A stretch of 64,000 nucleotides of DNA from assembly GCA_046952735.1 (NCBI GenBank), contig JBKUJR010000006.1, forward strand, positions 12,977 to 76,976, given 5' to 3'. Numbering within the stretch: the stretch's first letter is position 1; every line of letters begins with the position of its first letter. Origin of the DNA: Clostridia bacterium (lineage in GTDB: Bacteria > Bacillota > Clostridia > UBA1212 > UBA1255). The notes under the pieces were generated by a model. That model searched no databases and was not told the origin of the DNA. It was given only the letters and a program-made list of their open reading frames with translations. Of this stretch, positions 1 through 64,000 are shown piece after piece. A program made the position numbers and the translations under genes.

Positions 1-382
1 GAGCAGGAAGTTCTGCGCATGCCAAAGGGGATAACGCAAAGAAAAACGGCAGTTCTCAACCGTGATTTCCCGGCATTCTTTTAAAACGGATTCTCCGTCC
101 GCGGGTCCGGCGAACGTGCAGTTTCTGACTGTTGCGCCTGTCAAATGGTATAGGGCGCGTTCCTCGTCAAAGTTTTGTGCTTCTATCATCCGTGTATTCA
201 TAATTCTGTATCCTTCCTTTTCCATCGGGATTTGATCGCGTTTCACAGGGTATCATACCACTTGGATCCCGCTCCAAGTCAAGCTTTTCTTTATGAATTT
301 TAAAATTACCGGCGGCTATGGAAAGCGGATGCGAATCATTTTAGATAGGGAAAAGGCCACGGTATTGTTAACATATTTACAC

Positions 383-411
383 TTGACAGACGCAGCCGTT
401 TTTTATAAAAT
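383..411 (+). promoter_or_regulatory. Sigma-70-like promoter upstream of the TetR gene, with -35 TTGACA at 383-388 and -10 TAAAAT at 406-411 (17-nt spacer). It lies inside an imperfect inverted repeat (about 359-446) that could be the TetR operator.
   Basis: Hexamers read directly from the sequence. The inverted repeat is CGGTATTGTTAACATAT ... ATATGTTATGTAATACCG. Confidence 0.35.
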
Positions 412-470
412 AACATTCGTTACGAAACATATGTTATGTAATACCGCTTCTGATGAGGAGATGAAACGAA

Positions 471-1049
471 TTGCCGCCCAAAATACAATATACAAAAGAA
501 CAGATTGTTGATGCCGCAATCGAAATTATCCGGAAAGAAGGGCCGTCGTCTCTCAACGCCCGGGCGGTTGCAAAACAGCTCGGCTGTTCCACGCAGCCGA
601 TCTTCCGGGAGTTTGAAAGCATGACGGATCTCAAAGATGCGGTGATCCGAAAAGCAAGCGCTATTTATGAAGCATATATCAGGCGATGGTGCACAAAAGC
701 CGAAAAACCGTACAAGGCGGCGGGAACTGCGTATATCCGATTCGCTGCGGAAGAAAAAGCGCTGTTCCATCTCCTGTTCATGCGGGACAGGAGCCGGGAG
801 GGGGAAGAATATGAAGACGGAAATCTGGAAATTTATTTAGACGAAATTTCGCGGGTTTTAAAGATCGGCAGGGACGCGGCGTACGAATTTCACATCCGGA
901 TGTGGATCTATACGCATGGGATGGCGGTCATGACCGCTACGGATTATCTGCATTTTACCGACGAGCAGATCAGCGCGCTGCTTACGGAAGAATTTACGGC
1001 GCTGAAAGAAAGGTTTGGAAACAAAAATGAGGAATATCATAGAAATTAA
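471..1049 (+). CDS. TetR/AcrR family transcriptional regulator
   Basis: N-terminal HTH of TetR type (LNARAVAKQLGCSTQPIFREFESMTDLKDAV). TTG start with GAGGAG RBS. 192 aa. Confidence 0.8.
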   Translation: MPPKIQYTKEQIVDAAIEIIRKEGPSSLNARAVAKQLGCSTQPIFREFESMTDLKDAVIRKASAIYEAYIRRWCTKAEKPYKAAGTAYIRFAAEEKALFHLLFMRDRSREGEEYEDGNLEIYLDEISRVLKIGRDAAYEFHIRMWIYTHGMAVMTATDYLHFTDEQISALLTEEFTALKERFGNKNEEYHRN

Positions 1050-1932
1050 TCATCTCAAAAAATATTTTGGGGAAATCAAAGCCGTTGACGATATCACTTT
1101 CCGGGTGCGGGAGGGCGAGCTGTTTTCCTTTCTGGGGTTGAACGGCGCCGGCAAAAGCACCACGATTTCCATATTATGCGGACAGCTGCAAAAAGACGCG
1201 GGTTCCGTTCTGATCGACGGCAGCGATATCGAACGGGATTCGGATCGGATCAAATCCGAGATCGGCATCGTTTTCCAAAGCTCCGTGCTCGACAAGCTGC
1301 TGACCGTCAGAGATAATTTGAAACTGCGCGCTGCGCTTTACGGCATTACGGATGAAGCATTCCGGAAACGTCTTGACAGCCTGACGGAACTACTCGATCT
1401 TAAAACGCTGCTCAAGCGGCCCGTAGGCAAACTCTCCGGCGGCCAGCGCCGCAGGATCGACGTTGCCAGAGCGCTTCTGCAGAAACCGAAAATTTTGATT
1501 CTGGACGAACCGACAACCGGCCTCGATCCGCAGTCCCGGAAAATGGTCTGGAACGTCATAGAGCATTTGCGGAAGAACGAGGGGCTGACGGTGTTTTTAA
1601 CGACGCATTATATGGAAGAGGCGAGCGAATCGGATTATGTCGTGATCCTGGACAGCGGTAAAATTTCAGCGGAGGGCACGCCGCATGATTTGAAGAACAC
1701 ATATGCAAAAGATGCAATCAAATTATATACGGCCGATACATCCGGTTTGGATGCGCTGGGAATCCTTTATACGGAAGAAAACGGTTATGTGAAAATCGAA
1801 ACGCCGGATACCGCGTACGCGAAGGAGCTGATCGTAAAGCATCCGGAGCTGTTTGAAGATTTTGAAATTATCAAGGGAAAAATGGACGATGTTTTTCTCT
1901 CGGTTACGGGGAAAGCGCTCAGGGAGGTATAA
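1027..1932 (+). CDS. ABC transporter ATP-binding protein
   Basis: Walker A GLNGAGKST, ABC signature LSGGQRRR, Walker B ILILDEPTTGLD. An alternative TTG start at 1015 overlaps the TetR gene end. Confidence 0.9.
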   Translation: MRNIIEINHLKKYFGEIKAVDDITFRVREGELFSFLGLNGAGKSTTISILCGQLQKDAGSVLIDGSDIERDSDRIKSEIGIVFQSSVLDKLLTVRDNLKLRAALYGITDEAFRKRLDSLTELLDLKTLLKRPVGKLSGGQRRRIDVARALLQKPKILILDEPTTGLDPQSRKMVWNVIEHLRKNEGLTVFLTTHYMEEASESDYVVILDSGKISAEGTPHDLKNTYAKDAIKLYTADTSGLDALGILYTEENGYVKIETPDTAYAKELIVKHPELFEDFEIIKGKMDDVFLSVTGKALREV

Positions 1933-1935
1933 AAA

Positions 1936-2841
1936 ATGAATAACAGTAAAACGGTACGCCTTCTGGTAGGGAGGAACATCAAATTATATTTTAAAGATAA
2001 AATTTCTTTCTTTATGTCGCTGATCACGCCGCTGATTCTGATCGTGCTGTTCGTGACTTTTTTACGAAAAATCTATGTCGGCTCCTTTCAGGCATTTATC
2101 CCGGAAGGATTATCTGTAGGAGAAGACCTGATCAATGCGTTTACCGGGGGCTGGTTCCTGTCGTCGATCTTAGGCGTAAGTACCGTCACGATCGCGTTCT
2201 GTTCCAATATCGTCATGGTGCAGGATAAAATCAGCGGCAGCATTTCGGATTTGCTTGTCACCCCGGTGAAAAGGGAACTGCTGGCGCTCAGCTATTATAT
2301 CGCCAATGTCGTCACGACGCTGCTTGTTTGTCTCGTCGCAATGGGAGCCGGTTTCCTGTATCTGTACGCAGTGGGCTGGTACTTATCCGGGACGGACATC
2401 TTGCTGATCGTTGGGGACGTATTGCTCTGCACCTTATTCGGAACGGCGCTGGCGGCGGTTGTGGAACATTTTATTTCCACCCAGGGAGGCGTCAGCGCGG
2501 TTGCAACGCTCGTAAGCTCTATGTACGGCTTCGTCTGCGGCGCGTATATGCCGATTTCGCAGTTCTCCGAACCGGTCAGGAATTTTGTTTCCTTCATCCC
2601 CGGCACATACGGGACATCACTTCTCAGAAATCATTATATGCATGGCGTGCTTGCCGAATTAGAGCCGGATTTGCCGCAGGAGCTGATGACGGGACTGCGC
2701 GACGGTTTCGATGCAAATCTTTACTTCTTCGGGCGCCGCGTCGAGCAGTGGCAGATGTACGTCGTCGTGGCGGGCGCCGCCGTACTGTTTCTTGGAATCT
2801 ATGTTGTGCTCAATGTCGTGAAAAACCGAAAAAAAGCTTAA
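1936..2841 (+). CDS. ABC-2 type transporter permease
   Basis: 301-aa polytopic hydrophobic protein immediately downstream of the ABC ATPase, with a 4-nt gap. Confidence 0.8.
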   Translation: MNNSKTVRLLVGRNIKLYFKDKISFFMSLITPLILIVLFVTFLRKIYVGSFQAFIPEGLSVGEDLINAFTGGWFLSSILGVSTVTIAFCSNIVMVQDKISGSISDLLVTPVKRELLALSYYIANVVTTLLVCLVAMGAGFLYLYAVGWYLSGTDILLIVGDVLLCTLFGTALAAVVEHFISTQGGVSAVATLVSSMYGFVCGAYMPISQFSEPVRNFVSFIPGTYGTSLLRNHYMHGVLAELEPDLPQELMTGLRDGFDANLYFFGRRVEQWQMYVVVAGAAVLFLGIYVVLNVVKNRKKA

Positions 2842-2953
2842 ATTATACGTTACGGCATTATTTCATCATCAATTTCAATTCAAAAGCCGATGCCAAAAAA
2901 GCCCCTGTGCTTCTTCAGGGGCTTTTGTCAGATCTTGTTATGCAGAACGCAGA

Positions 2954-4042
2954 TCAAAGCTGCAAATCGTCGAGAATATCATCCAGATCTGTCAGTTCGT
3001 CGATTTCCTCAGGGGAAATGACCGAAAATCCATACCGCACTTCGAATTTTGTGAGAAGTCCGGCTTCCAGGATCGGCTGCGGTTTCCAGTAAAAATCATC
3101 GCTGTGATGTACCGCGTCCGGAAAATACTGGGGTTCGAGACAGACTGCGGTACGTGGCTTTTCCAAAAAGTTCCCGCTGTAAAATTGCAGGCCGGGCGCA
3201 TTGGAGGATACCCGCATTCTGCGGCCTGATTCGACAGAAGTCAGAATCGCGGCGGTTGTCATGTTGAATGCATCGTATTTGATCACGTAATTATGATCGT
3301 AACCGCGGCGGTTGATCAGATCTTCATTAATTTTTTCTGCTTTGAGTCCTGTCAATATCCGTTTCGGCTCATTGAAATCCATCACTTCAGAGACATCCAG
3401 GATTTCTCCCGTCGGGATTCCGTCCCGGTCAACTGGCATATATTCATCGGCATAAATTTCCAAAAAATGACGTGTAGCATCGGACCCTTCCGCGTTCAAA
3501 TTAAAATATGCGTGATTTGTCGGATTAAAGATCGTATCGCGGTCGCTTTGCGCCATCAACGTCATCGTAAGGACGTTGTCATCGTCGAAACGGTACGTCA
3601 GCGACATTTTCAGATTGCCCGGATACCCTTCCGTACCATGCCGCTGGATTGCTTCGAAGCATACTGCGTTCTCTTCAACGCCGCTGCATTTCCACATCAT
3701 ATTGTGAAAACCCTTGCGCCCTCCGTGAACATGATTGTCGCCTTCATTCCGGGAAAGGACGTAGAGCAGATTATTATAGATATAGATCCCGTCGCGGATT
3801 CTATTCGCGCAGCGCCCGATCACGGCGCCGAAGTATTCGTGACCCGGTTCGAGATATCCCTGCGGCGAGTCGCAGCCGAGCACGACATTCGAGAGCTTCC
3901 CGTTCTTGTCGGGAACCACAATTTGTCTGACTCTTCCGCCGAAATCCAATATTTCAGCGTAAGCGCCCGAATGATTCTCTATGATATACGAATAGACGTC
4001 GTTCTTTCCCAGTTTTCCAAATAAAAGTTTCTCTACGCTCAC
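2954..4042 (-). CDS. aldose 1-epimerase (galactose mutarotase family)
   Basis: 362 aa with mutarotase-like motifs (GAVIGRCANRI, HGG, FNLN...). Sits antisense to the spurious 3293..4024 ORF. Confidence 0.8.
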   Translation of the reverse strand: MSVEKLLFGKLGKNDVYSYIIENHSGAYAEILDFGGRVRQIVVPDKNGKLSNVVLGCDSPQGYLEPGHEYFGAVIGRCANRIRDGIYIYNNLLYVLSRNEGDNHVHGGRKGFHNMMWKCSGVEENAVCFEAIQRHGTEGYPGNLKMSLTYRFDDDNVLTMTLMAQSDRDTIFNPTNHAYFNLNAEGSDATRHFLEIYADEYMPVDRDGIPTGEILDVSEVMDFNEPKRILTGLKAEKINEDLINRRGYDHNYVIKYDAFNMTTAAILTSVESGRRMRVSSNAPGLQFYSGNFLEKPRTAVCLEPQYFPDAVHHSDDFYWKPQPILEAGLLTKFEVRYGFSVISPEEIDELTDLDDILDDLQL

Positions 4043-4080
4043 GTCAATACTCTCCTGTAATCTTCTGCACCTCTGAATCC

Positions 4081-4503
4081 TCAGTCCTCGTCGATTGATT
4101 TTACGGATGTACCCCAGGCTTTCAGGCGTTCGAAATAAACGCCGTTCATTTCCTGACGCGGCCAGAATGTAAACAGCTTAAACGGTTTGTCGTTCATCGT
4201 ATTGTCGATCCAGTGAAAACAGTGGGGCGGAATGACAATGATATCCCCCGGCTTCACAGCAACGCGGTCTTCGTCCAGCCAAACATATCCGGTGCCTTCT
4301 ACGATATAATAAATTTCCGTATCTTCATGGGCGCCGCCTGACGTCCTGCACCCTGCCGCCAAAGTACCTTCGTTGATATTGATCACAGGTCTTCCGGCCA
4401 TTTCGTCACCGGTGAGCATTTTTGAACTGTATGTCTCATCACACACGAATGGTTTTACGTTTTCCGCATTAACTAATTTCCAATCTGACATTTGTGTTTG
4501 CAT
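4081..4503 (-). CDS. cupin domain protein
   Basis: 140 aa with a cupin beta-barrel signature region (GDIIVIPPHCFHWIDN). Confidence 0.6.
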   Translation of the reverse strand: MQTQMSDWKLVNAENVKPFVCDETYSSKMLTGDEMAGRPVININEGTLAAGCRTSGGAHEDTEIYYIVEGTGYVWLDEDRVAVKPGDIIVIPPHCFHWIDNTMNDKPFKLFTFWPRQEMNGVYFERLKAWGTSVKSIDED

Positions 4504-4583
4504 CTCCTATCATAAGTTTTGTGCGATTATTATACAATAATCGTCAGCCGATATACAACTTTTTTTTGAAGGAACCTTTTTTC

Positions 4584-5309
4584 TCAAATAAAAAATTTTT
4601 TTGCAAGCCGTTCTTTCAGCGCTTTATTGCAGTCGATATAAATCAGTACGATTCCGATGATCACAAGCACGGTAAGGGGATAGAAGGACCAGATCAAGCG
4701 GCTGCGCAGTGAAAATGCGTGATTTAAAAGCAATTCGATCAATAACGTGCCGCCTCCGACCGCCATGAATGTCAAAGCCGTTATCTTCATCGGGCTGATG
4801 ACATGTCGGTGGCCGAGCAGAACGAGTGCGATCAAAACTGCGGAAATATAAACTGCCAGCGGCAGTGCGAAGGAAGCGAACCAGTGGCCGCCGCTCCGTT
4901 TCTCAATAAACATCAATAAAAAAATCAATGCGCATGCGTCGATCGCGATGCAAAAAGCAGGATCCGGCTTTTTACTGAGCACCGGAAGCAGAACGCAAAT
5001 ATAAATAAAAGCGATGGAGGTCACGACATATGCGGACCAGGTGATCGCACCGTTGATGCTCAGGTCACAGATCACCGCCAGCAGGACAGGCAGCAGAAAA
5101 ATCAAAGTGATCAGCGTAATGATACTGCTTCTGCTGACTCTTTGTATGGTTAGCGGCTGATACTGCGGATAGGGCGGATCCGTTTCTTCCGATTTTACTT
5201 TTTTGACGTTCCGGTCCGGATGATAGACTTCCGTGCCGCATAAAGGGCACTTTTTTTCATTATCGCTGAGCTCGACGCCGCAGTTTACACAGTATGACAT
5301 TCGAATCAC
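4584..5309 (-). CDS. membrane protein with N-terminal zinc-ribbon
   Basis: CVNCGVELSDNEKKCPLCG zinc-ribbon followed by about 5 predicted TM helices. Confidence 0.5.
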   Translation of the reverse strand: MIRMSYCVNCGVELSDNEKKCPLCGTEVYHPDRNVKKVKSEETDPPYPQYQPLTIQRVSRSSIITLITLIFLLPVLLAVICDLSINGAITWSAYVVTSIAFIYICVLLPVLSKKPDPAFCIAIDACALIFLLMFIEKRSGGHWFASFALPLAVYISAVLIALVLLGHRHVISPMKITALTFMAVGGGTLLIELLLNHAFSLRSRLIWSFYPLTVLVIIGIVLIYIDCNKALKERLAKKFFI

Positions 5310-5313
5310 CTCA

Positions 5314-6609
5314 TTATATTTTATGATTGCTTTCTATTGTAACATGGATTCCCATTTTAACCAGTCTCGTAAAAAATAAACGCTCCAGTGTGGGCTGCGC
5401 GATATTTCTGGCGAAATTCAGATATATTTTACCATTGTAGGAGATTACGCCGCAATTATTATGTGTTTCGGCCTGCATTCCCAGCACGAAATCCATACGG
5501 CTGACGTATTTTTCCATTTCTTCCGGAATTGTGACGACTCCCAGATTGGAGAGCGTCATACAGGATTTTTTCTCGCCCACCATATTGTACGCAAATTTCA
5601 TGGCAATATTTTTTATAAAAAGCGGCATGATTTTCAAAATAAAAGCTTTTTCGGAACGGACGTTTTTCGTGATTTTGGCGGCGAGCTGCTTATCCGTAAG
5701 CTCCATTCCCATCTGGTGATGGACGGATTTTACGATTTCCGCAAAAGTATATTCCCCCATTTTCGGATCGACGCCCGGCGTGATGAATAACACGAAATTC
5801 CGGAGCGTTTCGCTGGGGAAGAGTTTTCGCAAATTGACGGGAACCAATATTTTAACGGGTTTCTGACGTTTTTGCTTCGGCTGTTCCGCGTTTTGTATTT
5901 CCAAAATGGCGTCGATCAGTACGGCCGTCAGAAAAGCGGTAAGGCTCGTATTGTATTGCTTCGCACATTTCAAAGCCTCCGCAGCGGAAAAAATCCCTGT
6001 CGTGATATGAACGTAGCCGTCCGTTTCATACGTACCTTTTAATTTATAAGCTGTCGGCGCGCTTCTGCTGCTGCTGAAGCTGCCTTCGTATTTTAAAAAG
6101 CTGTCCTCGAATTCTTCCGGTTTCGGTTTCTCTTTCCTGTCTAAGACGCCTTTCTCCGCGGGCGCCTGCACTCCGTATTTTTGCTGAAGATATTCGGCAA
6201 GCAATGTTTTTAAAAAGATGAGCCCGCCGTTTCCGTCCGTCAGCGCATGGAAAAATTCGATTGCGATCCGGTTCTTGTAATATAAAACGCGAAAAGCGCA
6301 TTTTTTGATGTCTGTGAACGACATGCGGGTACAGGGGTAATGTTCGTCCGGCATCACCTGCGGCGCCCATTCCAGTTCTTCGACACAGTACCAGAACATC
6401 CCTTTCCGCAGCCGCACCGCCATGGAAGGGAAGCGCTTCACCGTGATATCGAGAGCGCTTTGTAAAATATCGGTATCGACGCGCTCTGTCAGTGTCGCCG
6501 ATACGCGGAACAGGTTGCTCCAGTTCCGCCGTTTGGCAGCCGGATAGATTTTTGCGGCATTATCGAGCCGCATCCATTTCAATTTTCTTTTATTTTCCTG
6601 AGTGCTCAT
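5314..6609 (-). CDS. WS/DGAT-like (condensation-type) acyltransferase
   Basis: 431 aa with an HxxxDG catalytic motif (FFHALTDGNGG) typical of wax-ester synthase/acyltransferase and condensation domains. Confidence 0.55.
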   Translation of the reverse strand: MSTQENKRKLKWMRLDNAAKIYPAAKRRNWSNLFRVSATLTERVDTDILQSALDITVKRFPSMAVRLRKGMFWYCVEELEWAPQVMPDEHYPCTRMSFTDIKKCAFRVLYYKNRIAIEFFHALTDGNGGLIFLKTLLAEYLQQKYGVQAPAEKGVLDRKEKPKPEEFEDSFLKYEGSFSSSRSAPTAYKLKGTYETDGYVHITTGIFSAAEALKCAKQYNTSLTAFLTAVLIDAILEIQNAEQPKQKRQKPVKILVPVNLRKLFPSETLRNFVLFITPGVDPKMGEYTFAEIVKSVHHQMGMELTDKQLAAKITKNVRSEKAFILKIMPLFIKNIAMKFAYNMVGEKKSCMTLSNLGVVTIPEEMEKYVSRMDFVLGMQAETHNNCGVISYNGKIYLNFARNIAQPTLERLFFTRLVKMGIHVTIESNHKI

Positions 6610-7498
6610 TTATTCGTTCCTTTATAAAACCAATCATTGCGTTGAAATCTTCCTTCCCGTCTTCCGTCCCGTACAGTATATAAGCGTGCCACATCCCCGG
6701 ACAGACGGACAGGGAAGCGTCGCAGCCGTACTGGACAAGACGGTCATACAGATTGACCGCATCGTCTAACATGACCTCGCTCCCGCCTACATATATTCTG
6801 GAGGGCGGCAGCCCTGCGAGGTCGCCGTACACCGGAGAAGCGAACGGATTTGCAGGATCTTCGCTATCCGGTATGTATTGGCTCGTAAAAAAGTCGAGAC
6901 GCTCTTTTGTCATGGAAGGGTCTTCCTTGCTGTTCGTTTCGTAAGATGCGCCGCGCTGCGTCAGATCGCTCCAGGGAGAAATGGCAGCAATGCAGGAGGG
7001 AAGGGGAATCCCGGACTGTTTGAGCTTTAAAGCGAGCGCAAAAATCAGACCACCGCCGGCGGATTCTCCCGTCAGCGCAATAGAATCCGGAGCGTAACCG
7101 CATTGCAGCAGATACTCGTATGCTTCTGCCGCATCTTCCAGCGCCGCAGGAAACGGATTTTCCGGCGCCAGCCGATACGCGGGACAGAATACGTCGATCC
7201 CGCTTTCTGCGGCGAGCACGGTACCGAATCCTTTTGCATAATCCAAATCGCCTGCGACATATCCGCCGCCGTGCAGATACAGGATCACGCCGGCAGAATC
7301 GACCTCCTTCAAACGGATGAAGGCGGCTTCAAAATTATGAAAGCACACATTGGAATAATTCAGTTCTTTCTGTTTTCCTGCCATCATGATTTTTCCAAGC
7401 CTATCCTGCGCGGAGCGCGACATTTCTATGCTGCAATTCGTGATGATCGGTTTGAGCAGTTTGATTTGATTTTTCAAGAGCTTTGTAGACAAACGCAT
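6590..7498 (-). CDS. alpha/beta hydrolase (esterase/lipase, HSL-like)
   Basis: Oxyanion-hole HGGGYVAGD and nucleophile elbow GESAGG motifs. Confidence 0.75.
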   Translation of the reverse strand: MRLSTKLLKNQIKLLKPIITNCSIEMSRSAQDRLGKIMMAGKQKELNYSNVCFHNFEAAFIRLKEVDSAGVILYLHGGGYVAGDLDYAKGFGTVLAAESGIDVFCPAYRLAPENPFPAALEDAAEAYEYLLQCGYAPDSIALTGESAGGGLIFALALKLKQSGIPLPSCIAAISPWSDLTQRGASYETNSKEDPSMTKERLDFFTSQYIPDSEDPANPFASPVYGDLAGLPPSRIYVGGSEVMLDDAVNLYDRLVQYGCDASLSVCPGMWHAYILYGTEDGKEDFNAMIGFIKERINEHSGK

Positions 7499-8514
7499 TA
7501 GATGTCTCCTTTATAAAATTTAATCGTGAAGGACGCTCCGCGGGCATTTTTATTGTTTTCCGCTTTCACCGTACCGTTCTGGCTTCCAATGATCATCCGC
7601 GCAAGCGCAAGACCGATCCCAAAGCTGCCTTCGGAGGAATCCTTCCCCTTATAAAACCGTTCGAATAAGTACGGGATGTCTTCTTCCGAGATCCCGGAGC
7701 CATTATCTTTGATGGTAATCCGGGTGAATACGACATTTTCTTCCGCCTCGATCTCAATGATCCCGGAACCGTCGTCCGGCGTGTGCTCCATACAATTTTT
7801 GATGATATTGCTGAGCGCTTCCGCAGACCATGCCATATCGCCGTAAAAAGAGACGCTTTCCGCTATTTCACAGATCAGTTTTTGGTTTTTCAGTTCCATC
7901 GGCACGGCGAGCGGCTCCGCAGCTTTTCCGATCAGCTTCCGGACGGAAATGACGGAATTTTGGAAACGAACCGTACCTGCGTCCAGTTTGGACATTTTTA
8001 AAAGCGCCGTGATCAGCCAGTCGATCCGCAGCAGCAGCCGGCTGAGGTCGCGTATGAGCTCTGCGCGCCGCGCGGCGTCCAGGCTTTCGTCGCTCAGCAT
8101 CGATACGATGATGTTAACGGAAGTCAGAGGCGTGCGGATCTGATGGGAAATATCGGCAATCGAATCCGCAAGGAATATCTTGTCGTTTTGCAGCGCTTCT
8201 GCCTGCTGGCGGAGCCGCACCGTCATTTTCCCGATTTCGCTTTGCAGTACGGAAAGCTCTCCTTCGGAGCAATTGCCGATTTGGATTTCCGTACCGCCGT
8301 GCAGAATTTCGTCGATCTGCAGGGAGAGCGCCGCGATTTTTTTATATCTGAAATACGTTGCGATAAAATACACGGCTGCGTATATGACGCTGAGAATAGC
8401 GGAAACAGCTGCGGCTTCCAAAGATAACGACCGCGCGCCTGCCGTAAAGCCTGCGGCGAGGATCGCAAACAGCAGAATCGATTTTTTGATTTCCGGATTC
8501 CTGAAAAACGCCAC
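7498..8514 (-). CDS. sensor histidine kinase
   Basis: Two N-terminal TM segments, an H-box (SHQIRTPL), and an HATPase_c region (DNGSGI, GSFGIGLALA). Confidence 0.85.
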   Translation of the reverse strand: MAFFRNPEIKKSILLFAILAAGFTAGARSLSLEAAAVSAILSVIYAAVYFIATYFRYKKIAALSLQIDEILHGGTEIQIGNCSEGELSVLQSEIGKMTVRLRQQAEALQNDKIFLADSIADISHQIRTPLTSVNIIVSMLSDESLDAARRAELIRDLSRLLLRIDWLITALLKMSKLDAGTVRFQNSVISVRKLIGKAAEPLAVPMELKNQKLICEIAESVSFYGDMAWSAEALSNIIKNCMEHTPDDGSGIIEIEAEENVVFTRITIKDNGSGISEEDIPYLFERFYKGKDSSEGSFGIGLALARMIIGSQNGTVKAENNKNARGASFTIKFYKGDI

Positions 8515-8553
8515 TTCCGCCTCCCTGGATTTCTCTAAAATTTTACGGATGTT

Positions 8554-9221
8554 TTATATTTTATATCCTATTCCGCGGACCGTCTTGATAATTGCCGGAT
8601 TCTGCGGGTCGTCCTCGATTTTATCCCTGAGCCGTTTGATATATACCGTCAAAGTGTTGTCGTTTACAAAATCGCCTGCGATGTCCCAGATCTCTTCCAG
8701 CAGCTTGGCCCGGGAAAGAACAGCGCCTTTGTTATGAAAGAATACGAGCAGTAATTTATATTCCAGAGCCGACAAAAAAATTTCATTCCCGTTTTTGGAT
8801 ACGGTGCCGCGTACGGGATCTACCGAAATGCCGCCGCAGGAGATTTGCTGCGTTTGGAGATTCCCGCGCCGCCGCAGCACATTGTTGATCCGGGAGATCA
8901 GCTCCCTGGGGCGGAAGGGCTTGTTGATATAATCGTCGGCGCCGAGCTCAAATCCTGTCACGACGCTGAATTCATCGCCCGATGCGGTAAGGAATATGAT
9001 CGGGATGTCATGATTTCCCGGATTTCGCGGCACAGCGCAAATCCGTTGCCGTCGTTTAAAGAAATGTCAAGGAGCAGCAAATCGAACTGCTGCTCCTTGA
9101 TTTTACAGATTGCCTCGCTCTGGCCTGCAGCCGAATCCGCACCGAACCCTTCGCTCCGTAAGAATGCGGTAAGATTGGTTACGATGCTTTTATCGTCTTC
9201 CACAACCAGTATATTTGCCAT
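8554..9221 (-). pseudogene. OmpR-family response regulator, frameshifted (receiver 9221..8958, wHTH output 9033..8554)
   Basis: Receiver ORF MANILVVEDD...LCREIRE and winged-helix ORF NHDIPIIFLTA...GYKI overlap in different frames. The junction is at a T3 run (9014-9016). Restoring one base gives the canonical LCREIRENHDIPIIFLTA. Confidence 0.7.
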
Positions 9222-9231
9222 AATGCTGATC

Positions 9232-10380
9232 TTATAATAACGATTTGTAAAGTTCTGCGATTTCCGCTGCGCTCGTATCCCGCGGATTGCCCGGGCGGCA
9301 GGCATCGTCGTATGCGGACTGGGAAAGGAAGGGGATATCTTCCGTTTTTACGATATCCTTCAGATTTTCCGGAATGCCGACGTCTTTGGAAAGCTGCTTC
9401 ACCGCATCGATGGCGGCTTTTCTGTATTCCGCCTGCGTCATGTTCTCCGTGCCCTGCACGCCCATCGCCTGTGCGATATATTTGTATTTGTCTCCTGTAG
9501 CAGGAGCGTTATATTCCATTACTGTCGGTAAAATAATCGCGTTTGCGACGCCGTGGGGCGTATCATACAATGCGCCGAGCGGATGCGCCATGGAATGCAC
9601 GATTCCAAGTCCTACGTTCGAAAATCCCATACCGGCGACGTATTGGCCGAGCGCCATTCCTTCGCGTCCTTCCTTTGTATTGGCTACGGCGCCGCGTAAA
9701 GATCTGGCAATGATTTCGATCGCTTTCAGATGGAACATGTCGGAAAGCTCCCAGGCGCCTTTTGTAATATAACCTTCGATCGCATGTGTCAGAGCATCCA
9801 TGCCGGTCGCGGCAGTCAGCCCTTTGGGCATCGTAGACATCATGTCCGGATCTACGACAGCGATCACAGGAATGTCGTGTACGTCGACGCATACCATTTT
9901 CCGGTTTTTCTCCGTGTCGGTGATGACATAATTTATCGTAACTTCTGCGGCGGTGCCTGCCGTAGTCGGTACTGCGATGATCGGTACGGCCTTATTTTTC
10001 GTATTCGCTTCGCCTTCCAGGCTTCTGACGTCGGCGAATTCCGGATTTTTGACAATGATTCCTACCGCTTTCGCAGTGTCCATAGAAGAACCGCCGCCGA
10101 TTGCGATGATACAATCCGCCCCCATTTTTTTGAACGCTTCTACGCCGTGTTGTACGTTCTGGATCGTCGGATTCGGTTTGATTTCGGAAAAAATTTCATA
10201 TGCAATGCCGGCTGCGTCCAGTACGTCCGTAACTTTTTTCGTCACGCCGAACTTGATCAGATCCGGATCGGAGGCCAGAAATACTTTCTGAAACCCTCTG
10301 CTTTTGATCTCTTTGGGAATGTTCTGAATGGCGCCTGCGCCGTGATAGGATGTTTCATTTAATACAAATCTGTTTGACAT
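9232..10380 (-). CDS. iron-containing alcohol dehydrogenase
   Basis: 382 aa with the Fe-ADH signature GGGSSMDTAKAV and conserved His-rich metal-binding region. Confidence 0.9.
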   Translation of the reverse strand: MSNRFVLNETSYHGAGAIQNIPKEIKSRGFQKVFLASDPDLIKFGVTKKVTDVLDAAGIAYEIFSEIKPNPTIQNVQHGVEAFKKMGADCIIAIGGGSSMDTAKAVGIIVKNPEFADVRSLEGEANTKNKAVPIIAVPTTAGTAAEVTINYVITDTEKNRKMVCVDVHDIPVIAVVDPDMMSTMPKGLTAATGMDALTHAIEGYITKGAWELSDMFHLKAIEIIARSLRGAVANTKEGREGMALGQYVAGMGFSNVGLGIVHSMAHPLGALYDTPHGVANAIILPTVMEYNAPATGDKYKYIAQAMGVQGTENMTQAEYRKAAIDAVKQLSKDVGIPENLKDIVKTEDIPFLSQSAYDDACRPGNPRDTSAAEIAELYKSLL

Positions 10381-10486
10381 GATAAAACCCCTTTCCTGTC
10401 CGTAAATATTTTTATAAATTATTTTCCGGCTCGTCTTCGGGCCTTTTTATAGTTTAGCACAATTCCGGTAAAATGTGAAATCCATT

Positions 10487-11683
10487 TTATAAATGCGCGG
10501 CCTCCGAAAACATTTCTTCCGCCTGTCTTACACAGTCGTCCAGTCTGTATTTCTGTGCAAATTTGCTGTATTCCTGTTCCATTTTCTTTTTCTCATCCTC
10601 GTGTTCGATCCAATAATCGATTTTTTTTGCAAGATCTTCGCTGTCGCCGGCGCGGAACAGGCTTCTCTCGTCGAGTGCGAACTGGGGCGTCGCGGATTTT
10701 TCGCTGTTAGAAATTACGGGGACGAGTCCCGCCGCAAACGCTTCCATACACGACATCGCTTCGATCTCCATATCAGCGGCATGGACGTACAGATCGCTGA
10801 TTGCAATCAGATCGAGCAGCGCTTCTTTTTTATAAAAATCTACGATCATATCGATTTTTTCTCTTTTTGCAAGGGCACGCAGCTTTTCGCCGCGCGGCCC
10901 CTGGCCCGCAAGCATGAGCAGTATCTTATCTTTATATTTCGAACGGCCTACGGCTCTGATGAGCACATCCTGCCGTTTTTCGATCGAAAGCCTGCCGATC
11001 ATCAATATGACGTACCGGTCCGCAATTTCATGCGGCTTTGCTTTTTTGCGGTATGTAAAGGCAGGGTCGATCCCGTTCGATATGACTTTCAGTTTGTTCC
11101 GGTATCCGTTTTTTTGAAGCTCGTTTGCGATGAAGTTGCTGGGACAATGTACGTAATCGCAATATTTATAGATATAATGGCGGAACCAGCGGTAGATTCC
11201 TTTATTGATGAACTGGAGCTTTCGCATGTGGATCGACGCCGTGATGTTTTCCGGCTGCACATGGAAGGCGCCTGTAAAAGGTTTTCCCTTCTCCCGGGCG
11301 ATTCTGATGACATGATGGGATAATACGAACGGCACCAGGATATGTATGATATCGGCCCATTCGACCGCTTCCGCCAGTTTCTCGTCATCCGGCTTTGCAA
11401 ACGTCATTCCCTGTGAACTGACTAATTTATCGAATATGGGAATGTATTGTTTTTGCATAATGTATCCAAAGCTTGCCGCGGCCTCGCCGCCTTCTATATC
11501 ATCCGTATCCCAGAATTCCACGGCTTTTCCTTCCGTATCCGTACTGATGACGCGCACGGTATGTCCGTGCCGCATCAGCGTTTTCGCAAACCGTCTGCCC
11601 GAGATCGTCATCCCGTTGTTCGCCGCGTAAAACTGATCAGATACCAATAATATTTTCATTTCTCGTATCCTATTCTGCTGCAT
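10487..11683 (-). CDS. glycosyltransferase family 4
   Basis: 398 aa with GT-B fold motifs and C-terminal E...E (EAMSCMEAFAAGLVPV), typical of GT4 enzymes. Confidence 0.8.
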   Translation of the reverse strand: MQQNRIREMKILLVSDQFYAANNGMTISGRRFAKTLMRHGHTVRVISTDTEGKAVEFWDTDDIEGGEAAASFGYIMQKQYIPIFDKLVSSQGMTFAKPDDEKLAEAVEWADIIHILVPFVLSHHVIRIAREKGKPFTGAFHVQPENITASIHMRKLQFINKGIYRWFRHYIYKYCDYVHCPSNFIANELQKNGYRNKLKVISNGIDPAFTYRKKAKPHEIADRYVILMIGRLSIEKRQDVLIRAVGRSKYKDKILLMLAGQGPRGEKLRALAKREKIDMIVDFYKKEALLDLIAISDLYVHAADMEIEAMSCMEAFAAGLVPVISNSEKSATPQFALDERSLFRAGDSEDLAKKIDYWIEHEDEKKKMEQEYSKFAQKYRLDDCVRQAEEMFSEAAHL

Positions 11684-11826
11684 GGTTCTTCCTCCACCTG
11701 CCTATGATATCATATACCGCGTGATTTGACACTACTAAAATTTTTGTTTTGCTTCCTTTTCCGAAATTGCTGTTGCATTGAAATTTTATTTATTGTATAA
11801 TACACCCGTTCTGTATATCAGGCCAT

Positions 11827-11911
11827 GCCGGTGTGGCGAAATTGGCAGACGCACGTGACTCAAAATCACGCGGAGCGATCCGTGCCGGTTCGAGTCCGGC
11901 CACCGGCACCA
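11827..11911 (+). tRNA. tRNA-Leu (anticodon CAA)
   Basis: Acceptor stem GCCGGTG/CACCGGC, anticodon loop CT-CAA-AA, long variable arm (type II), T-arm GGTTCGAGTCC, and encoded CCA. Confidence 0.85.
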
Positions 11912-12059
11912 TTGTCGAAAGGGGCTGTAACAAAACAGTCAAAAATGGACCGCGGTCATCTGAAAAGATGATTTGCGGTTCGTTCTTTTTGAAGGGCAGA
12001 CATATGTATTACATTTTTTTGCTTTTTGCGTATATTAGATAGGCCTTGGGCACTTTTGA

Positions 12060-12552
12060 AGGTTTTTCAAAGAAAAAGATCGTATTTTGTTTCACTCCTT
12101 ATGCAGCAATTCGTTCTGCAGCTTTTTTCAAATGGTACTTATGCAAGTTAAAACCACAGGAAATTAGTGCAATTTCAAAAATGACTTCTTCTAATCCCTT
12201 CCGTCGTGCTCTTGTGTACGCTCTGTTCTACTTGATTCCTCCATATACACCCTCTGCCTGAATGCTTCGGTTCATCCGCAGCAAGGCTCCTTGTATGCTA
12301 TTTAGATTGCTTAATACTTCTTTGTGAAAGCCGGTAAGTTCTTTGTTTAGTCGTATTATGCGGTTTCCTGTGCTGCGGCAGCATTGTTCCTTGTGTGGAC
12401 AATCCGTGCAATCCTCGCATTGATAATATTCTTCTGTTCTTCCATAATGATCTCCCTTTATTGCACGGCTTGTTTGTGATTCCGGACACGGGTATAGCGG
12501 TTGCATGCCGTCGATGAAATTGCATCTTTTTCATGAATTGTCGAGCGAACAT
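12060..12552 (-). pseudogene. IS1182-family transposase C-terminal remnant (in-frame stop and frame breaks)
   Basis: Cys-rich motif CEDCTDCPHKEQCC followed by ...RSIQAEGVYGGIK(stop)NRAYTRARRKGLEEV...HNLHK, typical of IS1182 transposase C-termini. Only a fragment is present, immediately 3' of the tRNA-Leu. Confidence 0.55.
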
Positions 12553-12636
12553 ATTGATTTTGTTTCAGAAGCGTGGTATACTTCCATTAGTCAAAATTGC
12601 ATATGTGTACAGATTTAACGAAAGGAATTCCTGACT

Positions 12637-13935
12637 ATGATAGAGCGTCAAAGATATCTCGATAAGCTGATCAATAAAAAAGAGAACGGACTTATTAAGG
12701 TGATTACCGGTATCAGACGGTGCGGTAAATCGTACCTGCTGTTTGAAATCTATCGTCAATATCTGAATAGTATCGGCGTTGATGATGATCACATCATCGC
12801 ACTGGCTCTAGATGACGACGAAAATATCCGATACAGAAATCCCCTTGAATTGGGGCAGTATATTCGCAGTCTCATTACCGATAAGGATAGAATGTACTAT
12901 GTGTTCCTTGATGAGATTCAGAAGGTTGCGACAATTCAGAATCCCTACCTTCCGGGCAGCGATGAAAAGGTTGGTTTTGTAGATGTTCTGCTCGGGCTTA
13001 TGAAGATCAAAAATATTGATCTGTATGTTACCGGCAGTAATTCAAAGATGCTTTCCTCCGATATTTTGACAGAGTTTCGGGGACGCGGAGATGAGATTCG
13101 CGTAAATTCTCTGTCTTACAAAGAATTCTATGACGCTTGCGGCGAGAATAACCGCCATGCATGGCGGGAGTATTTTACCTACGGCGGTATGCCGCTGGTG
13201 CTTCAGCAGAAAACGCCGGAGGATAAAAGCAAATATCTCCATGACTTGTTCGACAAGATTTATCTGGACGACATTATGTCCAGGCATAAGATCGGCTATG
13301 ACAAATATGTGCTTGACGATCTTTTGGATATTGTTGCGTCATCGGTCGGTTCTTTGACAAACCCGATAAAGATTGCAAATACCTTCAGTTCCGTGAAAGG
13401 CACGTCTGTTACCAACGACACCGTCGGTAAGTATCTGGATTTCTTTATCGACGCTTTTATGCTGTATAAAGCAAAGCGTTATGATGTGAAGGGAAGAAAG
13501 TATATCGGCTCGCCGCTGAAATACTATTATTCTGACGTCGGGCTGCGTAATGCAAGGCTGAACTTCCGGCAGCAGGAAGAAAATCATATCATGGAAAATA
13601 TCATATACAATGAGTTGCGTGTTCGCGAATTCGATGTTGACGTGGGTATTGTAGAACTCAGCACCCGCATTGCCGGAGGAAAAACCAAGCGTGTGCAGTA
13701 TGAGGTTGATTTTGTTGCCAATAGAGGCAGCAAGCGGTACTATATCCAATCGACCTTTGCCGTTCCGGATGAAGAGAAACGGGAGCAGGAAATCAGATCT
13801 CTTGTAAAAATACAGGATTCGTTCAAGAAAATCGTTGTCATGCGGGAGGATATTGAACCGTGGCATGATGAGAACGGAATTCTCTATATAGGAATCGAGC
13901 AATTCCTGCTGGATGAAGCAGCGATGGATCTGTAA
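12637..13935 (+). CDS. AAA-family ATPase (AAA_14 + DUF4143 type)
   Basis: Walker A GIRRCGKSYLL, Walker B VFLDEIQ, 432 aa. Confidence 0.8.
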   Translation: MIERQRYLDKLINKKENGLIKVITGIRRCGKSYLLFEIYRQYLNSIGVDDDHIIALALDDDENIRYRNPLELGQYIRSLITDKDRMYYVFLDEIQKVATIQNPYLPGSDEKVGFVDVLLGLMKIKNIDLYVTGSNSKMLSSDILTEFRGRGDEIRVNSLSYKEFYDACGENNRHAWREYFTYGGMPLVLQQKTPEDKSKYLHDLFDKIYLDDIMSRHKIGYDKYVLDDLLDIVASSVGSLTNPIKIANTFSSVKGTSVTNDTVGKYLDFFIDAFMLYKAKRYDVKGRKYIGSPLKYYYSDVGLRNARLNFRQQEENHIMENIIYNELRVREFDVDVGIVELSTRIAGGKTKRVQYEVDFVANRGSKRYYIQSTFAVPDEEKREQEIRSLVKIQDSFKKIVVMREDIEPWHDENGILYIGIEQFLLDEAAMDL

Positions 13936-14102
13936 AAGAAAACGACTAATAGAAAAAGAAGGTATATATGAATTGCGGAATATACAGACATTATAAAGGC
14001 GGTATCTACGAAGTGATAGATACTGCAAAAGCATAGCGAAACATTGGAAGAGCTTGTTGTATATAGAAACATATCAACCGATGTTGGGTCAGACCCGTAT
14101 CT

Positions 14103-14411
14103 ATGTGGAGCGAGACAGTCTTCCATCATGGCAGAAACGTCTTGAGATTTCAATATACTGCTTCTGACATCGATGATATGGACTCGAAACGCTTGTTTCA
14201 GACCATTGAGGATATCGTTGAACTCGGTGAGATGTATGATGCGCTTTCCGACGATAATTGTATTGCCTATTGTCGGAAAGCAACCGACGAAGTCGCTTGT
14301 TTTCTGCATGGAATGGGCTATTATACTGATGGGGAACACGATGAGAGGACTCTGAACCACATAGAAAAGCCCGAATTGGAGAAGCTGAATTTTATAGCTG
14401 AATATGGATGA
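14103..14411 (+). CDS. hypothetical protein (possibly the N-part of a frameshifted UPF0158-like gene)
   Basis: ORF only. The next ORF, in a different frame, carries a GAFRRFKD-like C-terminal motif. Confidence 0.3.
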   Translation: MWSETVFHHGRNVLRFQYTASDIDDMDSKRLFQTIEDIVELGEMYDALSDDNCIAYCRKATDEVACFLHGMGYYTDGEHDERTLNHIEKPELEKLNFIAEYG

Positions 14412-14440
14412 CTATGTTCTGATTACCCAAAGAAAGCTTC

Positions 14441-14659
14441 TTGAGGAATATGAGGTTATGGGAAAGTTATGCTTATGAATTGCCCGGTGGATATCAAGAG
14501 AAGTTATTGGGCGCTCTACAGGGAAAAGGTGTGTTTCGAAGATTCAAAGATACCGTACATAGATTGGGACTTAGTGAATACTGGTATCATTACAGCGATT
14601 ATAAGTATCGCAGGGAAGCTCGTATGTGGTGTGACGCCGTGGGCGTGAATCTTTATTGA
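14441..14659 (+). CDS. hypothetical protein fragment (UPF0158-like C-terminus)
   Basis: The ...KGVFRRFKDTV...W motif resembles UPF0158 family C-termini. Its start is doubtful. Confidence 0.25.
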   Translation: MRNMRLWESYAYELPGGYQEKLLGALQGKGVFRRFKDTVHRLGLSEYWYHYSDYKYRREARMWCDAVGVNLY

Positions 14660-14664
14660 TGAGT

Positions 14665-15290
14665 TTAATGGGACGAAATAGTTATATGTGCTAAGAAAAT
14701 AAATACCGCAGAATTCGATTTTGAATTCTGCGGTATTTCAATCAAAAAACCCCCCGGAATATTTCCTTTAAGAAAATCAGCCTGCGCGATATATGGTGCC
14801 TTCAGGTGGTATCCTTTGTTTTTCAGCATACGAAATTTGAAATCCAGCAATTCAGCCGGAATATACAACTCTTTGGCAACTCCGAAGAAAGACTTTTCGT
14901 TATCATTAAGTAGATCAAGATGTTCGTTATCATCGATCAAAAGCTCGGCAGCAAACAGATTGGCTTCATATTCGGTACGGGACGTCATATCGAACATTTC
15001 AAGCTCCTGAAATCCGCGCATGGCAGCGAGTTCTCCGTGGAGCAAGGCGTGACCGAGTTCGTGGGCACATAAAATTTTTTGCACAATTCTGCGGATCGGA
15101 TATTCAATACGATGTTTTTGATCCTGGATTGATAAAAATAGTAAGCCTTTATCGCTGTGCCTAAATCCTTGTATCGGATACGGACATTCAGATCATCGCA
15201 CAGTTCAAAAGGATTTCTTGTGTCATATTTTCGGATCAGTGCATCGATTTTCTCGGAAATCATATCAGTATATATAGTCAATGTAAACAC
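14665..15290 (-). pseudogene. ImmA/IrrE family metallopeptidase, frameshifted
   Basis: HEXXH motif (AHELGHALLH) in the 3' ORF. The 5' ORF carries the upstream ImmA-like region (...KAYYFYQSRIKNIVLNIRSAE). The frames switch at an A4T6 homopolymer (15071-15080). Confidence 0.65.
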
Positions 15291-15323
15291 CTTTAATGTA
15301 TGTTGATTCGGAAAAGCATATTA

Positions 15324-15785
15324 CTATTTTGATCTTTTTTTTCGCGCCCGTTTTGGTGAGAACTTGGCGCGGGCTTCTTCCTTGGATTCAAGGTAAACTT
15401 CCATTAGAGACTGAAAGAAGAGATTCTTTGCAGAATCATCAAGTTCACCGCCGGCAAAAAGGGCAGAAGCTCGGGATAGAATATCGGTCGCCTCTTTTGC
15501 ACCTTTGTATCCGTATTCATTTTTTGCGTTGGCGATGAAAATATCATGATTGATATCTTTTGTCGTGTCAGTTTCTTCTTCATCTAAGAGATATCCCACG
15601 GATACCTGAAGAGCTTCAGCCAGTTTACGTATATTGCCGCTGCGCGGCAGAACACCAGTTTGTTCATAGGTGTATAAAGAACGCTCGGAAATACCGGTCA
15701 GTTCCGCAACCTCACTTTGAGACAGATTCAGTGCAAGTCTTGCATTTTTCAGTTTTTCACCAAATGTTATAAAAATGTACCTCAC
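15324..15785 (-). CDS. XRE-family HTH transcriptional regulator (ImmR-like)
   Basis: HTH_XRE motif LNLSQSEVAELTGISERSLYTYE. Paired with the ImmA-like gene. Confidence 0.8.
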   Translation of the reverse strand: MRYIFITFGEKLKNARLALNLSQSEVAELTGISERSLYTYEQTGVLPRSGNIRKLAEALQVSVGYLLDEEETDTTKDINHDIFIANAKNEYGYKGAKEATDILSRASALFAGGELDDSAKNLFFQSLMEVYLESKEEARAKFSPKRARKKRSK

Positions 15786-15956
15786 ATTTTCACACGAGAG
15801 TTCCGATTATCTATTAAAAAACTTCCGGTTGTAGTGCATAATAAATACAGAACACAACTTCCGATTAGATCGGACCAAAGAAATTAGCTTCTGTCAAGAG
15901 GAAAAATAGGATTTTCTGTTTTCAGAGAAAGATAATTGAGAAATGGAGGAAACTAG

Positions 15957-16178
15957 ATGGCAAAGGAAACAAATCAGATTTATCTTTCAAGCTGTCCTGT
16001 ATGCGGACGAACATTGTTTAAGGGCACCCCCGACTCATGTATCGAGGGCGGCTGTCAGAAATGTAAGGAATACCTAAAGATAAAATTTCATGATACCGGA
16101 TATCAGGTATGTATTATTAAACCTGACGAAGAGATAACCACAGCAAAATGTGCGGTATCTAAAATAAAAACAAGATAA
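15957..16178 (+). CDS. small zinc-ribbon protein (Mu Com-like)
   Basis: 73 aa with CPVCGR...CQKCKEY, two CxxC pairs. A good RBS (GGAGGAAACTAGATG) is present. Confidence 0.45.
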   Translation: MAKETNQIYLSSCPVCGRTLFKGTPDSCIEGGCQKCKEYLKIKFHDTGYQVCIIKPDEEITTAKCAVSKIKTR

Positions 16179-16298
16179 TATTGTTGCCGAAGAGATAAGT
16201 CAGACTTGTTAAGGGATCAAGAAGGACCTGGCAAACATGATTGCGCAAGAATCGCAGTTTTGTTTGTCGGGTCTTTTTTCTGCAAATTTTATTTTAAA

Positions 16299-16316
16299 CC
16301 GGACAGTAGGTGTCCG
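16299..16316. repeat. Palindromic element CCGGACAGTAGGTGTCCG(G), copy 1, preceded by ATTTTAAA
   Basis: Half-sites CCGGACA/TGTCCGG separated by 5 nt. A near-identical second copy is at 18343-18363. Confidence 0.5.
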
Positions 16317-16596
16317 ATTTAACCTGTAGTATAAGCGTGGAAGAGGGTCATAGAATGCAGGGAACAGCCGAGAAACGAAGTGAAATTATGAAAATCCTGT
16401 GCCGGCGCAGGAGCGAAACTGTTCGAAATTTGTCTTTTGAAATCGATGTTTCCGAACTACCATCCGACGGGATATTGAGATTCTGAGTCTTACAGAGCCG
16501 ATATACACCCAATCCGGAAGATACGGCGGCTGAAGATTGAGTTTCTGCCGGAGCTTGAAAAGAACGGATCAGGCAAGATTAAGAAAGGAGGCAATT

Positions 16597-17208
16597 ATGC
16601 TTGAATTTGAAAAGAAAGTAATGCTTGCAAAAGCAGAATATGAATTTTTAAGAGAACTTTGGCAAAACCATACAGTTACAGCGGTGCAAAATAATCATTA
16701 TTATGATACGGATGATTCTGAACTGTGCAGACAGGGGATTACCTGCCGTATTCGTGAAAAAGACGGACGCTGTACGGCAACGATCAAGGAACATCAAACA
16801 AAGTGGCAGGACTGCAACGTAGAAAATTCACGATCTGTAAGCAATAGATACGATGACGCTCTATTTCGGGATATGGGGATTTACTGTCAGGGCAGTCTTG
16901 AAACGCTTCGCAGTACATATCTCCCTTGCATCGGAGTTTCTCTGATGTTAGATCGAAACAACTATCTCGGCGTAGAGGATTTTGAAATGGAAATTGAATA
17001 TGACCGTGATCATGAGGCTGAGGCTGATGCTGAACGATTGCTTACAGGCATTGTTTTTGATCTTACGGAGCATGGGATTTTACAGAAACCGGCTGCATTC
17101 TGGCTGTGTGCCAGTTACGGGAAGAATAAGGCGGCGCGATTTTTCAGCCGAAAAGAAGAAATCTTGCGTCGAACAGGAGGTGGAAGTCATGAAATCTATA
17201 CTGAATGA
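16597..17208 (+). CDS. CYTH-domain protein (triphosphate tunnel metalloenzyme / class IV adenylate cyclase-like)
   Basis: EFEKKVML (resembling the EIERKFLV start), NHYYDTDDSELCRQGITCRIRE (YfDt...lRiR motif), and acidic DFEMEIEYD. RBS AAGAAAGGAGG. Confidence 0.6.
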   Translation: MLEFEKKVMLAKAEYEFLRELWQNHTVTAVQNNHYYDTDDSELCRQGITCRIREKDGRCTATIKEHQTKWQDCNVENSRSVSNRYDDALFRDMGIYCQGSLETLRSTYLPCIGVSLMLDRNNYLGVEDFEMEIEYDRDHEAEADAERLLTGIVFDLTEHGILQKPAAFWLCASYGKNKAARFFSRKEEILRRTGGGSHEIYTE

Positions 17209-18313
17209 AATCGTTAAGCTTAGAGGCGAACAGATGCCTGTCATTGATTATCATAACAGCAACCGTTATTGTGTAATTGCCGCAGAAAAGGATGGAAGCA
17301 AAACATCATACTGTTTTGGTATTCCGGTTTATAACCGAAAAACGAGAAGAATTATCGATTTGTTATTTCATGAAACCGAAGGCAAGTGGAAAGCAGACGG
17401 CTCAACTGCCGTAATAACTGCCGGAAATGAAATTTATTTAGAAAACCCAGACGGCTTTTCTAAAGTTGCTTTGCCTGAAAGGATTTCAGCAGGAGCAGAA
17501 CGTTGTTTGCGATACGGTATGGCGGAGATTCGACCTACGCTTAACGGCGTCTGTGTTCGGGCGGTCTGTACGGCAGATCAGACGTATGAAATTGACCTAA
17601 TAACCGGTCAACCATTTATGAACGTGCGTGCCAATGACCGATGCTTTTCCCTGATGCAGGAGGAACACAGACCGTTTATGACGGTATCCTGCATCGGCGT
17701 CTTGAACGATTTTGGTCAGATAATCGCACCGTGCATTTTTGAATATCAAAGATATCGCGATAATGCGTACACATTAATTTTTCGACAAAGCAGCCCATAC
17801 GGCAGCACTCTTCTGTTTGAAATCAATTTATATGAGGAAAAACTGTTTCAGGACACTACTGTGGAAAGCCTGCATCCCGATCTGAATAATGCATTCGGAG
17901 GTACGGCGTTTATAGGAAACACTGCTGCATACGGTGAACAATGGCTTTATTCACGTCCTGATTTTGCAAAGCTGCCGGAATTGTACGATAAACAGATACG
18001 AAAGGCAATCTTTCATTTACCGAGATTCGGTGGTAACTGTACTTTCTCCGCCTTTGGGCTTTCTGCTCGTTTTTGCAGCTTCGGTTCCAATTGGGATAAC
18101 AAAATTGAAGCGGCAGAAGAACAGGCAATCGCATATACCGACGGTGCATATCAGAGCTTGGATATTACCAGCCTGATTACCGATAATGCCGGATTTTTGA
18201 AGCATACCGAAGGGCTGATCCTCCGTCCGAAGAAGAAAAACGGTGGGTTTGCCGCAGTATCTACCGGGGACAGTTATTTTGCTCCGCAGATTTTGGAAGT
18301 GAATTTTCGCTGA
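17189..18313 (+). CDS. hypothetical protein (374 aa, beta-rich, no recognisable motif), translationally coupled to the CYTH gene
   Basis: Start ATG 17189 overlaps the CYTH stop (17208) and is preceded by AGGAGGTGGAAG. Long uninterrupted ORF. Confidence 0.6.
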   Translation: MKSILNEIVKLRGEQMPVIDYHNSNRYCVIAAEKDGSKTSYCFGIPVYNRKTRRIIDLLFHETEGKWKADGSTAVITAGNEIYLENPDGFSKVALPERISAGAERCLRYGMAEIRPTLNGVCVRAVCTADQTYEIDLITGQPFMNVRANDRCFSLMQEEHRPFMTVSCIGVLNDFGQIIAPCIFEYQRYRDNAYTLIFRQSSPYGSTLLFEINLYEEKLFQDTTVESLHPDLNNAFGGTAFIGNTAAYGEQWLYSRPDFAKLPELYDKQIRKAIFHLPRFGGNCTFSAFGLSARFCSFGSNWDNKIEAAEEQAIAYTDGAYQSLDITSLITDNAGFLKHTEGLILRPKKKNGGFAAVSTGDSYFAPQILEVNFR

Positions 18314-18342
18314 ATAATAAAAAAATCAAAAAACATTTTTAA

Positions 18343-18363
18343 CCCGGACAGTAGGTGTCCGGG
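18343..18363. repeat. Palindromic element CCCGGACAGTAGGTGTCCGGG, copy 2, preceded by ATTTTTAA
   Basis: Same core as 16299-16316. Located between the 374-aa gene and the RHS gene. Confidence 0.5.
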
Positions 18364-18464
18364 TTGACTTGTAAAATGGTGTTACAGCAGGAAGGAAGAA
18401 GCAGCCGCGTTCCGGAAGACTGTAAAACAAAATATATTTTTTCAAAACGAAAGGAAAATAAACA

Positions 18465-21400
18465 ATGGAAAACAAAAACTATTTTGCGGGTGAAATGACA
18501 AATGCCATTGAGCAGGATATCGTTCTTGCCCCCGATTCTGTGGAGAAGGAATCAGAACCGGAAATCAAGGATTCTGCGATTTCCCTCAACACAGAGGATA
18601 TTGCATCCGAGGATGTAATATCAAAAGAGATGGAAGCCTCGTTTGAGGTGGAAGAGACGCCTGTAAAAGCAGTGCGTGTCAATGAGATTCCCGAGCTTCG
18701 CGGAGAAAACAGCAAGGTGTTCCGCATGAGCGACGGAACCGAGCAGGCTGTATTCTATGTCGAGCCGATTCATGTGTTGAATGATGAAACGCAGTGCTTT
18801 GAAGCGGCAGATACCGAGCTCACAGAAAAGGACAACGCATTTGTCAGCGGAAAGACCCGTTTTACAGCGGAATTTTCTAAGGACGAATCAAATGACGAGT
18901 TGTTCCATATTACAGACGGCTCACACCGTGTTACCGTTCTTGTGGCAAAGATCGGTAGGCAGAAACAGGATACTGTTGCAGCACTTAAAAAGGTGACAGC
19001 TGATGAAACTGCGGCGGCTGTTGATCAGATCGCAGACAAAGTTACCTTTGCAAAGGTTGAAGCAGACGCAGACATTACCTATTCTTTGACCGCAAGCGGC
19101 GTAAAGGAAGATATTGTTGTCAGAGAAAAAGCTGACGTCTACCGTTATTCTTTCCTGCTTCGCATGGAGAATGTTGCGCCTGAATTTGACGAAGAGGAAA
19201 GGCGTATTGCTTTCATGGATCTCGAAAACGGCGAAGAGGTATTTCATATTCCCGCCCCCTTTATGACAGATGCAGACGGCAATCTTTCTTCTTGTGTCTC
19301 GTATGATGTGAAAGAACTTGACAGCGGCGAAATGCTTCTGACCGTAACTGCAGACAGCGAGTGGCTCAATGCAGAAGAGAGAGTATTTCCCGTAGTGATC
19401 GATCCGCAGATTAAGGTAAGCGGTACTAGCGCTATGACTACCTACAGTTGGGTGGGCGGAAGGATGTCTTCAGCTTCTACGCACACGATCGGTACAAACG
19501 GCTCCGGCGACGGGAACTGCAATGCTAACCGTATGTATATGAAGTTGACTATGCCGACGCTTTCGCTCAATCCCCGCATTAAGAAGGCGGAACTGAAATT
19601 CTATCAGTCTTCCGGTTCTACGCAGTGCGGCGGTTGCCCGAAGCTTGGACTGTATCAGGTAACGGACAGTATTGTAACGGGAACATGTACGCCTGTGGCA
19701 AGTTCGGATCTCATCGATTATGATACCATGAAGACAGGGCACTGTGAGGACGGCGAGGTAATCTCGTACACCTTTGATATTACCAAGCTGCTTGACGCAG
19801 TAAATAAAGGAGAAACTTCCTATGCCAATCTTGTACTGAAGATGCTTGATGAAACCTCATCCTGCAATGATAAGATCGTGCTGTACGGTAGTTCGTACGG
19901 TGGGACTTATGCACCTCAGCTTGTGGTGACATACGAATCCAGCTATGGAGTCAATACTTCCTACCGTACGCATACCCATGAACTGGGACGCTTCGGTCAG
20001 GGCAGTATCGATCTTGCCTGCGGCAATCTGATGTTTGAGTCGGAGGATTTTGCATGGGCAAGCAACAAAATGCCTGTGATCTTGAAGCATCTGTACAATA
20101 GTGCGCTTGCTTCTTATCAGTACACGGCGAACAGTACCATCAAGCTGAATACTGCAAATTTCAGCGCCATGAAGCTCGGCTGCGGTTTCAGACTGAATGT
20201 GATGCAGAGTATGGTATCTGCTTCCTTCCAGCATGAAGGTACGGCTTATACCGGATATGTATACATCGGTGAAAACGGCGAGGAGACCTACTTCAAAAAG
20301 AGCAGCAAGACTTGTACTTGCAGCAGCAATACCCAGTGCTACAATCTCTACGAGGATGTAAACGGCGGCGATATGCTGTATGATCCCGAAAAGAGAACGC
20401 TGACAAGCGGTGAGGACATCTATGCATTCGATACTTCCGGCAGACTGCTCAAAGTAACCTCCGGCAAGAACAGCATAGTTATTACCTATACCTCAGGCAG
20501 AATCTCATCTGTGACTGACGGTGCAGGACGCATATTCGGTTTTGCATATAATGCAAGTGGGTTCCTTACCTCTGTTACCGCACCTGACGGTACGAATATT
20601 CTCTATACCTATTCTGGAAATCTTCTCAGCACGGTAACTTATCCTAACGGCAAGAAGGTGACTATCAGTTACTCTTCGAATAAGCCGACTCAGATCGTAC
20701 TTTTAGAAGATGGCACGAATGTTTACAAGGTATCCTATACTTATTCCGGCAACCGCGTTGCGAGCGTGACCGAGTATGGCTATGAAAACGGCACGGCTGT
20801 GAAAGGCGCATCGACTGCATACTCTTACTCTGCAGCCTCCCGCAGAACGATTGCGACAACGACCGAGCAGAAGGAGGACGGCGAGAGCGCAAATAATGTA
20901 ATTAAAACCGTCTATACTTTCGATGATGACGGGAATATTGTCAGCGAATATGTGTATTCGCAGGATATAGGAAATATCGGTGCAGACGGCGAGGAAAGCG
21001 GAATCAATCCTCACTCCGGCGATGGTGGTGCGGGCGTTGTTAGCAACATCAACAACCTGCTTGTAAACCACAGCTTTGAAACGCTTGATAACTGGACAAG
21101 TATGCCCTGTAACTGCGGAAGCTTCTTCATCAGCAATTACAACAACGATTCCTACGCTAAGTTCGGCGGCAAAACCTGTTGGATGAGAAATCACGGACAG
21201 GAGCGTGGTATTAACGGTATCTACCAGGTAACAAATGTGCTGCCTGCCGGCAACTACACCTTTTCTGCGTATGCACGAATTGACGGTGCATTCAGCGGAT
21301 GCGAAGATTCCGGTGTGTTTATTCGCGTGACAGATACTTCGGACAATATTCTTGTGGAAAGTGAACGCCTTGTTTCCTACGATACCGAATATATCCGTCT

Positions 21401-24400
21401 GATTGCTCCTTTTGTATTGACCTCTGCAAAGAGTGTCAAGGTACAGATCCTGATTAACGGAAACGGTTCTGTGGATATTGACGCGGCACAGTTGGAAAAC
21501 AACGCTTTTGCCAATGCATACAATATGCTTGAAAACGGTAACTTTGAGCGTGGAACCAACAGCTGGAGCAAAACTGCAGGTGTATCCTATTCGACTAGCA
21601 CACGCTTTAATATGAGCAAATCTCTGTATATGTCCGGCAACCTTACTTCTTCCAGATATGCTTATCAGAAGGTGACGGTTAAGACAAGCCGTTCCACCCG
21701 TGAGACCTTTACACTGTCCGGTTGGGCTAAAGGTTACGGCATTGTGAACCGTGAGCGTGACTTTGCACAGGCTCCGCAGTTCAGGCTGCGTGCAGTAGTG
21801 AAGTATTACGATACAGCCTACAGGGAGTACGGTACTGAAACCTATACCGCCGATTTCTCACCTTGTACCGAGGAATGGCAGCTTGCATCCGTGCAGTTTG
21901 CAAAGGAAAAGTTCCGTACTATTCGGGATATTACCGTATATTGCGATTACAGCTATAACGTCGGCAGCGTATACTTTGATGATATCCAGCTTGTGCGTAA
22001 CAGCATTGAAACCAATCTCTCTGCAAGTGACTTCACGGTGGAAAGCACCGGAGGCACCGATTCTGACGAGACTGTGGAAGACGGAAAGAATACTGCTTCC
22101 GATACAACGCCTGATTTTCAGGAAGCAACAGATGCATTTGGAAATGCTCTGACCGAAACCACTTTTACTGACGGCGAATTCGGTACGATCTACCGTTCTT
22201 TCGGTTTCAATGCTGATAACGGTCAGCTTGCAGGAAATGATGCGGGTAATAACCTGATTCGTGAAACTGATGCAAGAGGAAACGATACCGAATATGCAGT
22301 TGACAGCGTAACCTCTCGCAACGAGGAAGTGATCGACAGATGTGGCAACAAGACTGCCTACGAGTATGACGCATACGGCAGAACTACAAAGGTAACAAGC
22401 TTTAAAGCTCGTCGTGATGAAAACAATAATCCGATCAGAGATAACAACTGTGAGATCGTCTATGATGCGATGGCCGATGTGTCTTACACTTACGACAGCT
22501 TTGACAATATGACCGAGATTGCTCGCGGCGACGGAATGAAGTATGCCCTTGCGTACAATGCTTTCCATAATCTTGAGTCGATCGGTGTAGACGGCAAAGA
22601 TGATAAGCTCGTCAAGTACGACTACAAGAATGGCAACGGCAGACTGAAATCCATCACTTATGCCAACGGTCATGTGATGAAGGCAACATACAATTCGATC
22701 GGTCAGATGGTTGCTGAAAAATGGTTTGCTAATGCATCCGCAACAACAGCCATTGCACACTACAAATATGTTTATGACGGTCAGGGCAACATCGTCCGCT
22801 CCATTGACATTTTACAGAAAAAAGAGTATACTTATTCTTACGAAGACGGCAGAATTATCCGTGCTACAGAGAGTGCAATTAAACTTGATGCAAACGAGAG
22901 CGTTATCGGTAAGACACTTCTTAATTCAATCCTGTATACCTATGATTACGAAGGCAAGCTGACTAAAAAGCGAATCATCCCGGCAAACGGCAGTGAGCGA
23001 GTCATCTACTATGAGAATATGGACGACAATACAGTTGTCAAGTTCACCGCAGGCGGAAAGACAGTAACCTCTCACAGCAAGACTGACAGCTTCGGCAGAA
23101 AGGTCTTCGATGAGCTTCAGCTTGGCACGGGATTTGTGTCAAGGCAGTTCCATTACCATGAGGGCGCGGTTACGCAGGAACACACGGATGCAGGGAAACT
23201 GAAATCCACTGCAACTACTCAGCTTGTGAGCCAGATTGTGCTTTCCGGCGGTCGTACAATTTCTTATGAGTACGATGCGGAAGAACGCATTACCAAGGTA
23301 ACCGACAGCATGGACGGTACAACCCTATACACTTATGATGCGCTTGGGCAGTTGCTTACAGAAACGCACAATGGCGAGCCTGTCAACACTATGGTGTATG
23401 ACAATTACGGTAACATTGTCAGCAAGAACGGCAAGGCGTACACCTACGACAGCACGTGGAAAGATCTGCTTACATCCTACGACGGGCAGTCCATTACCTA
23501 CGATGCACAGGGCAACCCGACAAGCTATCTCGGTCATACGTTGGAATGGGAAAAAGGGCGTCAGCTTAAGAACTTTGACAACAACACATATACCTACAAT
23601 GCAAATGGCATCCGTACATCTAAGACCGTAAACGATGTTAAGCACGAATATGTTCTTGACGGAAGCAAGATTCTTAAAGAGGTATGGAATGAGAATACAC
23701 TTATTCCAATGTACGATAATGAGGAAAGTGTTTGCGGTATCATCTTCAAAAATATACCGTACTATTTCCAGAAAAATCTGCAGGGGGACATTATTGCTAT
23801 CGCAGATAAGAATGCGAAGGTTGTTGCAAAATACTCCTATGATGCTTGGGGCGTTTGTACGGTAATAAGCGATATTTCCGAAACCAATATCGCGGCCGTT
23901 AACCCATACAGATACAGAGGATATTACTATGACTCCGAGATAGGTATGTATTATCTACAATCTAGATATTTCAATCCTATAGTTGGAAGATTTGTTAATG
24001 TGGATGAAACATGCTTTATTCCGTCTGACTTTTCGTTATCTACAAACTTGTGGACTTATTGCTTAAATAATGCAACAAACTATACTGACTCGAAAGGTTT
24101 CTTTGGGACACCGATCCAATGGGCATGTGCTATTATTGGAGGAGTCGCCGGGTGGTTCTTTGGAGATTATGTTGCACGAGGAATCGGACTGTTTCCTGGA
24201 AAATGGTGGCAATGGCAAACCGCTGCTTATTGGGCTGTAAGAGGTTTGGTTGTTGTTGGCGGTGCTGTTTTAGGATATGTTGCTGGAACAGTACTTCTTA
24301 AATTGGCCACCAAGTATTTGCTAATGAATTCATGGGTCGCCTCTCGCATGCCTAAAATCTTGTTGTGGTTTTTGGGTATGGGCGGCGCAGCAGGACAGGT

Positions 24401-24683
24401 TGCAAATGATATGTTTTCAAGATATGCCGGGCATATATTTTCTAATGATCATATTAGAAATGGGATTATGAGGCTAGGGACATCACAAAGAGATATATTC
24501 AATAAGATTTTTAACATAATTAGTTCTAAAATTGGTCAGGCTCAAAACGGAAGTAATCAAATATATGCGACTATCAAGGGAATTAAGGTAACCATTAGGT
24601 TTTACTTCCAAGATGGACAATTTAGAAGTATTAATGCCTTTATTGGATGGGCTAAAGATGTTATAGGAAAACTGTTGAAATAA
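18465..24683 (+). CDS. RHS/YD-repeat polymorphic toxin (2072 aa) with a C-terminal glycine-zipper-rich toxin domain
   Basis: Many YD repeats (YTYDALGQLLTE, YDNYGNIVS, YTYNANGIRTSKT). RHS-associated core PYRYRGYYYDSEIGMYYLQSRYFNPIVGRFVNVDE...NLWTYCLNNATNYTDSKGF. The CT region that follows has GxxxG-rich hydrophobic segments. Confidence 0.9.
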   Translation: MENKNYFAGEMTNAIEQDIVLAPDSVEKESEPEIKDSAISLNTEDIASEDVISKEMEASFEVEETPVKAVRVNEIPELRGENSKVFRMSDGTEQAVFYVEPIHVLNDETQCFEAADTELTEKDNAFVSGKTRFTAEFSKDESNDELFHITDGSHRVTVLVAKIGRQKQDTVAALKKVTADETAAAVDQIADKVTFAKVEADADITYSLTASGVKEDIVVREKADVYRYSFLLRMENVAPEFDEEERRIAFMDLENGEEVFHIPAPFMTDADGNLSSCVSYDVKELDSGEMLLTVTADSEWLNAEERVFPVVIDPQIKVSGTSAMTTYSWVGGRMSSASTHTIGTNGSGDGNCNANRMYMKLTMPTLSLNPRIKKAELKFYQSSGSTQCGGCPKLGLYQVTDSIVTGTCTPVASSDLIDYDTMKTGHCEDGEVISYTFDITKLLDAVNKGETSYANLVLKMLDETSSCNDKIVLYGSSYGGTYAPQLVVTYESSYGVNTSYRTHTHELGRFGQGSIDLACGNLMFESEDFAWASNKMPVILKHLYNSALASYQYTANSTIKLNTANFSAMKLGCGFRLNVMQSMVSASFQHEGTAYTGYVYIGENGEETYFKKSSKTCTCSSNTQCYNLYEDVNGGDMLYDPEKRTLTSGEDIYAFDTSGRLLKVTSGKNSIVITYTSGRISSVTDGAGRIFGFAYNASGFLTSVTAPDGTNILYTYSGNLLSTVTYPNGKKVTISYSSNKPTQIVLLEDGTNVYKVSYTYSGNRVASVTEYGYENGTAVKGASTAYSYSAASRRTIATTTEQKEDGESANNVIKTVYTFDDDGNIVSEYVYSQDIGNIGADGEESGINPHSGDGGAGVVSNINNLLVNHSFETLDNWTSMPCNCGSFFISNYNNDSYAKFGGKTCWMRNHGQERGINGIYQVTNVLPAGNYTFSAYARIDGAFSGCEDSGVFIRVTDTSDNILVESERLVSYDTEYIRLIAPFVLTSAKSVKVQILINGNGSVDIDAAQLENNAFANAYNMLENGNFERGTNSWSKTAGVSYSTSTRFNMSKSLYMSGNLTSSRYAYQKVTVKTSRSTRETFTLSGWAKGYGIVNRERDFAQAPQFRLRAVVKYYDTAYREYGTETYTADFSPCTEEWQLASVQFAKEKFRTIRDITVYCDYSYNVGSVYFDDIQLVRNSIETNLSASDFTVESTGGTDSDETVEDGKNTASDTTPDFQEATDAFGNALTETTFTDGEFGTIYRSFGFNADNGQLAGNDAGNNLIRETDARGNDTEYAVDSVTSRNEEVIDRCGNKTAYEYDAYGRTTKVTSFKARRDENNNPIRDNNCEIVYDAMADVSYTYDSFDNMTEIARGDGMKYALAYNAFHNLESIGVDGKDDKLVKYDYKNGNGRLKSITYANGHVMKATYNSIGQMVAEKWFANASATTAIAHYKYVYDGQGNIVRSIDILQKKEYTYSYEDGRIIRATESAIKLDANESVIGKTLLNSILYTYDYEGKLTKKRIIPANGSERVIYYENMDDNTVVKFTAGGKTVTSHSKTDSFGRKVFDELQLGTGFVSRQFHYHEGAVTQEHTDAGKLKSTATTQLVSQIVLSGGRTISYEYDAEERITKVTDSMDGTTLYTYDALGQLLTETHNGEPVNTMVYDNYGNIVSKNGKAYTYDSTWKDLLTSYDGQSITYDAQGNPTSYLGHTLEWEKGRQLKNFDNNTYTYNANGIRTSKTVNDVKHEYVLDGSKILKEVWNENTLIPMYDNEESVCGIIFKNIPYYFQKNLQGDIIAIADKNAKVVAKYSYDAWGVCTVISDISETNIAAVNPYRYRGYYYDSEIGMYYLQSRYFNPIVGRFVNVDETCFIPSDFSLSTNLWTYCLNNATNYTDSKGFFGTPIQWACAIIGGVAGWFFGDYVARGIGLFPGKWWQWQTAAYWAVRGLVVVGGAVLGYVAGTVLLKLATKYLLMNSWVASRMPKILLWFLGMGGAAGQVANDMFSRYAGHIFSNDHIRNGIMRLGTSQRDIFNKIFNIISSKIGQAQNGSNQIYATIKGIKVTIRFYFQDGQFRSINAFIGWAKDVIGKLLK

Positions 24684-24688
24684 TTATT

Positions 24689-25387
24689 TTGGACATCTAT
24701 AATGGCTACAATAAATTTGTAGCCATTATAGAACCGTATAGGAGGAGAAAAATGTTTCCGTTATCACAATTTGAACTTATTGAAGAATATGATGGTGAAA
24801 AGATACTTTACGAATATCAAAAAGATTTGATATTCGATATCGAATATGAGCCACACAAAATAATTAATTTAGCTTTATTGCAAACTTTGGGTACCATAGG
24901 TAGATATGATGTTGCTATAGAAGTATTAAAATATGGCATTGAAGTCACATCAGATATTCGGGCTTGTGTAATTGGTTTTTATCTTTCTGTAATGTGGAAC
25001 GGGGATTTATCCTGCTTTGAACCCAAACTGGAAGATTCTTACTTTGTGGCCAGCAAAGAGTATCAATCTATTACAAATCTTTTATTTGCAATGAAATATC
25101 GAAATCAACATAATTTTCCTTTGACGAAGAGATATTTGGAAAAATCGATTTTATTGTGCGACCAATATGTTAATAATCATCTCATGTACGCATTTTATTG
25201 TTCTAAAAATGATAGAAAAAAACATTTGGACAGCGCAAGAAACAATCTTGATTATCCTCAACAGAACAAGGAAGATTACACTTCTTTAGAGAAGATCACG
25301 GATCCAGATAATTATATTGGTGAATTTATTACAGGTAACATGATGTGTATAGACACATTTGAGTCAATTGTAAATACAATAAAGTAA
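24689..25387 (+). CDS. putative cognate immunity protein of the RHS toxin
   Basis: Starts 6 nt after the RHS stop. Low-GC, helical 232-aa protein. A paralog (27455-28057) follows the orphan CT. Confidence 0.6.
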   Translation: MDIYNGYNKFVAIIEPYRRRKMFPLSQFELIEEYDGEKILYEYQKDLIFDIEYEPHKIINLALLQTLGTIGRYDVAIEVLKYGIEVTSDIRACVIGFYLSVMWNGDLSCFEPKLEDSYFVASKEYQSITNLLFAMKYRNQHNFPLTKRYLEKSILLCDQYVNNHLMYAFYCSKNDRKKHLDSARNNLDYPQQNKEDYTSLEKITDPDNYIGEFITGNMMCIDTFESIVNTIK

Positions 25388-25438
25388 AATAAACACTTGA
25401 TTATCAAAGTTGTAATGGCAGCTTCTCTATAGTGTTAT

Positions 25439-25480
25439 CCCCCTTTCAGGTTTTGACTTGAAAAGGGGGAGGCTTTTTTC
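25439..25480 (+). terminator. rho-independent terminator after the immunity gene
   Basis: Stem CCCCCTTT...AAAGGGGG followed by GGCTTTTTTC. Confidence 0.5.
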
Positions 25481-25485
25481 ACTAT

Positions 25486-27419
25486 AAGTATGTCTATGAC
25501 GGTTAGGGCAACATCGTCCACTCTATTGACATTTTGCAGAAAAAAGAGTATACTTATACTTATTCTTACAAATTCTTACAAAGACGGCAGAATTATCCGT
25601 GCTGCGGAGACCGATATTACGATTGACGCAAACGAGACCATCACCGGCAAAACGCTTGTTAATTCCATTGTCTACAGCTATGACTCCGACGGCAAGCTGA
25701 CAAAGAAGCGGATTATTCCTGCAAGTGGCAGCGAGCAGGTCATCTACTACGAGAACAGTGACAACAATACCGTTGTGAAGTTCAACGTAGGTGGAAAAAC
25801 GGTAACTTCTCACAGTAAGACTGATAGTTTCGGAAGAAAAGTCTTTGATGAATTACAGCTCGGCACAGGCTTTGTGTCGAGACAGTTCCATTACCATTCA
25901 GGTGAGGTTATGGGTGAGAATAAGGAAAATGCAAAACTGAAATCTTCCCCAACTACGCAGCTCGTGAGCCAGATCGTGCTTTCCGGCGGTTGTACAATTT
26001 CTTATGAGTATGATGCGGAAGAGCGCATTACCAAGGTAACCGACAGCGTGGACGGCATCACCGAATACACATACGATGCACTTGGTCAGTTGTTGACCGA
26101 GAAGCACAATGGCGAAACTGTCAACACGATGGTATATGACAACTACGGTAACATCGTCAGCAAGAACGGCAAGGCGTACACCTATGACAGCACGTGGAAA
26201 GACCTGCTTGTATCCTACGGGCAGTCTATTGCTTACGATGCGCAGGGCAACCCGGCATCTTACCTTGGACATACGCTCACTTGTGAAAAGGGGCGTCAGC
26301 TTAAATCCTTTGACGGTATCCAGTACACCTACAATGCAAATGGTGTCAGAACAAGCAAGACAGTAAACGGAGTTAAACACACTTATACGCTCGACGGTTC
26401 AAAGATTCTTCGTGAGGTATGGGAAAACAACACTTTGATTCCGTTGTACGATAACGAGGATAGCGTATGCGGCATCATCTATAACAACGACCCCTTCTAC
26501 TTCCAGAAGAACCTGCAGGGTGATGTTATCGGTATCGTTGACAAGGATGCTGAGGTTGTTGCGAAATACTCCTATGATGCGTGGGGTGTATGTACTATAA
26601 CAAACGATACTTCGAGCGTTGGTATTGCTACAGTAAACCCGTATCGTTATAGGGGATATTACTATGACTCCGAGATTGATATGTATTATTTGCAGAGCAG
26701 GTATTACAATCCTACCGTCGGTAGATTTATAAGTGAGGATGAAACATGCTTTATTCCGTCTGATTTTTCATTATCTACAAACTTGTAGACTTATTGCTTA
26801 AATAATGCAACAAATTATACTGACTCGAAAGGTTTCTTTGGAACACCGATTCAATGGGCATGTGCTATTATTGGAGGAGTCGCCGGATGGTTCTTTGGAG
26901 ATTATGTTGCGCGAGGAATCGGACTGTTTCCTGGAAAATGGTGGCAATGGCAAAACGCTGCTTATTGGGCTGTAAGAGGCTTGGTTGTTGTCGGGGGGTG
27001 CTGTTTTAGGGTATGTTGCTGGAACAGTACTTCTTAAATTGGCCACCAAGTATTTGCTAATGAATTCATGGGTCGCTTCTCGCATGCCTAAAATCTTGTT
27101 GTGGTTTTTGGGCATGGGCGGTGCATCAGGACAGGTTGCAAATAATCTATATGCAAATTACGAAAGTCATATTTTTTCCAGACAACATATTGCCGATGGA
27201 ATAATGAGATTAGGCTCATCACAAAGGGATATATTTAATAAAATATTCAATGTGCTGAGTTCGAAAATTCAATATGTTGTTAACGGTTCCAATCAAACAC
27301 ATACAACAATAAAAGGGATTAAAGTGACTATTCGATTTTATTTTATGGATGGTCAAATAAAGAGTCTTGATGCTTTTATTGGTTGGGCAGGACGAATTAT
27401 CGGTAAATTGCTGAAGTAA
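25486..27419 (+). pseudogene. orphan RHS C-terminal cassette (duplicate of main RHS 22775-24683 region plus a diverged CT), inactivated
   Basis: About 80% nucleotide identity to the main gene. In-frame stop TAG at 26786-26788 where the main gene has TGG (24051-24053). A +1 G insertion in the G6 run at 26993-26998. Messy 5' junction with a short duplication. Confidence 0.8.
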
Positions 27420-27454
27420 TGAATGTTCTCTATGGTCAAGGTTAATTTGACCGC

Positions 27455-28057
27455 TTGGAGGTTGTTATGATGGATTTAAATATGTTCAATCTAATTCAGA
27501 AATCTGAAAATGCAGAAATGTATATGTATCAGCAAAAATTAATAAATAAAATTGATGACAGAAATGGCGAGAATGCAATTAAATTGGCATTACTTTTAAC
27601 ACTTGCTCCGATAGGAGATTATACAGAAGCATTAAAGATTTTATTGTTTTTTTCTGAACTTTTTTCAAATGTAAAATTAGAAATTATAAAGTATTATTTT
27701 TTGTTACAATGGGGAACGGGCATTGATCTTGAACAAATAAAGGTGTTACTCTCGACGAAAAATTATGACAGTGAAACAGAATCACTATTTTACTATTTGA
27801 TGGCTTTGCAATTAGAGCGATTCGGAAATAAAAAAGAAGCGGCAGAAAAAATTGCATTGTCAGTAGAGAAATGTTCTGATCATGTAAATAATATCTTAAT
27901 GTATGTTAAATATTTCAAAAAAGAAGAAGCTTTATATTTGCGGAAAGCAAAAAGTAATTTGAAAATTATTGATTGCTTGGGTGTGGATTCATATGTTAAT
28001 CCAAATATGTTTATAGGAGAACATATTAGCGGAATATATAAATTGAAAATTGATTAA
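27455..28057 (+). CDS. orphan immunity protein (paralog of 24689-25387)
   Basis: Shared motifs: LALLLTLAPIGDY vs LALLQTLGTIGRY; CSDHVNNILMYVKYF vs CDQYVNNHLMYAFYC; FIGEHISG vs YIGEFITG. Confidence 0.6.
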   Translation: MEVVMMDLNMFNLIQKSENAEMYMYQQKLINKIDDRNGENAIKLALLLTLAPIGDYTEALKILLFFSELFSNVKLEIIKYYFLLQWGTGIDLEQIKVLLSTKNYDSETESLFYYLMALQLERFGNKKEAAEKIALSVEKCSDHVNNILMYVKYFKKEEALYLRKAKSNLKIIDCLGVDSYVNPNMFIGEHISGIYKLKID

Positions 28058-28067
28058 TCAGATCAAA

Positions 28068-28415
28068 GAATGGCAAGGCATATACCTATGACAGCACATG
28101 ACGTGATCTTCTTACTTCATATGACAGTCAGTCCATTACTTACGATGCACAGGGCAATCCGACAAGCTATCTCGGTTATACTCTGACATGGGAAAAAGGA
28201 AGACAGCTTAAGTCCTTTGACGGCATCACCTATACTTACAACGCAAACGGTATCCGTACATCCAAAACGGTTGGTGGTGTTAAGCACGAATATGTTCTTG
28301 ACGGAAGCAAGATTCTCAAAGAAGCTTGGGACGGTAATACCCTCGTTCCTCTGTACGATAACGAGGATAGCGTATGTGGTATCATCTACAATAACGAACC
28401 GTACTATTTCCAAAG
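28068..28415 (+). pseudogene. third RHS fragment (homologous to main RHS about 23440-23770), truncated at the junction with the intron remnant
   Basis: Translates to ...TYDAQGNPTSYLGYTLTWEKGRQLKSFDGITYTYNANGIRTSKTV...DNEDSVCGIIYNNEPYYFQ. Homology ends abruptly at 28413-28415. Confidence 0.7.
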
Positions 28416-28520
28416 TAAAGCTTGCCGCAAGAAGTCAGCAGAAGCCATAGTACCTGATTATTCAGGGAAGGGCTGAACAATCGTAAGTTTCGAGTAAAGG
28501 CCGGAAGGAGGTCTGGAGCG

Positions 28521-29668
28521 ATGAAAGCAGAAAACCGAAAGGGCTGCCCGCAAAGGGAAAGCGTGGAACGCGAAGAGTATGCGGGAGTGCAAAGCACCAG
28601 ACGTCGGGAAGGCGTGGAAAGGAACGGTGTGTCAGACCTGCTGGAAAGGATTCTGGACAGAAACAATCTGAACAGAGCCTACAAGCGGGTCAAATGCAAT
28701 CACGGAGCGCCAGGAATGCAATCGCACAGCAGCTAAGGCAAATCTATGAACTGATCTTTTCAGACGGCAGCTATGGTTATCGTCCGGGGAGAAGTGCACA
28801 GCAGGCTATTCAAAAGGGGAAGGAGTATGCACAGCAAGGGTATACCCATGCTGTGTCAGTAGACTTGCCCAAATATTTCGATACCCTCAATCATGAACTG
28901 CTAATGAATCTTATGCGCAAAGAAATCTAAGACAAGCGAGTCATAGACTTGATTAAGAAGTATCTCAAAAGCGGCGTCATGGAAAATGGCCTTGTCATCA
29001 GGACACAAGAAGGAGCGCCGCAAGGCGGGCCGTTATCACCGTTACTGACGAATATCTACCTGAACGAATTTGACAGGGAAATGGAACGCCGTGGCGTTCG
29101 GTTTATCCGGTATGCGGATGATATTGTTGTGCTGGCAAAGAGCAAGCGAGCTGCCGGACGATTGCTGGAATCATGCCGAAGATACCTCGAGGGGAAATTG
29201 AAACTCAAAGTCAACACTGAAAAGAGTAAAGCAGTCAGCGTTCTGGCTATTAGCACTTCAAATTTCTTGGCTTTTGTTTGGGTAAGAATGGCAGCGGTAT
29301 CCTATATCCGCGCACATAGGAAATCCTTGGCAAAAGCCAAGCGAAAGCTCAAAAAGCTGACTCGCCGCAACCAGGGCTGCAATGTCCGCAAAGTCATGGA
29401 AAACGTTAAAATCTTTATCCGTGGCTGGATTGACTGCTTCTATGTGGCTGATATGAAGCGAATACTGCAAAGCTGGAACGAATGGCTGCGAAGAAGATTC
29501 AGCATGTACATCTGGAAACAATGGAAGAAGCCTAAAACCCGCATTCAAAACCTGTGCATACTGGGGATTTCACACTTACAGGCTTACCAGTGGGGCAATT
29601 CCAGATTGGGTTACTGGCGCGTTGCCGGCAGTCAAATCTTAGCGTGTTCCATTATCGATGTTATTTAA
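28521..29668 (+). mobile_element. group II intron remnant: RT/maturase (IEP) split across three frames, 5' ribozyme domains missing
   Basis: RT domain 0 LLERILDRNNLNRAYKRVKCNHGAPG; RT domains in 28694-28930; YADD motif (RFIRYADDIVVLA); maturase/X domain (IRGWIDCFYVAD...). Only about 100 bp separate the RHS fragment from the IEP start, and no GUGYG 5' end is present. Confidence 0.75.
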
Positions 29669-30146
29669 GTGGCCATGGTGTTTGGAAGTGTTCATTTGAT
29701 TGTTATATGATTTGTATTGAAGACGCAGTCAAAATTGAAAAGTCATTTATTGAAAAATGCTTTACTCATATAAAAATTTTAATTTTTATAGCCAGGAAAT
29801 TCAATTAAAGGAAACAAACGAAGTAATTGGACGAATTCGCGGTCGGGATCCTGACGATAGTGTAAGTCAAGTAGAAATTGTTTAAATTTCTCAAAATGCA
29901 GCTTTTCTCTATACTATGAAACAAAATTTTGCCCTTCAAGCTATGATTTGAACAGGAAATTTTTTTATTATGTGTTTTAACGACTGAAAATTAAAAAGTA
30001 CCACATAATTTTCTGTATTTTTAACAAAGCTATAATAAATTTATGCTGCATCTTTTTCAAAATAAAGCCAAGTGACACAGTAATAGTTACAATTCACGTC
30101 CGATAAAATCTGACGGTTTATATAAAGTAACATTAACGAAAAAATA

Positions 30147-30174
30147 TTGACAATAAATAAAAAAGTGGTAAAAT
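30147..30174 (+). promoter_or_regulatory. strong sigma-70-type promoter upstream of the cas operon: -35 TTGACA (30147-30152), extended -10 TGgTAAAAT (30166-30174)
   Basis: Near-consensus hexamers with a 16-nt spacer in an AT-rich (about 27% GC) 600-bp leader. Confidence 0.45.
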
Positions 30175-30281
30175 TTAAATAAATAATTTATAAGGAAAAT
30201 TCATAATATTGAATTTAATCTATAAATCCGGCAAGAATATTATTTTTTATAATAACAAAGAAACGAAAGGAGGAGAGTATT

Positions 30282-30950
30282 TTGGTAAAGCCATATCCCC
30301 TTGAGATGGAGATATCAGGCAACACAGCGATGTGGACACGACCGGATACGGGCGATTGTCCGGTGAGTTATCCAGCCCCCACGTATTCTGCAGTCAAAGC
30401 GATATTCGAGTCTGTTTTGTGGGGGCCGGATATAGAGATTATCCCGACTAAAGTGGAATTGTGCAAACCCGTGCAATATCATACCTATTGTACAAATTAC
30501 GGTGGGCCGCTGCGGAGCACATCTGCAATCAAACAAGGAAATAGTTATCAGCTATACGCCACGGTGTTGATCGATGTCTGCTACAAGCTATACGCGCAAG
30601 TTGTGCCAAATCACAACAAAAAAGACCAGCCACCCACGGCTTTACAATGGGACATGAAAACCACTTCTCCCGGACACGCTTACCAAAGCATTTTTCAGCG
30701 TCGTTTGAAACGCGGCCAGTCTTTTTCTACGATTTCGCTTGGCTGGAGTGAGTTTACCCCCAACTACTTTGGCGAGCTTCGTGATACGACAAAGCTGCTG
30801 GATAATTTGCCTGATATCATCATCCCCTCCATGCTTAGACAAGTATTTTCTAAAGGCTATAACTCTCCGGTTTCCTACACCTATGACAATAATTTAGTGA
30901 TACAGAATGGGACGCTGGAATATCCAAAACGAGGCGTAGATTATGATTAA
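30282..30950 (+). CDS. cas5: Cas5 (type I-C Cas5c/Cas5d-like)
   Basis: 222 aa. YPAPTYSAVKAIFESVLWGPDIEIIPTKVELCKPVQY matches the Cas5d pattern Y.vPTpSAvrGileAI.WkP.i...v.rI.vl.PI, and QLYATVLIDVCYKLYAQV matches RATLALRDVAYVIEAHF. TTG start with AAAGGAGGAG RBS. Confidence 0.7.
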   Translation: MVKPYPLEMEISGNTAMWTRPDTGDCPVSYPAPTYSAVKAIFESVLWGPDIEIIPTKVELCKPVQYHTYCTNYGGPLRSTSAIKQGNSYQLYATVLIDVCYKLYAQVVPNHNKKDQPPTALQWDMKTTSPGHAYQSIFQRRLKRGQSFSTISLGWSEFTPNYFGELRDTTKLLDNLPDIIIPSMLRQVFSKGYNSPVSYTYDNNLVIQNGTLEYPKRGVDYD

Positions 30951-33027
30951 TGAACTGCACGATTTGGCAAAAACACTGGAAAACAAGGGAATCTCACCAA
31001 AAGAGTGGCATAGGGAATATAAAGCAATTCCGAAGGTTACAGAAAAATCTCCTTGTATTAGAATCTGGCTTGACTGCGATGGCGCAATTTGCGGGCTGGA
31101 GGGCCTGTCCGCGGAGCAGGCAAGCCAATTACGAAAATACGGGAACAACCAGAATAGTTTTCCAGCATTCAATATTAGCCCGCTATACCGGCTGACTGAT
31201 TTGGACAGTATTGATGAACTTAAAAGAATCGAAAACGGACAAGGCAAACCTGATATAGAAACAATTAAGTCATGGTGCAAAGAAAACAACTGGATTAAAG
31301 GAGCTCCGAAGCAAATACAAAGAAATTTAGAGGATTGTCCTCAAAGACTTTTGGAAACAATCGGGACACAGGCGCAAATGAACGATACTATTATTTTAGA
31401 ATTAGTTTCATTGTGCAAAAAACTCTGTGAAAATATTGACGGCGGATTTCGAGCCTCCCTTGAAAATTGTATTTTTACAAAATTGCAAAAAGGAGAAGAT
31501 GTGAAACTTGCCCTTGCCTTGCTGTTTCATAAAGGCTCCGCCGAGAAGGAACACAGCAAGGATGCGGGAAACAAATTATCTGTTATTCTGGATGTATGGG
31601 AGTGGAGTCGGTATGAATATCCCGTAGCCAATGAATACACTACGCTTCAACTCAATGAAATGTTGTTGGCAAATAGCGCCAATGTAGAGATACTGGCGGA
31701 TAACACCCAGTTGGACGCTTTTGGCTCTCCTTTTGTGAATCCAAACGAACCGATGCCTAGTGTAAAACTCAGTGGATTTGAAGTTACTCTGCGTTCCATG
31801 TTTAACGGCCAGCCGTGTCAGTACCGTTATGGCCAGATTGACGACGGATCCTATCCGATAACGGCAGAAAACCGTTCGTCGATTAAGAAATCGCTGGAGT
31901 GGATAACGCATCCATCGCGCAGACATGTAACCTGGGAGAAGGTTGATAAAAACGAGGTGGCGTTCGTATATCCCTCCAGATTACCTGAGGTGTTCCCGCA
32001 TTTTGCATCTGTTTTTAAGAATGATCCGAGTAAAAGCCCCAAAAGAACAGAGGCCCGGTTTGAAAATGTCGCTAAAGAGTTTGCTAAATCCTTTCGCGGG
32101 CTCCCTGTCGACCAAAAGCCGGATAACCTGCAGATATTTACAATCCGAAAGTTGGATAAGGCGCGTTCAAAGATCCTCTTCACACATAATACAACGCCAG
32201 AACAACTCATCCAAGCGGCAGACGATTGGTCGCTTGGGTGCCATAATATTCCCGAACTGGAGATGGACGAGGGAAACTCCCCGTTTCCTCTTGAGGTAGG
32301 GTCTATTGTAAATGGTGTTTGGAAACAAAACGGCGAACGGGCGGATGGAAAAACATCCGTCAAATGCATGAAATATTATCAGGGTGTAGAGCTGCTTTTG
32401 AACATCCTGCCACAGGGCGCAGTATATAACTTTTTACATATTACACTTGAACATTCATCCGGTTTAATCAATTATCTAGGCAATTTGCTTCACAGAGGCA
32501 GAAAAGACGGGAGCAGCACCGAGATAAAACGCTTAGAAATCCAAAAAAATGCGGCAGCTCAAATTCTTTCGGTTCTTGGACTGCTACTCTATAAAAGCGA
32601 CATAAGAAAGGAGAAGTATATGGAAGGCCTGGCTTATCTGATCGGTCAACTGTTGCATGTGTCCGATGAGCTCCATACGCTGTACTGCAAGATCAAAAGA
32701 AATGGAGATATCCCGCCGCAGCTGGCAGGCAGCGCTCTGTTTACGACTGCTGGCGATATGCCATTTCAGGCATTGTCACAGCTATCGACAAGACTGAATC
32801 CATACATATCATGGGCAAAACAGTATCAATTTAAAGATATCGAGAAACAAGGCGAGGAAAGCTGGCGTGCAAGATGGCTTTTAGGACTTTTGAGACAGCT
32901 ATCCAACGAAATCCATTTGCAAATGGACAAGTCTATTCGTTTTAACGACTACGACAAAGCCCAGCTTTTTATCGGTTATATGGCATCACTGCAGAAAGAA
33001 GGGCAGCTGCTCAAAACAAAATCGTAG
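30943..33027 (+). CDS. cas8c: Cas8c-like large subunit (assigned by position; 694 aa)
   Basis: Start overlaps the cas5 stop (ATGATTAA). Sits between cas5 and cas7 as Cas8c does in type I-C. No sequence motif that I can verify from memory. Confidence 0.5.
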   Translation: MINELHDLAKTLENKGISPKEWHREYKAIPKVTEKSPCIRIWLDCDGAICGLEGLSAEQASQLRKYGNNQNSFPAFNISPLYRLTDLDSIDELKRIENGQGKPDIETIKSWCKENNWIKGAPKQIQRNLEDCPQRLLETIGTQAQMNDTIILELVSLCKKLCENIDGGFRASLENCIFTKLQKGEDVKLALALLFHKGSAEKEHSKDAGNKLSVILDVWEWSRYEYPVANEYTTLQLNEMLLANSANVEILADNTQLDAFGSPFVNPNEPMPSVKLSGFEVTLRSMFNGQPCQYRYGQIDDGSYPITAENRSSIKKSLEWITHPSRRHVTWEKVDKNEVAFVYPSRLPEVFPHFASVFKNDPSKSPKRTEARFENVAKEFAKSFRGLPVDQKPDNLQIFTIRKLDKARSKILFTHNTTPEQLIQAADDWSLGCHNIPELEMDEGNSPFPLEVGSIVNGVWKQNGERADGKTSVKCMKYYQGVELLLNILPQGAVYNFLHITLEHSSGLINYLGNLLHRGRKDGSSTEIKRLEIQKNAAAQILSVLGLLLYKSDIRKEKYMEGLAYLIGQLLHVSDELHTLYCKIKRNGDIPPQLAGSALFTTAGDMPFQALSQLSTRLNPYISWAKQYQFKDIEKQGEESWRARWLLGLLRQLSNEIHLQMDKSIRFNDYDKAQLFIGYMASLQKEGQLLKTKS

Positions 33028-33033
33028 GAGGTA

Positions 33034-33924
33034 ATGAAAATGAGTAACGAAATCAAGCGAGCAACCGGTCTTTTGGTTGTTGAAGTAGTCAATTCAAATG
33101 CCAACGGAGATCCGGACAGAGAATCTGATCCGCGTCAGAGACCCAATGGAATTGGTGAAATATCACCGGTATCCTTCAAGCGGAAACTTCGTGATTTGCT
33201 GGAGGATCACGATAGCCTTTTCTTCAAAAGCCTGCCTAAAACCTATATCGAAAGCGCGGACAATTACTGGATTTTGGAGTCACGCGGCCGCGATAGGAAA
33301 TCCATTCAAAAGGAAATGGGAAAAGATATCAAGTCTTTCGATCAAAAAGAATTTTTAGAAAGCACATTTGTCAAGAAATACTGGGACGCTAGAGTCTTTG
33401 GCAATACATTTCTCGAAGAAGGCGCGAACAAGGGCTTCATTAAGACTGGCGTTGTCCAATTCGGCGTAGGCACTTCTATCTCTCCTGTTGAGATCATACG
33501 GCATACGAATACGAATAAGGCAGGCGTTCAGGAGGGAAAAAATGCGGGGATGGCTCCACTGGCATTTCGAATTGTTGCACATGGTGTCTACTGCATTCCA
33601 TTTTTTGTAAATCCAAACTTCGCCGGAAATACTGGTTGCACAGCAGAAGACATCGAATTGCTGAAAATTCTAATCCCCAGAGCATATGAACTGAATCGTT
33701 CTGCAATTCGCTCTGATATTCGTATTCGGCATGCTTGGTATATTGAGCACCGCAATGCGCTGGGAAGCTGCCCGGATTATATGCTTTTTGAGGCGTTGAC
33801 TCCTACACGTAAAGAACAGTCTGGCGATCCTTCTATAAGCTGGGCGGATTATGACGACAAAACCGCTTTGCCGGATAATCTGATCGACAAAGTTGCTTCA
33901 GTCGTTGATTTAATGCAGATATGA
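33034..33924 (+). CDS. cas7: Cas7 (Csd2/DevR family, type I-C/I-B-like)
   Basis: TGLLVVEVVNSNANGDPDRESDPRQRP matches sGLL.ieV.naNPNGDPD..N.PR. YWDARVFGNTF...GVVQFGVGTSISPVEI matches DVRlFGaVm...GPvQl..a.SidPi. Confidence 0.75.
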   Translation: MKMSNEIKRATGLLVVEVVNSNANGDPDRESDPRQRPNGIGEISPVSFKRKLRDLLEDHDSLFFKSLPKTYIESADNYWILESRGRDRKSIQKEMGKDIKSFDQKEFLESTFVKKYWDARVFGNTFLEEGANKGFIKTGVVQFGVGTSISPVEIIRHTNTNKAGVQEGKNAGMAPLAFRIVAHGVYCIPFFVNPNFAGNTGCTAEDIELLKILIPRAYELNRSAIRSDIRIRHAWYIEHRNALGSCPDYMLFEALTPTRKEQSGDPSISWADYDDKTALPDNLIDKVASVVDLMQI

Positions 33925-36113
33925 CTTATTTAGCACATAGCTCAAAAGATGGAATTGAAGCCCAAACTTATGCTGATCATGTACGCGGCGTAAGGTCTTT
34001 AGCGAGTCAATATGCATTGGAAACAGGGCATTATTCCAAGTATGATCGGGTAGTTTTGCAACAGGTAACAGAAGAAGCTGCGGAGTATCATGACATTGGT
34101 AAGCTGAATTTGGAAAATCAGAAGGTGCTTTCCGGTGAAGTAACCGCTAAGGTTTTGCCGGTAAATCATGTGGATGCCGGTGCTGCCTATTGGCTGAAAG
34201 ACCAGCGCTCTTCAGTTATCCCCGCTATATTAACACAGGCTCATCATGTTGGATTTCCTGACTTTTCAGCAGAGATGAATAGAGAAGAACTTGCTTTTCG
34301 TGACGCACAGATTGCTGACCTTGTGGATCAGGAGCTTAAAGAACTGGAGGCAATCCACAACAGCCTCATTGGACAGCGATCCCGTACAGCAATGGGGGAA
34401 GGCGTTACGGGAGACTGCAGTGTATTCCTGCGAATGGCTCTGTCATGTATTGCTGACGCTGATCATACTGATACGGCAAGACATTACAGAAAATATCCGC
34501 AAATGGATGAACATATTCCTTTGAAAGCTGGAGAACGACTCGCTAGGCTGGATGAATGCGTGACTGATTTACAACGTAACAATGCTGCTACCGAGAGAAA
34601 TGCGTTGCGAAGCGAGATGTATCAGTCTTGCCGGAATGCTGACATAAAATCTAATATTAGTTCCTGCGACAGTCCCGTGGGATCAGGAAAAACAACCGCA
34701 GTAATGGCGCATTTGCTTGCACAGGCACAAAAGCGAGGCTTACGGCGAATTTTTGTCGTGCTGCCATTTACGAACATTATCCGGCAGTCGGTAAAGACCT
34801 ATCGGACGATGTTAACCCTGCCGGGGGAGAATCCGGAGGAAGTGGTAGCTGAGCTGCATCATCGAGCCGATTTTGAAAACGAGGATGTTCGTTATCTCAC
34901 ATCGCTTTGGCGTGCACCTATTATCGTTACCACTGCTGTTGCCTTTTTTGAAACGCTTGCTTCAAATTCTACTGGTACTCTGCGACGGCTGCATGAACTG
35001 CCTGGAAGCGCAATTTTTGTCGATGAATCACACGCTGCACTGCCAGTTAATCTTTTGCCCGTCGCATGGAAGTGGATGAGGATCCTGTCCGACGAATGGT
35101 CCTGCTACTGGATTCTGGCATCAGGATCCATCAGCCGGTTCTGGACAATTCGGGAGATTGCAGGAAACAATGCTCCTCCCGACATTTCTGAAATTGTAGA
35201 CCCTACTGTGCGCAGTAAACTATCATCTTATGAGCATCACAGAATCACGTACCGATACAATCTTTCACCACAATTTACGGAAGGGCTTGCTGAATGGATC
35301 GCCTCTTTTTCCGGACCGCGGCTTGTCATTTTAAATACGGTTCAGAGTGCAGCTGTTTTAGCTGATCATTTTGCTCAAAAGTATGGAAGGGAAAAGGTGG
35401 AGCACCTGTCGACTTCCCTTACTCCGATTGACAGAGAGTCCACACTAGATTGGGTGAAATTCAGACTGGCTGATCCGAAGGATACGGATTGGACGTTGGT
35501 CGCTACTTCCTGTATGGAAGCAGGCGTTGATTTTTCCTTCAGGATCGGATTTCGTGAACTTTGCTCGTTGTCCTCTTTGCTGCAGGCGGGAGGAAGAATC
35601 AACCGAGAAGGCAGCAATAACAAGGCCGAAATATGGACGTTCTGCATTGCAGAAGATGGCATGTTGAAACGGAATCCCGCTCTAAAACAGGCCGGTATAG
35701 TCCTTAAAGACTATTTGGAAAAGAACATACCCATCTCGCCTCAGCTAACGACAGAATCTATTAGAAAAGAAATAGCACTCTATGGATTGAACCCTATGCA
35801 CCAAAAACTTATGGAATTTGAGGATTTGCAGAACTTCCCACAGGTAGAGTGCAATTTTAAGGTTATCAACTCTGATACCAGACTGGCCGTTGTCGATACC
35901 GATATTGTCAAGCGGTTGCAAGCTGGTAAAGTCAATTGGCGTGAACTACAAAAAGTTTCTATCCAAATTGCGAAATACAAACTTGACGAGTTGAAAATAC
36001 CAAATATCGTGGATGAGATATATCATTGGAATTTGGAATACGACCACTTTCTCGGATATATGGCTGGAATTGTAAAGCTAAAAAAACTCAGTGGGCAGGT
36101 ACTGATTATTTAG
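33921..36113 (+). CDS. cas3: Cas3 (HD nuclease + SF2 helicase)
   Basis: N-terminal HD domain (AHS...YADHV, YHDIGK, DADHTDTA). Helicase motif I SPVGSGKTTA, motif II VDESHA (DExH), motif VI QAGGRINREG. ATG overlaps the cas7 stop (ATGA). Confidence 0.85.
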   Translation: MTYLAHSSKDGIEAQTYADHVRGVRSLASQYALETGHYSKYDRVVLQQVTEEAAEYHDIGKLNLENQKVLSGEVTAKVLPVNHVDAGAAYWLKDQRSSVIPAILTQAHHVGFPDFSAEMNREELAFRDAQIADLVDQELKELEAIHNSLIGQRSRTAMGEGVTGDCSVFLRMALSCIADADHTDTARHYRKYPQMDEHIPLKAGERLARLDECVTDLQRNNAATERNALRSEMYQSCRNADIKSNISSCDSPVGSGKTTAVMAHLLAQAQKRGLRRIFVVLPFTNIIRQSVKTYRTMLTLPGENPEEVVAELHHRADFENEDVRYLTSLWRAPIIVTTAVAFFETLASNSTGTLRRLHELPGSAIFVDESHAALPVNLLPVAWKWMRILSDEWSCYWILASGSISRFWTIREIAGNNAPPDISEIVDPTVRSKLSSYEHHRITYRYNLSPQFTEGLAEWIASFSGPRLVILNTVQSAAVLADHFAQKYGREKVEHLSTSLTPIDRESTLDWVKFRLADPKDTDWTLVATSCMEAGVDFSFRIGFRELCSLSSLLQAGGRINREGSNNKAEIWTFCIAEDGMLKRNPALKQAGIVLKDYLEKNIPISPQLTTESIRKEIALYGLNPMHQKLMEFEDLQNFPQVECNFKVINSDTRLAVVDTDIVKRLQAGKVNWRELQKVSIQIAKYKLDELKIPNIVDEIYHWNLEYDHFLGYMAGIVKLKKLSGQVLII

Positions 36114-36188
36114 AGTACGTTTTGGACAGCATTAAGAAAATTTTGATCACTATTTCTCTAAAATGAATTAGCGCCTTTTTCACAACTT

Positions 36189-36470
36189 TTGCAGAGCAGG
36201 TATTACATTTGTCAAAACACCCCAGTCGTGAGGGGGCTATGCGCCGGACGGTATCTATTTTGTCAACGCTTCCTGGAAGATTTTGCTTTGCTGGTTCCAG
36301 CGATGGTAAATGGAGCGTTTGCATGTGAACTATTTCTTAAATCATTATTAAACGTCTCTCTTAGAGGACATAGACTTTATAGTGATTTATTTTGCAAATT
36401 AGAATTGTCTACTGCACAAGAGATTGAAACAGTTGTCATCGAGAGCTTCAAAAGAAAAAAGCATGTTTAG
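36189..36470 (+). CDS. hypothetical small protein (93 aa) downstream of cas3
   Basis: ORF only, between the cas3 stop and the terminator hairpin. Uncertain. Confidence 0.2.
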   Translation: MQSRYYICQNTPVVRGLCAGRYLFCQRFLEDFALLVPAMVNGAFACELFLKSLLNVSLRGHRLYSDLFCKLELSTAQEIETVVIESFKRKKHV

Positions 36471-36507
36471 CGTTTGGCTTCTTTTTTGTAACAGGAACAC
36501 AGTGTAG

Positions 36508-36553
36508 AAACCTGTCGAAAAAGCTGTAATTGCTTTATCGGCAGGTTTTTGTT
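36508..36553 (+). terminator. rho-independent terminator downstream of the cas operon
   Basis: AAACCTGTCGA ... TCGGCAGGTTT stem (1 mismatch) followed by TTTTTGTTG. Confidence 0.45.
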
Positions 36554-36605
36554 GTAATATGATGCAAACGAACAATATTTATATTTGGTAAGGGAAGATT
36601 CGTTA

Positions 36606-36893
36606 TGAGAAAATGGTGTACAGAGGATTGGGAATTTGAGCTAACTGCTACAGATGGGAAAGCCGGACATTGTAGGCTTGGTTTAGAAAAAGGCGATAAG
36701 GATGATACAAGTATATACATGGTGCGAAGTCATTCGATGCGGCGGCGATTTTACATACAGGGGCAACAAAGAAAAATATGAAATGGACATACCATGTGCT
36801 GACCACTGTATTCGTTTTCATCTTAAAGCATATCCCATAAATCGGGATGAAAATGGAATCCCCCTTCCTAACAGGGAAAGGCCGAAAGATTAG
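36606..36893 (+). pseudogene. small Cys-rich protein gene (TIGR04076-like?), frameshifted
   Basis: MRKWCTEDWEFELTATDGKAGHCRLGLEKGD... continues in the +1 frame as ...CEVIRCGGDFTYRGNKEKYEMDIPCADHCIRFHLKAY. The family assignment is from memory only. Confidence 0.3.
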
Positions 36894-37736
36894 AACGAAA
36901 TGCGGAATGGATTCAATATTTTGAGCATGAATATAACGATTTAAGAGATAAAACAAGGCTTTAAATCAAGATATGAAAATATCATGGGTGTATTATTTGA
37001 ATTTTTGGTAAATGCTTAAATGAGCAATCTCCGTTTATACTGTTGTTGATTTGTTACTGGCACGAACACAATACTTCCTATTATGAGCATACTCTTCACC
37101 TGTGAGAGTTCAAGCCCCCTTACATTATCAAAAGAAGTCGATTGCTGTAAAGCGGCCGACTTCTTTCGGTTTATGTGGTAAAGTTACGGATAGCACTGTA
37201 GATGAAAAGATGGAGGAACGAACTTGCTTGGAAAATCAAATTGCCATACTATTTTGTTTTAAATAGATTGGAATATAAAAATGTTATTCTTCTGATATCG
37301 ATGATTTGAGGAGATGCGATATTTCCTAGATATTTTACAGCTGCTGCGTCAAATGAGAGAACGTCCGCATAACGGATGGACTGATTTTGAATTACAGCAA
37401 AAGTTCAATGATAAAAACATTGAGCAGCCTTTGTTTATAAAATAAATACAGCTTTTGATATGGCAATATATACCCTTGTATCCCTCTAAGTTTTCAGATC
37501 CGTCCACGGTTGGGGTTTTGGATAAATTTTCCTTGTCCTCATCAATATGGCTGTTCATTTGATATTACTCCGAAAGCATTTATGATTTTTTCCGGCATTT
37601 CAAAGTTTGGGATAGTTGCCGGCTCTTTCAAGCTTAGATTCGGCTGCCCGGCAGACTTATTTCCTATTCCATGAATGTCTATGTTGAAGAAAGCATTTTA
37701 AATGTGCTACAATGCCTCAGATAGAGGTGATCGATT

Positions 37737-38615
37737 ATGGAATTTCGGGTGCTCAACTACTTTCTTATGGTAGCCAGAGAAGAAAATATTACAAAGGCGG
37801 CACAGCTTCTACATGTAACGCAGCCGACACTTTCCCGTCAGCTGATGCAACTTGAAGAAGAACTGGGTGTAAAACTGTTTGACCGCAGCAGCCATAGTAT
37901 TATCCTGACAAGCGAAGGAATGCTTTTAAAACGACGGGCACAGGAAATGCTCTCTCTTGCGGAAAAGACGCGGTCGGAATTAACACAAAAAGAAGAAAAT
38001 TTAACAGGCTTGATTTCCATCGGCTGCGGCGAGCTGCAAAGTATGAACGAGCTATCGGGATGGATCTCCGGTTTTCAGCGTCAGCATCCCCTTGTTACCT
38101 TTGATATTTATAGCGGAACTGCGGACAGTATCAAACGTCGCATGGAAAATGGGACAATCGATTTGGGTTTGCTTTTAGAGCCGGTGGATACTGCAAGGTA
38201 TGAATTTATCCGTATGCATACGAAAGAGCAATGGTGTGCTATCGTACGGGAGGACTGTGCGCTCGCGGAAAAAAGCAGTGTTACACCAGAAGATATCGTT
38301 CCGTTTCCTATTCTTCTCCCTGTCAGAAATCCCGTTCAAAATGAATTGTCCAGTTGGTTTGGCGGCTTGGCAAAGCAGCTCAATATCGTTTCTACTTTCA
38401 ATTTACTTTATAACAGCGCGGTACTGGTGCAAAATGATGTTGGCATAGCATTGTGTCTGAAGCTGAATTGCCATTATGATCACCTTAAATCCATCCCGCT
38501 TCATCCGACTCTTGAACTTGGCTCCGTACTTGCATGGAAAGAAAGGCAGGTGTTCTCAGCAGCTACCGCTGCTTTCATCGAGTATATAAAGAAATGCTCA
38601 AAAGGTATAAACTGA
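37737..38615 (+). CDS. LysR-family transcriptional regulator
   Basis: N-terminal LysR HTH (FRVLNYFLMVAREENITKAAQLLHVTQPTLSRQLMQLEEELGVKLFDR) with a LysR substrate-binding domain. Confidence 0.85.
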   Translation: MEFRVLNYFLMVAREENITKAAQLLHVTQPTLSRQLMQLEEELGVKLFDRSSHSIILTSEGMLLKRRAQEMLSLAEKTRSELTQKEENLTGLISIGCGELQSMNELSGWISGFQRQHPLVTFDIYSGTADSIKRRMENGTIDLGLLLEPVDTARYEFIRMHTKEQWCAIVREDCALAEKSSVTPEDIVPFPILLPVRNPVQNELSSWFGGLAKQLNIVSTFNLLYNSAVLVQNDVGIALCLKLNCHYDHLKSIPLHPTLELGSVLAWKERQVFSAATAAFIEYIKKCSKGIN

Positions 38616-38721
38616 AATAGAAAACAGGCGTTAGATTTTTTTTACAACCGGATTTATAATAAAGATATTCCCAGAGGAGCTTCTTTATTTTTTACATTTT
38701 TACTGCAAAGAGGGGAACGTA

Positions 38722-39096
38722 ATGACGAAGAAAGAGGTCAGCGAACGATACCGGATACCGATTGGCATTTTGGATGAATATCACAGCCTCGGACTTTGCG
38801 ATGCTGTACGTATGGCAATGGATGACTGGCAATATGACGATCGGGATTTGGAACGGCTGAGCATGATAATGGCGCTCCACGATATGGAATTCTCAAAAGA
38901 TGAAGTAGAATCCTATATGAGGATGCTGATCAAAGGACCTGCCACCGAAAAAGAACGAATGAAGATGCTGGATGAGCATCGCAAGAAGGCGCTGGAGGAA
39001 ATCCACCTGAAAGAACGCCAGCTGGAACGGATGGATTATCTGCGGCATGAGATCCGTAAGAGTCAGAAAAATCGAGAAATAGGAGGCATACAATAA
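38722..39096 (+). CDS. MerR-family transcriptional regulator
   Basis: MerR HTH (KKEVSERYRIPIGILDEYHSLGL) followed by a coiled-coil. Confidence 0.7.
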   Translation: MTKKEVSERYRIPIGILDEYHSLGLCDAVRMAMDDWQYDDRDLERLSMIMALHDMEFSKDEVESYMRMLIKGPATEKERMKMLDEHRKKALEEIHLKERQLERMDYLRHEIRKSQKNREIGGIQ

Positions 39097-39608
39097 TGGA
39101 ATTTTTTGAGGTGATCCGAAGCAGGTATTCCTGCAAAGAATTTGACGGCAGGCCGATCAGAAAAGAACAGCTGGACCTGATTTTAGAAGCCGGCAGGCTT
39201 GCGCCGACCGCAAAAAACCTGCAAGAACAGCATATTTATGTCGTGCAATCTAAAGAAGGCCTTTCCAAAATCGATCAGATAACGCCCTGCCGCTACAATT
39301 CCGCGACGGTGCTCGCGATCGCATTCGATCAAAATAATGTTTTTACCTATCCGGGCGGTAAAAGCAACTCTGGTGCGGAAGATACGGCTATTGTTACGAC
39401 ACATATGATGCTGGCGGCCACAGCTTTAGGGGTAGATAGCTGCTGGATCAATTTCTTCGATCCCGCGGATACGGCAAAGAAGCTTGGATTGCCGGAAAAT
39501 GAGAAAGTTCTGATGCTGCTGGATCTTGGATATGCAGCGGATGATGCAAAACCTCTCGCGCCGCACAGCCAACGGAAGGAACTCTCTGAAACGGTGTCCT
39601 ATATTTGA
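39096..39608 (+). CDS. nitroreductase family protein
   Basis: 170 aa with an N-terminal RRS..F motif (RSRYSCKEFDGRPI) and nitroreductase fold length. Confidence 0.8.
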   Translation: MEFFEVIRSRYSCKEFDGRPIRKEQLDLILEAGRLAPTAKNLQEQHIYVVQSKEGLSKIDQITPCRYNSATVLAIAFDQNNVFTYPGGKSNSGAEDTAIVTTHMMLAATALGVDSCWINFFDPADTAKKLGLPENEKVLMLLDLGYAADDAKPLAPHSQRKELSETVSYI

Positions 39609-39630
39609 TAAAAGAAAGGTTGGAAATCTA

Positions 39631-40113
39631 ATGAGTAAAATTTTAATCGCATATTTTTCTGCAAGCGGGGAAACCGAAAAGCTGGCACAGACGATTGCCC
39701 AAGTAACAGGCGGTGATCTGTATAAGATTCAGCCGGCACAGCCCTATACGTCGGCTGACTTAAACTGGAATGATGCAAACAGCCGTTCCAGTAAGGAGAT
39801 GAAAAACCCTGATTCCCGTCCGGCAATCGCCGATTCGGTCAGCAACATGGATGAATACGACACTGTATTTGTTGGTTTCCCGATTTGGTGGTATGTTGCG
39901 CCGACAATCATCGACACGTTCCTTGAAAGCTATGACTTTTCAGGAAAAACAGTCGTACCCTTTGCCACCTCCGGCGGAAGCGGTATGGGTAAAACGGACA
40001 GTATTTTAAAGAAGCGCTGTTCCTTACAAACAAATTGGCGTCAGGGCAAACGGCTCGGCAGCCATGAAAGCAAAGCCTCTGTTAAGGCTTGGATCGACAG
40101 CCTGCGGATATAA
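39631..40113 (+). CDS. flavodoxin family protein
   Basis: KILIAYFSASGETEKLA (FMN-binding loop), GFPIWWYVAP, and FATSGGSG motifs. Confidence 0.75.
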   Translation: MSKILIAYFSASGETEKLAQTIAQVTGGDLYKIQPAQPYTSADLNWNDANSRSSKEMKNPDSRPAIADSVSNMDEYDTVFVGFPIWWYVAPTIIDTFLESYDFSGKTVVPFATSGGSGMGKTDSILKKRCSLQTNWRQGKRLGSHESKASVKAWIDSLRI

Positions 40114-40135
40114 AAATGAAAGAAGGGCGTACGAG

Positions 40136-40825
40136 ATGAAAAAAGCGTTCCCGCTCTTTTTAGCGTTTGTTATATTATTCTCTTTTGCCGCCTGTGCAGG
40201 GAAAAATACTGTGCCGGCCGGAAGCGGTAAGCCGGAAAGCTCCCCGACTGACGATAAGGACAACAACCGGCCGGGACCATCCTCTCAGCCGGGTAATGCA
40301 GATGAACCTTCAGAACCTACAAAAGAAAGCAGTAAAGTATTAGTTGCTTATTTTTCCGTAACCGGCACGACTAAAACGCTTGCCGAGTACGCAGCAGCTG
40401 CATTGAACTGCGACTTATACGAGATCGTGCCGCAGGAGGCATATTCCGACGCCGATCTGGACTACAATGACAGAAACAGCCGTTCCACAAAGGAAATGAA
40501 CAATGAAGCCTCCCGACCGGCGATCAACGGCAGCGTGTCTGATATGGAGAATTATGACATCGTATTTATCGGCTACCCGATCTGGTGGGGCAAGGCTCCG
40601 CGGATCATCTGCACTTTTATGGAAAGCTATGATTTTTCTGGTAAGACGATCGTCCCGTTTTGCACATCAGGCGGAAGCGGGATAGGGTCCAGTGCAAGTA
40701 ATCTCCACGCTCTTGTTTCTGGCAGCGCCGCATGGCTTGACGGAGACAGACTGCGCGGCAGTTCCTCGCGCTCGGATATCGTCGCATGGATCAACAGCCT
40801 CGGCTTAGATATTACAGCGGGATAA
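40136..40825 (+). CDS. flavodoxin-like lipoprotein (secreted paralog of 39631-40113)
   Basis: Lipoprotein signal peptide MKKAFPLFLAFVILFSFAACAG. Same flavodoxin motifs (VLVAYFSVTGTTKTLA, GYPIWWGKAP, FCTSGGSG). Pro/Ser-rich linker. Confidence 0.7.
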   Translation: MKKAFPLFLAFVILFSFAACAGKNTVPAGSGKPESSPTDDKDNNRPGPSSQPGNADEPSEPTKESSKVLVAYFSVTGTTKTLAEYAAAALNCDLYEIVPQEAYSDADLDYNDRNSRSTKEMNNEASRPAINGSVSDMENYDIVFIGYPIWWGKAPRIICTFMESYDFSGKTIVPFCTSGGSGIGSSASNLHALVSGSAAWLDGDRLRGSSSRSDIVAWINSLGLDITAG

Positions 40826-40989
40826 CGCGGTTGGTTGCATACGGGCCGACGACTGCCGGCATCTGAAGAAATGCGATGTCTCCCATAAACCGGCAGTCGT
40901 CTTGACGCAGAATATCGCATCAGCGGCAAAACCACATCTGATCTGCAGGAGGTCAGAACAATCAAATAAAAGATTCGGAGGAATAAAAG

Positions 40990-41217
40990 ATGCCTTATAT
41001 CGCAATGAAAACATATCGGAAGGATGCGGAAACGAAGAAGCGCGTTGTTGAGAAAATCAATCGGATTTTTCTGGAAGAATGGGGCTGCCCGCCAGAGGCA
41101 ATTTCGATTTCCCTGGAGGAATTTACCCCGGAAGAATTTGACGAGAAAGTAAGTAAAACAGAAATTGAATTGAAAAAGGATGCTATGATGATCCTTTTCG
41201 GCAAGAAATGTTATTGA
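40990..41217 (+). CDS. tautomerase family protein (4-oxalocrotonate tautomerase-like)
   Basis: 75 aa beginning Met-Pro (catalytic Pro1), typical size. Confidence 0.6.
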   Translation: MPYIAMKTYRKDAETKKRVVEKINRIFLEEWGCPPEAISISLEEFTPEEFDEKVSKTEIELKKDAMMILFGKKCY

Positions 41218-41230
41218 GGAGAAAACGATT

Positions 41231-41986
41231 ATGACAATGAAACAAACGGCAGGAAGAACGCAGCTCGGCGATTTTGCTCCCAAATTTGCAGAACTCAATG
41301 ATGATGTGCTATTCGGAGAGGTATGGTCGAGAGAAAATAAACTTTCTCTCCGCGACCGCAGCCTTGTGACGATCGTTGCGCTGATGGCGCAGGGGTTAAC
41401 GGATGAATCCTTGCAGTACCATCTGACGAGTGCAAAGGCGAACGGTATTACAAAAGAAGAAATAGCAGAAATCGTTACCCATGCCGCATTTTACGCCGGG
41501 TGGCCGAAAGCATGGGCTGTATTCCGCATGGCAAAAGAAATATGGATGGAGGAATCTTCTGCGACAAATGCCAAAGCCGAGCATGAAAACAGTATGGTAT
41601 TTCCCATTGGTCAGTCCAACGATACGTTTGCCAAATATTTTACCGGGCAGAGTTACCTCGCTCCTCTTTCCACCTCGCAGGTTGGTATTTTCAATGTGAC
41701 CTTTGAGCCGGGCTGCCGCAATAACTGGCATGTTCACCATGCCGATAAAAGGGGAGGACAGATTCTTGTCTGCGTGGCAGGCAGAGGCTACTATCAGGAA
41801 TGGGATAAGGAAGCACAGGAACTGCATCCCGGCGATGTGGTCAATATTCCTGCGAATATAAAGCACTGGCATGGTGCGGCTCCCGACAGCTGGTTCAGCC
41901 ATCTGGCAGTGGAGATTCCCGGTGAAAACAGCTCCAATGAATGGCTGGAAGCCGTAGACGGAGAAATCTACGGCAAATTGAAATAA
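41231..41986 (+). CDS. carboxymuconolactone decarboxylase (AhpD-like) - cupin fusion protein
   Basis: N-terminal CMD-like region (LSLRDRSLVTIVALMAQG...HLTSAKANGITKEEIAEIVTHAAFYAGWP). C-terminal cupin (WHVHHADKRGGQILVCVAGRGYYQEW). Confidence 0.65.
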   Translation: MTMKQTAGRTQLGDFAPKFAELNDDVLFGEVWSRENKLSLRDRSLVTIVALMAQGLTDESLQYHLTSAKANGITKEEIAEIVTHAAFYAGWPKAWAVFRMAKEIWMEESSATNAKAEHENSMVFPIGQSNDTFAKYFTGQSYLAPLSTSQVGIFNVTFEPGCRNNWHVHHADKRGGQILVCVAGRGYYQEWDKEAQELHPGDVVNIPANIKHWHGAAPDSWFSHLAVEIPGENSSNEWLEAVDGEIYGKLK

Positions 41987-42000
41987 CGGAGGAAAAGCAG

Positions 42001-43134
42001 ATGATTTACAGGGATTTTCAGAATATTAAACTTTCCGGACTTGGACTTGGTATGATGCGCCTGCCGGTAGTGGACGGCAACGACGCTGTAATCGACGAAA
42101 GTTCCACAGCGAAAATCGTTGAATATGCTTATAGAAACGGCATCAATTATTTTGATACCGCATGGGGCTATCATAACGGCAATTCCGAGCTGGCGGCGGG
42201 AAAATATCTATGCAAGTATCCCAGAGAAAGCTATTATCTTGCTTCTAAGTTTCCAGGCTATGACAATTCCAATATGCCGAAGGTCAGAGAAATTTTTGAG
42301 GAACAGCTCAAAAAGTGCCGAACATCGTATTTTGATTTTTATCTCTTCCACAATGTATATGAAGGGAATATCGACGATTACCTGAACCCGAAGTTCGGTA
42401 TTTTGGACTACCTGCTGGAACAGAAGAAAAACGGCAGAATCCGGCATCTTGGTTTTTCCGCTCACGGCAGCGCGGATACGATCCGGCGCTTTCTGGATGC
42501 TTATGGCGAGTACATGGAATTCTGTCAGCTTCAGGTGAACTACATGGATTGGCATTTCCAGAATGCAGAGGAAAAGGTGGAAATCCTGCATAAGGCAGGA
42601 ATTCCCATATGGGTCATGGAACCGCTGCGAGGCGGAAAGTTAGCAAAAGCAGATATGGACATGGAAAAGGAATTGAACGCCATGCGCCCGGACGAAACGA
42701 TTCCGGCATGGGCGTTCCGATTTCTGCAGGCAATCCCAGGCGTTACGGTGGTACTGTCCGGTATGTCCAGTATGGAACAGTTAAAAGAGAATATTGCTAC
42801 ATGGCAGAAAGACGAACCGCTCTCTAAAGAAGAATTTGACCGCCTGACAGAGCTGGCGGATGAAGAAACCCGTAAAGGCGGATTACCTTGCACAGCTTGC
42901 CATTACTGCACCAGCCATTGTCCGCAGGAACTTCCGATTCCGGAACTGATTGCCCTTTACAATGAGCATAAAATTACGGGCGGCGGATTTCTCGCACCAA
43001 TGGCGGTAGGCAGTATGCCGGAAGAAAAGCGTCCTGCAAACTGCATCGGCTGCCGGAGCTGCGAACAGGTATGTCCCCAGCAGATCGAGATCTCCGCAAT
43101 GATGAAAGAATTTTCTTCGATGATAGGAATGTGA
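42001..43134 (+). CDS. aldo/keto reductase with C-terminal 4Fe-4S ferredoxin domain
   Basis: AKR motifs (INYFDTAWGYHNG, ...GFSAHG). C-terminal CxxCxxC...CP clusters (CTACHYCTSHCP, CIGCRSCEQVCP). Confidence 0.8.
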   Translation: MIYRDFQNIKLSGLGLGMMRLPVVDGNDAVIDESSTAKIVEYAYRNGINYFDTAWGYHNGNSELAAGKYLCKYPRESYYLASKFPGYDNSNMPKVREIFEEQLKKCRTSYFDFYLFHNVYEGNIDDYLNPKFGILDYLLEQKKNGRIRHLGFSAHGSADTIRRFLDAYGEYMEFCQLQVNYMDWHFQNAEEKVEILHKAGIPIWVMEPLRGGKLAKADMDMEKELNAMRPDETIPAWAFRFLQAIPGVTVVLSGMSSMEQLKENIATWQKDEPLSKEEFDRLTELADEETRKGGLPCTACHYCTSHCPQELPIPELIALYNEHKITGGGFLAPMAVGSMPEEKRPANCIGCRSCEQVCPQQIEISAMMKEFSSMIGM

Positions 43135-43427
43135 TTATAAATACGGATAAATGATATGTACCAAAGAGGTTCAAAGATGTTTTTCAGGGTTCGCCTTTGG
43201 AAAGCATCTTTTCTTTTTTTATTTGATTTAGGAAAAGAGTAATTCCTATGAGCAGATTTTTTCAGATGCAAGGTTTTGAATGACAGGGTTATGAAAGCGA
43301 CGCTGCCGGATAAGGATATGTTGCACTATTACGGACGATATGTTATTATATATTTAAAATATTATGTTTTTGTTCATTTTTAATATCGATGATCGTGAAC
43401 GACACCCAAGCGGCAAGGAGGACTCCC

Positions 43428-44576
43428 ATGGAATACACGAAAGAACTTATCGATTTATTTGCAGAAGAATTTGACATACCGATCATCCGTGAGGGAACCC
43501 GCGTGTGGTTTTTCCGGACGCAATCCGGATTGTACTATTTTGATTTTCATTTGAATCATTATATCGCGCTCGGATGGGATCTGATCTCTCAGAGGCTGAT
43601 CGATGATGCGAATCTGACGAAAGAAGCAAAAAGAGAACATATTTCTGCGTTGTATCCGGAACAGCAAAGGCCGGGGCTGATTCTGGGGCAGATGGATACG
43701 TTTTACAATAAAATGCAGCCGAACGATCTCGTCGTCATACCATCTTCCGGAGGAAAAACAGTGGCAATCGGAATATTGGGTGAAATCTCCACATCCGTTT
43801 CACATGAGCAAAGCGATGATGAATATATCAAATGTATCTATAAACATAAGCGGGATGTGTCCTGGCTGAAAGAAGTGGATTTATATACGGATGTGTATCT
43901 TGCCAGAATTCTGCGGGCACAGCAGACGATATCCGATATCAGCGAATATGCGGAGATGGTATACCGAAATTTGCATCCATGTTATCTTTCTTCGAATGCA
44001 ATGCATTTGACGCTTCAAAAAACGTCTGTATCCGCATACCGGATTTACGACAACGTCATGCTGCAGTCTTCCATTCTTCAAATTAACAACCTTCTCTGCA
44101 CGTATCTTGGAATGAAAGAGGAAAGTGAGAAGATTAAGATAAAAACCGCCGTAGGCTCTCCGGGTTTTCTGGAAATTGTTTTTCCGGATTTATTGGTTTC
44201 AACGATCGTCGTAGCTATTATTAAACTGGCCATCGGAAAAGCCAAAAATAAAAACGGCGGTGCTGAAAACGGGATACTGGGCATTGTATCAAAAATGAAC
44301 GAATTGATAAACGACCATTGCAATCGCCAAAAGACAAAAGCAGAAATTGGGCAGATCGAGGCCAACACGAAAAAAATTCTTGCGGAATCTGCGCAAATCG
44401 ATGCAGCGACAAAAAAATTAGAAGCGGAAACGGCAAAAATTCAAGCGGAAATACGATCCGCACAGACAACGAGCGAAAGGGAGAAAGCGCTTGTCGAAAA
44501 TTTGAATCAATACTGCGATGACTTCATGAACGCGGCGCAGAGCAGCGGCATCCAAATAAGAGATCACATGGAGTAG
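43428..44576 (+). CDS. hypothetical protein: N-terminal globular domain, single TM helix, C-terminal coiled-coil
   Basis: ORF with RBS AAGGAGGA, in an AT-rich leader. TM segment LLVSTIVVAIIKLAIG. Heptad-like QIEANTKKILAESAQIDAATKKLEAETAKIQAEI. Confidence 0.5.
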   Translation: MEYTKELIDLFAEEFDIPIIREGTRVWFFRTQSGLYYFDFHLNHYIALGWDLISQRLIDDANLTKEAKREHISALYPEQQRPGLILGQMDTFYNKMQPNDLVVIPSSGGKTVAIGILGEISTSVSHEQSDDEYIKCIYKHKRDVSWLKEVDLYTDVYLARILRAQQTISDISEYAEMVYRNLHPCYLSSNAMHLTLQKTSVSAYRIYDNVMLQSSILQINNLLCTYLGMKEESEKIKIKTAVGSPGFLEIVFPDLLVSTIVVAIIKLAIGKAKNKNGGAENGILGIVSKMNELINDHCNRQKTKAEIGQIEANTKKILAESAQIDAATKKLEAETAKIQAEIRSAQTTSEREKALVENLNQYCDDFMNAAQSSGIQIRDHME

Positions 44577-44730
44577 GCCATACAGGGAACGTTTTGCTTC
44601 CTGCCGCCAGGATTCCCGAAACAAGAGCAGCGCGGTTTCGGGAATTTTTATGCCAACAAACATTACCGGTAAAATAAATACTTGCTTGTGACGTAAGGGA
44701 ATGTGTTATCATAGCGCCGAGGTGAATCCG

Positions 44731-45597
44731 ATGTTAAAGAATGCCACTGATGCTTGCCGTCCGGGAAATGAGAAGAACCCTCAGAACTGCGCGATACAGG
44801 TCGAAGGACTCAGCAAACGCTATGGAGACCATACGGTGCTGAACGATTTGCATTTTAGCGTGCTGCAAGGTGAAATTTTTGCATTGCTCGGCGTCAACGG
44901 CGCCGGAAAGACCACGCTTCTCGAGTGCGTCGAAGGCCTGCGCAAGTATGACGGCGGGAATATCCTGCTGCAGGGAAAAACAGGGATACAGCTGCAATCG
45001 GCTTCCTTGCCGTCCCATATCAGACCGATGGAAGCCATACGGCTCTTTGCCAAATGGAACCGTTCAAATGTCGACCGGGCCATGGTTACCGCCCTTGGAA
45101 TCGATGAATTTGCCAAAAGACAGTATACGGATCTGTCAACCGGCCAGAAGCGGAGACTACATCTGGCTCTTGCCCTGATCGGGGACCCGGATATCGTATT
45201 CCTTGACGAGCCGACTGCCGGGCTGGATGTCGAAGGCAGAGTATCGCTGCATGAGCAGATACGAAAATTAAGAGCGCGGGGGAAGACCATTCTTCTGGCC
45301 AGCCACGATATGGCGGAGGTGGAAAGCCTGTGCGACCGTATCGCTATTTTAAAAGGCGGTAAGATTGTTTTTATCGGAACTGCCGAAGAATTAACCGCAA
45401 AAATCGGCAGGCGATGGACCATCCATATCAAGACGGATCACGGCGACGAAAGCTTTGAATCCGACGATATCGGAGATACCATGCTGACGACGCTGGAAGA
45501 ATTCAAGCGCAGAAATATTGTAATATTAGATATAAAAATAGACAGAGGGACGCTCGAGGAGCATTTTATCGATATAGCAAGGGGGAATGGAGAATGA
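44731..45597 (+). CDS. ABC transporter ATP-binding protein
   Basis: Walker A GVNGAGKTT, signature LSTGQKRRL, Walker B IVFLDEPTAGLD. Confidence 0.85.
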   Translation: MLKNATDACRPGNEKNPQNCAIQVEGLSKRYGDHTVLNDLHFSVLQGEIFALLGVNGAGKTTLLECVEGLRKYDGGNILLQGKTGIQLQSASLPSHIRPMEAIRLFAKWNRSNVDRAMVTALGIDEFAKRQYTDLSTGQKRRLHLALALIGDPDIVFLDEPTAGLDVEGRVSLHEQIRKLRARGKTILLASHDMAEVESLCDRIAILKGGKIVFIGTAEELTAKIGRRWTIHIKTDHGDESFESDDIGDTMLTTLEEFKRRNIVILDIKIDRGTLEEHFIDIARGNGE

Positions 45598-46310
45598 AAG
45601 CATTGCTCTATGGCATCGCATTACAATGGAAACTGGATATACGCAGCAAGACGATGCTTATAACGTGTTATGTAGTGCCTCTTATTTTCTATGCTTTTAT
45701 GGGCGGGATTTTCACCTCGATCAATCCGGAAGCCAAAGCGACGCTGATACAGTCGATGACTGTATTTGTCGTTTCAATGGGCGCGCTGATCGGTTTGCCG
45801 CCGTCTCTTGTAGAAATATACGGCAGCGACATCAAGACTGTATACAAGGCCAACGGGGTTCCGCTGTATTTTGGCGTGATCACGCATTTTATATCTGCGT
45901 TTATCCATCTGCTGATCATGTGCGTTGTGATACTCGTTACCGCCCCTTTCGTTTTTCATGCAGTGCTTCCGGCTCGTTTACTGCCGTATTTCACATCGCT
46001 GCTTATTTTCATCGGCGTGTCGCTGAGCATTGGCTGCGCCCTGGGCCTTTTGTGCAAAACGCAGTCAAAGCTGACGATGCTTTCGCAAATCATATTCCTG
46101 CCGTCGATCATGCTGTCGGGAATCCTGTTTCCCATCGATATGCTTCCGAAAGCATTTGCATATATAGGTAAAATATTTCCAGCCGCTTGGGGGATCGAGA
46201 TGATGCTGCGCGATGCCTTCGCGTTTCGCCTGCTCATACCGCTGGCAGCGATTTTTTTTGTCGCTGTTGCTATCAGTATTTTTGCTTTGTCAAAGAAGAC
46301 TAAGGAATAA
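45594..46310 (+). CDS. ABC-2 family permease
   Basis: 238 aa with 6 predicted TM helices. Overlaps the ATPase gene end. Confidence 0.7.
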   Translation: MKALLYGIALQWKLDIRSKTMLITCYVVPLIFYAFMGGIFTSINPEAKATLIQSMTVFVVSMGALIGLPPSLVEIYGSDIKTVYKANGVPLYFGVITHFISAFIHLLIMCVVILVTAPFVFHAVLPARLLPYFTSLLIFIGVSLSIGCALGLLCKTQSKLTMLSQIIFLPSIMLSGILFPIDMLPKAFAYIGKIFPAAWGIEMMLRDAFAFRLLIPLAAIFFVAVAISIFALSKKTKE

Positions 46311-46387
46311 TTTAATTTATAAGAACGTGAACCTTTTCAAAGTAGGAGCGACTTAAAGAGCGAAAGTACTTTCAAGAGGGATTTAAT

Positions 46388-48016
46388 ATGGAAAATCGAT
46401 ACAATTTGACTGAATATGTGGACAAGCTGTTTTCCAAGGCGCTCAGAAAAACCGGCGACCCGGTTCTTGCAGAAGATCTGACGCAAGAGACTTTTCTTGC
46501 GGCGATCCAGGGCCTGGCACGCGGGAGGCAGCCGGACAATCTATGGGCGTGGCTTTCACAAATATTATCAAATAAATATTGCGACTGGCTGCGTGAAAAA
46601 TACAACAAACCACAGATCAGCCTCGAAGATTATCCGTATGAAATTCCGGAAGATACAAGCGCGCAAGATGCGGATACTACAGAGATCCGCGAAGCGATCC
46701 GCAGGGAAATCGGATATCTGGCAGGAATCCACCGCGAGGTCTTGGTGCGCTTCTATCTGCATGGCCATTCGATTGGGAAAATCGCAAAGGATTTGCAAAT
46801 CCCTGTAGGCACGGTGAAAAGCAGGCTGGATACAGGGCGCCAGCAGATCCGGAAAGGAGTCGATGAAATGGAAAATTATACAAAACAAAGTTATGAACCG
46901 GAAGTGCTGCGCATTGCATGCTCCGGCAAGCCGGGAATCGACAATGAGCCGTTCTCTTTGGTTGAAAATAATGACAAGCTCACGCAGAATATTTTAATAC
47001 TGGCATATCCCACGCCGCTTTCTGAAACGGAACTTTCGAAGTCGCTCGGGGTACCGCTCCCGTTTCTGGAGCCGATTATAAAAAGACTGCTGGAAGGAGA
47101 ACTCATGAAGCGCACAAAGGGAGGCAAGGTATACACGGATTTCATTCTTTATCATGAAAAAGATAGAAACGCAACCTTTCAAAAACAACTCGCACTTGCA
47201 GATCGATCTTTTGCGCTTTTTTGGAATATCTTGGAAGAAGCGCTTTCAGAACTTAGGGGAAGCGATTATTATAAACGGCAGTCTGCGCATGCTGCTTCTA
47301 AACTGGAGCTCCATTTCTGCCTCGACTTGCTCTCAGGCGGCTGCATCCGCATACGGGACGAATTTGCCGGATCAGCGTCTTCTTATTCCGATTACCCGTA
47401 CCGGCCAAACGGCGGAAAGTGGGTGGCTATGGGCAATCGATATGAATCGGATCGTGCACTCAAAGAAAATGAAAATTTTCGCAAATATTCTATTAATGGC
47501 GAATGGGGAATCTTGATTAAAAATTTCCGTGATGCCAAGTCCTTGGAGCTGCGCAAATATGATACGAGCCTTGGCAGTCTTCCTTATCCATTTGAAGAAA
47601 CGCATATTCAATGGCTCTATGAAATATTATCCGGCGTTTCCTATGAACGCGCCTCTGTTGCGGATCATGTGCTGCAATCGGCGGAAGCTTTTCTCAAGAG
47701 CGGGATTTTGAAGAAGGAGACTGGTCTTGCACTGGATATTCCCGTTTTATCCAAGGCGGAATATTATTCGGAAAAAGAACTTTCCGGGGCGAAGCAGCGT
47801 ACATTCTGTGCAGCTGCACAAAATATAATGCATGCGCTGTTCCAGGAATCTGTCCGGCTCCCGTCTCATTTAAAACATATTCCCAAATGGCAGCAGCTTC
47901 TCTATTGCGGCGATCGCATCCCAATGGCAGTCATCTATCAAGCGATGGAAAAAGGCCTGCTTTTCCGAGGGGTCGATTATCCGCTCCCGGCTGCAATTTT
48001 CGTCATCGATCAATAA
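46388..48016 (+). CDS. sigma-70 (ECF-like) factor with a roughly 360-aa C-terminal extension
   Basis: Region 2 (AEDLTQETFLAAIQ) and region 4 HTH (REVLVRFYLHGHSIGKIAKDLQIPVGTVKSRL) within the first 170 aa, followed by a long non-homologous extension. Confidence 0.7.
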   Translation: MENRYNLTEYVDKLFSKALRKTGDPVLAEDLTQETFLAAIQGLARGRQPDNLWAWLSQILSNKYCDWLREKYNKPQISLEDYPYEIPEDTSAQDADTTEIREAIRREIGYLAGIHREVLVRFYLHGHSIGKIAKDLQIPVGTVKSRLDTGRQQIRKGVDEMENYTKQSYEPEVLRIACSGKPGIDNEPFSLVENNDKLTQNILILAYPTPLSETELSKSLGVPLPFLEPIIKRLLEGELMKRTKGGKVYTDFILYHEKDRNATFQKQLALADRSFALFWNILEEALSELRGSDYYKRQSAHAASKLELHFCLDLLSGGCIRIRDEFAGSASSYSDYPYRPNGGKWVAMGNRYESDRALKENENFRKYSINGEWGILIKNFRDAKSLELRKYDTSLGSLPYPFEETHIQWLYEILSGVSYERASVADHVLQSAEAFLKSGILKKETGLALDIPVLSKAEYYSEKELSGAKQRTFCAAAQNIMHALFQESVRLPSHLKHIPKWQQLLYCGDRIPMAVIYQAMEKGLLFRGVDYPLPAAIFVIDQ

Positions 48017-48076
48017 TCTGGAAGATCTCATATCGATCAGCTGACAGAAACCTCGCATAGATCGCCGCGGTTTCTG

Positions 48077-49822
48077 TCAAGCCTTTGAACGCTGTTTTGG
48101 ATACAGCCTCCGGATCAGTCCGTATTTTTTATTCAGCGGATAGCCCACGGCGGCCAAAAGGGAAATACACTCCACGACGCGATAGAGGACGGGAGATTTC
48201 CATTCCACGCGGACCGTGCCTGTGCTGCGCCCCTGCGTATAAACCCGGATCACGTTATTGTAGCCCGGTTCGTTTTTGACGTCGGTTCCGTCTATTGTCG
48301 AAGCATAATGGGGATACCAGGAGATCGGAACCTCGACATAATCCTCCGCAGAGGGTTTTTCCGTGACGAAGCTGACGGTCAAGGCGCCGCCACTCCGGAC
48401 GATTTCCGACAGCCGGCATGTTGCGTTTGAAGCAAGGACGATTTCACCGCGCTTTGCAAGGCTGTCGATATCGGTGCTTTTCAGAGAATACTGCCCGTCG
48501 TATACCCAGTTGGGATCATCGATAGGCGCAGACAGATGGATGTCGCCGAACAGCGGCATATTATAGACGATATTATCGATCAATACGGTTGACGAAAAAA
48601 CCGTCACCACTGATACGGCGATAAATAGAATTTTACCGGAGATCTTCGTATCGCGGCGTAAAAGGAGACATGCGGCTACGGCTGTGATACATGCGGCAGC
48701 GGAGCCGATGGAAAGAAGCCGCCAGGGAAACTGCATGGAGGATGCGATCCGGTTCAGCAGAGGCACATATTTGAAAAGAATCCAGGGGAAGAGGCAGGTG
48801 GACATATACAGCGCGATCCCGCCGAATAAGAGACCGCTTTTCCCGAGAAAATACAATCTCCTTTCCCGGAGGGAAACATCCTGCCTCCTTTTCTGCAGCC
48901 AGTACCCGATGAATATCAGAAGCAAAAGAAACAACGAGAGGCCGATGGAACGCGGCATGTTGTCCCTTGTCGTCATGTTGCGCGTGACCGGATAAAGAAA
49001 CGCAAAGAGCTTCGAAGGCGGATTGATGGTGTTTCCCCAGTATACGAAATCAGTACCCGTAATTTTAACGCCCGCGCGCATAAAATCGAAGAAGGGAATC
49101 AGAAACCAGAGATTTACCACGATGGTGAGTACCGCTGCCTTTACAGCGGCAAGCAGCCTCCTGCATTTCTTTTCGATCAGCTTGTGCAGGGCGACCAGCG
49201 CCGCCAGAATGCACGTGTACAGCATGAGCTGCGCCGTAATGATATGCGATTGCAGAATCCCGATGAATGCAATCGCCAAATAATACCATTTTTGCGGATT
49301 ACCGTAAAATATCTCGTACAGTCCAAGCGCCGCCAGCGGCAGGAACATCATCGCCAGGACTTCTCCAACGGCGCCTCTGACATAAATGCAAAGCAGCCGG
49401 TATAAAGAAAGCCCGTACAGCACGGTGCCGAGATATGCCGCATATTGGCTCTTGAACAGACGTTTAAAGGAGTAATATGCGATCGAAACGGTTCCGGCGT
49501 TCAGCGCGGCGATCAGTATTTTATAACAGATGCTCAGATTGACGCCAAGCGCCCGGAGCGCTCCCGGAAGGTACAAAAAAATTTCGGGATAAAATATCGA
49601 ATTCGCATATCCGTAGTCATTTAAAATATTCGGATGGATCCGGACGGGAAATTGTCCGTTTTTAAGCGCTGCGGCGATTCCTTCGATCCGGTTCAAATGA
49701 TAGCTGATATCGTGTGCATCAAACAGCTTGTCCGTAAAAAGGGGCAGACACGTATAGGCAAATACACAGAGCCAGAGAAATACGGTCAGCCGTTTTGATT
49801 GTTTTGTTTTCGTGAAATCCAT
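48077..49822 (-). CDS. large polytopic membrane protein (YfhO/glycosyltransferase-like)
   Basis: 581 aa with more than 10 TM helices. Family assignment is weak. Confidence 0.55.
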   Translation of the reverse strand: MDFTKTKQSKRLTVFLWLCVFAYTCLPLFTDKLFDAHDISYHLNRIEGIAAALKNGQFPVRIHPNILNDYGYANSIFYPEIFLYLPGALRALGVNLSICYKILIAALNAGTVSIAYYSFKRLFKSQYAAYLGTVLYGLSLYRLLCIYVRGAVGEVLAMMFLPLAALGLYEIFYGNPQKWYYLAIAFIGILQSHIITAQLMLYTCILAALVALHKLIEKKCRRLLAAVKAAVLTIVVNLWFLIPFFDFMRAGVKITGTDFVYWGNTINPPSKLFAFLYPVTRNMTTRDNMPRSIGLSLFLLLLIFIGYWLQKRRQDVSLRERRLYFLGKSGLLFGGIALYMSTCLFPWILFKYVPLLNRIASSMQFPWRLLSIGSAAACITAVAACLLLRRDTKISGKILFIAVSVVTVFSSTVLIDNIVYNMPLFGDIHLSAPIDDPNWVYDGQYSLKSTDIDSLAKRGEIVLASNATCRLSEIVRSGGALTVSFVTEKPSAEDYVEVPISWYPHYASTIDGTDVKNEPGYNNVIRVYTQGRSTGTVRVEWKSPVLYRVVECISLLAAVGYPLNKKYGLIRRLYPKQRSKA

Positions 49823-49894
49823 TCTATTGCTTCCTCATGCGTAAAAATATCGTTGTTATATTATATAAAATAACCTGAAATGTCAAATTTCATC

Positions 49895-49924
49895 AAAAAA
49901 TCTGCGCCGTTACAAGCGGCGCAG
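49895..49924 (-). terminator. rho-independent terminator at the end of the pyr operon
   Basis: Stem TCTGCGCCG/CGGCGCAGA with a 6-nt loop. The T-run lies on the minus strand (A-run 49895-49900 on plus). Confidence 0.55.
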
Positions 49925-49957
49925 ACGGATCAGATGGATTTCTTTCTTTTGATTTTG

Positions 49958-50383
49958 TTACGGCAGATAACTGCTGCTCGAATCGCAATACGCACAGCGG
50001 TAAACTCTGTGCTCCCGGTCGGTGAGGCGGAAAATCTGATCGAGCTCCTGCTCCGTCGACGTAATGCAGCGGGGATTTTTACATTTTACGATATTGACGA
50101 TCCGCTCCGGAAGCGAAAGATGCTTCTTAGCGACTTTTTCGCCGTCCCGAATGATATTTACCGTGATATTCTCATCAAAATAGCCGAGAACGTCAAGATT
50201 GACGTCGATCGGGGAATCGATTTTAATAATGTCTTTCTTCCCCATTTTCCGGCTTTTCACATTCTTGATGATCGCGACGCAGCAGTCGAGCTCGTCGAGC
50301 CGCAAATAGCGGTAGAGGATCATGGCGTTGCCGGCTTTGATATGGTCGAGTACGATCCCGTTTTCAATTTTATCTATTACCAT
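49958..50383 (-). CDS. pyrI: aspartate carbamoyltransferase regulatory subunit
   Basis: MVIDKIENGIVLDHI... with C-terminal Zn site CKNPRCITS...YRCAYCD. Confidence 0.9.
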   Translation of the reverse strand: MVIDKIENGIVLDHIKAGNAMILYRYLRLDELDCCVAIIKNVKSRKMGKKDIIKIDSPIDVNLDVLGYFDENITVNIIRDGEKVAKKHLSLPERIVNIVKCKNPRCITSTEQELDQIFRLTDREHRVYRCAYCDSSSSYLP

Positions 50384-50401
50384 AATGATTACCTCCAGAA
50401 A

Positions 50402-51319
50402 TCACGGCGTCAGTCCAAGCAGCATCAGGATGAGCGCCATACGCATATATTTTCCGTTTTCCACCTGTTTAAAATAACAGGCGCGCGGGTCGCTGTCGAT
50501 GCTGCGCGAAATTTCATTCACGCGGGGCAGGGGATGCAGGATGCATAAATCCTTTTTGGCGTTTGCAAGCTTATCGGGCGTCAGAATATAATAATCCCGC
50601 AAACGGATGTAGTCGGCTTCGTTGAAAAACCGTTCCCCCTGCACTCTTGTCATGTACAGGATATCCAGCTCCGGCATTACGCTTTCCATCGTATAAGTTT
50701 CCTGGTAGGGCATGTGGTTTTTCTCCACGATATCCGTTTTGAGATAATGCGGGATCTTCAGCTCCTCCGGCGAAATGAATACCAGGCGGATACCTGTGTA
50801 GCGGGACAGCGCGTTTACGAGCGAATGCACCGTACGTCCGAATTTCAGATCGCCGCAGAATCCTACCGTGATATCGTTGAAACGGCCCTTTTCCCGGCGG
50901 ATCGTCAGCAGATCTGCAAGCGTCTGTGTGGGATGGTTGTGCCCGCCGTCCCCTGCGTTGATGATGGGCACGCCGGAAACGGCGGAAGCCGCGATCGGCG
51001 CCCCTTCTTTCGGATGGCGCATTGCAATGATATCCGCATAATAACTGACGACCTTTACCGTATCGGAAACGGATTCTCCTTTTGATGACGAGCTGCTTGC
51101 AGCGGAAGAAAAGCCGATGACGGAGCCGCCCAGCTCGAGCATTGCCGCTTCGAAGCTGAGCCGCGTGCGCGTGCTTGGCTCAAAAAACAATGTCGCCAAT
51201 TTCTTCCGCTTGCACGCATCCTGATATTTCGCGCCGTCCCGGATGATATCTTCTGCAACGGCGATCAGACTGTCGATTTCTTGTACGGAGAGATCCGTGA
51301 TATCTAAAACATGTTTCAT
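50402..51319 (-). CDS. pyrB: aspartate carbamoyltransferase catalytic subunit
   Basis: STRTR motif ([13 protein letters not shown]), HPTQ motif ([13 protein letters not shown]), HPLP. Confidence 0.95.
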
Positions 51320-51320
51320 A

Positions 51321-51968
51321 TCATACGCTCCCTTTGATCCAGCTCTCGTCCGAAGGGTTGTTCCGGAACGCGATCAGACGCGGCACGTCGCTTTCCGCAA
51401 TATATCCTGTCGCGGCGGCTTCTGCAACGACGGCGTCGAAATCGGTCAGGCTGACGTTTTTCAGATTTGCTGCCGCAAGCCTGTCCAGACCCTTCTGCAT
51501 GCCGTATGTGAAAATACTGACGACGCCGCATACTTCGGCGCCCGCGTCCCGCAGCGCTTCTGCCGTTTCGATCACGCTTCCGCCTGTCGAAATCAGATCC
51601 TCCACAATTACCACCTTTTGCCCCGGTAACAGCCGACCCTCGATCCGGTTGTTTCTTCCGTGATCCTTTGCGCCGGAGCGCACATATCCCATCGGCAGAT
51701 TCAGAAGGTGACCGCAGATTGCCGCGTGTGCGATGCCCGCGGTGCTGGTTCCCATAAGCACTTCCGCCTCCGGATAATCCGAACGAATCAAAGCACATAA
51801 ACCGTTTTCTACATGATTGCGGACTTCCGGCGCGGTGAGCGTCAGGCGGTTATCGCAGTAGATGGGGCTCCTGATGCCGCTCGCCCAGGTGAAAGGTTCA
51901 TCCGGCCGCAGAAAAACGGCTTGAATGGATAATAAATCAGCGGCAATCTGTTTTTTTCTGTTTTCCAT
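51321..51968 (-). CDS. pyrE: orotate phosphoribosyltransferase
   Basis: PRTase motif [13 protein letters not shown]. 215 aa. Confidence 0.9.
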
Positions 51969-51972
51969 AATA

Positions 51973-52710
51973 TCATTCTCCTTCCGGATCGTCGGTTAAA
52001 AAGGCATTGACACATTTATCGTAAGCTGCTTTCGGATCGTCCGCGGCTGTGATCGGCCGGCCGACGACAATATAATCCGAGCCGAGCCTGCGCGCCTGCC
52101 GCGGGGTCGTGATCCGTTTTTGATCGTCCGCAGCGGCCCCCTGAAAACGGATTCCGGGTGTTACCGTAAGAAAAGGCCGGCCTTTCGCCAAAAAATGATG
52201 GTGCAGCAGGGTACTTTCCAAAGGGGAGCACACTACGCCGTCCAGTCCGGCGGCATATGCGTTTTCTGCGTATTTTACGATCGTATCGTTCATTGGCGCC
52301 CCAATCAGCAGCTCGTTTCTGAGCATGGCTTCATCTGTCGAGGTAAGCTGTGTGACGGCGATCAGAAGCGGCGCCGCCGCTCCTGTCCGGGCTGCGCCTT
52401 CCTGCAGCCCTTCCCGCGCAGCTTCCATCATCCTGATCCCGCCGCCTGCGTGGACGTTGCACATAAAAACGCCGAGCTCCGCCAGATTTGCCATTGCCTT
52501 GCGCACGGTGTTCGGAATATCGTGCAGCTTCAGATCCAGAAAAATTTTATTTCCCCGTTCAGAGATCCTGCGTACCATCTGCGGACCTGCGCTGTAAAAA
52601 AGCTCCATGCCGATTTTTACAAAAGGCTTCCGCCCCTCGAGCCGGTCCAGGAAAGCTATCGTATCTGCTTCCGAGGAAAAATCGCATGCGATAATTACAT
52701 CTTTTGCCAT
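51973..52710 (-). CDS. pyrF: orotidine 5'-phosphate decarboxylase
   Basis: MAKDVIIACDF... with DLKLHDIPNTV catalytic motif. Start trimmed to the internal Met. Confidence 0.9.
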   Translation of the reverse strand: MAKDVIIACDFSSEADTIAFLDRLEGRKPFVKIGMELFYSAGPQMVRRISERGNKIFLDLKLHDIPNTVRKAMANLAELGVFMCNVHAGGGIRMMEAAREGLQEGAARTGAAAPLLIAVTQLTSTDEAMLRNELLIGAPMNDTIVKYAENAYAAGLDGVVCSPLESTLLHHHFLAKGRPFLTVTPGIRFQGAAADDQKRITTPRQARRLGSDYIVVGRPITAADDPKAAYDKCVNAFLTDDPEGE

Positions 52711-53639
52711 GTAAGAGCACCTCCGATAATATCTTTCAGATTTTGAATATTGTACCGGTCCAGAACGGCCGGGAGGTCGCGTATAATATTTCTGCAAATA
52801 AAAGGATCTACGAGATTTGCCGCGCCGATCTGTACTGCGCTGGCGCCGGCTTCCATCATTTCAACGACATCTTCCGCCGAAGAAATACCGCCCATACCGA
52901 TCACGGGGATTTTAACAGCGCTGCAAACCTGGTATACCATTCGCAGCGCCACCGGAAATACGGCGCCGCCCGAAAGTCCGCCGAACGTATTGCCAAGGAG
53001 CGGGCGCCTTTTCCGGAGATCGATCCGCATACCGAGCAGCGTATTGATCAGGCTCAGACCGTCCGCTCCGGCGGCTTCGCAGGCCAGGGCGATTTCCGTA
53101 ATGTTCGTAACATTAGGCGATAATTTTATAAAAACCGGCTTTGCGGCAACTTTTTTGACTGCTGCCGTCACTGCGGCCGCAGCCTTCGGATCCGTTCCGA
53201 AGCTCATACCGCCTCCATGCACGTTCGGACAGCTGATATTGACTTCCAGAATCCCCACGCAATCCTGGGCACTGAGCCGCTCTGCGCAATAAACGTATTC
53301 TTCCTCGGAAAAACCGCTGATATTTGCAATGATTTTCTTTTTAAAATACTTTTGCATTTCCGGAAGCTCATGTGCAATTACATGCTCGACCCCCGGATTC
53401 TGCAATCCTACTGCGTTCAGCATGCCGGACGGCGTCTCTGCGATCCGCGGCGTTTCGTTCCCGAAGCGCGCCTCTTTTGTCGTACCTTTGCAGGAAAAGG
53501 AACCGAGTATATTGATATCGTACAGTTCTGCGAATTCTTTTCCGTAGCCGAAACAGCCGCTGGCGGGAATGATGGGATTATCCAGACGGAGGCCGCACAG
53601 CTCGACTGCGAGCCGTTCCTCGGAAGCTTTATTTACCAT
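52695..53639 (-). CDS. pyrD: dihydroorotate dehydrogenase (class 1B) catalytic subunit
   Basis: NPIIPASGCFGYG, GLQNPG, and NISCPN motifs. Confidence 0.9.
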   Translation of the reverse strand: MVNKASEERLAVELCGLRLDNPIIPASGCFGYGKEFAELYDINILGSFSCKGTTKEARFGNETPRIAETPSGMLNAVGLQNPGVEHVIAHELPEMQKYFKKKIIANISGFSEEEYVYCAERLSAQDCVGILEVNISCPNVHGGGMSFGTDPKAAAAVTAAVKKVAAKPVFIKLSPNVTNITEIALACEAAGADGLSLINTLLGMRIDLRKRRPLLGNTFGGLSGGAVFPVALRMVYQVCSAVKIPVIGMGGISSAEDVVEMMEAGASAVQIGAANLVDPFICRNIIRDLPAVLDRYNIQNLKDIIGGALTWQKM

Positions 53640-54364
53640 AGGATTTCCTCCTTAAACAATACCGGTCCGTCCTTGCAAATCCGCTTGCTGCCGGATTTTG
53701 TCCGGCAGCTGCAGCCCATGCACGCGCCGAACCCGCAGCCCATACGTTCTTCAAAAGAATACTGCCCGCCGCAGGTACTGCCGTTATAAACCGCCTTCAG
53801 CATGGGAAGCGGGCCGCAGGTATAAATATAATCATAATTGCCCGCGGCAAATACAGCTGCGTCGGTTACATAGCCTTCCGTTAAGACGGAAACTTCTAAG
53901 CCAAGCGCGCGGAATTCCGCTTCCAGAATGACTTCGGAAGGCGCATTGAACCCGAGCAGCACCGCAGGCGTTTTACCAGCGGAAAGCAATGCTTTTGCCA
54001 ATAGATAAAGCGGGGGACAGCCGATTCCGCCGCCAACCAGAAGCGGCCGCGCACAGTCTGCGCCCGGGTCGAATCCGTTTCCCAGGTGCGTGAGCACATC
54101 GAGGCTCCGGCCGGGGGCGACGGCGCTCAAAAAGTCCGTGCCTTTTCCAACGCGTTTATATAGAATCGTGATAAAATCCGTTCCGGCATCGAAAACGGAG
54201 ATCGGACGCCGCAAAAAACAACCGTCGATTTTCAGATCGATGAACTGTCCCGGCTTGTGGCCGGCGGCACCGCTTCCGAAGAGCGTCATCTGGAAAACGT
54301 TCGCCTTGACGCGCGTATTTTCCGTAACCGTAAAAGTATGTTGTTCCATCTGCGTTCCTTTCAA
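53633..54364 (-). CDS. pyrK: dihydroorotate dehydrogenase electron-transfer subunit
   Basis: FAD/NAD-binding fold with C-terminal 2Fe-2S motif CGFGACMGCSC. Confidence 0.9.
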   Translation of the reverse strand: MKGTQMEQHTFTVTENTRVKANVFQMTLFGSGAAGHKPGQFIDLKIDGCFLRRPISVFDAGTDFITILYKRVGKGTDFLSAVAPGRSLDVLTHLGNGFDPGADCARPLLVGGGIGCPPLYLLAKALLSAGKTPAVLLGFNAPSEVILEAEFRALGLEVSVLTEGYVTDAAVFAAGNYDYIYTCGPLPMLKAVYNGSTCGGQYSFEERMGCGFGACMGCSCRTKSGSKRICKDGPVLFKEEILW

Positions 54365-54368
54365 AGCT

Positions 54369-57300
54369 TTATTCCGCGTCGATCGTGGAAACGCACATTG
54401 TGATCTCTTCCAGGACGTCCAGCAGTACTTTCACCGTGTCAAGCGCCGTAAACATCGTTACATTGTTCTCAACGGCACAGCGCCGGATTTTGTAGCCGTC
54501 CGTTTTCTGGGAGGCGATATCGATATCTCTTGTACTGATCACATAATTGACGTGCCCCTTGCGGATCGAATCCAGGATCTCTGTACTGCCGGAGCTGAGT
54601 TTTTTCTTGATGCGCGTTTTGATTCCGTTGTTCCGCAGGAAGTTCGCCGTCCCCTCCGTGGCTTCGATATTGAAGCCCAGCTCGTAGAAGCGCCGGATCA
54701 GCGGGAGGGCTTCCTCTTTGTCTTTGTCGGCGATCGTTACAAAAATCGTACCGTAATTTACAACATGCATTCCGGAAGCGATCAGCGCTTTGTATATCGC
54801 CCTCGTCAGCTTTTTATCATATCCGATCGCCTCTCCCGTCGATTTCATTTCCGGGGAAAGATATGCGTCCAGATCGTTGAGCTTCGAGAAGGAAAATGCC
54901 GGCACTTTGACGTACCATCTCTCTTTTTCTTTGGGGTATACAGAGCTGAAGCCCTGCTCCTTCAGGCTGCGTCCAAGGATCACATGCGTTGCGATATCCG
55001 CCATGGAATATCCCGTGGCTTTTGAGAGGAAGGGAACGGTCCGCGAAGAACGCGGATTGACTTCGATGACGTACACATCCTCGTTCGGATCGACGATAAA
55101 CTGGATATTGTACAGACCGATAATTCCGATTCCGATTCCGAGGCGGATCGTATAATCGATGATCGTTTCTTTTACCGCATTGCTGACGCTGAACGTAGGA
55201 TATACGCTGATACTGTCTCCGGAATGGATCCCCGTCCGTTCGACGTGTTCCATGATTCCGGGGATAAAGACATCCTTTCCGTCGCAGATGGCGTCGACCT
55301 CCAATTCTTTTCCGGAGATATATTTGTCTACGAGTACCGGCTGCTTCTCGTCGACTTCTACCGCAGAGCGGAGATAGACTCTGAGCGCCTTTTCGTTCTG
55401 GACGATTTGCATGGCGCGGCCGCCGAGCACATAGCTCGGCCTGACGAGTACCGGATAACCGATTTCTGCGGCAGCGGCGATGCCCGCATCGATGTTCGTG
55501 ACTGCCCGCCCTTTCGGCTGCGGGATCCGGAGCTCTTCCATAATTTTCTCAAAGCAGTCGCGGTTTTCGGCTCTCTCGATTGCGGCGACATCCGTACCGA
55601 TAATTTTAACCCCCAGCGCGCCGAGCTTGTCGGCTAAATTGATTGCCGTTTGTCCGCCGAGCGAAGCCACGACGCCTTCGGGCTTCTCGAGCGCGATGAC
55701 ATTCATGACGTCTTCCACCGTCAGCGGTTCGAAATACAATTTATCGCTTGTCGTATAATCCGTAGAAACGGTTTCCGGGTTATTATTGATGATAATCGCG
55801 TCATAGCCGCTTTTTTTGATCGTCTGTACGGCATGTACGGTGGAATAATCGAATTCCACGCCCTGGCCGATGCGGATCGGGCCGGAACCGAGTACGAGTA
55901 TTTTTCGTTTCCCGCTTACGATGGATTCGTTTTCCGTTTCATACGTCGAGTAAAAATACGGAACGTAACTGTCGAATTCGCTTGCGCACGTGTCGATCAT
56001 TTTATAAATCGGCAGAATCCCGTTTTCTTTTCTGAGGAGGAAAATTTCGGATTCCGTCATCCCCCAGACGCGCGCGATATATTTATCGCTGATCCCGAGA
56101 CGTTTGGCCTCCCTGAGCACCTCCGTATCCCTGCTATGTGCGCAGAGGACTTTTTCATAGTCGATGATATGCTTGAATTTATCGAGAAACAGCATATCGA
56201 TTTTCGTATGGTTATGGATCAGCCCCAGATCGACCTTGTTCCGGATCAGCTGCGCGATCGCAAACAGCCTGTCGTCATGTCCGTCGCTGATATAGCCGAT
56301 CAGTTCTTCCGTCGTGAAAGAATCGAATTTGGGAAGATGGAGGTGGTATGCGCCTACCTCCAGGGAGCGGATCGCTTTTAAAAGGCTTTCTTCGATTGTG
56401 CGGCCAATGCTCATGACTTCGCCGGTTGCTTTCATCTGCGTACTGAGCTTATTCGAAGCCGTTGCGAATTTATCGAACGGGAAACGTGCGATTTTTGTTA
56501 CCACATAATCTAAAGAAGGCTCGAAGCACGCAGGCGTATTTGCCAGCGGAATTTCATCGAGACGCATCCCAACAGAGATTTTTGCAGAAACACGTGCGAT
56601 CGGATAACCGCTCGCTTTCGAAGCAAGCGCCGAGGAGCGGGAGACCCGCGGATTTACTTCGATTAAATAATATTTGAAAGAAAACGGATCGAGCGCAAAC
56701 TGCACGTTGCAGCCGCCTTCGATCTTGAGCGCGCGGATCATTTTCAGTGCGCTGTCACGGAGCAGCTGATACTCCTTGTTCGTAAGGGTCTGGCTCGGCG
56801 CAACCACGATGGAATCGCCGGTATGGATACCGACGGGGTCGATATTTTCCATATTGCATACGGTGATGGCCGTATCGTTTGCATCCCGCATGACCTCGTA
56901 TTCGATTTCTTTAAAGCCTTTGATACTTTTTTCAACGAGCACCTGATGGACAGGGGAGAGGGAAAGTGCGTTTTTCGCGATTTCCAGCAGCTGTTCTTCA
57001 TTATCGGCAAATCCGCCGCCCGTTCCGCCAAGCGTGAATGCCGGCCGGAGGACTACCGGATAACCGATGTCGTTCGCAGCCTTCACAGCCTGCTCCATAT
57101 TTTCCGCGATTTCGGAAGGCAATACGGGTTCTCCGAGCTCCAGGCAGAGTTCTTTGAACTTTTCCCGGTCTTCTGCTTTTTCGATGCTTTCGAAGCTTGT
57201 GCCAAGCAGTTCTACCTGACATTCCGCAAGGATCCCTTTTTTATATAATTGCATGGCAAGATTGAGTCCGGTCTGTCCGCCGATCCCCGGTAAAATTGCA

Positions 57301-57551
57301 TCCGGTCTTTCGTAGCGCAGTATTTTTGCAATATATTCCAAAGTGAGCGGTTCCATATAGACCTTGTCCGCAATGGTAGTATCCGTCATGATGGTGGCCG
57401 GATTCGAATTTGCGAGTACGACTTCGTACCCTTCTTCCTTTAGCGCCAGGCACGCCTGCGTACCTGCATAGTCGAATTCGGCAGCCTGTCCGATAATAAT
57501 CGGACCGGAACCGATTACCAAAATCTTTTTGATGTCTGTTCTTTTAGGCAT
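54369..57551 (-). CDS. carB: carbamoyl-phosphate synthase large subunit
   Basis: 1060 aa with duplicated ATP-grasp halves ([21 protein letters not shown] / [21 protein letters not shown]) and an MGS-like C-terminus. Confidence 0.95.
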
Positions 57552-58638
57552 GGTGTTGAACCTCCGTCTCCAGCATTTTTATGAATGTTTCAAACAGGTA
57601 CGTGCTGTCCTGCGGCCCCGGCGCGCTTTCCGGGTGATATTGGACGCTGAACAATTTGTTCGCCTCGTCTGAAAGGCCTTCCACCGTATGGTCTAATATG
57701 TTGATATGGGTGATTTTCAGTCCTGTTCCTTCTACGGAAGAGGCAAGTACCGCATAGCTGTGATTCTGACTCGTAATTTCCAATTTATCCGTCATCAGAT
57801 TCTTAACGGGATGATTCCCGCCCCTGTGGCCGAATTTCATTTTATATGTTTTTGCGCCGCAGGCAAGGGCGATCATCTGATGGCCGAGGCAGATGCCGAA
57901 TATGGGAAGCTTCCCCTTCAGCGTTTTAATCGTGGCGATGACAGGGGCGACGTCCTCCGGATTGCCGGGGCCGTTCGAAATAAAGAGGCCGTCGGGACGG
58001 AGCGCCAGAATTTCTTCCGGCTTCGTATCATATGGCACGACCGTAACATTACAGCCGCATTTATTTAAGTGACGGATGATATTATGTTTGATCCCGCAGT
58101 CGATGGCAACGATATTATAAAGGGGGTTCGACGTTCTGGAATACCATTTTTTCTTACAGCTGACACGCGCTACCGCATCCGTGCGGGGCTTGTCCGCCTG
58201 CAGGACGGCAAGCGCTTCCTCCAGCGGGCATTCCGCGGAAGTCAGCAGCGCTCTCTGGCTGCCTTCGTCCCGAATGATCCGGGTGAGCATCCTCGTATCG
58301 ATCCCGCTGATTGCAGGAATATCGTGTTCCTTTAAAATCTCGGATAATGTTTCCGTATACCTGAAATTACTCGGAATATCATTATAATCTCTTACGGCCA
58401 GGCCGCCGATCGTAGGCAGCTTCGTTTCGAAATCGTCGTCCGTAATCCCGTAATTGCCGATGATCGGGTACGTCATTACGACCATCTGGTATGTGTACGA
58501 CGGATCTGAAATGATTTCCTGATATCCGACCATGGATGTGTTGAATACGAGCTCGCATACGGTATCGCGATCTGCGCCGAAGCTTTGCCCGTAAAATTGC
58601 CTCCCGTCCTGCAGCACGATTTTCTTGTTGTAATTCAT
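57544..58638 (-). CDS. carA: carbamoyl-phosphate synthase small subunit (glutamine amidotransferase)
   Basis: GATase triad region (GICLGHQ ... HPE). Start taken at [12 protein letters not shown]. Confidence 0.9.
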
Positions 58639-59879
58639 CGTACGATCCTCCCATTTATAAATGTTGCGAGACATTTTCCGTATAGCTGCATTCCTTCGTA
58701 AGGCATACTGCGTCCTTTCGAATGGAAGCCATCCCTGCTTACGGTAAAATATTCTCCGGTGTCTACTATAATGCCGTCGCCTGGCCGCTCCGCGATGCCA
58801 AATAGTTTTCGCGGATTGCCGCTCATGAGCGCGAGCAGCCGGTCCATTGAAAAAATTCCTTTTTTTACAAAATTTGTATAGATGAGGGCGAATGCGGTCT
58901 CTAATCCCACAATGCCGTTCAAGCTGTTTCGAAAGCCCTTGTTTTTTTCTTCCGGTGCGTGGGGAGCGTGATCGGTCGCGATTACGTCTATCGTCCCGTC
59001 GCAGACTGCTTCGATGAGCGCCTCGCGATCCGCTTCGCCGCGGATCGGCGGATTCATTTTAAAATCGCCGCTGTCCCGAACATCCTGCTGCGTCAAAAGC
59101 AGGTAATGCGGCGCCGTTTCCGCACTTACGGGGAGACCGGCTTTTTTTGCCTCCCGGATCAAACGGACGCTTTCTTTTGTGGAAGCATGACACAGATGAT
59201 ACCTGCATCCCGTTTCGGATACCAGCCTTAAATCTCTTTTGAGCTGCAAATATTCGCTTTCCGGAGCAGGAGCGTACCGCTCGTCCTCGCAATGGGCCGC
59301 GATCATTTTACCGAGCGAGGCAGCTTTTTGCATAGCAGAGCGCATTCTGTCTTCGTCCTGTACGCCTCTTCCGTCATCCGTGAAAGCGATCACTTCCGGA
59401 GCCAGCTCTTCCATATCGGACAGGGACTCGCCGCGCGCGCCTTTTGTAATACAGCCGTAAGGATAAACAGGAATCTTTGCCGTTTTCCGGATGAGATCGG
59501 TCTGCACGTTCAGATGATCGGCGGAATCGGGAGGGGGATCGAGATTCGGCATACTGCATACCGCGGTGTAACCGCCGCAAGCCGCGGCTTCCGTTCCGGA
59601 GGAGATCGTTTCTTTATATGAAAAACCCGGTTCCCTGAGATGGACATGTACATCAACGAAACCGGGTAAAATAAATAATTCACTGAATGGATTGACTTTT
59701 TTCTTGACGGACGAATAAAAATAGTGATTCGTATCGGGAAAAGAAAAGAATTCATCTGAGGAAAATAAAGGAAACAATCCGCCCTTGCTGCCGCACTGGC
59801 CGTTTTCGGTTATGAAAATTTCTTTCACGGCGAATTTGCCGTTCTCGTAGACATTTGCATGTCTTCGAAGCATTCCCAT
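58635..59879 (-). CDS. pyrC: dihydroorotase
   Basis: Metal-binding DVHVHLREPG motif, amidohydrolase fold. Confidence 0.85.
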   Translation of the reverse strand: MGMLRRHANVYENGKFAVKEIFITENGQCGSKGGLFPLFSSDEFFSFPDTNHYFYSSVKKKVNPFSELFILPGFVDVHVHLREPGFSYKETISSGTEAAACGGYTAVCSMPNLDPPPDSADHLNVQTDLIRKTAKIPVYPYGCITKGARGESLSDMEELAPEVIAFTDDGRGVQDEDRMRSAMQKAASLGKMIAAHCEDERYAPAPESEYLQLKRDLRLVSETGCRYHLCHASTKESVRLIREAKKAGLPVSAETAPHYLLLTQQDVRDSGDFKMNPPIRGEADREALIEAVCDGTIDVIATDHAPHAPEEKNKGFRNSLNGIVGLETAFALIYTNFVKKGIFSMDRLLALMSGNPRKLFGIAERPGDGIIVDTGEYFTVSRDGFHSKGRSMPYEGMQLYGKCLATFINGRIVR

Positions 59880-59913
59880 TCGGAGCTCCTCCTTGTTTGA
59901 TTTTCAATTCTTC

Positions 59914-59942
59914 ATTATATATATATTTGATGTTATTGTCAA
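59914..59942 (-). promoter_or_regulatory. consensus sigma-A promoter for the pyr operon (-35 TTGACA at 59937-59942, -10 TATAAT at 59914-59919, 17-nt spacer; minus strand)
   Basis: Read directly from the sequence. About 30 nt lie between -10 and the AGGAGG RBS of pyrC. Confidence 0.5.
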
Positions 59943-59971
59943 TTATGGGGAATATTAAATAATTATGTACG

Positions 59972-60004
59972 AAAAAAAACCGGAAACACGGTTCCCGGTT
60001 TTCA
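59972..60004 (-). terminator. rho-independent terminator downstream of the rubrerythrin gene (hairpin usable in both directions)
   Basis: AAAAAAAA-CCGGAAACACGGTTCCCGG-TTTTC. Perfect stem CCGGGAACCG/CGGTTCCCGG. Confidence 0.55.
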
Positions 60005-60028
60005 GTCCTGCGCTTGCTTTTCTTATGC

Positions 60029-60565
60029 TCAGTAATTCTGCGCTTTGATTTTGAAATAAGACTGCGGGTGCTTGCATACGGGGCAGAATTCCGGCGCTTT
60101 TTTGCCGAAATGGATGTGTCCGCAGTTGCCGCATTCCCAGATCATATCATTGTCGCGGGAGAAGACGAGATCTCCGTTGACGTTATTGAGGAGTTTCCGG
60201 AACCGTTCTTCATGCATTTTCTCGATCGCGCCGACGGATTCAAATAAAAAGGCGATGTCTTCGAAGCCTTCTTCTCTGGCTTCCTGCGCGAATTGCGCAT
60301 ACATTTCGGTCCATTCGTAATTTTCCCCTTCTGCGGCAGAGAGGAGGTTCTCTGCGGTCGTCCCGATACCGCCCGCCAGAATCTTGTACCAAATTTTGGC
60401 ATGTTCTTTTTCGTTATTCGCTGTTTCCGTGAAAATATCTGCAATTTGTTCAAAACCGTCTTTCTTCGCCTTCGATGCAAAATACGTATATTTATTTCTC
60501 GCCTGAGATTCGCCGGAATACGCTGTTGCCAGATTTTTTTCTGTCTTGGAACCCTTTAAGTCCAT
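60029..60565 (-). CDS. rubrerythrin
   Basis: Ferritin-like diiron region (EKEH, EEARE) with a C-terminal rubredoxin-like CGNCGH...CPVCKHP. Start trimmed to MDLKGSKTEKNL. Confidence 0.85.
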   Translation of the reverse strand: MDLKGSKTEKNLATAYSGESQARNKYTYFASKAKKDGFEQIADIFTETANNEKEHAKIWYKILAGGIGTTAENLLSAAEGENYEWTEMYAQFAQEAREEGFEDIAFLFESVGAIEKMHEERFRKLLNNVNGDLVFSRDNDMIWECGNCGHIHFGKKAPEFCPVCKHPQSYFKIKAQNY

Positions 60566-60627
60566 AATAAACACACTCCTCAAAATAAGATTTATTACTG
60601 ATATTATACTCGTACCAACCGGAAAAG

Positions 60628-61296
60628 TCAACGTCGCACTTCTTTATTTTTGACGTTTTTCATCATATTATTCACATCGTCGTAAAGAATGGCCAGCAAT
60701 CCTTTTTCGACCGTTATCGTTCCCTTTCTGCCGAGGAATTCATTGCTGACCCCAAGTGGTTCGTCATATTTTAATACCGCCTGTTCCAGCGGGTATTTCA
60801 GTCCGCGCAGCGTAACCCCGCACGCCTGGTCCGTACAGCAGAGGATGGAGATCCTTCCGGTAAAATGCTCGTCGAACTGCAGCGTGCCGTCCCGTACGGC
60901 GGTAATCAGGGAACCGCCGCCGACAAAATAAGCATTCCCTCCGTGATTGACAATACTGCATAAAATCTGAAAATTGGCGAGCGTGAAATCCAGCCGTCCG
61001 CCCATGGCGCCGTAAATGACGAATTGCCGGTATCCCTGCGTAAAACCATGCTTTACCGCAAGCATTAAATCGGTATCGTCTTTCATAGCAGGAAATTGCA
61101 GTCGCGCTACGCCGTCCGGTATTTCCGAAAGCGAATCGAAATCGCCGATCAGCAGATCGGGGACAATCCCTAAAGCTTCCAGGTGCCGGTATCCCGCGTC
61201 TGCCGCGATGACAAAATCTTTTCCGCGTTCCGGCGTAAATTTTAAGGTCCCGCCGCATTCCGCCGCACCGAAGATATAACAAAAGCGCTCCTCCAT
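60628..61296 (-). CDS. thiamine pyrophosphokinase
   Basis: GDFDS motif (LLIGDFDSL) and TPK fold length. Confidence 0.75.
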   Translation of the reverse strand: MEERFCYIFGAAECGGTLKFTPERGKDFVIAADAGYRHLEALGIVPDLLIGDFDSLSEIPDGVARLQFPAMKDDTDLMLAVKHGFTQGYRQFVIYGAMGGRLDFTLANFQILCSIVNHGGNAYFVGGGSLITAVRDGTLQFDEHFTGRISILCCTDQACGVTLRGLKYPLEQAVLKYDEPLGVSNEFLGRKGTITVEKGLLAILYDDVNNMMKNVKNKEVRR

Positions 61297-61414
61297 AATC
61301 CGCATACTCCTCACACATGGATTTCCTTCCGTTATTTTAGCAAAAACGGAACGTTTGTCAACGCGGGGGAGTTATGCTAAAATGGCAACTGGAGGGAGAG
61401 GAAAGGACTTTAAA

Positions 61415-62551
61415 ATGGAATTGTTTCATGTGGATCTCAAGAAAATGACAGATCATTCTTATGATATCGTAATCGGCAGCGATCTGACGAGCCGTCTCCG
61501 GGAAGACCTGATCTCCGAATGCGGGCAGGACAAACCCAATATTGCGATTATCACTGATTCTAACGTTTTCCGCTGCTACGGGGCGCAGTTCGAAGCGTCG
61601 GTGAAATCCGCGCTGCCGGACTGTCAGGTAAATACCGTAGTTTTTCCTGCGGGGGAGAAAAGCAAGACAAGAGAGAGAAAAGCGGAAATCGAGGATCGCC
61701 TGATTGCCTGGGGATACCGCAGAGATACGCTGATTATTGCTTTTGGCGGCGGCGTTGTTACGGATCTGGCGGGTTTTGTTGCCGGAACCTTCGCACGAGG
61801 CGTTCCGTTTTTCAATTATGCGACGACGCTTTTGGCGGCGGCGGATGCGTCGATCGGCGGGAAAACGGCGGTCGATACGGATATGGCTACGAATTTGATC
61901 GGACTTATTTATCAGCCGAAGCGGGTATATATCGATATTGCGTGCTGGAGGACTTTAGCGCAAAGGGAGCTCTCCGGCGGCCTTGCGGAAACGATCAAGC
62001 ATGCCTGTATGGCGGATGCGGCGTTTTTTTCTTATTTGGAAGAAAACATCGAGAGAGTGTTCCGCCTGGATCCTGACGTTTGCCGCTATATTGCGGAAAA
62101 GAACTGTGAGATCAAATACCGTGTCGTTATGATCGATGAAACAGAGCAGGGGATGCGTGAAATTCTGAACCTTGGCCATACGGTCGGCCGGGCGATTGAA
62201 ACAGTGAGCGATTACCGCCTTTCTCACGGCGAGGCGGTGTCCATCGGCCTGGCAGCGCAGGCCAGACTCGGCCGTATGTTCGGGTATTGTACGAAAGAAG
62301 ACGTTTCCCGCATAGAAGCGCTTTTAGAAAAAGCAAAGCTCCCCGTCCGGATCCCGGATTGGATCGACAGGGAGGCTTTGATTCGAAAATTATATACGGA
62401 TAAGAAAGTCCGGAGCGGCAGGCTGCGCTTTGTTTTCCAAAAGGGAATCGGGAATATGGTGGAATTTTCCGCGGGGAGCAGCGCTGCCGAAACCGTTTAT
62501 TCTACCTTTATTTCAGAAGATTCAGTGCGGAAAGCGATTGTTGAGATGTAA
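61415..62551 (+). CDS. aroB: 3-dehydroquinate synthase family protein
   Basis: GGGVVTDLAGFVA...TTLLAAADASIGGKTAVDT matches DHQS NAD/metal-binding motifs. Start at MELFHV with a GGAGGGAGAGG RBS. Confidence 0.75.
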   Translation: MELFHVDLKKMTDHSYDIVIGSDLTSRLREDLISECGQDKPNIAIITDSNVFRCYGAQFEASVKSALPDCQVNTVVFPAGEKSKTRERKAEIEDRLIAWGYRRDTLIIAFGGGVVTDLAGFVAGTFARGVPFFNYATTLLAAADASIGGKTAVDTDMATNLIGLIYQPKRVYIDIACWRTLAQRELSGGLAETIKHACMADAAFFSYLEENIERVFRLDPDVCRYIAEKNCEIKYRVVMIDETEQGMREILNLGHTVGRAIETVSDYRLSHGEAVSIGLAAQARLGRMFGYCTKEDVSRIEALLEKAKLPVRIPDWIDREALIRKLYTDKKVRSGRLRFVFQKGIGNMVEFSAGSSAAETVYSTFISEDSVRKAIVEM

Positions 62552-63958
62552 AATATCCTCGTCGTCATCTGCGTCCTTTTCTGCTTTGTTTTCCTCTTCC
62601 TGGGGTTCGCTGTCTTGGTCGGTTTCAGCTTCAGGGCCGGCGTCCGGGGTATCTTCCGTGTCTTCTTCTGTATCTTCTGTGGTTTCGTCCGGTGCTTTTG
62701 GGGGAATCACATCTTCCAGATATTCCACATCGTTGTCTTCTGTTTCATAACTCCGGCTGATTCTGCGGCTCCGCACGATAATGATGATCACTGCTGCAAC
62801 GGCGGCGAGAAAGCACAGGCCTACGAGAATCAGCATCAAAGTTCTGTTGCTGATACCGTTTTTGGAGTTTGCGTCCGTTTTTGCAAGGGAGGCGGAAGGC
62901 GCCGGCGACTGCTGCACGGTAGGAGAAGGAGACACGGAAGGGGAGGTCTCGATTTTACCGCCGAACAGCGCGACGTCGATACAGCGCTGCAGTGTTCCTT
63001 CCTTTAAATCATATAAATAAAACGCAGGCGCCTCTGTTTTATTAAAGGCATATACCAATACGAAATCCGCGTATTTGCTATCGGGAATCGTATAAGCAGT
63101 TACGCTTTCGTAGGTCCCGATTTTTACAGCGGTTTCCTTGAACTCTGCCGGTAAGCCTTCGGAAGCCAGGAGAAACGTATAAGTATTTCCGCCCTGTACG
63201 AATGCCGTATAGGGCGTTAAAATATCCTTTTTCTCATTGTAGATATAAAATTTTCCATTTTCTCCCACAATATTCGTGGCATACAGCAGGATCACGCCAT
63301 GCGCATTTTTCAAAACGAATAGATCGTTATTTTTATAGCTGTATTTTATTTTTTCGAAGCCTTCCGGAATCTGGACGGCTTCCTCGGAAAAATTTTCTGC
63401 GATAAAACGCATTTCCCCGTTTTCTAAAAATTCGAGTGGCGTCGATGGCGTTGCGTTCGGATCGATCGTCGGGATAAATGGCGTAGGAGTGGGCGTAGGT
63501 TCCGGGGTGGGGGAAGGCGTGATGGGCGCGGGCGTCGGATAAAATCCCGTGACCGTCCGCTCGGCTACAGGCGTGCCCAAAGAGACCAAATCGATTGTGG
63601 AGCTCTCCAGCACCTGTGTGGAGAAGACGGCGGGAGCCTCTGCGTTCATTTTAAAATACAACTCGATTTTATGCGTTGTCTGGAACGATAATGGTACGAT
63701 GTTGATTTTTCCGCCTTCGTCATGGGCGTCGCTGCTTTTTGAGCGAACGAATGTGACTACAGAGCTGTCGTAATAGAGTACCGCCCGTACCATTGCTTCC
63801 GCATCTGCTTCATATCTTGCAACGACTTTGAATTCCGCTCCGACTTCGACATAGGCATCTACGTCTATAAATGCGCTCATGGATGCGGCTTTGGCCGGAA
63901 GTGCGCAGGGCAGAATCAGTCCAAATAGGATTATTAAGGATAATAACTTTCTTTTCAT
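62522..63958 (-). CDS. secreted/membrane-anchored protein with Pro/Thr-rich linker, C-terminal TM helix and acidic tail
   Basis: Signal peptide MKRKLLSLIILFGLILPCALPAKA. PTPEPTPTPTP linker. TM segment LMLILVGLCFLAAVAAVIIII. Acidic C-terminus. Confidence 0.5.
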   Translation of the reverse strand: MKRKLLSLIILFGLILPCALPAKAASMSAFIDVDAYVEVGAEFKVVARYEADAEAMVRAVLYYDSSVVTFVRSKSSDAHDEGGKINIVPLSFQTTHKIELYFKMNAEAPAVFSTQVLESSTIDLVSLGTPVAERTVTGFYPTPAPITPSPTPEPTPTPTPFIPTIDPNATPSTPLEFLENGEMRFIAENFSEEAVQIPEGFEKIKYSYKNNDLFVLKNAHGVILLYATNIVGENGKFYIYNEKKDILTPYTAFVQGGNTYTFLLASEGLPAEFKETAVKIGTYESVTAYTIPDSKYADFVLVYAFNKTEAPAFYLYDLKEGTLQRCIDVALFGGKIETSPSVSPSPTVQQSPAPSASLAKTDANSKNGISNRTLMLILVGLCFLAAVAAVIIIIVRSRRISRSYETEDNDVEYLEDVIPPKAPDETTEDTEEDTEDTPDAGPEAETDQDSEPQEEENKAEKDADDDEDILHLNNRFPH

Positions 63959-64000
63959 TTATTTGATTGCTCCTTGTCAGTGTTGTTTGATGGTACTGAT

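Follow-up and report, generated by a model that had tools for sequence, protein, structure and literature searches.

Rhs/YD-repeat polymorphic toxin loci with orphan toxin-immunity modules are represented by enterobacterial Rhs and Bacillus WapA. In the type I-C CRISPR-Cas system of Desulfitobacterium sp. PCE1 (L023), the genes are arranged as cas5-cas8c-cas7-cas3-cas4-cas1-cas2 and are accompanied by an array. CreR are Cas-regulating crRNA-like RNAs located upstream of type I and V-A cas genes (bioRxiv 10.1101/2024.10.29.618823). The integrative element ICEBs1 of Bacillus subtilis is located in trnS-leu2, and its int gene is co-transcribed with immR-immA (PMC6957869).

Here we describe a locus that can be compared with each of these systems, within a 64-kb stretch (the window) of a metagenome-assembled genome (MAG) contig from an uncultured gut member of the Clostridia. 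As in ICEBs1, the 3' end of a tRNA-Leu gene is the exact point at which foreign DNA starts, and immR and immA are read in the direction of the tRNA, where ICEBs1 and the closest relative of the pair within a phage collection (L021) have int. Unlike ICEBs1, the window holds no integrase or other recombinase, as gene or fragment, and no att repeats, xis, conjugation, transfer or phage genes, and its immA is a pseudogene. The locus also resembles defence and competition islands, in that cas genes, a PDC-S01-type ATPase, toxin and immunity genes and mobile debris cluster at a strain-variable site, although three configurations from two species are all that define the hotspot in this case. We favour, with a probability of about 55%, an ordinary tRNA-side mosaic island, assembled in at least three steps in a strain-variable hotspot at the tRNA-Leu(CAA) 3' end.

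A foreign island at the 3' end of tRNA-Leu(CAA)

The boundaries of the island are as follows.

11827-11911, + strand: tRNA-Leu(CAA) (ARAGORN; Rfam, 57.7 bits), its CCA end forming the left boundary of the island
37680-37736, + strand: right boundary and start of a host-like LysR unit; homology to L025 begins at 37680

The match between the window and its sister species, Candidatus Egerieisoma faecipullorum, ends precisely at the tRNA-Leu CCA end (11911), and the island is absent from the tRNA-Leu site of that species. Two strains of that species (L009 and L012, 96.9% identity) carry differing low-GC DNA 3' of tRNA-Leu (0.43 and 0.42, respectively, against 0.51 in the core). Since sister-species homology stops at the CCA end and the DNA of two strains differs there, the flank of tRNA-Leu qualifies as a variable hotspot. 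Site-specific integration at tRNA-Leu is plausible, as in all three known configurations (the window, L012/L013 and L009) the sequences part immediately after the CCA end. No direct repeat of the tRNA 3' end, proposed as a check on the original prediction, rose above the level of shuffled sequence, and our search for a conspecific genome without the island found none.

Composition sets the island apart from both of its sides. Every 4-kb segment inside 12-38 kb correlates with the host tetranucleotide signature at only 0.53-0.79, against 0.85-0.94 for each of 35 host segments in a leave-one-out comparison; in a sliding test the fall starts at 12 kb and the host level is regained by 38 kb. The signature of the left flank agrees with that of 50.4-64 kb (r=0.98), of 37.68-50.4 kb (0.96) and of the sister-species core (0.97), and reaches just 0.70-0.76 with the modules of the island, which are also unlike one another (RHS versus cas, r=0.67). 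GC content is 0.425 in the island, 0.485 in the left flank and 0.470 to 0.509 on the right side, and GC3 is lowered in the island as well. Part of the deviation in the RHS region may stem from its repetitive protein and not from its origin. On the right, L025, from another genus, has an independently conserved LysR unit whose left edge lies at 37680. Foreign composition, absence from the sister-species site and this edge together establish 11912 to ~37680 as a genuine horizontally acquired accessory island. An island of ~26 kb after tRNA-Leu(CAA) is what the original prediction had proposed, and every gene that it listed is present, its composition is foreign, and comparison with related genomes revealed no syntenic copy at the sister-species site.

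Relics, a candidate defence ATPase and an immR-immA pair next to the tRNA

Five features lie nearest to the tRNA.

12228-12506, - strand: IS1182-family transposase relic, C-terminal part only (NCBIfam NF033551 positions 367-453 of 488, E 3.4e-12)
12637-13935, + strand: intact AAA_14/DUF4143 ATPase (Pfam; PADLOC PDLC04787, PDC-S01, E 3e-106)
~13967-14140, + strand: DUF1653 fragment with a premature stop (Pfam DUF1653 positions 1-35 of 62, E 5e-13, conceptual translation)
14665-15290, - strand: ImmA-like M78 metallopeptidase, a pseudogene with a single frameshift near 15100-15150
15324-15785, - strand: intact ImmR-like XRE-family repressor (HTH_3, E 7e-11)

The first three now occupy the gap between immA and the tRNA. 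The NF033551 score of the IS1182 relic is far under the cut-off; on contig L010, 99.8% identical to the window, DDE_Tnp_1_6 is called, as is a 22-aa gene at the DUF1653 fragment. The ATPase is a candidate defence gene of the PDC-S01 type, and a paralogue with 30% identity adjoins tRNA-Leu in the sister species too.

Both members of the predicted ImmR/ImmA-like pair were recognised, ImmA only as a frameshifted pseudogene: its C-terminal ORF has a Pfam match, the ImmA of L021 aligns across two frames, and the conceptually repaired protein covers Peptidase_M78 positions 1-120 of 123 (E 1.5e-17). ImmR also matches PADLOC HTH models of the capH/RmrA type. In L021, the immR gene (63% identical) is followed by immA, two small genes and a tyrosine integrase. 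The direction of the pair in the window, towards tRNA-Leu, reproduces the immR-immA-int operon layout of ICEBs1 and L021, which favours the relic of an integrative element. A demonstrable link joins just two parts of the island, the immR module and the RHS unit: in L019, a remnant of immR (aa 4-56, 70% identity) abuts the same series of zinc-ribbon, HTH, CYTH, 374-aa and rhs genes.

A polymorphic-toxin unit with orphan modules and an intron relic

The central part of the island is taken up by an RHS unit and an intron that entered it.

15622-28423, + strand: whole RHS unit (accessory genes, main rhs and orphan cassettes)
15957-16178, + strand: four-cysteine zinc-ribbon ORF, first gene of the unit, 57% identical to the L019 gene at the same position
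16299-16316, + strand: 18-nt palindrome CCGGACAGTAGGTGTCCG, copy 1, upstream of the HTH regulator
16355-16533, + strand: HTH_11/HTH_DeoR regulator remnant, frameshifted (repaired translation, HTH_11 E 9e-8)
16598-17208, + strand: CYTH-domain protein (Pfam CYTH, E 6e-15), at the same position in L019
17189-18313, + strand: 374-aa RHS-associated protein of an unnamed family, adjoining rhs in L019 and L020
18344-18361, + strand: palindrome CCGGACAGTAGGTGTCCG, copy 2, upstream of rhs
18465-24683, + strand: main rhs, 2072 aa (Pfam RHS_repeat, E 2e-30; C-terminal Ntox35 toxin, E 2e-10)
24689-25387, + strand: candidate cognate immunity gene (GC 30.9%, GC3 0.29)
25480-27419, + strand: orphan rhs 3' module with a second Ntox35, interrupted (Pfam RHS_repeat, Ntox35)
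27455-28057, + strand: candidate immunity gene of the orphan module, by position and composition (GC 27.5%)
28066-28423, + strand: second orphan rhs fragment, truncated by the intron, 79-80% identical to 23424-23781
28412-29668, + strand: group II intron relic, a 5' RNA domain and a truncated reverse transcriptase/maturase

L019 is collinear with the window from 15622 to 23863 at 70-75% nucleotide identity, save for one 3.4-kb deletion. This collinearity places the CYTH operon and the zinc-ribbon gene, first listed as separate items, within the RHS unit. The deletion junction (16530/16531) is abutted by the end of the regulator remnant, and nothing in the window corresponds to L019 5910-9348, which carries NTP_transf_5, dNK-like kinase and AMP-binding/PP-binding genes. 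The palindrome CCGGACAGTAGGTGTCCG is present twice without mismatch, where chance alone would give 0.01, and is found at both equivalent positions in L019. The zinc-ribbon ORF has no Pfam or NCBIfam match and hence no family assignment, so that the Com-like identity given to it in the original prediction is putative. The 374-aa protein has >1200 homologues of ~375 aa and no Pfam domain; it shows a weak DNRLRE_dom match, and its AlphaFold model (pLDDT 91.7) is all-beta, with a C-terminal half like the carbohydrate-binding module 8wab.

Like enterobacterial Rhs and Bacillus WapA, the window encodes a large protein that has RHS repeats and ends in a variable toxin, here Ntox35, followed immediately by a small low-GC gene and, further downstream, by promoter-less rhs 3' copies with toxin and immunity ends of their own. 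The gene at 24689-25387 is a candidate immunity gene because of its position immediately 3' of the toxin and its GC3 of 0.29. Neither candidate immunity gene has a Pfam or NCBIfam match, and both fall below the ~33% GC first quoted for them. The orphan copies were defined by internal repeat families D1-D6. The module at 25480-27419 is 73-90% identical to 22758-24557, with offsets that shift among 2722, 2738, 2735 and 2736 nt, and has TAG in place of CAG at 25504. What differs from the enterobacterial and WapA loci is that this version, from Gram-positive gut Clostridia, comes with a conserved upstream gene set, comprising in L019 a zinc ribbon, HTH_DeoR, NTP_transf_5, kinase, AMP-binding, CYTH and the 375-aa beta-sandwich protein. 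We know of no described function for this set.

The intron is a separate insertion within the last rhs fragment. Its domain-1 RNA (28412-28473) matches Rfam RF01998 at 46.7 bits, and its reverse transcriptase/maturase (28949-29668) retains RVT_1 positions 111-193 of 205 (Pfam) and GIIM; an Rfam search at E up to 1 found no domain V/VI.

A type I-C effector cassette shared by unrelated contexts

Right of the intron relic lie four intact cas genes behind a conserved leader.

29893-30281, + strand: conserved cas leader, aligning with the leaders of L017 and L018
30282-30950, + strand: cas5c
30943-33027, + strand: cas8c
33034-33924, + strand: cas7
33921-36113, + strand: cas3

PADLOC identified Cas5c, Cas8c (E 3e-226), Cas7 and Cas3c, in agreement with Pfam. 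The same four effector genes stand in the same order in L023, with Cas8c 56% identical; unlike L023, neither the window nor L016, L017 or L018 has cas4, cas1, cas2 or an array, with no array anywhere in the 64 kb and no adaptation gene found by tblastn. With dN/dS at 0.07-0.29, the cas genes, judged from their sequences, are nonetheless under purifying selection.

The 6.2-kb cassette is ~84% identical in nucleotide sequence to L016, L017 and L018, three contexts with unrelated flanks. The edges of this homology are sharp (left ~29893/30037, right ~36127-36225): similarity among the four fades within ~110 nt of the cas3 stop, and blastn ends at 36127. Cassette GC is 0.435 in the window and 0.45 in L018, though the Rnf flank of L018 is at 0.564. 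A tRNA-Leu(CAA) gene, just 80% identical to that of the window, is found 4.9 kb upstream of the related cassette in L018.

Proposed assembly of the island

In the reading that we favour, an ICE- or prophage-type element would first have entered at the tRNA 3' end. Its end would have been ordered attL, int, (small genes), immA and immR, with the RHS toxin unit next to immR, and int, attR and all transfer or phage genes would later have been lost. This step is proposed from gene order and analogy, as the island retains neither an integrase nor an att repeat nor a transfer gene. The second step can be read from the sequence: the toxin locus evolved in the manner of such loci, with older toxin/immunity ends displaced by new ones and kept as orphan modules; the 3.4-kb deletion took three accessory genes, the regulator was frameshifted, and the group II intron entered the last orphan rhs fragment and was then truncated. 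Comparison of the four contexts shows a third step, in which the 6.2-kb type I-C effector cassette and its leader arrived separately. We infer that the steps took place in this order. The island is immobile at present and its regulatory and mobility parts are decaying, as frameshifts, fragments, the deletion and lost RNA structure indicate. Parts that still look functional are the RHS toxin and its candidate immunity gene, which would serve interbacterial competition, the AAA_14 ATPase, a candidate for defence, and the four cas genes.

The original prediction, a single tRNA-Leu-targeting element of ~26 kb that brought ATPase, immR/immA, RHS and cas genes together and decayed in place, fits the single block of foreign DNA, whose composition changes sharply at the tRNA and at ~37.7 kb, the immR-immA orientation suited to an int-proximal end at the tRNA, the linkage of immR module and RHS unit in two genomes, and the position of the L018 cassette, likewise downstream of a tRNA-Leu(CAA) gene. 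What holds of it is a foreign island at the tRNA 3' end and the immR-immA layout; the content, however, is mosaic, and neither integrase nor att repeat is present. Three contexts with neither RHS unit nor immR hold the cas cassette between these same edges, the RHS unit of L019 lacks the cas cassette (within the 17.8 kb fetched), the signatures of the two modules differ, and the intron is an insertion in an rhs fragment. This already weakened reading is quite unlikely. A recombination hotspot filled piecemeal, by homologous or illegitimate events and with no tRNA integration, is a somewhat unlikely alternative, in which immR/immA would be a damage-responsive switch of the CapH/CapP kind for the divergent RHS operon. 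All three fillings at this one point lack integrase and att repeat, AAA_14 paralogues adjoin the tRNA in both species, and the pair could indeed be a regulatory switch of the RHS operon: ImmR matches the PADLOC capH and RmrA models, and immR is divergent from the RHS unit, an adjacency kept in L019. However, a break at the CCA end in all configurations is what integrase crossover in a tRNA 3' end produces and general recombination does not need. Moreover, immA is frameshifted here, and in L019 immR is truncated and immA absent with rhs intact, so that the pair is dispensable for the toxin locus; its nearest intact relative, in L021, sits with an integrase.

That contigs of two organisms were misjoined through conserved tRNA sequence is highly improbable. 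The source is a MAG contig, the tRNA 3' half is identical between species, and the passage from the unique left flank through the tRNA into the island is covered by no independent contig (L001 ends at 11869 and L010 begins at 11854). Yet both sides of the island share the host signature (r=0.96-0.98), so that an artefact would need two precise misjoins; both flanks are found at 99.97-100% identity in one sample (SRR29943862), and pieces of the island recur in other samples at 99.8-100% identity.

Sequences flanking the cas cassette

Three further features lie beside the cas genes.

30040-30120, - strand: degenerate CreR-like element (lone pseudo-repeat and pseudo-spacer, terminator lost)
36199-36274, + strand: two copies of a 25-nt motif, near-exact at 36250-36274 and degenerate at 36199-36223
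36605-36893, + strand: small gene over two frames (overlapping ORFs 36605-36781 and 36702-36893)

The small gene has no Pfam or NCBIfam match, its joined sequence included. The 25-nt motif flanks the cas cassette on both sides in L017 and L018. GC content is 26.8% across 29669-30281, in line with the ~27% predicted for the cas leader, which contains a promoter-like TTGACA-16-TAAAAT at 30147-30174 (scan score 11 of 12). The window copy of the CreR-like element has a 3-nt insertion and a 5-nt deletion, with neither terminator nor seed match, and its fold z-score is +0.53, compared with -8.6 and -4.1 for the copies in L018 and L017. The pseudo-repeats of L018 and L017 are of the GTCGTCTGTTTTCAGACGTGGATTGTAAT type and resemble the I-C repeat of L023, and the seeds of the accompanying spacers match a site next to the promoter that is flanked by TTC, seed and site covarying. 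With a single pseudo-repeat, a 10-12-nt seed to a TTC-flanked cas-promoter site and a rho-independent terminator, the L017 and L018 elements match the description of CreR (bioRxiv 10.1101/2024.10.29.618823) and are putative regulators.

Extent and composition of the island

The DNA downstream of a tRNA-Leu(CAA) gene, from position 11912 to about 37680, is foreign; it begins at the tRNA, and the parts that would define an integrative element are gone from it. It is an accessory island on a tRNA flank, with genes for defence and competition, and belongs to a kind that is already familiar. Host genes to the left of the tRNA, on the minus strand, code for a glycosyltransferase, an iron alcohol dehydrogenase and a two-component system, and the other landmarks that frame the island are as follows.

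11827-11911, plus strand: tRNA-Leu(CAA), detected with ARAGORN and Rfam
from 37737: LysR-led redox gene cluster, to the right of the island
from about 50.4 kb, minus strand: pyrimidine biosynthesis operon

Once corrected for base composition, the left flank's tetranucleotide signature correlates closely with that of 50.4-64 kb (r=0.98), of 37.68-50.4 kb (0.96) and of core genes from a sister species (0.97), whereas against the island modules r reaches only 0.70-0.76. In 4-kb sliding windows all host values (leave-one-out) fall at 0.85-0.94 and all values inside 12-38 kb at 0.53-0.79; the drop starts at 12 kb, and the signature is fully back at host level by 38 kb. GC content is 0.425 in the island, as opposed to 0.485 in the left flank and 0.470 to 0.509 beyond the right boundary, while GC3 declines from 0.56-0.64 outside to values down to 0.24 within.

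Synteny is no guide to the right boundary, as the sister species has PolC or PdxRST past its tRNA, and the LysR-MerR cluster of another genus (L025, a 78% LysR relative) comes from a different context. The boundary was therefore set by composition. Homology to the LysR-MerR unit of L025, 73% identical, sets in at 37680, and because this onset agrees with composition we accept the coordinates of the original prediction (11827-37700), which prove correct to within tens of bases by tetranucleotide signature, GC content and the L025 homology edge. Across the whole LysR-MerR-flavodoxin redox cluster (37680-40690 versus L025 4213-8305, GCA_037193305.1) DNA identity is 67-73%; the L025 cluster has another upstream neighbour, and the copy studied here is nevertheless host-like in signature.

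No independent contig crossing the tRNA/island junction was found. Conspecific contigs spanning the junctions were sought by exact-protein look-up, which returned only short contigs, broken at 36929 or at the tRNA, and no conspecific genome covering the site. In other samples, parts of the island are present at 99.8-100% identity, on contigs that all break at the tRNA or within the island. Since a single signature is common to both flanks, we consider an assembly chimera at the conserved tRNA unlikely.

The 3' flank of tRNA-Leu in relatives

Four contigs from a single sister species (L008, which bears the title Ca. Egerieisoma faecipullorum, L009, L012 and L013; mutually 96.9-99.1% identical) share 76-77% identity with the left flank across 9 kb, and in every case this homology ends exactly at the tRNA CCA end (11911). 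Within that species L009 and L012, with cores 96.9% identical, also diverge from each other exactly at the CCA end. Past the tRNA, L009 carries a sigma-like gene, two small genes and PolC (L009 1-2946), and L012 and L013 carry two ORFs without a name, an AAA_14 paralogue, a group II reverse-transcriptase fragment, Fic and PdxR/S/T. The fillings of L009 and L012 have a GC content of 0.42-0.43, compared with 0.51 in the core, and the content of our island is missing at the tRNA-Leu site in two sister-species strains. Because the fillings differ after the CCA end within the sister species, sequence comparison indicates that the 3' flank of tRNA-Leu is a variable hotspot in this lineage.

In L012 (1-9764) the AAA_14 paralogue is inverted, and the reverse-transcriptase fragment is interrupted by an IS3 transposase. 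The sigma-like gene of L009 was ruled out as an orthologue of the gene at 46388-48016, with which it shares just 30% identity.

A single integrative element or several modules

The original prediction regarded the whole region as one decayed, tRNA-Leu-targeted integrative element. Consistent with tRNA-integrated elements, the island starts at the tRNA 3' end, where homology to three sister-species contigs ends (11911), and its composition in sliding windows is unlike the host's across 12-38 kb (r 0.53-0.79 versus 0.85-0.94; GC 0.425 versus 0.47-0.51). The break at the CCA end, seen in three configurations, counts for integration because a crossover in the tRNA 3' end leaves such a breakpoint. 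The proposed check for a downstream direct repeat of the tRNA-Leu 3' end (attR) gave nothing above chance in the window: there was no 25-mer at ≤3 mismatches and no common k-mer of ≥12 nt, and the best ungapped matches were at the level of shuffled sequence. Shared-k-mer searches likewise detected no att repeat in L009, L012, L013 or in L018, a contig with a related cas cassette. Domain scans of the ORFs found no integrase, other recombinase or fragment thereof in the window, and the best tblastn match to either of two integrases (E 0.014) falls inside cas3. Transfer, replication and virion genes are absent among the annotated ORFs of the window, the island DNA has no similarity to plasmid and phage collections, and IMG/VR scans with ImmR, Cas7 and a 374-aa protein family described below returned nothing.

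The part of the island nearest the tRNA contains the following genes and remnants.

12228-12506, minus strand: IS1182 transposase fragment, covering positions 367-453 of the 488 in the transposase model
12637-13935: intact AAA_14/DUF4143 ATPase, matching the PADLOC candidate PDC-S01
within 11912-14665, between immA and the tRNA: DUF1653 fragment
14665-15290, minus strand: M78 peptidase (ImmA-like; Peptidase_M78), frameshifted
15324-15785, minus strand: XRE-type repressor (ImmR-like; HTH_3)

An HTH repressor followed by an M78 (HEXXH) metallopeptidase, both on the minus strand and transcribed toward the tRNA, has the make-up of an ImmR/ImmA module. ICEBs1 is located in trnS-leu2 and has its int gene co-transcribed with immR-immA (PMC6957869). 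In the nearest relative of our ImmR in the phage collection (L021, 63% identical), immR is followed by an intact immA, then by two small ORFs and finally by a 384-aa tyrosine integrase. By tblastn, no such integrase follows immA in the window; unlike in ICEBs1 and L021, the int-side interval (11912-14665) holds instead the IS1182 relic, whose match is confined to part of the model with no full-length transposase present, together with the AAA_14 gene and the DUF1653 fragment.

By analogy with these elements, the part of the island running from immR through the RHS locus may plausibly be integrative in origin. The interpretation as one element thus holds in part: the island is foreign and starts at the tRNA, without an integrase or att repeat, and the immR-RHS part would fit, unlike the cas cassette and the intron.

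An immR module joined to an RHS unit

Profile searches bore out essentially every item in the originally predicted gene list. What did not stand was the listing of a "CYTH operon" and a "Com-like" gene as separate items, as comparison with a relative carrying the full RHS unit (L019) places both within that unit, of which the window retains the following.

15957-16178: zinc-ribbon ORF
16598-17208: CYTH gene
17189-18313: 374-aa gene
18465-24683: 2072-aa RHS protein with an Ntox35 end
24689-25387 and 27455-28057: candidate immunity ORFs, low in GC, positioned after toxin ends and without a family match

The toxin locus is recognised by RHS_repeat (E 2e-30) and Ntox35 (E 2e-10). In L019 the full unit comprises a zinc ribbon, HTH_DeoR, NTP_transf_5, a dNK-like kinase, an AMP-binding/PP-binding enzyme, CYTH, the 374-aa protein and rhs, and our region is collinear with it from 15622 to 23863 at 70-75% identity. 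Collinearity is broken only at 16530/16531, where a clean deletion of 3.4 kb has taken out three genes and left a frameshift in the regulator. The missing DNA corresponds to L019 5910-9348, encoding NTP_transf_5, a dNK/thymidylate-kinase-like protein and the AMP-binding/PP-binding enzyme, a nucleotide-related set that in L019 is located upstream of rhs, with the HTH_DeoR regulator on one side and CYTH on the other.

What remains of immR in L019 (residues 4-56, 70% identical) directly adjoins the zinc-ribbon gene. Of all the evidence, this linkage of immR module and RHS unit in two genomes speaks most strongly for the arrival of part of the island as one piece. Inspection of the raw L019 sequence by eye also revealed an apparent tyrosine-recombinase-like pseudogene fragment (~4700-5000, plus strand) beside the truncated immR and upstream of the RHS unit; nearby called gene fragments match AAA_25, NikA-like and DUF4368.

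An 18-nt palindrome, CCGGACAGTAGGTGTCCG, lies upstream of the regulator-led operon and of rhs in both genomes (16299-16316 and 18344-18361 in the window; 5677-5693 and 11158-11174 in L019), and is probably a shared operator. The 3' end of the locus has accumulated orphan modules, with six internal rhs repeat families (D1-D6) at 73-90% identity and two displaced rhs ends following rhs. The first retains its own Ntox35 and candidate immunity ORF, but is damaged by a stop codon and by indels, whereas a group II intron truncates the second.

Relatives of the 374-aa protein form a family with >1200 members of ~375 aa, which adjoin rhs genes and have neither names nor a Pfam domain. Its predicted structure (pLDDT 91.7) is all-beta, with two beta-sandwich domains, and in this model the C-terminal half resembles a carbohydrate-binding (chondroitin-sulfate-binding) module. 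It was ruled out as a paralogue of the RHS N-terminus (best BLASTP E-value 0.13). To our knowledge, RHS export and regulation in gut Clostridia are poorly understood, and the ~375-aa beta-sandwich family and the conserved upstream gene set are found to accompany RHS toxins in these bacteria.

Separate histories of the intron and the cas cassette

The right part of the island is made up of modules of other kinds.

28412-29668: group II intron relic, with domain 1 (RF01998) and a reverse transcriptase that lacks its N-terminal part
30282-36113, plus strand: cas5c, cas8c, cas7 and cas3, identified with PADLOC and Pfam
36605-36893, plus strand: small gene split across two frames

The intron and the cas cassette each have a history separate from the rest. 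At 28412-29668 only domain 1 and the truncated reverse transcriptase were found, not a complete group II intron (domains I-VI with an intact reverse transcriptase/maturase). The identity guessed for the small frameshifted gene, TIGR04076, was dropped for want of a family match.

Its gene content (cas5c, cas8c, cas7 and cas3, with cas6 absent, by PADLOC and Pfam) makes the cassette a type I-C effector. Similar cassettes occur elsewhere, with 84.6% identity to L018 (window 30037-36127) and 83.8% to L016 and L017 (30266-36126), and an additional leader match starting at 29893. In alignment, similarity continues weakly for ~100 nt past the blastn end, to ~36225, homology among the four loci fades within ~110 nt of the cas3 stop, and the flanks of the cassettes are unrelated. 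The hosts of our cassette and of L018 are distant, since their tRNA-Leu genes are just 80% identical; the cassette has a GC content of 0.435 here and 0.45 in L018, while the Rnf flank of L018 stands at 0.564. L018 itself has a tRNA-Leu(CAA) gene (4334-4420) 4.9 kb upstream of its cassette; the interval is taken up by one MarR gene and two genes for ABC transporters, and a resolvase fragment lies downstream.

A more distant, complete I-C locus from Desulfitobacterium sp. PCE1 (L023) has the order cas5-8-7-3-4-1-2 plus a 21-repeat array. Searched with its proteins (tblastn), the window, L016, L017 and L018 yielded no cas4, cas1 or cas2. No CRISPR array (I-C-type repeats having the form GTCG...GTGGATTGAAAT) was found in the 64-kb window or in the DNA fetched for ~4-10 kb either side of the L016, L017 and L018 cassettes. 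For all four cas genes dN/dS between the truncated loci is 0.07-0.29, and this purifying selection argues that the truncated cas5c-cas8c-cas7-cas3 form is being kept.

It is conceivable, though in our judgement rather unlikely, that the cassette is a self-contained horizontally moving unit, selected in several gut Clostridia and functional without an array of its own. Such a cassette could be guided by arrays elsewhere in the genome, or solely by a built-in crRNA-like RNA, and would then represent a type I interference module uncoupled from adaptation rather than a dying remnant. Features that prompt this reading are the absence of cas4, cas1, cas2 and an array, the leader of its own with a CreR-like guide, and a 25-nt direct repeat on both sides of the cassette in other genomes. 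The array-less cassette is the lead most worth following from this region.

A CreR-like element and a repeated motif beside the cas genes

On the strand opposite the cas genes, the leader contains a CreR-like element consisting of a lone I-C-like pseudo-repeat, then a spacer, then a terminator. Its copies, and those of a 25-nt motif that accompanies the cassettes, are located as follows.

CreR-like element, upstream of cas5, minus strand: window 30040-30120; L018 ~9070-9180; L017 ~2900-3010
25-nt motif GGTATCTATTTTGTCAACGCTTCCC: window 36199-36223 and 36250-36274; L018 8928 and ~15259; L017 2658, 2757 and 9090

The pseudo-repeats of L017 and L018 show a clear likeness to the L023 repeat, and their spacer seeds match a TTC-flanked site directly after the -10 element of the cas promoter, at 10/10 positions in L017 and 10/12 in L018. 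Between the two loci spacer and target differ in matching fashion (covariation), and the L017 and L018 elements fit the published description of CreR (bioRxiv 10.1101/2024.10.29.618823). In the window no seed match to a PAM-flanked site in the cas promoter was found; this copy has a stem insertion and a G-to-A change in the handle, and has lost the seed, part of the stem and the terminator.

The motif GGTATCTATTTTGTCAACGCTTCCC is always on the cas strand, each copy followed by a different hairpin. It flanks the cassette on both sides in L017 and L018 and on the right only in the window; the complete I-C locus L023 does not have it. A cas4 remnant was rejected as its identity, there being no similarity.

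Significance and gene orientation

The stakes of the island itself are modest: it adds one more tRNA-side defence and competition hotspot, in a gut lineage that is related to Ca. Egerieisoma and little known, and shows that what looks like a single element can have been put together from modules that each have their own history. More weight may attach to two by-products: the adaptation-less, array-less type I-C cassette recurring in unrelated genomes under purifying selection, and the ~375-aa beta-sandwich protein family with its upstream gene set beside RHS toxins.

Cumulative GC skew rises steadily from ~12 kb to ~50 kb (12000-50000) and falls on both sides; the rise tracks a block of plus-strand genes that reaches 12 kb past the island into host-like DNA.

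Follow-up and report, generated by a model that had tools for sequence, protein, structure and literature searches.

The window analysed here is a stretch of 64,000 nt, read on one strand, from a metagenome-assembled genome (MAG) of a Clostridia bacterium, and it holds a polymorphic RHS toxin locus whose features all lie on the plus strand. The main gene, an open reading frame (ORF) at 18465-24683, encodes an RHS/YD-repeat polymorphic toxin of 2072 aa. Profile searches match the protein to Pfam RHS_repeat over four stretches (E = 1.9e-30), to NCBIfam YD_repeat_2x (TIGR01643 at 5e-25) and, at aa 1792-1878, to NCBIfam Rhs_assc_core (TIGR03696; 57.4 bits, cut-off 32.5). It is laid out as a DNRLRE domain (NCBIfam DNRLRE_dom, aa 336-489), a YD-repeat shell, a core end reading ...NLWTYCLNNATNYTDSKGF, a hydrophobic linker (aa 1886-1904 and 1919-1949) and a predicted Ntox35 RNase domain. 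The core end is of the NLYxYxxNNPxxxxDPxGL type that precedes a variable tip; it has DSKGF in place of DPxGL and aligns with the family consensus NNPxNxxDxxG. An identical protein stands at NCBI as 'MAG: RHS repeat-associated core domain-containing protein [Clostridia bacterium]' (P0045).

Relatives align over ~91% of the main protein, that is, all but the C-terminal toxin region (CT), where they carry other domains, for example AHH (PF14412); they also carry the TEN_YD-shell (PF25023). Among them a variable toxin thus sits on a conserved body. Two relatives (P0049 and P0050) share 99-100% identity across aa 1-1400 but have unrelated CTs, so that CT swapping evidently happens between near-identical strains. 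Profile and sequence searches of the RHS protein and its relatives turned up neither a signal peptide nor a known secretion domain, which leaves the delivery of the toxin unexplained. Directly upstream lies a conserved gene of 374 aa (17189-18313), with AGGAGG ahead of its ATG at 17189 and a weakly DNRLRE-like C-terminus (DNRLRE_dom, 2.8e-05, under the cut-off). Homologs 59-63% identical to its product directly precede the RHS gene in two relatives (L010 and L011), and the product is a possible accessory protein.

The toxin domain of the main protein spans aa ~1976-2072, with the match to Pfam Ntox35 (PF15534) at aa 1990-2059 (24432-24641; 41.7 bits, cut-off 23.6). It is predicted to be an RNase of the BECR fold: the structural model has the alpha+beta arrangement of one or more N-terminal helices followed by a four-stranded sheet, and it gives fold matches to CdiA-CT tRNases. 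The motif HIFSNDH (aa 1990-1996) places two histidines, His1990 and His1996, six residues apart, which agrees with the description of Ntox35 (PMC3482391). A family alignment of 30 sequences shows no variation at H31 and almost none at H25, and in the Staphylococcus aureus Ntox35 toxin the change H205A abolishes toxicity (bioRxiv 10.1101/2025.07.24.666436).

The main gene is followed by imm1 (24752-25387; 211 aa, AGGAGG ribosome binding site), a member of a TPR-like, all-helical family for which profile searches returned no Pfam or NCBIfam model. Homologous genes of ~200 aa come after Ntox35 CTs twice in the window and again in L002, L007 and L008. Since each of the Ntox35 CTs examined has such a homolog after it, imm1 probably encodes the cognate immunity protein of the main toxin. 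A promoter-like TTGAAA-17-TATAAT (24675-24703; score 11/12) precedes imm1, and a terminator-like hairpin (25438-25470) with a T6 run (25474-25479) follows it; the RNA fold of 25425-25485 has -23.4 kcal/mol (z = -4.0 against shuffles).

At the very next base after the T6 run begins homology to the RHS gene. This orphan fragment (25480-27419) is truncated at its 5′-end, keeps the core and lacks the first ~1430 codons; blastn aligns it with main-gene positions 22758-24683 at 79.8% identity over 1948 columns (E = 0). The junction across the terminator is reproduced by an independent Logan contig (L004), which is 100% identical over 24573-25520. A third rhs fragment, of core sequence only (28066-28412), matches the main gene at 23424-23770 (81.0% over 347 nt, ungapped, E = 3e-92). 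It begins 8 nt past the stop codon of a second immunity gene, imm2 (27467-28057; 196 aa), which is an intact ORF with a predicted TPR-like fold. The imm2 ORF opens at TTG 27455, the likelier start being ATG 27467 with GGAGG 6-7 nt upstream; its product is 29% identical to that of imm1 (E = 2e-18) and full-length compared with orthologs of 191 and 199 aa. The orphan module thus has its own immunity gene with start codon and Shine-Dalgarno sequence. A promoter scan of the orphan stretch corresponding to the site before imm1 gave no site (~7/12 at best by eye), and the expression of imm2 is one that we infer. The nucleotide alignments of the main 3′ third with the orphan and with the third fragment, which establish homology for both, bear out the layout of the initial annotation: a 2072-aa RHS gene and its own immunity gene, a ~1.9 kb duplicate of the 3′ third at about 80% nucleotide identity (its coordinates agreeing within ~17 nt), an intact immunity paralog at 27455-28057, and a shorter RHS fragment at 28068-28415.

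The orphan toxin is a second Ntox35 allele (~70% aa identity), of the same family and not a different toxin. Its domain (27156-27377; 45.0 bits) is intact and keeps every invariant family residue, including the histidines of the HIFSxxH motif (HIFSRQH), yet the reading frame upstream is broken. The CT had been called diverged, but this describes only its last ~97 codons, the Ntox35 part; past the core end, the first ~125 codons agree with those of the main gene at 97-100% identity. Toxin and immunity co-vary: the orphan RNase domain is nearer to that of L007 (dN 0.11) than is the main one (dN 0.26), and the imm2 product is 61% identical to the L007 immunity protein, the imm1 product 28%.

The reading frame of the orphan is interrupted in at least four places. 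Both lesions named at the outset are present in the assembly: TGG is changed to TAG at 26786-26788, opposite the main TGG at 24051-24053 (W1863), and GGGGGG at 26993-26998 stands against GGCGG in the main gene, a +1 insertion. In the window TAG serves as a normal stop. We found in addition a CAG to TAG change in the RHS frame (25504-25506), a 16-nt insertion (25556-25571) made of 6-nt and 10-nt tandem duplications, which shifts the frame, and an in-frame 3-nt deletion at 26216/26217. The toxin fragment lacks both a start of translation and an export part of its own: the RHS frame meets the TAG at 25504-25506 at its very beginning, and the sole ATG, at 25490, is out of frame and joins the RHS frame only past the 16-nt insertion. 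The third fragment has TGG changed to TGA (28099-28101). Without the 1430 codons of the delivery shell the orphan is silent regardless of lesions, so that "inactivated", the term applied to it initially, is only relative; the nonsense and frameshift changes are there, but the toxin domain is undamaged and the lesions in question lie upstream of it in a tract that recombines.

That tract is 406 nt long in the main gene (24002-24407), spans the end of the core plus the hydrophobic linker, and corresponds to 26737-27143 in the orphan, where it holds both of the lesions named initially. The two copies are 95.6% identical, with 17 substitutions, one indel and sharp boundaries. Between main gene and orphan, dS is 0.18 in the tract, compared with 1.05 upstream and saturation downstream; the dS of the tract to the outgroup L007 is ~1.65. 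Its changes are 14 synonymous and one non-synonymous. The tract points to a recent exchange between main gene and orphan, and the two copies would therefore still recombine. Downstream of the frameshift the two copies match exactly over 65 nt (27012-27076) and again over 35 nt (27078-27112). A crossover in the ~130 nt between the frameshift and the end of the tract would produce an unbroken rhs gene that carries the RNase allele of the orphan and has imm2 after it. The orphan RNase domain, with all its invariant residues, could thus be rescued by a single crossover.

The TAG at 26786-26788 and the extra G at 26993-26998 are known from a single MAG assembly, and one or both may stem from an error in sequencing or assembly or from a minority strain; the orphan would then be an unbroken, silent CT cassette like those of relatives. 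The extra G sits in the sole G/C homopolymer of at least 6 nt among the genes checked; the orphans of L002 are all called as intact ORFs; and with 14 synonymous changes to one non-synonymous, any real lesion has to be very young. The substitutions in the orphan follow a pattern of purifying selection that lasted until recently (dN/dS 0.13 in the core), and dN/dS in the third fragment is 0.11. The only other sequence that covers the G run, contig L005, has five Gs and is in frame. L005, however, is a chimera that includes an lptB/rpoN segment of high GC content, and it carries 5 indels per kb, so its G5 does not settle the question. The TAG, moreover, is a substitution at a position where the main gene has G, so mis-mapped main reads cannot yield it, and the assembly is not generally error-prone, since the main ORF (6.2 kb) and further long ORFs run unbroken across many A/T runs of at least 5 nt. 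Independent Logan contigs reproduce the stops at 25504-25506 (L004) and 28099-28101 (L001, which is 100% identical through the third fragment up to 28235), and these two lesions only. We regard an artefact as unlikely; even then, the missing ~1430 codons and the 5′ stop mean that the orphan is no second intact RHS gene.

We favor the view, at a probability of roughly 0.8, that this is an RHS toxin locus with Ntox35 cargo, its immunity gene and downstream remnants that still recombine with the main gene. New CT/immunity modules would be added by recombination and older 3′ ends left downstream. This would account for two successive 5′-truncated remnants of the rhs 3′-end, each right after the preceding module (at the imm1 terminator and at the imm2 stop), the first carrying a second allele of the main toxin family with its own immunity gene. 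The intact imm2 could protect against neighbors that deploy the orphan allele. The initial annotation read the locus as toxin displacement with immunity retention, to which the architecture and the arrays of relatives lend support; the displacement part is indistinguishable from insertion of an acquired cassette. In such an insertion the orphans would have come horizontally and been placed 3′ of an existing immunity gene, with the main CT the older. Both models predict identical architecture, and the ~20% nucleotide divergence of the orphan core and the third fragment from the main gene (dS ~1) is as expected from another lineage. Nothing decisive stands against acquisition, but the orphan core and the third fragment are nearer than the main 3′ third to 30 of 34 relatives (by 1-3 percentage points), distances that marginally favor the main 3′ third as the newcomer. 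Acquisition is a possible, somewhat doubtful account. A comparison of strains at exactly this locus revealed no strain of the same species with an alternative CT/immunity arrangement.

It is, by comparison, highly improbable that the ORF left after the frameshift (26985-27419) is translated from TTG and forms with imm2 an intracellular pair of the toxin-antitoxin kind. The ORF comprises half of the linker and the full Ntox35 domain, the toxin domain is intact, and NCBI calls the product a 'polymorphic toxin type 35 domain-containing protein' (P0004); an orphan of Salmonella rhs provides a precedent (PMC7043789). By eye, the TTG codons at 26985 and 26988 have AAGAGG 5-8 nt ahead of them, but in the main gene the identical Shine-Dalgarno-like string belongs to ordinary coding sequence. 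A promoter-like TTGACA-17-TATACT occurs at 25526-25554, whereas no nearby promoter was found. The start codon would be TTG, and the ORF owes its existence solely to a frameshift that is perhaps an artefact or of very recent origin.

Bacillus subtilis WapA is a YD-repeat/RHS protein of a Gram-positive whose C-terminus carries a polymorphic toxin of the RNase type, and its immunity gene lies downstream (Koskiniemi et al., 2013 PNAS). WapA also bears a signal peptide and repeats that bind the cell wall; the RHS protein described here and its relatives have neither.

The architecture is the already-known main/orphan RHS layout, found here within a large Clostridia RHS family in which main-plus-orphan arrays recur among relatives (with six orphan/immunity pairs in L002). 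As in the rhs locus of Salmonella Typhimurium LT2, an rhs gene of full length and its immunity gene are followed by a 5′-truncated orphan that shares the core and has its own CT and immunity gene; in LT2, rhs-main and rhs-orphan were shown by experiment to recombine, which can bring the toxin of the orphan into use (Koskiniemi et al., 2014; PMC3967940). In the present locus recombination is deduced from the mosaic tract rather than observed, main and orphan toxins are alleles of one family (Ntox35), the orphan frame has stop codons and frameshifts, and the host, a Clostridia MAG of Gram-positive type, offers no T6SS, PAAR or VgrG context. Serial 3′-end remnants downstream, each with a tip and an ORF, also recall the "C-terminal displacement" of enterobacterial rhs (Jackson et al., 2009; PMC2935791), although the lineage and the RHS family (~2000 aa, DNRLRE domain, no signal peptide) are different. 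The orphan cdiA-CT/cdiI arrays of CDI systems have toxin fragments without translation initiation signals and immunity genes that keep start and Shine-Dalgarno sequence (Poole et al., 2011; PMC3150448), as does our orphan pair; those systems use CdiA/CdiB two-partner secretion and a VENN motif in Gram-negative hosts. The S8-BetaH-Ntox35 toxin of S. aureus shares the Ntox35 domain, the two histidines six apart and an immunity gene directly 3′ (bioRxiv 10.1101/2025.07.24.666436). It is a diffusible protein with Sec signal and BetaH fusion, activated by the S8 peptidase, whereas here an RHS shell has the domain as its cargo, placed after a hydrophobic linker.

Adjoining the third rhs fragment is a group II intron remnant (28412-29668). 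A functional intron was considered and rejected, as the ribozyme is incomplete and the RT/maturase ORF broken: the 5′ domains were not found, an Rfam search gave no match to domain V/VI at E <= 1, and the RT region is split by stops and frame changes. What is left is a D1-D4 piece (Rfam RF01998 at 28412-28473, 46.7 bits) ~50 nt before the RT start, and RVT_1 and GIIM matches on the ORF at 28949-29668.

The locus is an ordinary example of the main/orphan RHS architecture that has already been described for Enterobacteria (PMC2935791; PMC3967940). Its main gene is an open reading frame of 2072 aa on the forward strand (18465-24683). The product matches the Pfam model RHS_repeat (1.9e-30) and, at aa 1990-2059, the toxin model Ntox35 with 41.7 bits (cut-off 23.6), as well as the NCBIfam models YD_repeat_2x, Rhs_assc_core (aa 1792-1878) and DNRLRE_dom (aa 336-489). 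The initial annotation had described two stretches further downstream as partial copies of this gene, and blastn alignment finds both to be homologous to it: 25480-27419, the orphan, is 79.8% identical to main 22758-24683 over 1948 columns (E = 0), and 28066-28412, fragment 3, is 81.0% identical to main 23424-23770 without a gap (E = 3e-92). No RHS or immunity fragments besides the features named here were found by tblastn in the window. The orphan follows without a gap on a terminator-like hairpin with a T6 run (25438-25479; z = -4.0), and fragment 3 starts 8 nt past the stop codon of the orphan immunity gene, imm2. Both remnants, that is, start directly behind the preceding module. We judge the main/orphan reading of the locus to be real and correctly interpreted.

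The two lesions reported for the orphan are seen in the base-level alignment. The main codon TGG at 24051-24053, which is W1863 within the conserved core-end motif NLWTYCLNN, is TAG at 26786-26788 of the orphan, and the G6 run at 26993-26998 carries an extra G. To these are added a CAG to TAG change in the RHS frame at 25504-25506, a frame-shifting 16-nt insertion at 25556-25571 that consists of 6-nt and 10-nt tandem duplications, and an in-frame 3-nt deletion at 26216/17. The first 27 codons of the ORF that begins at ATG 25490 are out of the RHS frame. Fragment 3 has its own lesion, TGG to TGA at 28099-28101.

We put the probability that the nonsense change at 26786-26788 and the extra G are real at about three in four, the extra G being the less secure of the two. 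The main protein (P0045) and the ORF after the frameshift (P0004, 26985-27419) are both NCBI proteins of one 79.5-kb contig labeled 'MAG: Clostridia bacterium'. Two Logan contigs, each from another SRA run, are 100% identical to parts of the locus. One (L004; 24573-25520) spans the end of the main C-terminal toxin part (CT), the main immunity gene imm1, the terminator and the orphan start, and reproduces the TAG at 25504-25506; the other (L001; 27208-28235) spans the end of the orphan CT, imm2 and the start of fragment 3, and reproduces the TGA. Both end short of 26786-26788 and 26993-26998. Exact-protein look-ups for the main protein, the ORF 25490-26788 and P0004 returned no match; neither did a 44-mer across the TAG site (R at the lesion) in JGI metagenomes and GTDB representative genomes, nor a related-locus search of genome contigs for the lesion region. 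A third Logan contig (L005; SRR24775677, 2027 nt) is 98.8% identical at its positions 1024-2006 to window 26924-27906; its run is G5 rather than G6 and keeps the frame. Its first part (positions 1-1023) is lptB/rpoN sequence of a high-GC proteobacterial kind, and 5 indels occur in 986 nt; for these reasons L005 is not trusted on the G run and was dropped as evidence either way. Most likely the contig is noisily or chimerically assembled and does not represent a true genomic junction.

A generally error-prone assembly could be proposed as the source of the lesions. The 6.2-kb main ORF and other long ORFs are unbroken despite many homopolymers, and all frame-breaking changes are confined to the two rhs remnants (orphan and fragment 3) and the remnant of a group II intron. 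The TGG to TAG change, moreover, is not explicable by mis-mapped reads from the main copy. The unbroken ORFs, the clustering of the lesions and the origin of this change argue against such an assembly. Reassignment or recoding of TAG is rejected, since 5 of the 40 long ORFs in the window terminate in TAG, which is thus an ordinary stop codon.

Substitutions were compared between the main gene and the orphan with its frame repaired. In the RHS core dS is 1.05 and dN/dS 0.13; for fragment 3 and the main gene the values are 0.97 and 0.11. The low dN/dS of both remnants indicates that their divergence arose almost entirely under protein-level selection, and therefore that the lesions are young. 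In the Ntox35 domain dS is saturated and dN is 0.24. Codons 1851-1975 have a dS of 0.18, with 14 synonymous changes and one non-synonymous. The low divergence marks a 406-nt tract with sharp edges (main 24002-24407 vs orphan 26737-27143; 17 substitutions and one indel), and both of the initially reported lesions fall within it. Constraint at the codon level might keep dS low, but the same tract has a dS of about 1.65 against an outgroup locus (L007), and this explanation was rejected. Given that value, the similarity reflects either a recent exchange between main gene and orphan or the arrival of one segment in both. The remnants may be former ends of the resident gene that were displaced, or cassettes acquired from elsewhere; set against 34 relatives, the 3′ third of the main gene and the core of the orphan differ by only 1-3 percentage points, too little to favor either origin.

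Exact main/orphan matches of 65 and 35 nt remain 3′ of the frameshift. A crossover there would leave an intact main gene joined to an intact orphan RNase domain, with imm2 downstream of it; a main-orphan fusion of this kind was seen in Salmonella by Koskiniemi et al. (PMC3967940). One could go further and regard the orphan as a deliberately silent donor cassette, in which gene conversion keeps the tract almost the same in both copies, as a recombination landing pad, the whole being a toxin-allele switching device that might be likened to silent pilS-type cassettes. The stop and frameshift in the tract would then be tolerated or favored, as they would block leaky internal RNase expression, and a single crossover past the lesions would deploy the second Ntox35 allele together with imm2. 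We consider such a device improbable.

By definition (PMC3482391), Ntox35 is a clade of BECR-fold RNases that carry two N-terminal histidines, and a Staphylococcus aureus Ntox35 toxin loses its antibacterial activity in a His205Ala mutant (bioRxiv 10.1101/2025.07.24.666436). The motif HIFSxxH is found in both the main (His1990 and His1996) and orphan copies, and neither copy has lost an invariant position of a 30-sequence Ntox35 alignment (A1). The AlphaFold2 model of the domain (pLDDT 86.4) has helices followed by four strands. The orphan CT had been called diverged. Its Ntox35 domain is divergent, at about 70% identity to the main one, but belongs to the same toxin family and represents another allele.

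The immunity genes imm1 (24752-25387) and imm2 (27467-28057) most likely start at ATG 24752 and ATG 27467, with AGGAGG and GGAGG upstream, respectively. Their products are 29% identical (E = 2e-18) and have no significant match in Pfam or NCBIfam. That imm2 is intact, as first described, holds: it is full length relative to its closest orthologs, P0043 and P0044 (60-64% identical; 199 and 191 aa). In a profile search the family (P0165-P0302) comes to about 140 clusters when grouped at 50% identity, almost all of them with proteins of 190-230 aa. Ntox35-linked immunity proteins form an uncurated family of about 200 aa, predicted to be TPR-like, without a Pfam or NCBIfam model. In the related loci L002, L007 and L008, an Ntox35 CT is followed by a homolog of the imm1/imm2 family. 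The L007 Ntox35 is at dN 0.11 from the orphan vs 0.26 from the main domain, and the L007 immunity protein is 61% identical to imm2 and 28% to imm1. Synteny and co-variation support the inferred cognate pairing of each toxin with its neighbor. Another related contig (L006) has an imm2-like gene (64% identical) among small genes without an upstream toxin fragment; this region may be an immunity islet.

A strong promoter-like site precedes imm1, and imm2 is without one. Inside the RHS coding sequence, a sigma-70-like site, TTGACA-17-TATACT (11/12), is kept in the main gene (22804-22832) and in the orphan (25526-25554), where it lies about 45 nt past the 5′ boundary. The orphan region and imm2 could be transcribed from this site.

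The RHS family has 279 database matches at E <= 1e-50, mostly of about 2000 aa, with a common body and variable CTs. Behind its RHS gene (2013 aa), L002 has an array of six orphan/immunity pairs, of which one is Ntox35. Two relatives, P0049 and P0050 (the latter held by L011), agree at 99-100% of positions in aa 1-1400 and at 92-95% in aa 1400-1800, and their CTs are unrelated; this is a clear case of a CT replaced between strains that are otherwise near-identical. The last third of their core shows a recombination tract.

No signal peptide or LXG/PAAR-type domain was found in the RHS protein. Its closest relatives, P0046-P0050, also lack a signal peptide, and neither they nor the protein itself have a known domain for T6SS or T7SS targeting. 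Within the first ~500 aa (window 18465-19931) the DNRLRE domain is the sole recognized one. The core end (...NYTDSKGF) is joined to the RNase domain by a hydrophobic linker rich in glycine (aa 1886-1904 and 1919-1949), which has no significant match in Pfam or NCBIfam. Linker and Ntox35 recur together as one unit in relatives. The region (window 24120-24410, aa 1886-1949) was also compared with the C-termini of P0048, P0049 and P0050, and relatives with other toxins, such as AHH in P0048 and P0050, are hydrophobic at this point too. The linker may serve this RHS family generally in membrane translocation.

Compared with the rhs main/orphan loci of Enterobacteria, the differences are of degree only. 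The host here is a Clostridia MAG, and signal peptide and LXG/PAAR-type domain were not found; the orphan is another allele of the same toxin family as the main gene, and its frame has young lesions that fall within a tract of recombination. The orphan layout also parallels CDI orphan arrays (PMC3150448). The value of the locus is modest: an architecture best studied in Enterobacteria is recorded in a large, uncharacterized RHS family (~2000 aa) of Clostridia MAGs, and the current understanding of polymorphic toxin systems is left unchanged. The natural pair of Ntox35 alleles, with immunity proteins so far apart, suits the study of toxin/immunity specificity. The low-dS tract is a clean sequence signature of main/orphan DNA exchange, and the immunity family is a practical resource.

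Fragment 3 ends at 28412, where the intron remnant (28412-29668) starts. The latter comprises an Rfam D1-D4 piece (28412-28473) just ~50 nt before the start of a broken RT/maturase, which is split by a stop and frame changes; domain V/VI was not found with Rfam. The remnant is therefore truncated at both ends, and its junction with fragment 3 looks like a deletion scar, not a fresh insertion. A cas5d-cas8-cas7-cas3 operon follows (30282-36113), with type I-C/I-G-like matches that are all below curated cut-offs. No cas1, cas2, cas4 or repeat array is present within ~1.6 kb on either side of it, and no CRISPR array or repeats were found at 28400-30400 and 36000-38000; 36113-37737 is without a long ORF.

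Upstream of the RHS gene (window 16537-18313) are a CYTH-domain gene and then a gene of 374 aa. The latter also lies directly 5′ of the RHS gene in L010 (452-1579) and L011, at 59-63% identity, and in L011 (region 8160-9858) a CYTH gene precedes it as well. The 374-aa protein has no significant Pfam or NCBIfam match and no signal peptide; its C-terminus is weakly DNRLRE-like. It may be an accessory factor for the RHS family. Further upstream are an AAA_14/DUF4143 ATPase gene on the forward strand (12637-13935) and, on the reverse strand, an HTH_3 regulator and IrrE/M78-peptidase pair (14665-15785), genes typical of mobile or defense islands.

Follow-up and report, generated by a model that had tools for sequence, protein, structure and literature searches.

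A glycine-zipper module ahead of an Ntox35 RNase domain in the C-terminal region of a clostridial RHS protein

The window analysed, a stretch of 64,000 nucleotides from a Clostridia bacterium, hosts a gene encoding an RHS/YD-repeat polymorphic toxin, followed by its immunity gene and by an orphan cassette. The main features are the following:

18465..24683, forward strand: RHS/YD-repeat polymorphic toxin gene, 2072 aa (Pfam RHS_repeat, 1.9e-30; TIGR01643 YD repeat, 5e-25)
23838..24098, forward strand: RHS repeat-associated core domain, aa 1792-1878 (TIGR03696, 57.4 bits versus a cut-off of 32.5)
24087..24101, forward strand: predicted C-terminal self-cleavage site DSKGF, equivalent of DPxGL; cut expected directly before F1880
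24102..24407, forward strand: hydrophobic glycine-zipper pre-toxin module, aa 1880-1981, beginning FGTPIQW (from hydropathy and family alignment)
24408..24680, forward strand: Ntox35 toxin domain (PF15534, a BECR-fold RNase family), aa 1982-2072, ~90 aa
24675-24703: promoter-like site TTGAAA-17-TATAAT overlapping the stem-loop (match at 11/12 positions)
24696..24732, forward strand: 16-bp stem-loop in the toxin-immunity spacer (dG -25.1 kcal/mol, z -7.9)
24752..25387, forward strand: cognate immunity gene, 211 aa, with an AGGAGG RBS before the ATG; product soluble, all-alpha, TPR-like
25490..26788, forward strand: orphan RHS-core fragment, 70-89% identical in nucleotides to 22768-24068
26837..27143, forward strand: orphan hydrophobic module, DNA 95-96% identical to the main copy, disrupted near 26995, where 1 nt is inserted
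27144..27419, forward strand: orphan Ntox35 variant, ~68% nucleotide identity to the main copy, both His kept (PF15534, 1.7e-11)
27467..28057, forward strand: orphan immunity gene, 196 aa, homologue of the 24752-25387 product

Elsewhere in the window, no CRISPR array was found in the low-GC patch at 36-38 kb.

The RHS protein has the traits of a WapA-like RHS/YD polymorphic toxin. YD/RHS repeats are followed by a core whose autoproteolysis motif directly precedes a variable C-terminal region (CT), TIGR01643 and TIGR03696 both score above their cut-offs, and the immunity gene and orphan CT/immunity cassette complete the layout. A DNRLRE domain occupies aa 336-489 (5e-11). The N-terminus is not hydrophobic and has no signal peptide. 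GRFVNVD (aa 1841-1847) and NNATNYTDSKG(F), including D1875, are the equivalents of the aspartyl autoproteolysis motif of the core, and their arrangement is the same in all 54 relatives with sufficient N-terminal sequence. Alignment with the canonical Rhs self-cleavage motif PxxxxDPxGL (PMC13018210, PMC10684867), together with the constant spacing in relatives, suggests that DSKGF is the site of self-cleavage. The module begins only 1-2 residues past this motif, at aa 1880, the TIGR03696 match ending at aa 1878. The same core/module junction is seen in relatives.

The initial annotation had described the CT as an unclassified hydrophobic toxin domain, rich in glycine zippers, that would insert into membranes or form pores rather than act as a nuclease or deaminase. 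The motifs that it quoted, GGVAGWFFGDY, GLVVVGGAVLGYVAGTVLL and FLGMGGAAGQVA, are all present, and the 18465-24683 ORF ends exactly as reported there. Hydropathy (Kyte-Doolittle, 19-aa window) reaches its maximum for the entire RHS protein, 2.11, at aa 1927-1945; weaker peaks are found in the module at aa ~1886-1904 (1.29) and ~1962-1980 (1.08). Of the three helices of the module, only one exceeds the classical transmembrane (TM) threshold. That helix is clearly of TM length; the other two are marginal. The two zipper helices are positioned as follows:

24132-24188, forward strand: helix 1, with a G-x3-G-x3-G-x3-A-x3-G zipper and an invariant Asp
24243-24299, forward strand: helix 2, TM-length, with an invariant Arg at its start and a GxxxGxxxG zipper

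A Trp-rich loop connects the two. Helix 2 is flanked by the invariant Arg and by Lys, and the C-terminal part of the module is an amphipathic helix ending WFLGMGG. The AF2 model places helices at module residues 5-28, 39-76 and 78-91, with pLDDT of 62-80. Glycine accounts for 15.9% of the module and for 7.6% of the remainder of the protein. GxxxG pairs are more numerous than in shuffled sequences (6 versus 2.5 expected, P~0.02), a modest excess for a single sequence, as are glycine triplets (2 versus 0.35, P~0.06). Positions G14/G18/G22/A26/G30 of helix 1 and G55/G59/G63 of helix 2 are, however, invariant or nearly so in 16 family members, and the zippers are therefore conserved features rather than the result of chance. 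A conserved hydrophobic glycine-zipper segment, membrane-active in look, is thus located at the start of the C-terminal fragment released, and to this extent hydropathy and alignment bear out the original description.

The remainder of the CT is of a different nature. Both copies match Ntox35 over their last ~75-90 aa, with PF15534 scores of 44.7 bits (E 2e-11) in the main and 45.0 bits (E 1.7e-11) in the orphan copy, over the gathering cut-off of 23.6. The CT is accordingly not unclassified. Alignment to Ntox35 highlights three residues:

24432-24434, forward strand: predicted catalytic His1990
24450-24452, forward strand: predicted catalytic His1996
24591-24593, forward strand: conserved Thr2043, in the C-terminal strand

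All three are invariant in 20 aligned sequences. Two N-terminal His and a Ser/Thr in the C-terminal strand define the Ntox35 clade of BECR RNases (PMC3482391), and Ntox35 is listed among tRNA-cleaving BECR toxins (PMC13460014). The His-x5-His spacing is that of H199/H205, the catalytic residues of S. aureus Ntox35, of which the H205A mutant is non-toxic (10.1101/2025.07.24.666436). The toxin itself is ordinary, a predicted RNase of the Ntox35 family. The preference for a pore-former over a nuclease is not supported: profile search of the CT returned a confident match to an enzymatic toxin, the very outcome named in the initial annotation as contrary to its reading.

The orphan cassette marks the boundary between the two domains. 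Identity between main and orphan DNA falls from 95% to 68% exactly past the residues GQVAN. The orphan copy is present and diverges as had been quoted, but is not intact: besides the insertion in the module, its RHS-core ORF is closed by a TGG to TAG change at 26786-26788, where the main copy encodes Trp. Divergence had been placed in the middle of the sequence; it starts instead at the module/Ntox35 boundary and continues to the stop codon. A protein identical to the orphan Ntox35 is named by NCBI 'polymorphic toxin type 35 domain-containing protein' (P0013).

The two immunity proteins are homologous (BLASTP, 29% identity, E 3e-18) and, as originally stated, soluble and helical, with hydropathy maxima of 1.23 and 1.33 in a 19-aa window. 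No Pfam or NCBIfam family matched the immunity protein. A word-indexed search gave only 5 close homologues, and the wider family was recovered through gene neighbourhoods. Proteins of this TPR-like family are encoded behind all nine Ntox35 tails considered, and a different family lies behind all seven of the tails denominated 'WHIH'. Other small proteins are encoded downstream of the remaining tail types. No downstream protein is shared between tail types, nearly all downstream proteins are free of TM segments, and in about 30 loci the module has no conserved neighbour that would be a module-specific or membrane immunity gene. Immunity follows the tail, not the module. The solubility of the immunity proteins had been regarded as an anomaly against a pore-former. 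The puzzle disappears, because cytoplasmic inhibitors are expected for an RNase and these proteins co-vary with the Ntox35 domain and not with the hydrophobic segment. It must be added that a glycine-zipper toxin can be neutralised in the producer cytoplasm by a soluble immunity protein, as in ExiAB (PMC12744356), and a soluble partner alone does not therefore exclude membrane toxicity.

The hydrophobic segment is a separate, reusable module. An exhaustive HMM search of 1.84 billion representative proteins gave 85 matches to its profile, always behind an RHS core and almost always in Clostridia. In relatives, the module is found 80-210 aa from the C-terminus, and is fused to tails forming about 18 unrelated clusters of small domains, among which Ntox35 (31), the 'WHIH' family (26) and PT-HINT plus toxin. 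Relatives include loci of Ruminiclostridium papyrosolvens C7 and Ruminococcus bromii ATCC 27255. Clustering at E 1e-3 joined certain tails on the strength of module residues still attached to them (cluster T1), and the Ntox35 subset was hence taken from the HIFSxxH motif and the downstream family. Leaving aside PT-HINT in a single cluster and an Ntox33 hit below threshold, the other tails mostly have no Pfam or NCBIfam assignment; they are taken here to be cytoplasmic toxins. A tail carrying the HNH-like motif 'EAHHIIEQR' received no such assignment, and was for this reason not called a nuclease. Pfam and NCBIfam hold no family for the module itself, and returned only sub-threshold noise from glycine-zipper or TM families (e.g. 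Rick_17kDa_Anti, Bacteriocin_IIc, FtsX, UPF0154). PT-TG (PF14449) is absent from the CT and the whole RHS protein at E<=1, and from 16 module sequences at E<=10. A PDB profile search with the CT alignment retrieved only the end of TcC/YenC/RHS2 cores and weak EmrE matches, and no solved relative of the module. The module is hitherto undescribed, while the toxin behind it is already known.

The organization of the CT is probably that of a bipartite cargo, in which a membrane-inserting pre-toxin or translocation module precedes the Ntox35 RNase. Self-cleavage of the RHS protein would free a two-part cargo of ~193 aa, whose new N-terminus would be the module, a helical hairpin with glycine zippers followed by an amphipathic helix. 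The RHS shell would shield the hydrophobic helices as long as the fragment is enclosed, as the hydrophobic CT of Tse5 is chaperoned by its RHS shell (PMC10684867). Once the fragment is delivered to a Gram-positive neighbour, its module would insert in the cytoplasmic membrane, possibly oligomerising via its zippers, and the small toxin attached would be carried or threaded through. The Ntox35 domain would then act in the target cytoplasm as a small BECR-fold RNase; other Ntox35 toxins have been reported to cleave tRNA. The producer and its kin would be protected by the soluble TPR-like protein from the adjoining downstream gene, which would block Ntox35. Insertion and translocation by such a module have precedents: a glycine zipper is required for translocation of the Tde1 DNase (PMC10240207), and cell entry of S. 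aureus Ntox35 is aided by a membrane-active helix (10.1101/2025.07.24.666436).

That the whole CT is a non-enzymatic, membrane-inserting pore-former of the Tse5-CT/EsxX/TelE/BiTLP-CTD type, as originally proposed, is now very improbable. The conserved glycine zippers and the TM-length helix fit this view, and membrane-permeabilising hydrophobic CTs are known inside RHS/YD shells (PMC10684867, PMC13018210). Conserved zipper helices are indeed shared with pore-forming effectors such as Tse5-CT, EsxX, TelE and TspA. In these, however, the protein ends in the hydrophobic region, which is itself toxic and has no enzymatic domain attached, whereas the last ~90 aa of the present protein are an RNase domain with intact catalytic residues. 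The hydrophobic segment is moreover common to about 18 different tails, every one followed by a gene of its own, and there is no polytopic membrane immunity protein such as channel-forming effectors regularly have (PMC12744356).

Less easily dismissed, though still unlikely, is a module that doubles as a weapon, serving as entry device and at the same time depolarising or permeabilising the target membrane, with the RNase as second hit. The zippers are strongly conserved, that of Tde1 inhibits growth independently of the DNase (PMC10240207), and processed BetaH-Ntox35 retains an RNase-independent activity (10.1101/2025.07.24.666436). A lethal module would nevertheless kill kin equipped with tail-specific soluble immunity only, and the module keeps no immunity gene of its own in the loci surveyed. 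Somewhat less probable again is a role confined to the producer, in which the module would pack or anchor the fragment in the RHS shell, or serve its processing or release, and have no part at the target membrane. The module sits where PT-TG, or 'PreT', is found in S. suis WapA, a domain inferred to aid encapsulation (PMC12704120) and also proposed as a cleavage substrate (PMC13483458), and the start of Tse5-CT is ordered within the shell (PMC10684867). Yet a packing spacer would need no charge-flanked TM-length helix, no pair of invariant zippers and no Trp-rich interfacial loop. The family is nearly confined to monoderm Clostridia, which have a single membrane to cross, and in one member a separate PT-HINT release domain follows the module.

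A bolder version of the bipartite reading, which we advance tentatively and hold to be somewhat less likely true than false, is that the module is an autonomous, receptor-independent translocation domain, soluble within the shell, that on release would insert into the cytoplasmic membrane of a Gram-positive cell and bring across whichever of the roughly 18 small toxins is attached. Published work describes the passage of RHS/WapA toxins through the membrane of Gram-positive targets as unexplained (PMC12704120, PMC10684867). If true, such a domain would explain this 'enigmatic' entry step in monoderms, and might provide a portable delivery tag. RHS proteins of Clostridia, gut-dwelling and anaerobic, are nearly the only ones to carry the module, and they pair it with many toxins. 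At ~100 aa, with clear boundaries, invariant zipper glycines and an Asp/Arg pair, it offers a mutational handle on membrane crossing. As to annotation, it is advisable to look behind hydrophobic glycine-zipper tails of polymorphic toxins before calling them pore-formers.

Among known systems, S. aureus S8-PTS (ABP) BetaH-Ntox35/AbpT has the same ~80-aa domain, with His-x5-His in the N-terminal helix and Thr/Ser in the last strand, a cytoplasmic immunity protein, and a membrane-active element that precedes the toxin and is needed for entry. The carriers differ, being a self-cleaving RHS shell in the window and in S. aureus a Sec-secreted BetaH protein cut by an S8 protease. The entry elements differ as well, a hydrophobic glycine-zipper hairpin in the former and a cationic amphipathic helix in the latter. 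The immunity protein of the window is TPR-like. Tde1, a T6SS DNase of Agrobacterium tumefaciens, likewise carries a GxxxG zipper segment ahead of the nuclease, required for permeabilisation and nuclease translocation but not for catalysis. It has no detectable sequence relationship to the module, and is a small, adaptor-loaded effector of a diderm, whereas the module is far more hydrophobic and resides in the RHS shell of monoderm Clostridia.

Tse5-CT of Pseudomonas aeruginosa RhsP1 and the CTD of the Bacillus inaquosorum teneurin-like protein are similarly hydrophobic fragments, self-cleaved and shielded in an RHS/YD shell. In both the fragment is the toxin itself, and for Tse5 the immunity protein is a membrane protein. 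The module, by contrast, lies ahead of an RNase domain, is found with many other tails, and is not accompanied by membrane immunity. The slot between carrier and variable toxin is filled by PT-TG/'PreT' in WapA-type RHS toxins and by cytoplasm-entry domains in CdiA-CT; like the module, these are modular and exchanged independently of the toxin. They are soluble, and CdiA entry domains exploit specific inner-membrane proteins, whereas the module is hydrophobic and looks capable of inserting by itself.

The C-terminal region (CT) that follows the self-cleavage site of the RHS protein is very probably made of two distinct parts, a hydrophobic glycine-zipper segment (aa 1880-1981, hereafter the module) acting as a separate pre-toxin unit, and the toxin proper, Ntox35 (aa 1982-2072). 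The locus comprises in order an RHS protein with a self-cleavage motif, the module, Ntox35 with intact catalytic residues, a gene for a soluble TPR-like immunity protein, and a degenerate orphan cassette. The two copies are:

18465-24683, ORF encoding the RHS/YD-repeat protein, 2072 aa (main copy)
25490-27419, orphan RHS-core/module/Ntox35 cassette, split over more than one ORF by a TAG stop and a 1-nt insertion

RHS/YD repeats are recognized in the 2072-aa protein by Pfam (1.9e-30) and TIGR01643 (5e-25). The protein has an acidic N-terminus, no signal peptide, and a DNRLRE domain at aa 336-489, a domain present also in WapA-type toxins of Gram-positive bacteria (PMC12704120). The ORF located just 5' of the RHS gene (17189-18313) features a weak DNRLRE match (E 2e-5, below cut-off). 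Signal peptides are present in some module-bearing relatives. A Sec signal peptide is carried by the RHS proteins P0070 and P0067, and P0070 features a type I dockerin domain as well, an indication of display on a surface scaffold resembling a cellulosome. The RHS repeat-associated core TIGR03696 spans aa 1792-1878 (57.4 bits vs a cut-off of 32.5). Its C-terminal end reads ...NLWTYCLNNATNYTDSKG, which by sequence is the local version of the aspartyl self-cleavage motif PxxxxDPxG(L). All the features highlighted by the initial annotation are C-terminal to the core end.

The last ~90 residues, part of what that annotation denominated an unclassified toxin domain, correspond by profile search to a known enzymatic toxin. 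Pfam Ntox35 (PF15534) matches the main CT with E 2.2e-11 (44.7 bits) and the orphan CT with E 1.7e-11 (45.0 bits), both above the gathering score of 23.6; the orphan copy is already labelled by NCBI as 'polymorphic toxin type 35 domain-containing protein', and the toxin domain is already known. His1990, His1996 and Thr2043 are invariant across 20 aligned sequences. The two histidines are spaced (His-x5-His) just as H199/H205 are in S. aureus BetaH-Ntox35, in which killing is abolished by the H205A change (10.1101/2025.07.24.666436). In a recent review Ntox35 is listed among tRNA-cleaving BECR toxins (PMC13460014). AF2 modelling of the 194-aa CT (mean pLDDT 70, moderate) gives helices followed by a three-stranded sheet for the Ntox35 part; a Foldseek search gave no significant match, and the fold lends modest support. 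The family assignment rests mainly on the HMM score and on the catalytic residues. A match of this kind is what the initial annotation had stated would overturn its pore-former reading.

The peptides quoted in the initial annotation match the sequence exactly, and its description of a hydrophobic segment rich in small-xxx-small motifs is borne out. The highest hydropathy of the whole RHS protein (2.11, 19-aa window) falls at aa 1927-1945, flanked by two weaker peaks (1.29 and 1.08). Mean hydropathy of the three helices in 16 relatives is 1.26, 1.77 and 0.86. Taken together, these values, hydropathy being the sole basis of the transmembrane prediction, point to a single classical TM helix accompanied by two glycine-rich helices that are marginal. 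The window module has 6 GxxxG pairs vs 2.5 in shuffles (P~0.02, one sequence). Conservation of the zipper across the family is a stronger argument than this enrichment: in module numbering, helix 1 positions G14, G18, G22, A26 and G30 are small residues in 16/16 sequences, and helix 2 positions G55, G59 and G63 are Gly in 15-16/16. The FGTPxQW start, the Asp of GDYVAR, the Arg opening helix 2, and several Trp in the connecting loop are invariant as well. In two relatives (P0019 and P0021) the place of the FGTPxQW-type module before Ntox35 is taken by a glycine-zipper hairpin that is shorter and divergent (GESPANIIGGIIGGVAGAALGYLL...VGGAVLGAFLGPYIAKLG), a second subtype built on the same principle.

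The module begins at F1880, 1-2 residues past the TIGR03696 end, and terminates with GQVAN (aa 1981). The RHS core end precedes it in all 54 relatives with enough upstream sequence. Typically it is found ~37 aa past the GRF motif and immediately follows the D-x-x-G of the cleavage motif; the fragment, once released, would consequently have the module as its new N-terminus. When 1.84 billion representative proteins were searched exhaustively with an HMM, only 85 matched (E<1e-3), with the module always 80-210 aa from the C-terminus. In a scan of 185,579 species genomes 23 module loci were found, almost all in Clostridia. Hosts include Oscillospiraceae, Ruminococcus bromii ATCC 27255, Ruminiclostridium papyrosolvens C7, Clostridium caldaquaticum, Alkaliphilus and Anaerofustis. 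Sequences following the module fall into about 18 clusters that are unrelated to each other. Ntox35 accounts for 31 proteins and an unannotated WHIH-motif family for 26; the rest include a PT-HINT domain extended by another short C-terminal stretch, and numerous singletons. Most tails carry no annotation. Such variety indicates that the module does not belong to Ntox35 and does not constitute a separate toxin family; its position is a 'pre-toxin' one. In locus L003 a full-length RHS gene (1-4149) has another CT and no hydrophobic module, which is found in the orphan cassette downstream; the module can therefore move with an exchangeable cassette, and is not always in the constant core. The second commonest partner is an unannotated C-terminal domain of ~100 aa with conserved 'GINPF' and 'W-H-I-H' motifs:

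L003 5842-7054, also L011, L022 and L024-L027, WHIH partner domain (proteins P0036-P0038, P0042, P0046, P0064)

The WHIH tail and its own soluble protein of 155-172 aa are probably an undescribed toxin/immunity pair.

Comparison of the two copies marks the same boundaries. DNA identity is 70-89% in the RHS core, 95-96% in the module, and ~68% in Ntox35 from its first codon; the immunity genes are 52% identical. The orphan retains the hydrophobic half, as had been noted, and its cassette is interrupted twice: a TAG at 26786-26788 replaces a Trp, and one nt is inserted near 26995. These lesions may denote real decay or MAG assembly errors; the orphan immunity gene (27467-28057) is intact. Divergence is not confined to the middle, as originally described; it sets in abruptly at a boundary and extends as far as the stop codon. 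The identity island (24069-24427 vs 26804-27163) exactly covers the module, and looks like a recent gene-conversion tract or a preferred recombination joint for toxin-cassette swapping.

The two downstream proteins are homologous (29% identity, E 3e-18), and neither has TM segments. The first gene starts at ATG 24752, after a good ribosome-binding site. Between the RHS stop and this start (24675-24751) lies a very stable 16-bp stem-loop (24696-24732, dG -25 kcal/mol, z -7.9), overlapped by a near-consensus promoter-like site, TTGAAA-17-TATAAT (24675-24703). These signals may let the immunity transcript be expressed separately or be stabilised; in the orphan spacer there is no more than a short inverted repeat of 6 bp. 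In other organisms Ntox35 tails are followed by the same immunity family (9/9, 200-232 aa), WHIH tails, which have the same module before them, by a different one (7/7, 155-172 aa), and remaining tails by other small partners. No gene common to module-bearing loci was found, and almost all of the partners are soluble. The immunity gene goes with the tail rather than with the module. The TPR-like family is absent from Pfam and NCBIfam, and the 2012 survey lists no immunity partner for Ntox35.

The view that the CT is purely a pore-former rather than a nuclease is contradicted by the Ntox35 match, by the reuse of the module with so many tails, and by tail-specific immunity. Polytopic membrane proteins counter channel-forming effectors 'in almost all cases' (PMC12744356), and the RHS pore-former Tse5 is neutralized by a membrane protein, Tsi5. 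A lethal module would kill kin protected only by a tail-specific soluble protein, which argues that lethal activity lies in the tail. The module may still contribute a degree of membrane damage, as Tde1 and BetaH do, full lethality being unlikely given the immunity pattern. Possibly it is a producer-side packing or release element, the role proposed for PT-TG/PreT in WapA (PMC12704120, PMC13483458); this leaves its TM-like design unexplained, and one relative has the module plus a separate PT-HINT release domain.

We lean towards membrane insertion or translocation as the job of the module. After self-cleavage the ~193-aa fragment would stay in the RHS shell, which would shield the hydrophobic helices, as the Tse5 shell shields an integral-membrane CT (PMC10684867). 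When a neighbouring monoderm cell is contacted, the fragment would be released, and the helix 1/helix 2 hairpin would insert into the cytoplasmic membrane, a step fitting the charges flanking the TM-length helix, a possible pairing of the invariant Asp and Arg, and a Trp-rich loop at the interface. The small attached toxin would be taken across, and the RNase would then cleave RNA, probably tRNA. Membrane-active entry devices of this sort are the glycine zipper of the nuclease Tde1 (PMC10240207) and the processed BetaH helix preceding Ntox35 itself (10.1101/2025.07.24.666436). The module matched no Pfam or NCBIfam family nor PT-TG in profile searches, sequence searches found no solved relative, and no description of it was met in the 2012 survey or in literature searches. 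Its most fitting classification is as a pre-toxin or entry module, analogous and not homologous to PT-TG, CdiA-CT entry domains, the Tde1 zipper and Tse6-type TM segments. Entry of RHS/WapA toxins into Gram-positive cells is an openly acknowledged gap, for which the module is a defined, mutable candidate.

Directly 3' of the orphan immunity gene is a truncated group II intron reverse transcriptase/maturase ORF (28949-29668; C-terminal part of RVT_1 plus GIIM). A CRISPR-associated set follows at 30282-36113 (Cas5d-like, a 694-aa protein that is possibly Cas8c, Cas7, Cas3-like helicase); a search of the low-GC stretch 36000-37800 for a repeat array was negative. Upstream of the RHS locus are an AAA_14/DUF4143 ATPase ORF (12637-13935) and a CYTH-domain ORF (16537-17208).

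Follow-up and report, generated by a model that had tools for sequence, protein, structure and literature searches.

Within the window, the 64-kb stretch of DNA analysed here, a four-gene cassette is, as judged from profile and structure-database matches, an intact type I-C interference module encoding Cas5c, Cas8c, Cas7c and Cas3. The cassette is a fairly ordinary representative of an already known I-C sub-branch, because its gene order is normal in that branch and ~40% of the branch loci are equally stripped down. It is rather probable that it constitutes a functional, interference-only module that lost its adaptation genes and adjacent array and draws its crRNAs from an I-C array at another genomic site. 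A predicted crRNA-like self-repressor of its relatives has decayed here.

Identity of the four proteins

Four co-oriented ORFs were obtained by ORF calling (Table 1), with overlaps at 30943 (ATGATTAA) and at 33921 (ATGA), and the tight coupling described by a previous, sequence-only reading was thus present as claimed. Among the 56 ORFs of the window, matches to Cas families came only from these four genes, within the 25 PADLOC families listed out of 127. Between them, searches with Pfam, NCBIfam and PADLOC profiles identified all four proteins as Cas homologs, and the profile and PDB matches bear out the proposed type I-C-like Cascade and Cas3 module. The span formerly assigned to it, 30147-36553, had to be corrected at both ends: position 30147 belongs to the promoter and is no gene start, and 36553 lies 440 nt beyond the cas3 stop, taking in a 93-aa ORF that is unrelated and does not belong to the conserved cassette. 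Genes downstream of the cassette are different in every relative.

Table 1. Features of the cassette and its leader, in window positions
Feature	Position	Strand	Basis and remarks
Conserved 5' leader block	29886..29992	+	blastn patch with 72-73% identity to L054, L055 and L057; alignment A2
Pseudo-spacer of decayed crRNA-like RNA	30052..30085	-	TATTACTGTGTCAC...; 5-nt seed deletion relative to L056
Decayed pseudo-repeat	30086..30114	-	Hairpin GTCAGATTTTATCGGAC (30098-30114) and handle GTGAATTGTAAC (30086-30097); 3' end of the clade repeat is GTGGATTGAAAT
cas operon promoter	30147..30174	+	TTGACA-16 nt-TG-TAAAAT; 11/12 consensus positions, extended -10 (promoter scan)
cas5c (Cas5d-type, 222 aa)	30282..30950	+	Predicted pre-crRNA-processing subunit; PADLOC Cas5c, TIGR01876, PDB 8G9T_N
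cas8c, divergent large subunit (694 aa)	30943..33027	+	PADLOC PDLC01562; fold match to large chains of I-C Cascade
cas11c, predicted internal translation product (135 aa, from M560)	32620..33027	+	Inside the 3' part of cas8c
cas7c (Csd2-type backbone subunit, 296 aa)	33034..33924	+	Pfam, TIGR02589, PDB 7KHA_B
cas3 (HD nuclease fused to superfamily 2 helicase, single chain, 730 aa)	33921..36113	+	PADLOC Cas3c, TIGR01596, TIGR01587, PDB 8G9U_P
3' cassette boundary	36126..36129	.	blastn homology to the closest relatives (L054-L057) stops

The cas5c gene starts with TTG, preceded by a AAAGGAGG ribosome-binding site. Its product matched the PADLOC Cas5c profile (E=3.6e-24), TIGR01876 (E=1.4e-18; 67.8 bits, under the equivalog cut-off of 85) and PDB 8G9T_N, the I-C Cas5 of N. 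lactamica (E=1.8e-11). No cas6 was found in the operon, and Cas5c is of the Cas5d type that replaces Cas6, with a predicted endonuclease role. Cas7c was matched by Pfam Cas_Cas7 (PF05107; E=7e-54), TIGR02589 (E=1.5e-38; 132.8 bits, under the cut-off of 182) and PDB 7KHA_B (E=2.3e-20). Cas3 carries the TIGR01596 HD domain and the TIGR01587 helicase core and was matched by PADLOC Cas3c (E=1.5e-101) and by the I-C Cas3 chain 8G9U_P (E=3.6e-34).

The sequence-only reading had not been able to match the large subunit to a known Cas8 motif. It has no match in Pfam or NCBIfam, and a profile-sequence search of PDB was empty at E<=1; however, PADLOC PDLC01562 (Cas8c) matches it over its full length (E=3.3e-226). 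Because the PDB sequence search gave nothing, a fold search was used. With a predicted model of mediocre quality (pLDDT 63), the top three Foldseek matches were 8DEJ_I, 8DEX_I and 8G9S_K, which were the sole matches with E<=0.001 and are all large chains of I-C Cascade. The profile match, and the fold match obtained with a moderate-confidence model, identify the 694-aa protein as a divergent Cas8c. The Cas8c of this sub-branch, at ~700 aa, is longer than canonical Cas8c, which is ~600 aa long.

The 3' part of cas8c is also predicted to encode Cas11c by internal translation. Met560 is invariant across 24 diverse homologs, and the upstream agaaaggagaagtatATG keeps its nucleotide sequence between loci with only 35-38% Cas8 identity; across divergent loci the internal start retains AAAGGAG at a 6-nt spacing to Met560. 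The C-terminus of Cas8c is helical in the predicted structure (pLDDT 63). Internal translation of Cas11 in type I-C systems has been reported (10.1101/2020.04.18.045682, PMC7684278).

Compared with canonical I-C systems (Dvulg: Desulfovibrio vulgaris, Bacillus halodurans, Neisseria lactamica; PDB 7KHA, 8DEX, 8G9S/8G9U), Cas5c, Cas7c and Cas3 show sequence homology to the I-C subunits of known structure. The large subunit matches Cas8c by fold, and no sequence similarity to the Cas8c chains in those structures could be detected. Further points of likeness are the operon without cas6, the internal Cas11c start and, in the relatives of the window, a 32-nt I-C repeat and a TTC PAM. In contrast, canonical loci have cas3 before cas5 while the window cassette has cas3 after cas7, and the window is without the cas4-cas1-cas2 genes and the array.

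Gene order in the sub-branch and loss of adaptation genes

The comparison set consisted of 53 related genome loci. The order cas5-cas8-cas7-cas3, previously taken as rearranged, is fixed across the whole I-C sub-branch and was found at 53/53 loci; the window deviates from the canonical cas3-cas5-cas8c-cas7-cas4-cas1-cas2 by a trait of its sub-branch, the position of cas3 after cas7. Nor does cas3 stand in place of cas4-cas1-cas2 as had been proposed, since in complete relatives these genes, and then a canonical I-C array, come directly after cas3. The normal layout of the sub-branch is cas5-cas8-cas7-cas3-cas4-cas1-cas2-CRISPR. The repeat of the clade is 32 nt long (GTCGC…GTGGATTGAAAT, also written GTCGC...ATTGAAAT); an array with this I-C repeat is present in 27 relatives and reaches up to 70 repeats in complete members. 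Phosphitispora sp. TUW77 provides a complete example, and others occur in Desulfosporosinus, Desulfitobacterium and Hungatella. The sub-branch corresponds to PDLC01562 (PADLOC/Makarova Cas8c profile) and has the same four proteins, order and overlaps as the window; its complete members carry cas4-cas1-cas2 and arrays after cas3, whereas the window is without these. The result for the window is therefore mainly a correction, as an odd-looking architecture is the standard layout of a catalogued I-C sub-branch. Most members of the sub-branch are annotated 'hypothetical protein', so that the branch is catalogued yet poorly annotated.

The absence of an array and of adaptation genes across the 64 kb, as noted previously, stood up to further searches. 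Repeat searches of the window detected no CRISPR array, including none with the 32-nt I-C repeat. The ORF scan gave no cas4, cas1 or cas2 family, and tblastn with the proteins of the clade gave no match in the window, not even with the threshold relaxed to E<=10 around the operon. A permissive search for relics of these genes near the operon returned noise, the best hit (E 0.03 over 42 residues) being inside the group II intron region.

This stripped-down state is not unusual for the branch, contrary to what had been supposed: it was present at ~17/44 loci with adequate flank (~40%), among them the whole subclade of the window. The losses are scattered over the tree, and the state arose repeatedly by loss. 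Decay can be seen in progress at one locus (L049), where cas4 and cas1 are truncated, and its sister (L025) has none. All members of the nine-member subclade of the window are without adaptation genes, and one of them (L004) keeps a 34-repeat array, which indicates that this effector lineage still uses arrays lacking adjacent adaptation genes. With ~40% of its loci interference-only and under purifying selection, the branch is a good test set for the reliance of type I effectors on arrays and adaptation genes elsewhere in the genome. A comparable case is the adaptation-less I-C cluster cas3cas5cas8cas7 of Vibrio anguillarum PF7, which lies next to a complete I-C locus (PMC6360697). It is likewise interference-only and without cas4-cas1-cas2; however, it has the canonical order and an adjoining complete partner, whereas the 64 kb of the window show no such partner.

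The neighbours of the cassette are an RHS/Ntox35 toxin, a degraded group II intron (split RT) and orphan RHS tips, in line with the RHS and intron-remnant setting first reported. The cassette edges are sharp and the neighbours differ from genome to genome. Phage or plasmid carriage of the family was considered and is rejected for now, as searches for the Cas8c family in viral contigs (IMG/VR) and plasmids (PLSDB) were empty. The GC content is 44.9% for the operon, 26.8% for the leader, 46.3% for the window on average and 48.5-49% for the flanks. The earlier value of ~27% for the leader thus holds, while that of ~40% for the operon does not, and the contrast between operon and surroundings is small.

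A crRNA-like element in the leader

The clade appears to possess a CreR-type crRNA-like regulator, divergently oriented upstream of cas5, which is a new observation. The sequence-only reading had missed this element of the leader. A solitary minus-strand element was found upstream of cas5 at ~20 loci, and at array-less loci 11/11 exact handle matches correspond to a single copy at this place. In these relatives, a pseudo-spacer comes after the handle, and its seed of 10-16 nt matches a PAM-flanked site at the cas promoter (TTC in 15, TTT in 3), with mismatches at positions 6 and 12; random start points reached a seed >=10 in 4/1,880 trials. The unit has a predicted promoter and a predicted terminator.

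These properties recall the CreR/crlRNA class described in the literature (10.1101/2023.03.10.532045, 10.1101/2023.03.03.530964, 10.1101/2024.10.29.618823). The relatives share with CreR and crRNA-like mini-arrays (Ming Li lab; Shmakov et al. 2023) a degenerate repeat by the cas promoter and a seed-only match to a PAM-flanked promoter site in which positions 6 and 12 are free. They differ in that only one pseudo-repeat is recognisable, with a terminator hairpin in the place of the second repeat, and in that the element is upstream of cas5, not cas8, and divergently transcribed; the window copy is moreover defective. With its very clear, co-varying and predicted self-repressing element of the CreR type ahead of cas5, the branch adds an I-C lineage to this regulatory class on clean comparative grounds.

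In the window, the pseudo-repeat is homologous to the intact GTGGATTGTAAT elements of the closest relatives (alignment A2) and is the sole match with <=1 mismatch to the degenerate handle pattern GTGGATTG[A/T]AA[T/C] in the 64 kb. A chance origin of the 12-mer handle match (9 seen, 9.5 expected) had been considered and was dropped after this homology was found. The solitary degenerate repeat by the cas promoter is thus retained, whereas the seed match of the pseudo-spacer is not: its best PAM-flanked seed match is 5, which equals background (10-16 in relatives), and no target was found in the 64 kb with other registers and both strands tried. The terminator hairpin that comes next in relatives is missing, and the window element has no stable fold (z=+1.4, compared to z=-9.5 for L056). 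The window regulator carries four independent lesions: a handle mutation, a seed deletion, a lost terminator and a weak promoter.

The near-consensus extended -10 promoter reported for the cas operon was confirmed. Its -35 sits within the palindrome ATTGACAAT, which in relatives is shared with the divergent promoter of the crRNA-like RNA (TTGTCA-17-TG-TATACT in L056), and TATTGACAA is invariant in the leader alignment A2. The conserved leader block corresponds in relatives to two terminator-like hairpins, with a terminator called in L056 at 8958-8993; terminator prediction called none in the window. The terminator-like block may insulate the cassette from upstream transcription in relatives, the window copy being partly degenerate. 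A toxin or RNA gene at this block was considered and dropped because the block folds as terminator hairpins in relatives.

Proposed function of the module

In the favoured reading, the cassette would make a Cascade (Cas5c, Cas8c, internally translated Cas11c and Cas7c) together with Cas3. The window lineage would have lost the neighbouring array along with the adaptation genes. An I-C array at another place in the genome would be the source of crRNAs, which Cas5c would cut and which would load the module; loaded Cascade would recognise TTC-flanked targets and recruit Cas3 for degradation. Borrowing of crRNAs from a distant array is the best reading, and the module most likely depends on such I-C arrays. 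In relatives, the divergently transcribed crRNA-like RNA (pseudo-repeat, pseudo-spacer and terminator) would guide Cascade to a partly matching TTC-PAM site over the -10/transcription start (or the 5' UTR) of the cas promoter, resulting in self-repression of the operon. As the window regulator has decayed, its strong promoter is probably no longer self-repressed.

That the four genes are an unused remnant, still undisrupted after deletion of cas4-cas1-cas2 and the array, seems unlikely. The absence of array, adaptation genes and relics from the 64 kb fits such a history, as do the decayed linked regulator, the other degraded elements of the island (split group II intron RT, orphan RHS tips) and the adaptation modules seen decaying in L049. 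However, all four ORFs are full length and only 2/434 family-conserved columns deviate in the window (0/74 in Cas5c, 0/165 in Cas3), no worse than in array-bearing relatives; the strong promoter is likewise intact, as are the ribosome-binding sites. Furthermore, dN/dS among array-less relatives is 0.10-0.30 for all four genes, including cas3, at a dS of 0.4-0.6 across the array-less subclade, which indicates long persistence under constraint. The four genes are therefore under purifying selection, as measured by between-lineage dN/dS, a quantity that does not prove present-day function.

The same purifying selection, together with the sharp boundaries and the different neighbours in each genome, would also suit a Cascade-Cas3 kept for a non-immune, self-contained role. 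The cassette would then move horizontally and regulate itself, whether it served as a regulator, a selfish element or a standby, and the crRNA-like RNA is the only local guide in array-less relatives. We nevertheless give this role a low probability. The crRNA-like RNA of relatives targets only the cas promoter itself and hence has no function beyond self-control, and cas3 is as strongly conserved as the Cascade genes, which argues for DNA degradation and not binding alone; in addition, the window guide is defective and without target in the window, and neither plasmids nor viral contigs yielded a member of the family. The wider proposal that array-less cassettes with a single crRNA-like RNA form a self-contained, horizontally spreading unit kept for a purpose other than classical immunity is similarly improbable. 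If true, the unit could be a standby effector capturing guides from other I-C or invader-borne arrays, or a regulatory or selfish element, and the window would represent a lineage that escaped self-repression. Least probable, and very much so, is a CreTA-like addiction in which the crRNA-like RNA, as the antitoxin (CreA), keeps a small toxin gene repressed and thereby forces retention of Cascade without an array. The element is indeed laid out like CreA/CreR, and published work describes elements of this kind as able to safeguard cas genes, but it is predicted to target the cas promoter or 5' UTR, as CreR does, and no toxin candidate was noticed; addiction would protect the Cascade genes and not cas3, yet cas3 is equally constrained, and the window combines a dead element with intact genes.

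The four lesions of the regulator could signal early relaxed selection over the whole locus. On the window branch, dN/dS was ~0.28 for cas5 and ~0.38 for cas8, compared to 0.07-0.25 on sister branches, as rough values derived by hand from pairwise values.

Identity and layout of the cassette

The cassette of the window consists of four tightly packed ORFs in the same orientation (see the table below), and three of the products were placed by profile searches and PDB sequence searches. Cas5 matched the PADLOC Cas5c profile (E=3.6e-24) and TIGR01876 (E=1.4e-18, under the equivalog cut-off), its best solved relative being the I-C Cas5 of N. lactamica (8G9T_N). Cas7 matched Pfam Cas_Cas7 (E=7e-54) and the D. 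vulgaris I-C Cas7 7KHA_B (E=2.3e-20), and Cas3, composed of an HD domain and a helicase, matched PADLOC Cas3c (E=1.5e-101) and the I-C Cas3 8G9U_P (E=3.6e-34). In a sequence-only reading of the window, the 694-aa protein could not be matched to a known Cas8 motif. Sequence searches of Pfam, NCBIfam and the PDB matched nothing to it, but the PADLOC Cas8c profile PDLC01562 covers it end to end (E=3.3e-226). An AlphaFold model built from 24 homologs was of moderate quality only (pLDDT 63, pTM 0.42); a fold search of the PDB with this model gave as significant matches only 8DEJ_I, 8DEX_I and 8G9S_K, chains of 409-535 residues from I-C Cascade entries that, inferred from chain lengths alone, can only be Cas8c. 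The Cas8c profile and the I-C assignment of this gene family already exist in CRISPR classification profile sets.

A check for a Cas11-like C-terminus, proposed in the same reading, gave a positive answer. Met560 of Cas8c, whose ATG lies at 32620, is invariant in the 24 homologs and is preceded by agaaaggagaagtatATG, which is conserved at the nucleotide level even among loci with 35-38% Cas8 identity; the predicted product of the window is 135 aa long and helical in the AlphaFold model. Internally translated Cas11c is reported for type I-C (10.1101/2020.04.18.045682; PMC7684278), and the conserved start and upstream sequence are consistent with it.

Both gene overlaps noted earlier, ATGATTAA and ATGA, are present, as is the near-consensus promoter. 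Of the GC contrast, the low value of the leader held (26.8%) and that of the operon did not (44.9% instead of about 40%), so that the contrast with the entire window (46.3%) and its outer flanks (48.5-49%) is less striking than claimed. The end of the unit had been placed at 36553, which is too far downstream, because the closest relatives are homologous only up to 36126-36129.

Features of the window in and around the cassette, with pairwise dN/dS of the cas genes
Feature	Position	Strand	Details	dN/dS
tRNA gene	11827-11908
AAA_14/DUF4143 ATPase	12637-13935	+	PADLOC candidate defence family PDC-S01, E=3e-106, full length
RHS protein	18465-24683	+	2072 aa; C-terminal Ntox35 toxin domain
Small ORF	24689-25387		no family match
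Orphan RHS fragment	25490-26788	+
Orphan Ntox35 tip	26985-27419	+
Small ORF	27455-28057		no family match
Group II intron	28412-29668	+	Rfam D1-D4 at 28412-28473
Handle of crRNA-like regulator	30086-30097	-	GTGAATTGTAAC; G-to-A change
Promoter	30147-30174		TTGACA-16-TG-TAAAAT
cas5c	30282-30950	+	222 aa; TTG start seven bases after AAAGGAGG	0.07-0.19
cas8c	30943-33027	+	694 aa	0.20-0.30
cas7c	33034-33924	+	296 aa	0.10-0.14
cas3	33921-36113	+	730 aa	0.17-0.22
ORF	36189-36470	+	93 aa; no family match
Small ORF	36605-36781	+	overlaps next ORF
Small ORF	36702-36893	+

Arrays and adaptation genes in the window and in related loci

The window had been reported to be free of CRISPR repeats and of cas1, cas2 and cas4, and both statements stood. 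Tandem Repeats Finder, a direct-repeat search and Rfam revealed no array, and the 3' end of the branch repeat, GTGGATTGAAAT, was matched 9 times with at most two mismatches (9.46 expected), as by chance. tblastn with Cas4, Cas1 and Cas2 of the branch was empty at E<=1e-3 across the window and gave only noise near the operon at E<=10. Among the 25 families listed of 127, a PADLOC scan of 56 window ORFs assigned Cas families to the four cassette genes only.

Hundreds of proteins of about 700 aa make up the Cas8c family, most of them annotated as 'hypothetical'; searches of IMG/VR viral contigs and PLSDB plasmids found no member. A genome scan yielded 53 loci, most of them in Clostridia and Peptococcaceae, plus stray MAGs of other phyla. 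The order cas5-cas8-cas7-cas3, previously regarded as rearranged, is found in all loci with sufficient sequence and is therefore a trait of the branch. Nor does cas3 take the place of cas4-cas1-cas2: in Phosphitispora sp. TUW77 (L007) it is followed by cas4 (223 aa), cas1 (343 aa), cas2 and then a 70-repeat array. These adaptation genes are present in 25 loci, and the accompanying arrays have textbook I-C repeats of 32-33 nt (GTCGC-stem-loop-stem-GCGTGGATTGAAAT). We counted, from the scan results, the loci whose sequence extends 3 kb or more beyond cas3: about 23 carry both adaptation genes and an array, four (L004, L038, L041 and L046) an array without adaptation genes, and about 17, the window included, neither within up to 10 kb. 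The architecture of the window, which had been called unusual, is thus normal for the branch in gene order and shared by the equally stripped loci.

In a neighbour-joining tree of Cas7 and Cas3, stripped loci are scattered among complete ones. In Hungatella hathewayi DSM 13479 (L049, 15750-17877), cas4 and cas1 are truncated and a 4-repeat array is left after cas3, so that the adaptation module appears to have been caught mid-decay; its sister L025 has neither adaptation genes nor array and retains the crRNA-like regulator. The scatter on the tree and the pair of truncated and empty loci together indicate that array and adaptation genes were lost repeatedly in the branch. None of the nine members of the window subclade (L017, L001, L002, L004, L054-L057 and the window) has adaptation genes; among them, L004 retains an array, of 34 repeats, upstream of cas5. 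In the closest relatives, L054-L057 (84% nucleotide identity), the cassette is equally bare and lies among neighbours that are unrelated (MurT and flavin reductase; ABC transporter and resolvase; a methyltransferase island). Members of the branch, which is mainly clostridial, also occur in MAGs classified as an archaeon (Candidatus Methanocorpusculum faecipullorum, L023) or as belonging to distant bacterial phyla (Phycisphaerales, L010; Petrotoga, L003; Leptolinea, L017), placements that could reflect horizontal transfer or mis-binned contigs.

Selection on the cassette was estimated by Nei-Gojobori dN/dS for all pairs formed by the window, L055, L056 and L057, at dS of 0.36-0.68; the values are listed in the table. 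At columns at least 97% conserved in the family, the window deviates in 2 of 434, and relatives with arrays do no better. Rough three-taxon arithmetic by hand suggests a mildly raised dN/dS on the window branch (cas5 ~0.28, cas8 ~0.38).

A predicted crRNA-like regulator upstream of cas5

When the leader of the window was aligned with those of L054-L057, a conserved block emerged upstream of cas5; on the minus strand it contains a short hairpin and then GTGGATTGTAAT, which differs by one mismatch from the 3' handle of the repeat. About 20 loci, some with arrays and some without, have a solitary minus-strand handle 120-280 nt ahead of cas5, frequently an exact 12-mer. The 11 exact handle matches in array-less loci are all the single copy upstream of cas5, and other one-mismatch matches there occur at about the number expected by chance. 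Beyond the handle comes the pseudo-spacer. Its seed (10-16 nt) has its match at a second site, in the stretch separating the element from cas5; this site carries a TTC flank in 15 loci and a TTT flank in 3, and the positions that do not match are 6 and 12, those whose bases are flipped out by Cascade. Pseudo-spacers vary by locus in step with their respective targets; with start points drawn at random from these regions, 4 of 1,880 trials gave a seed of at least 10. In L056, the target overlaps the -10/transcription-start region of the cas promoter, and the element has a predicted divergent promoter of its own, sharing a palindromic -35 with the cas promoter, and ends in a strong terminator hairpin (z=-9.5).

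The element of the relatives, known here from sequence, has the layout of the CreR-type crRNA-like RNAs through which effector operons repress themselves; according to three reports, experiments have demonstrated such RNAs in I-B, I-E, I-F1 and V-A, and they have also been noted in I-C (10.1101/2023.03.10.532045, 10.1101/2023.03.03.530964, 10.1101/2024.10.29.618823). The copy in the window is defective. Besides the change in its handle, 5 nt are deleted from its seed in comparison with L056, the terminator hairpin is lost with no stable fold (z=+1.4), and a promoter scan called no matching minus-strand promoter. The best PAM-flanked seed match of its pseudo-spacer was 5, equal to background, and no target was found anywhere in the window.

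In L025, L032 and L049, the terminator hairpin opens with GTCGC, as does the 5' end of the true repeat, which suggests that the terminator derives from the second repeat of an ancestral mini-array. L006 and L009 (Desulfosporosinus group) carry a complete solitary repeat, GTCGCTCCCTACATGGGAGCGTGGATTGAAAA, on the plus strand about 176 nt upstream of cas5 and in cas5 orientation, and in L009 a seed match of 11 nt, flanked by TTC, lies another 75 nt upstream; this may be a second regulator form of different orientation.

Proposed role of the module and its surroundings

We consider the cassette to be probably a functional, interference-only I-C module, since all four genes, cas3 included, are under purifying selection, the motifs and the internal Cas11c start are intact, and the case of L004 shows that arrays are still used by this effector lineage where no adaptation genes are adjacent. 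An adaptation-less I-C cluster has also been published in Vibrio anguillarum (PMC6360697), where it lies beside a complete I-C locus, whereas the window holds none in 64 kb. Guides would then come from I-C arrays elsewhere in the genome, outside the 64 kb examined, and loaded crRNAs would bear the 11-nt 5' handle ...AUUGAAAU; spacer acquisition, if any, would likewise be supplied from elsewhere, and the self-repression circuit of the operon would have been lost. The dead regulator and decaying neighbourhood could also be those of a remnant not yet disrupted, a reading that the dN/dS data speak against and that is unlikely. That the cassette is self-contained and non-immune or selfish seems to us quite improbable, and a CreTA-type addiction module very improbable indeed. 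Interference-only loci, like CreR-type regulators, are a class already described; what the cassette adds is modest, namely clean comparative evidence that this I-C branch has a CreR-type element, and a high proportion of loci that are stripped yet constrained.

Beyond the tRNA gene, GC drops to 42.5% over about 26 kb (12000-37700), against 48.5-49% in the flanks; this stretch contains the defence and competition genes and the cas cassette and for these reasons looks like a tRNA-adjacent genomic island. The RHS neighbours and the group II intron remnant of the sequence-only reading were both recovered. An RHS protein with downstream orphan tips is a typical spare toxin cassette layout, and the small ORFs after the tips may be immunity genes. 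The intron adjoins the 5' edge of the cas leader and is degraded, since the coding sequence of its reverse transcriptase/maturase is broken up across three or more reading frames. The ORFs at 36189-36893 all lie outside the conserved cassette, and the two overlapping ones look like one frameshifted Cys/His-rich gene.
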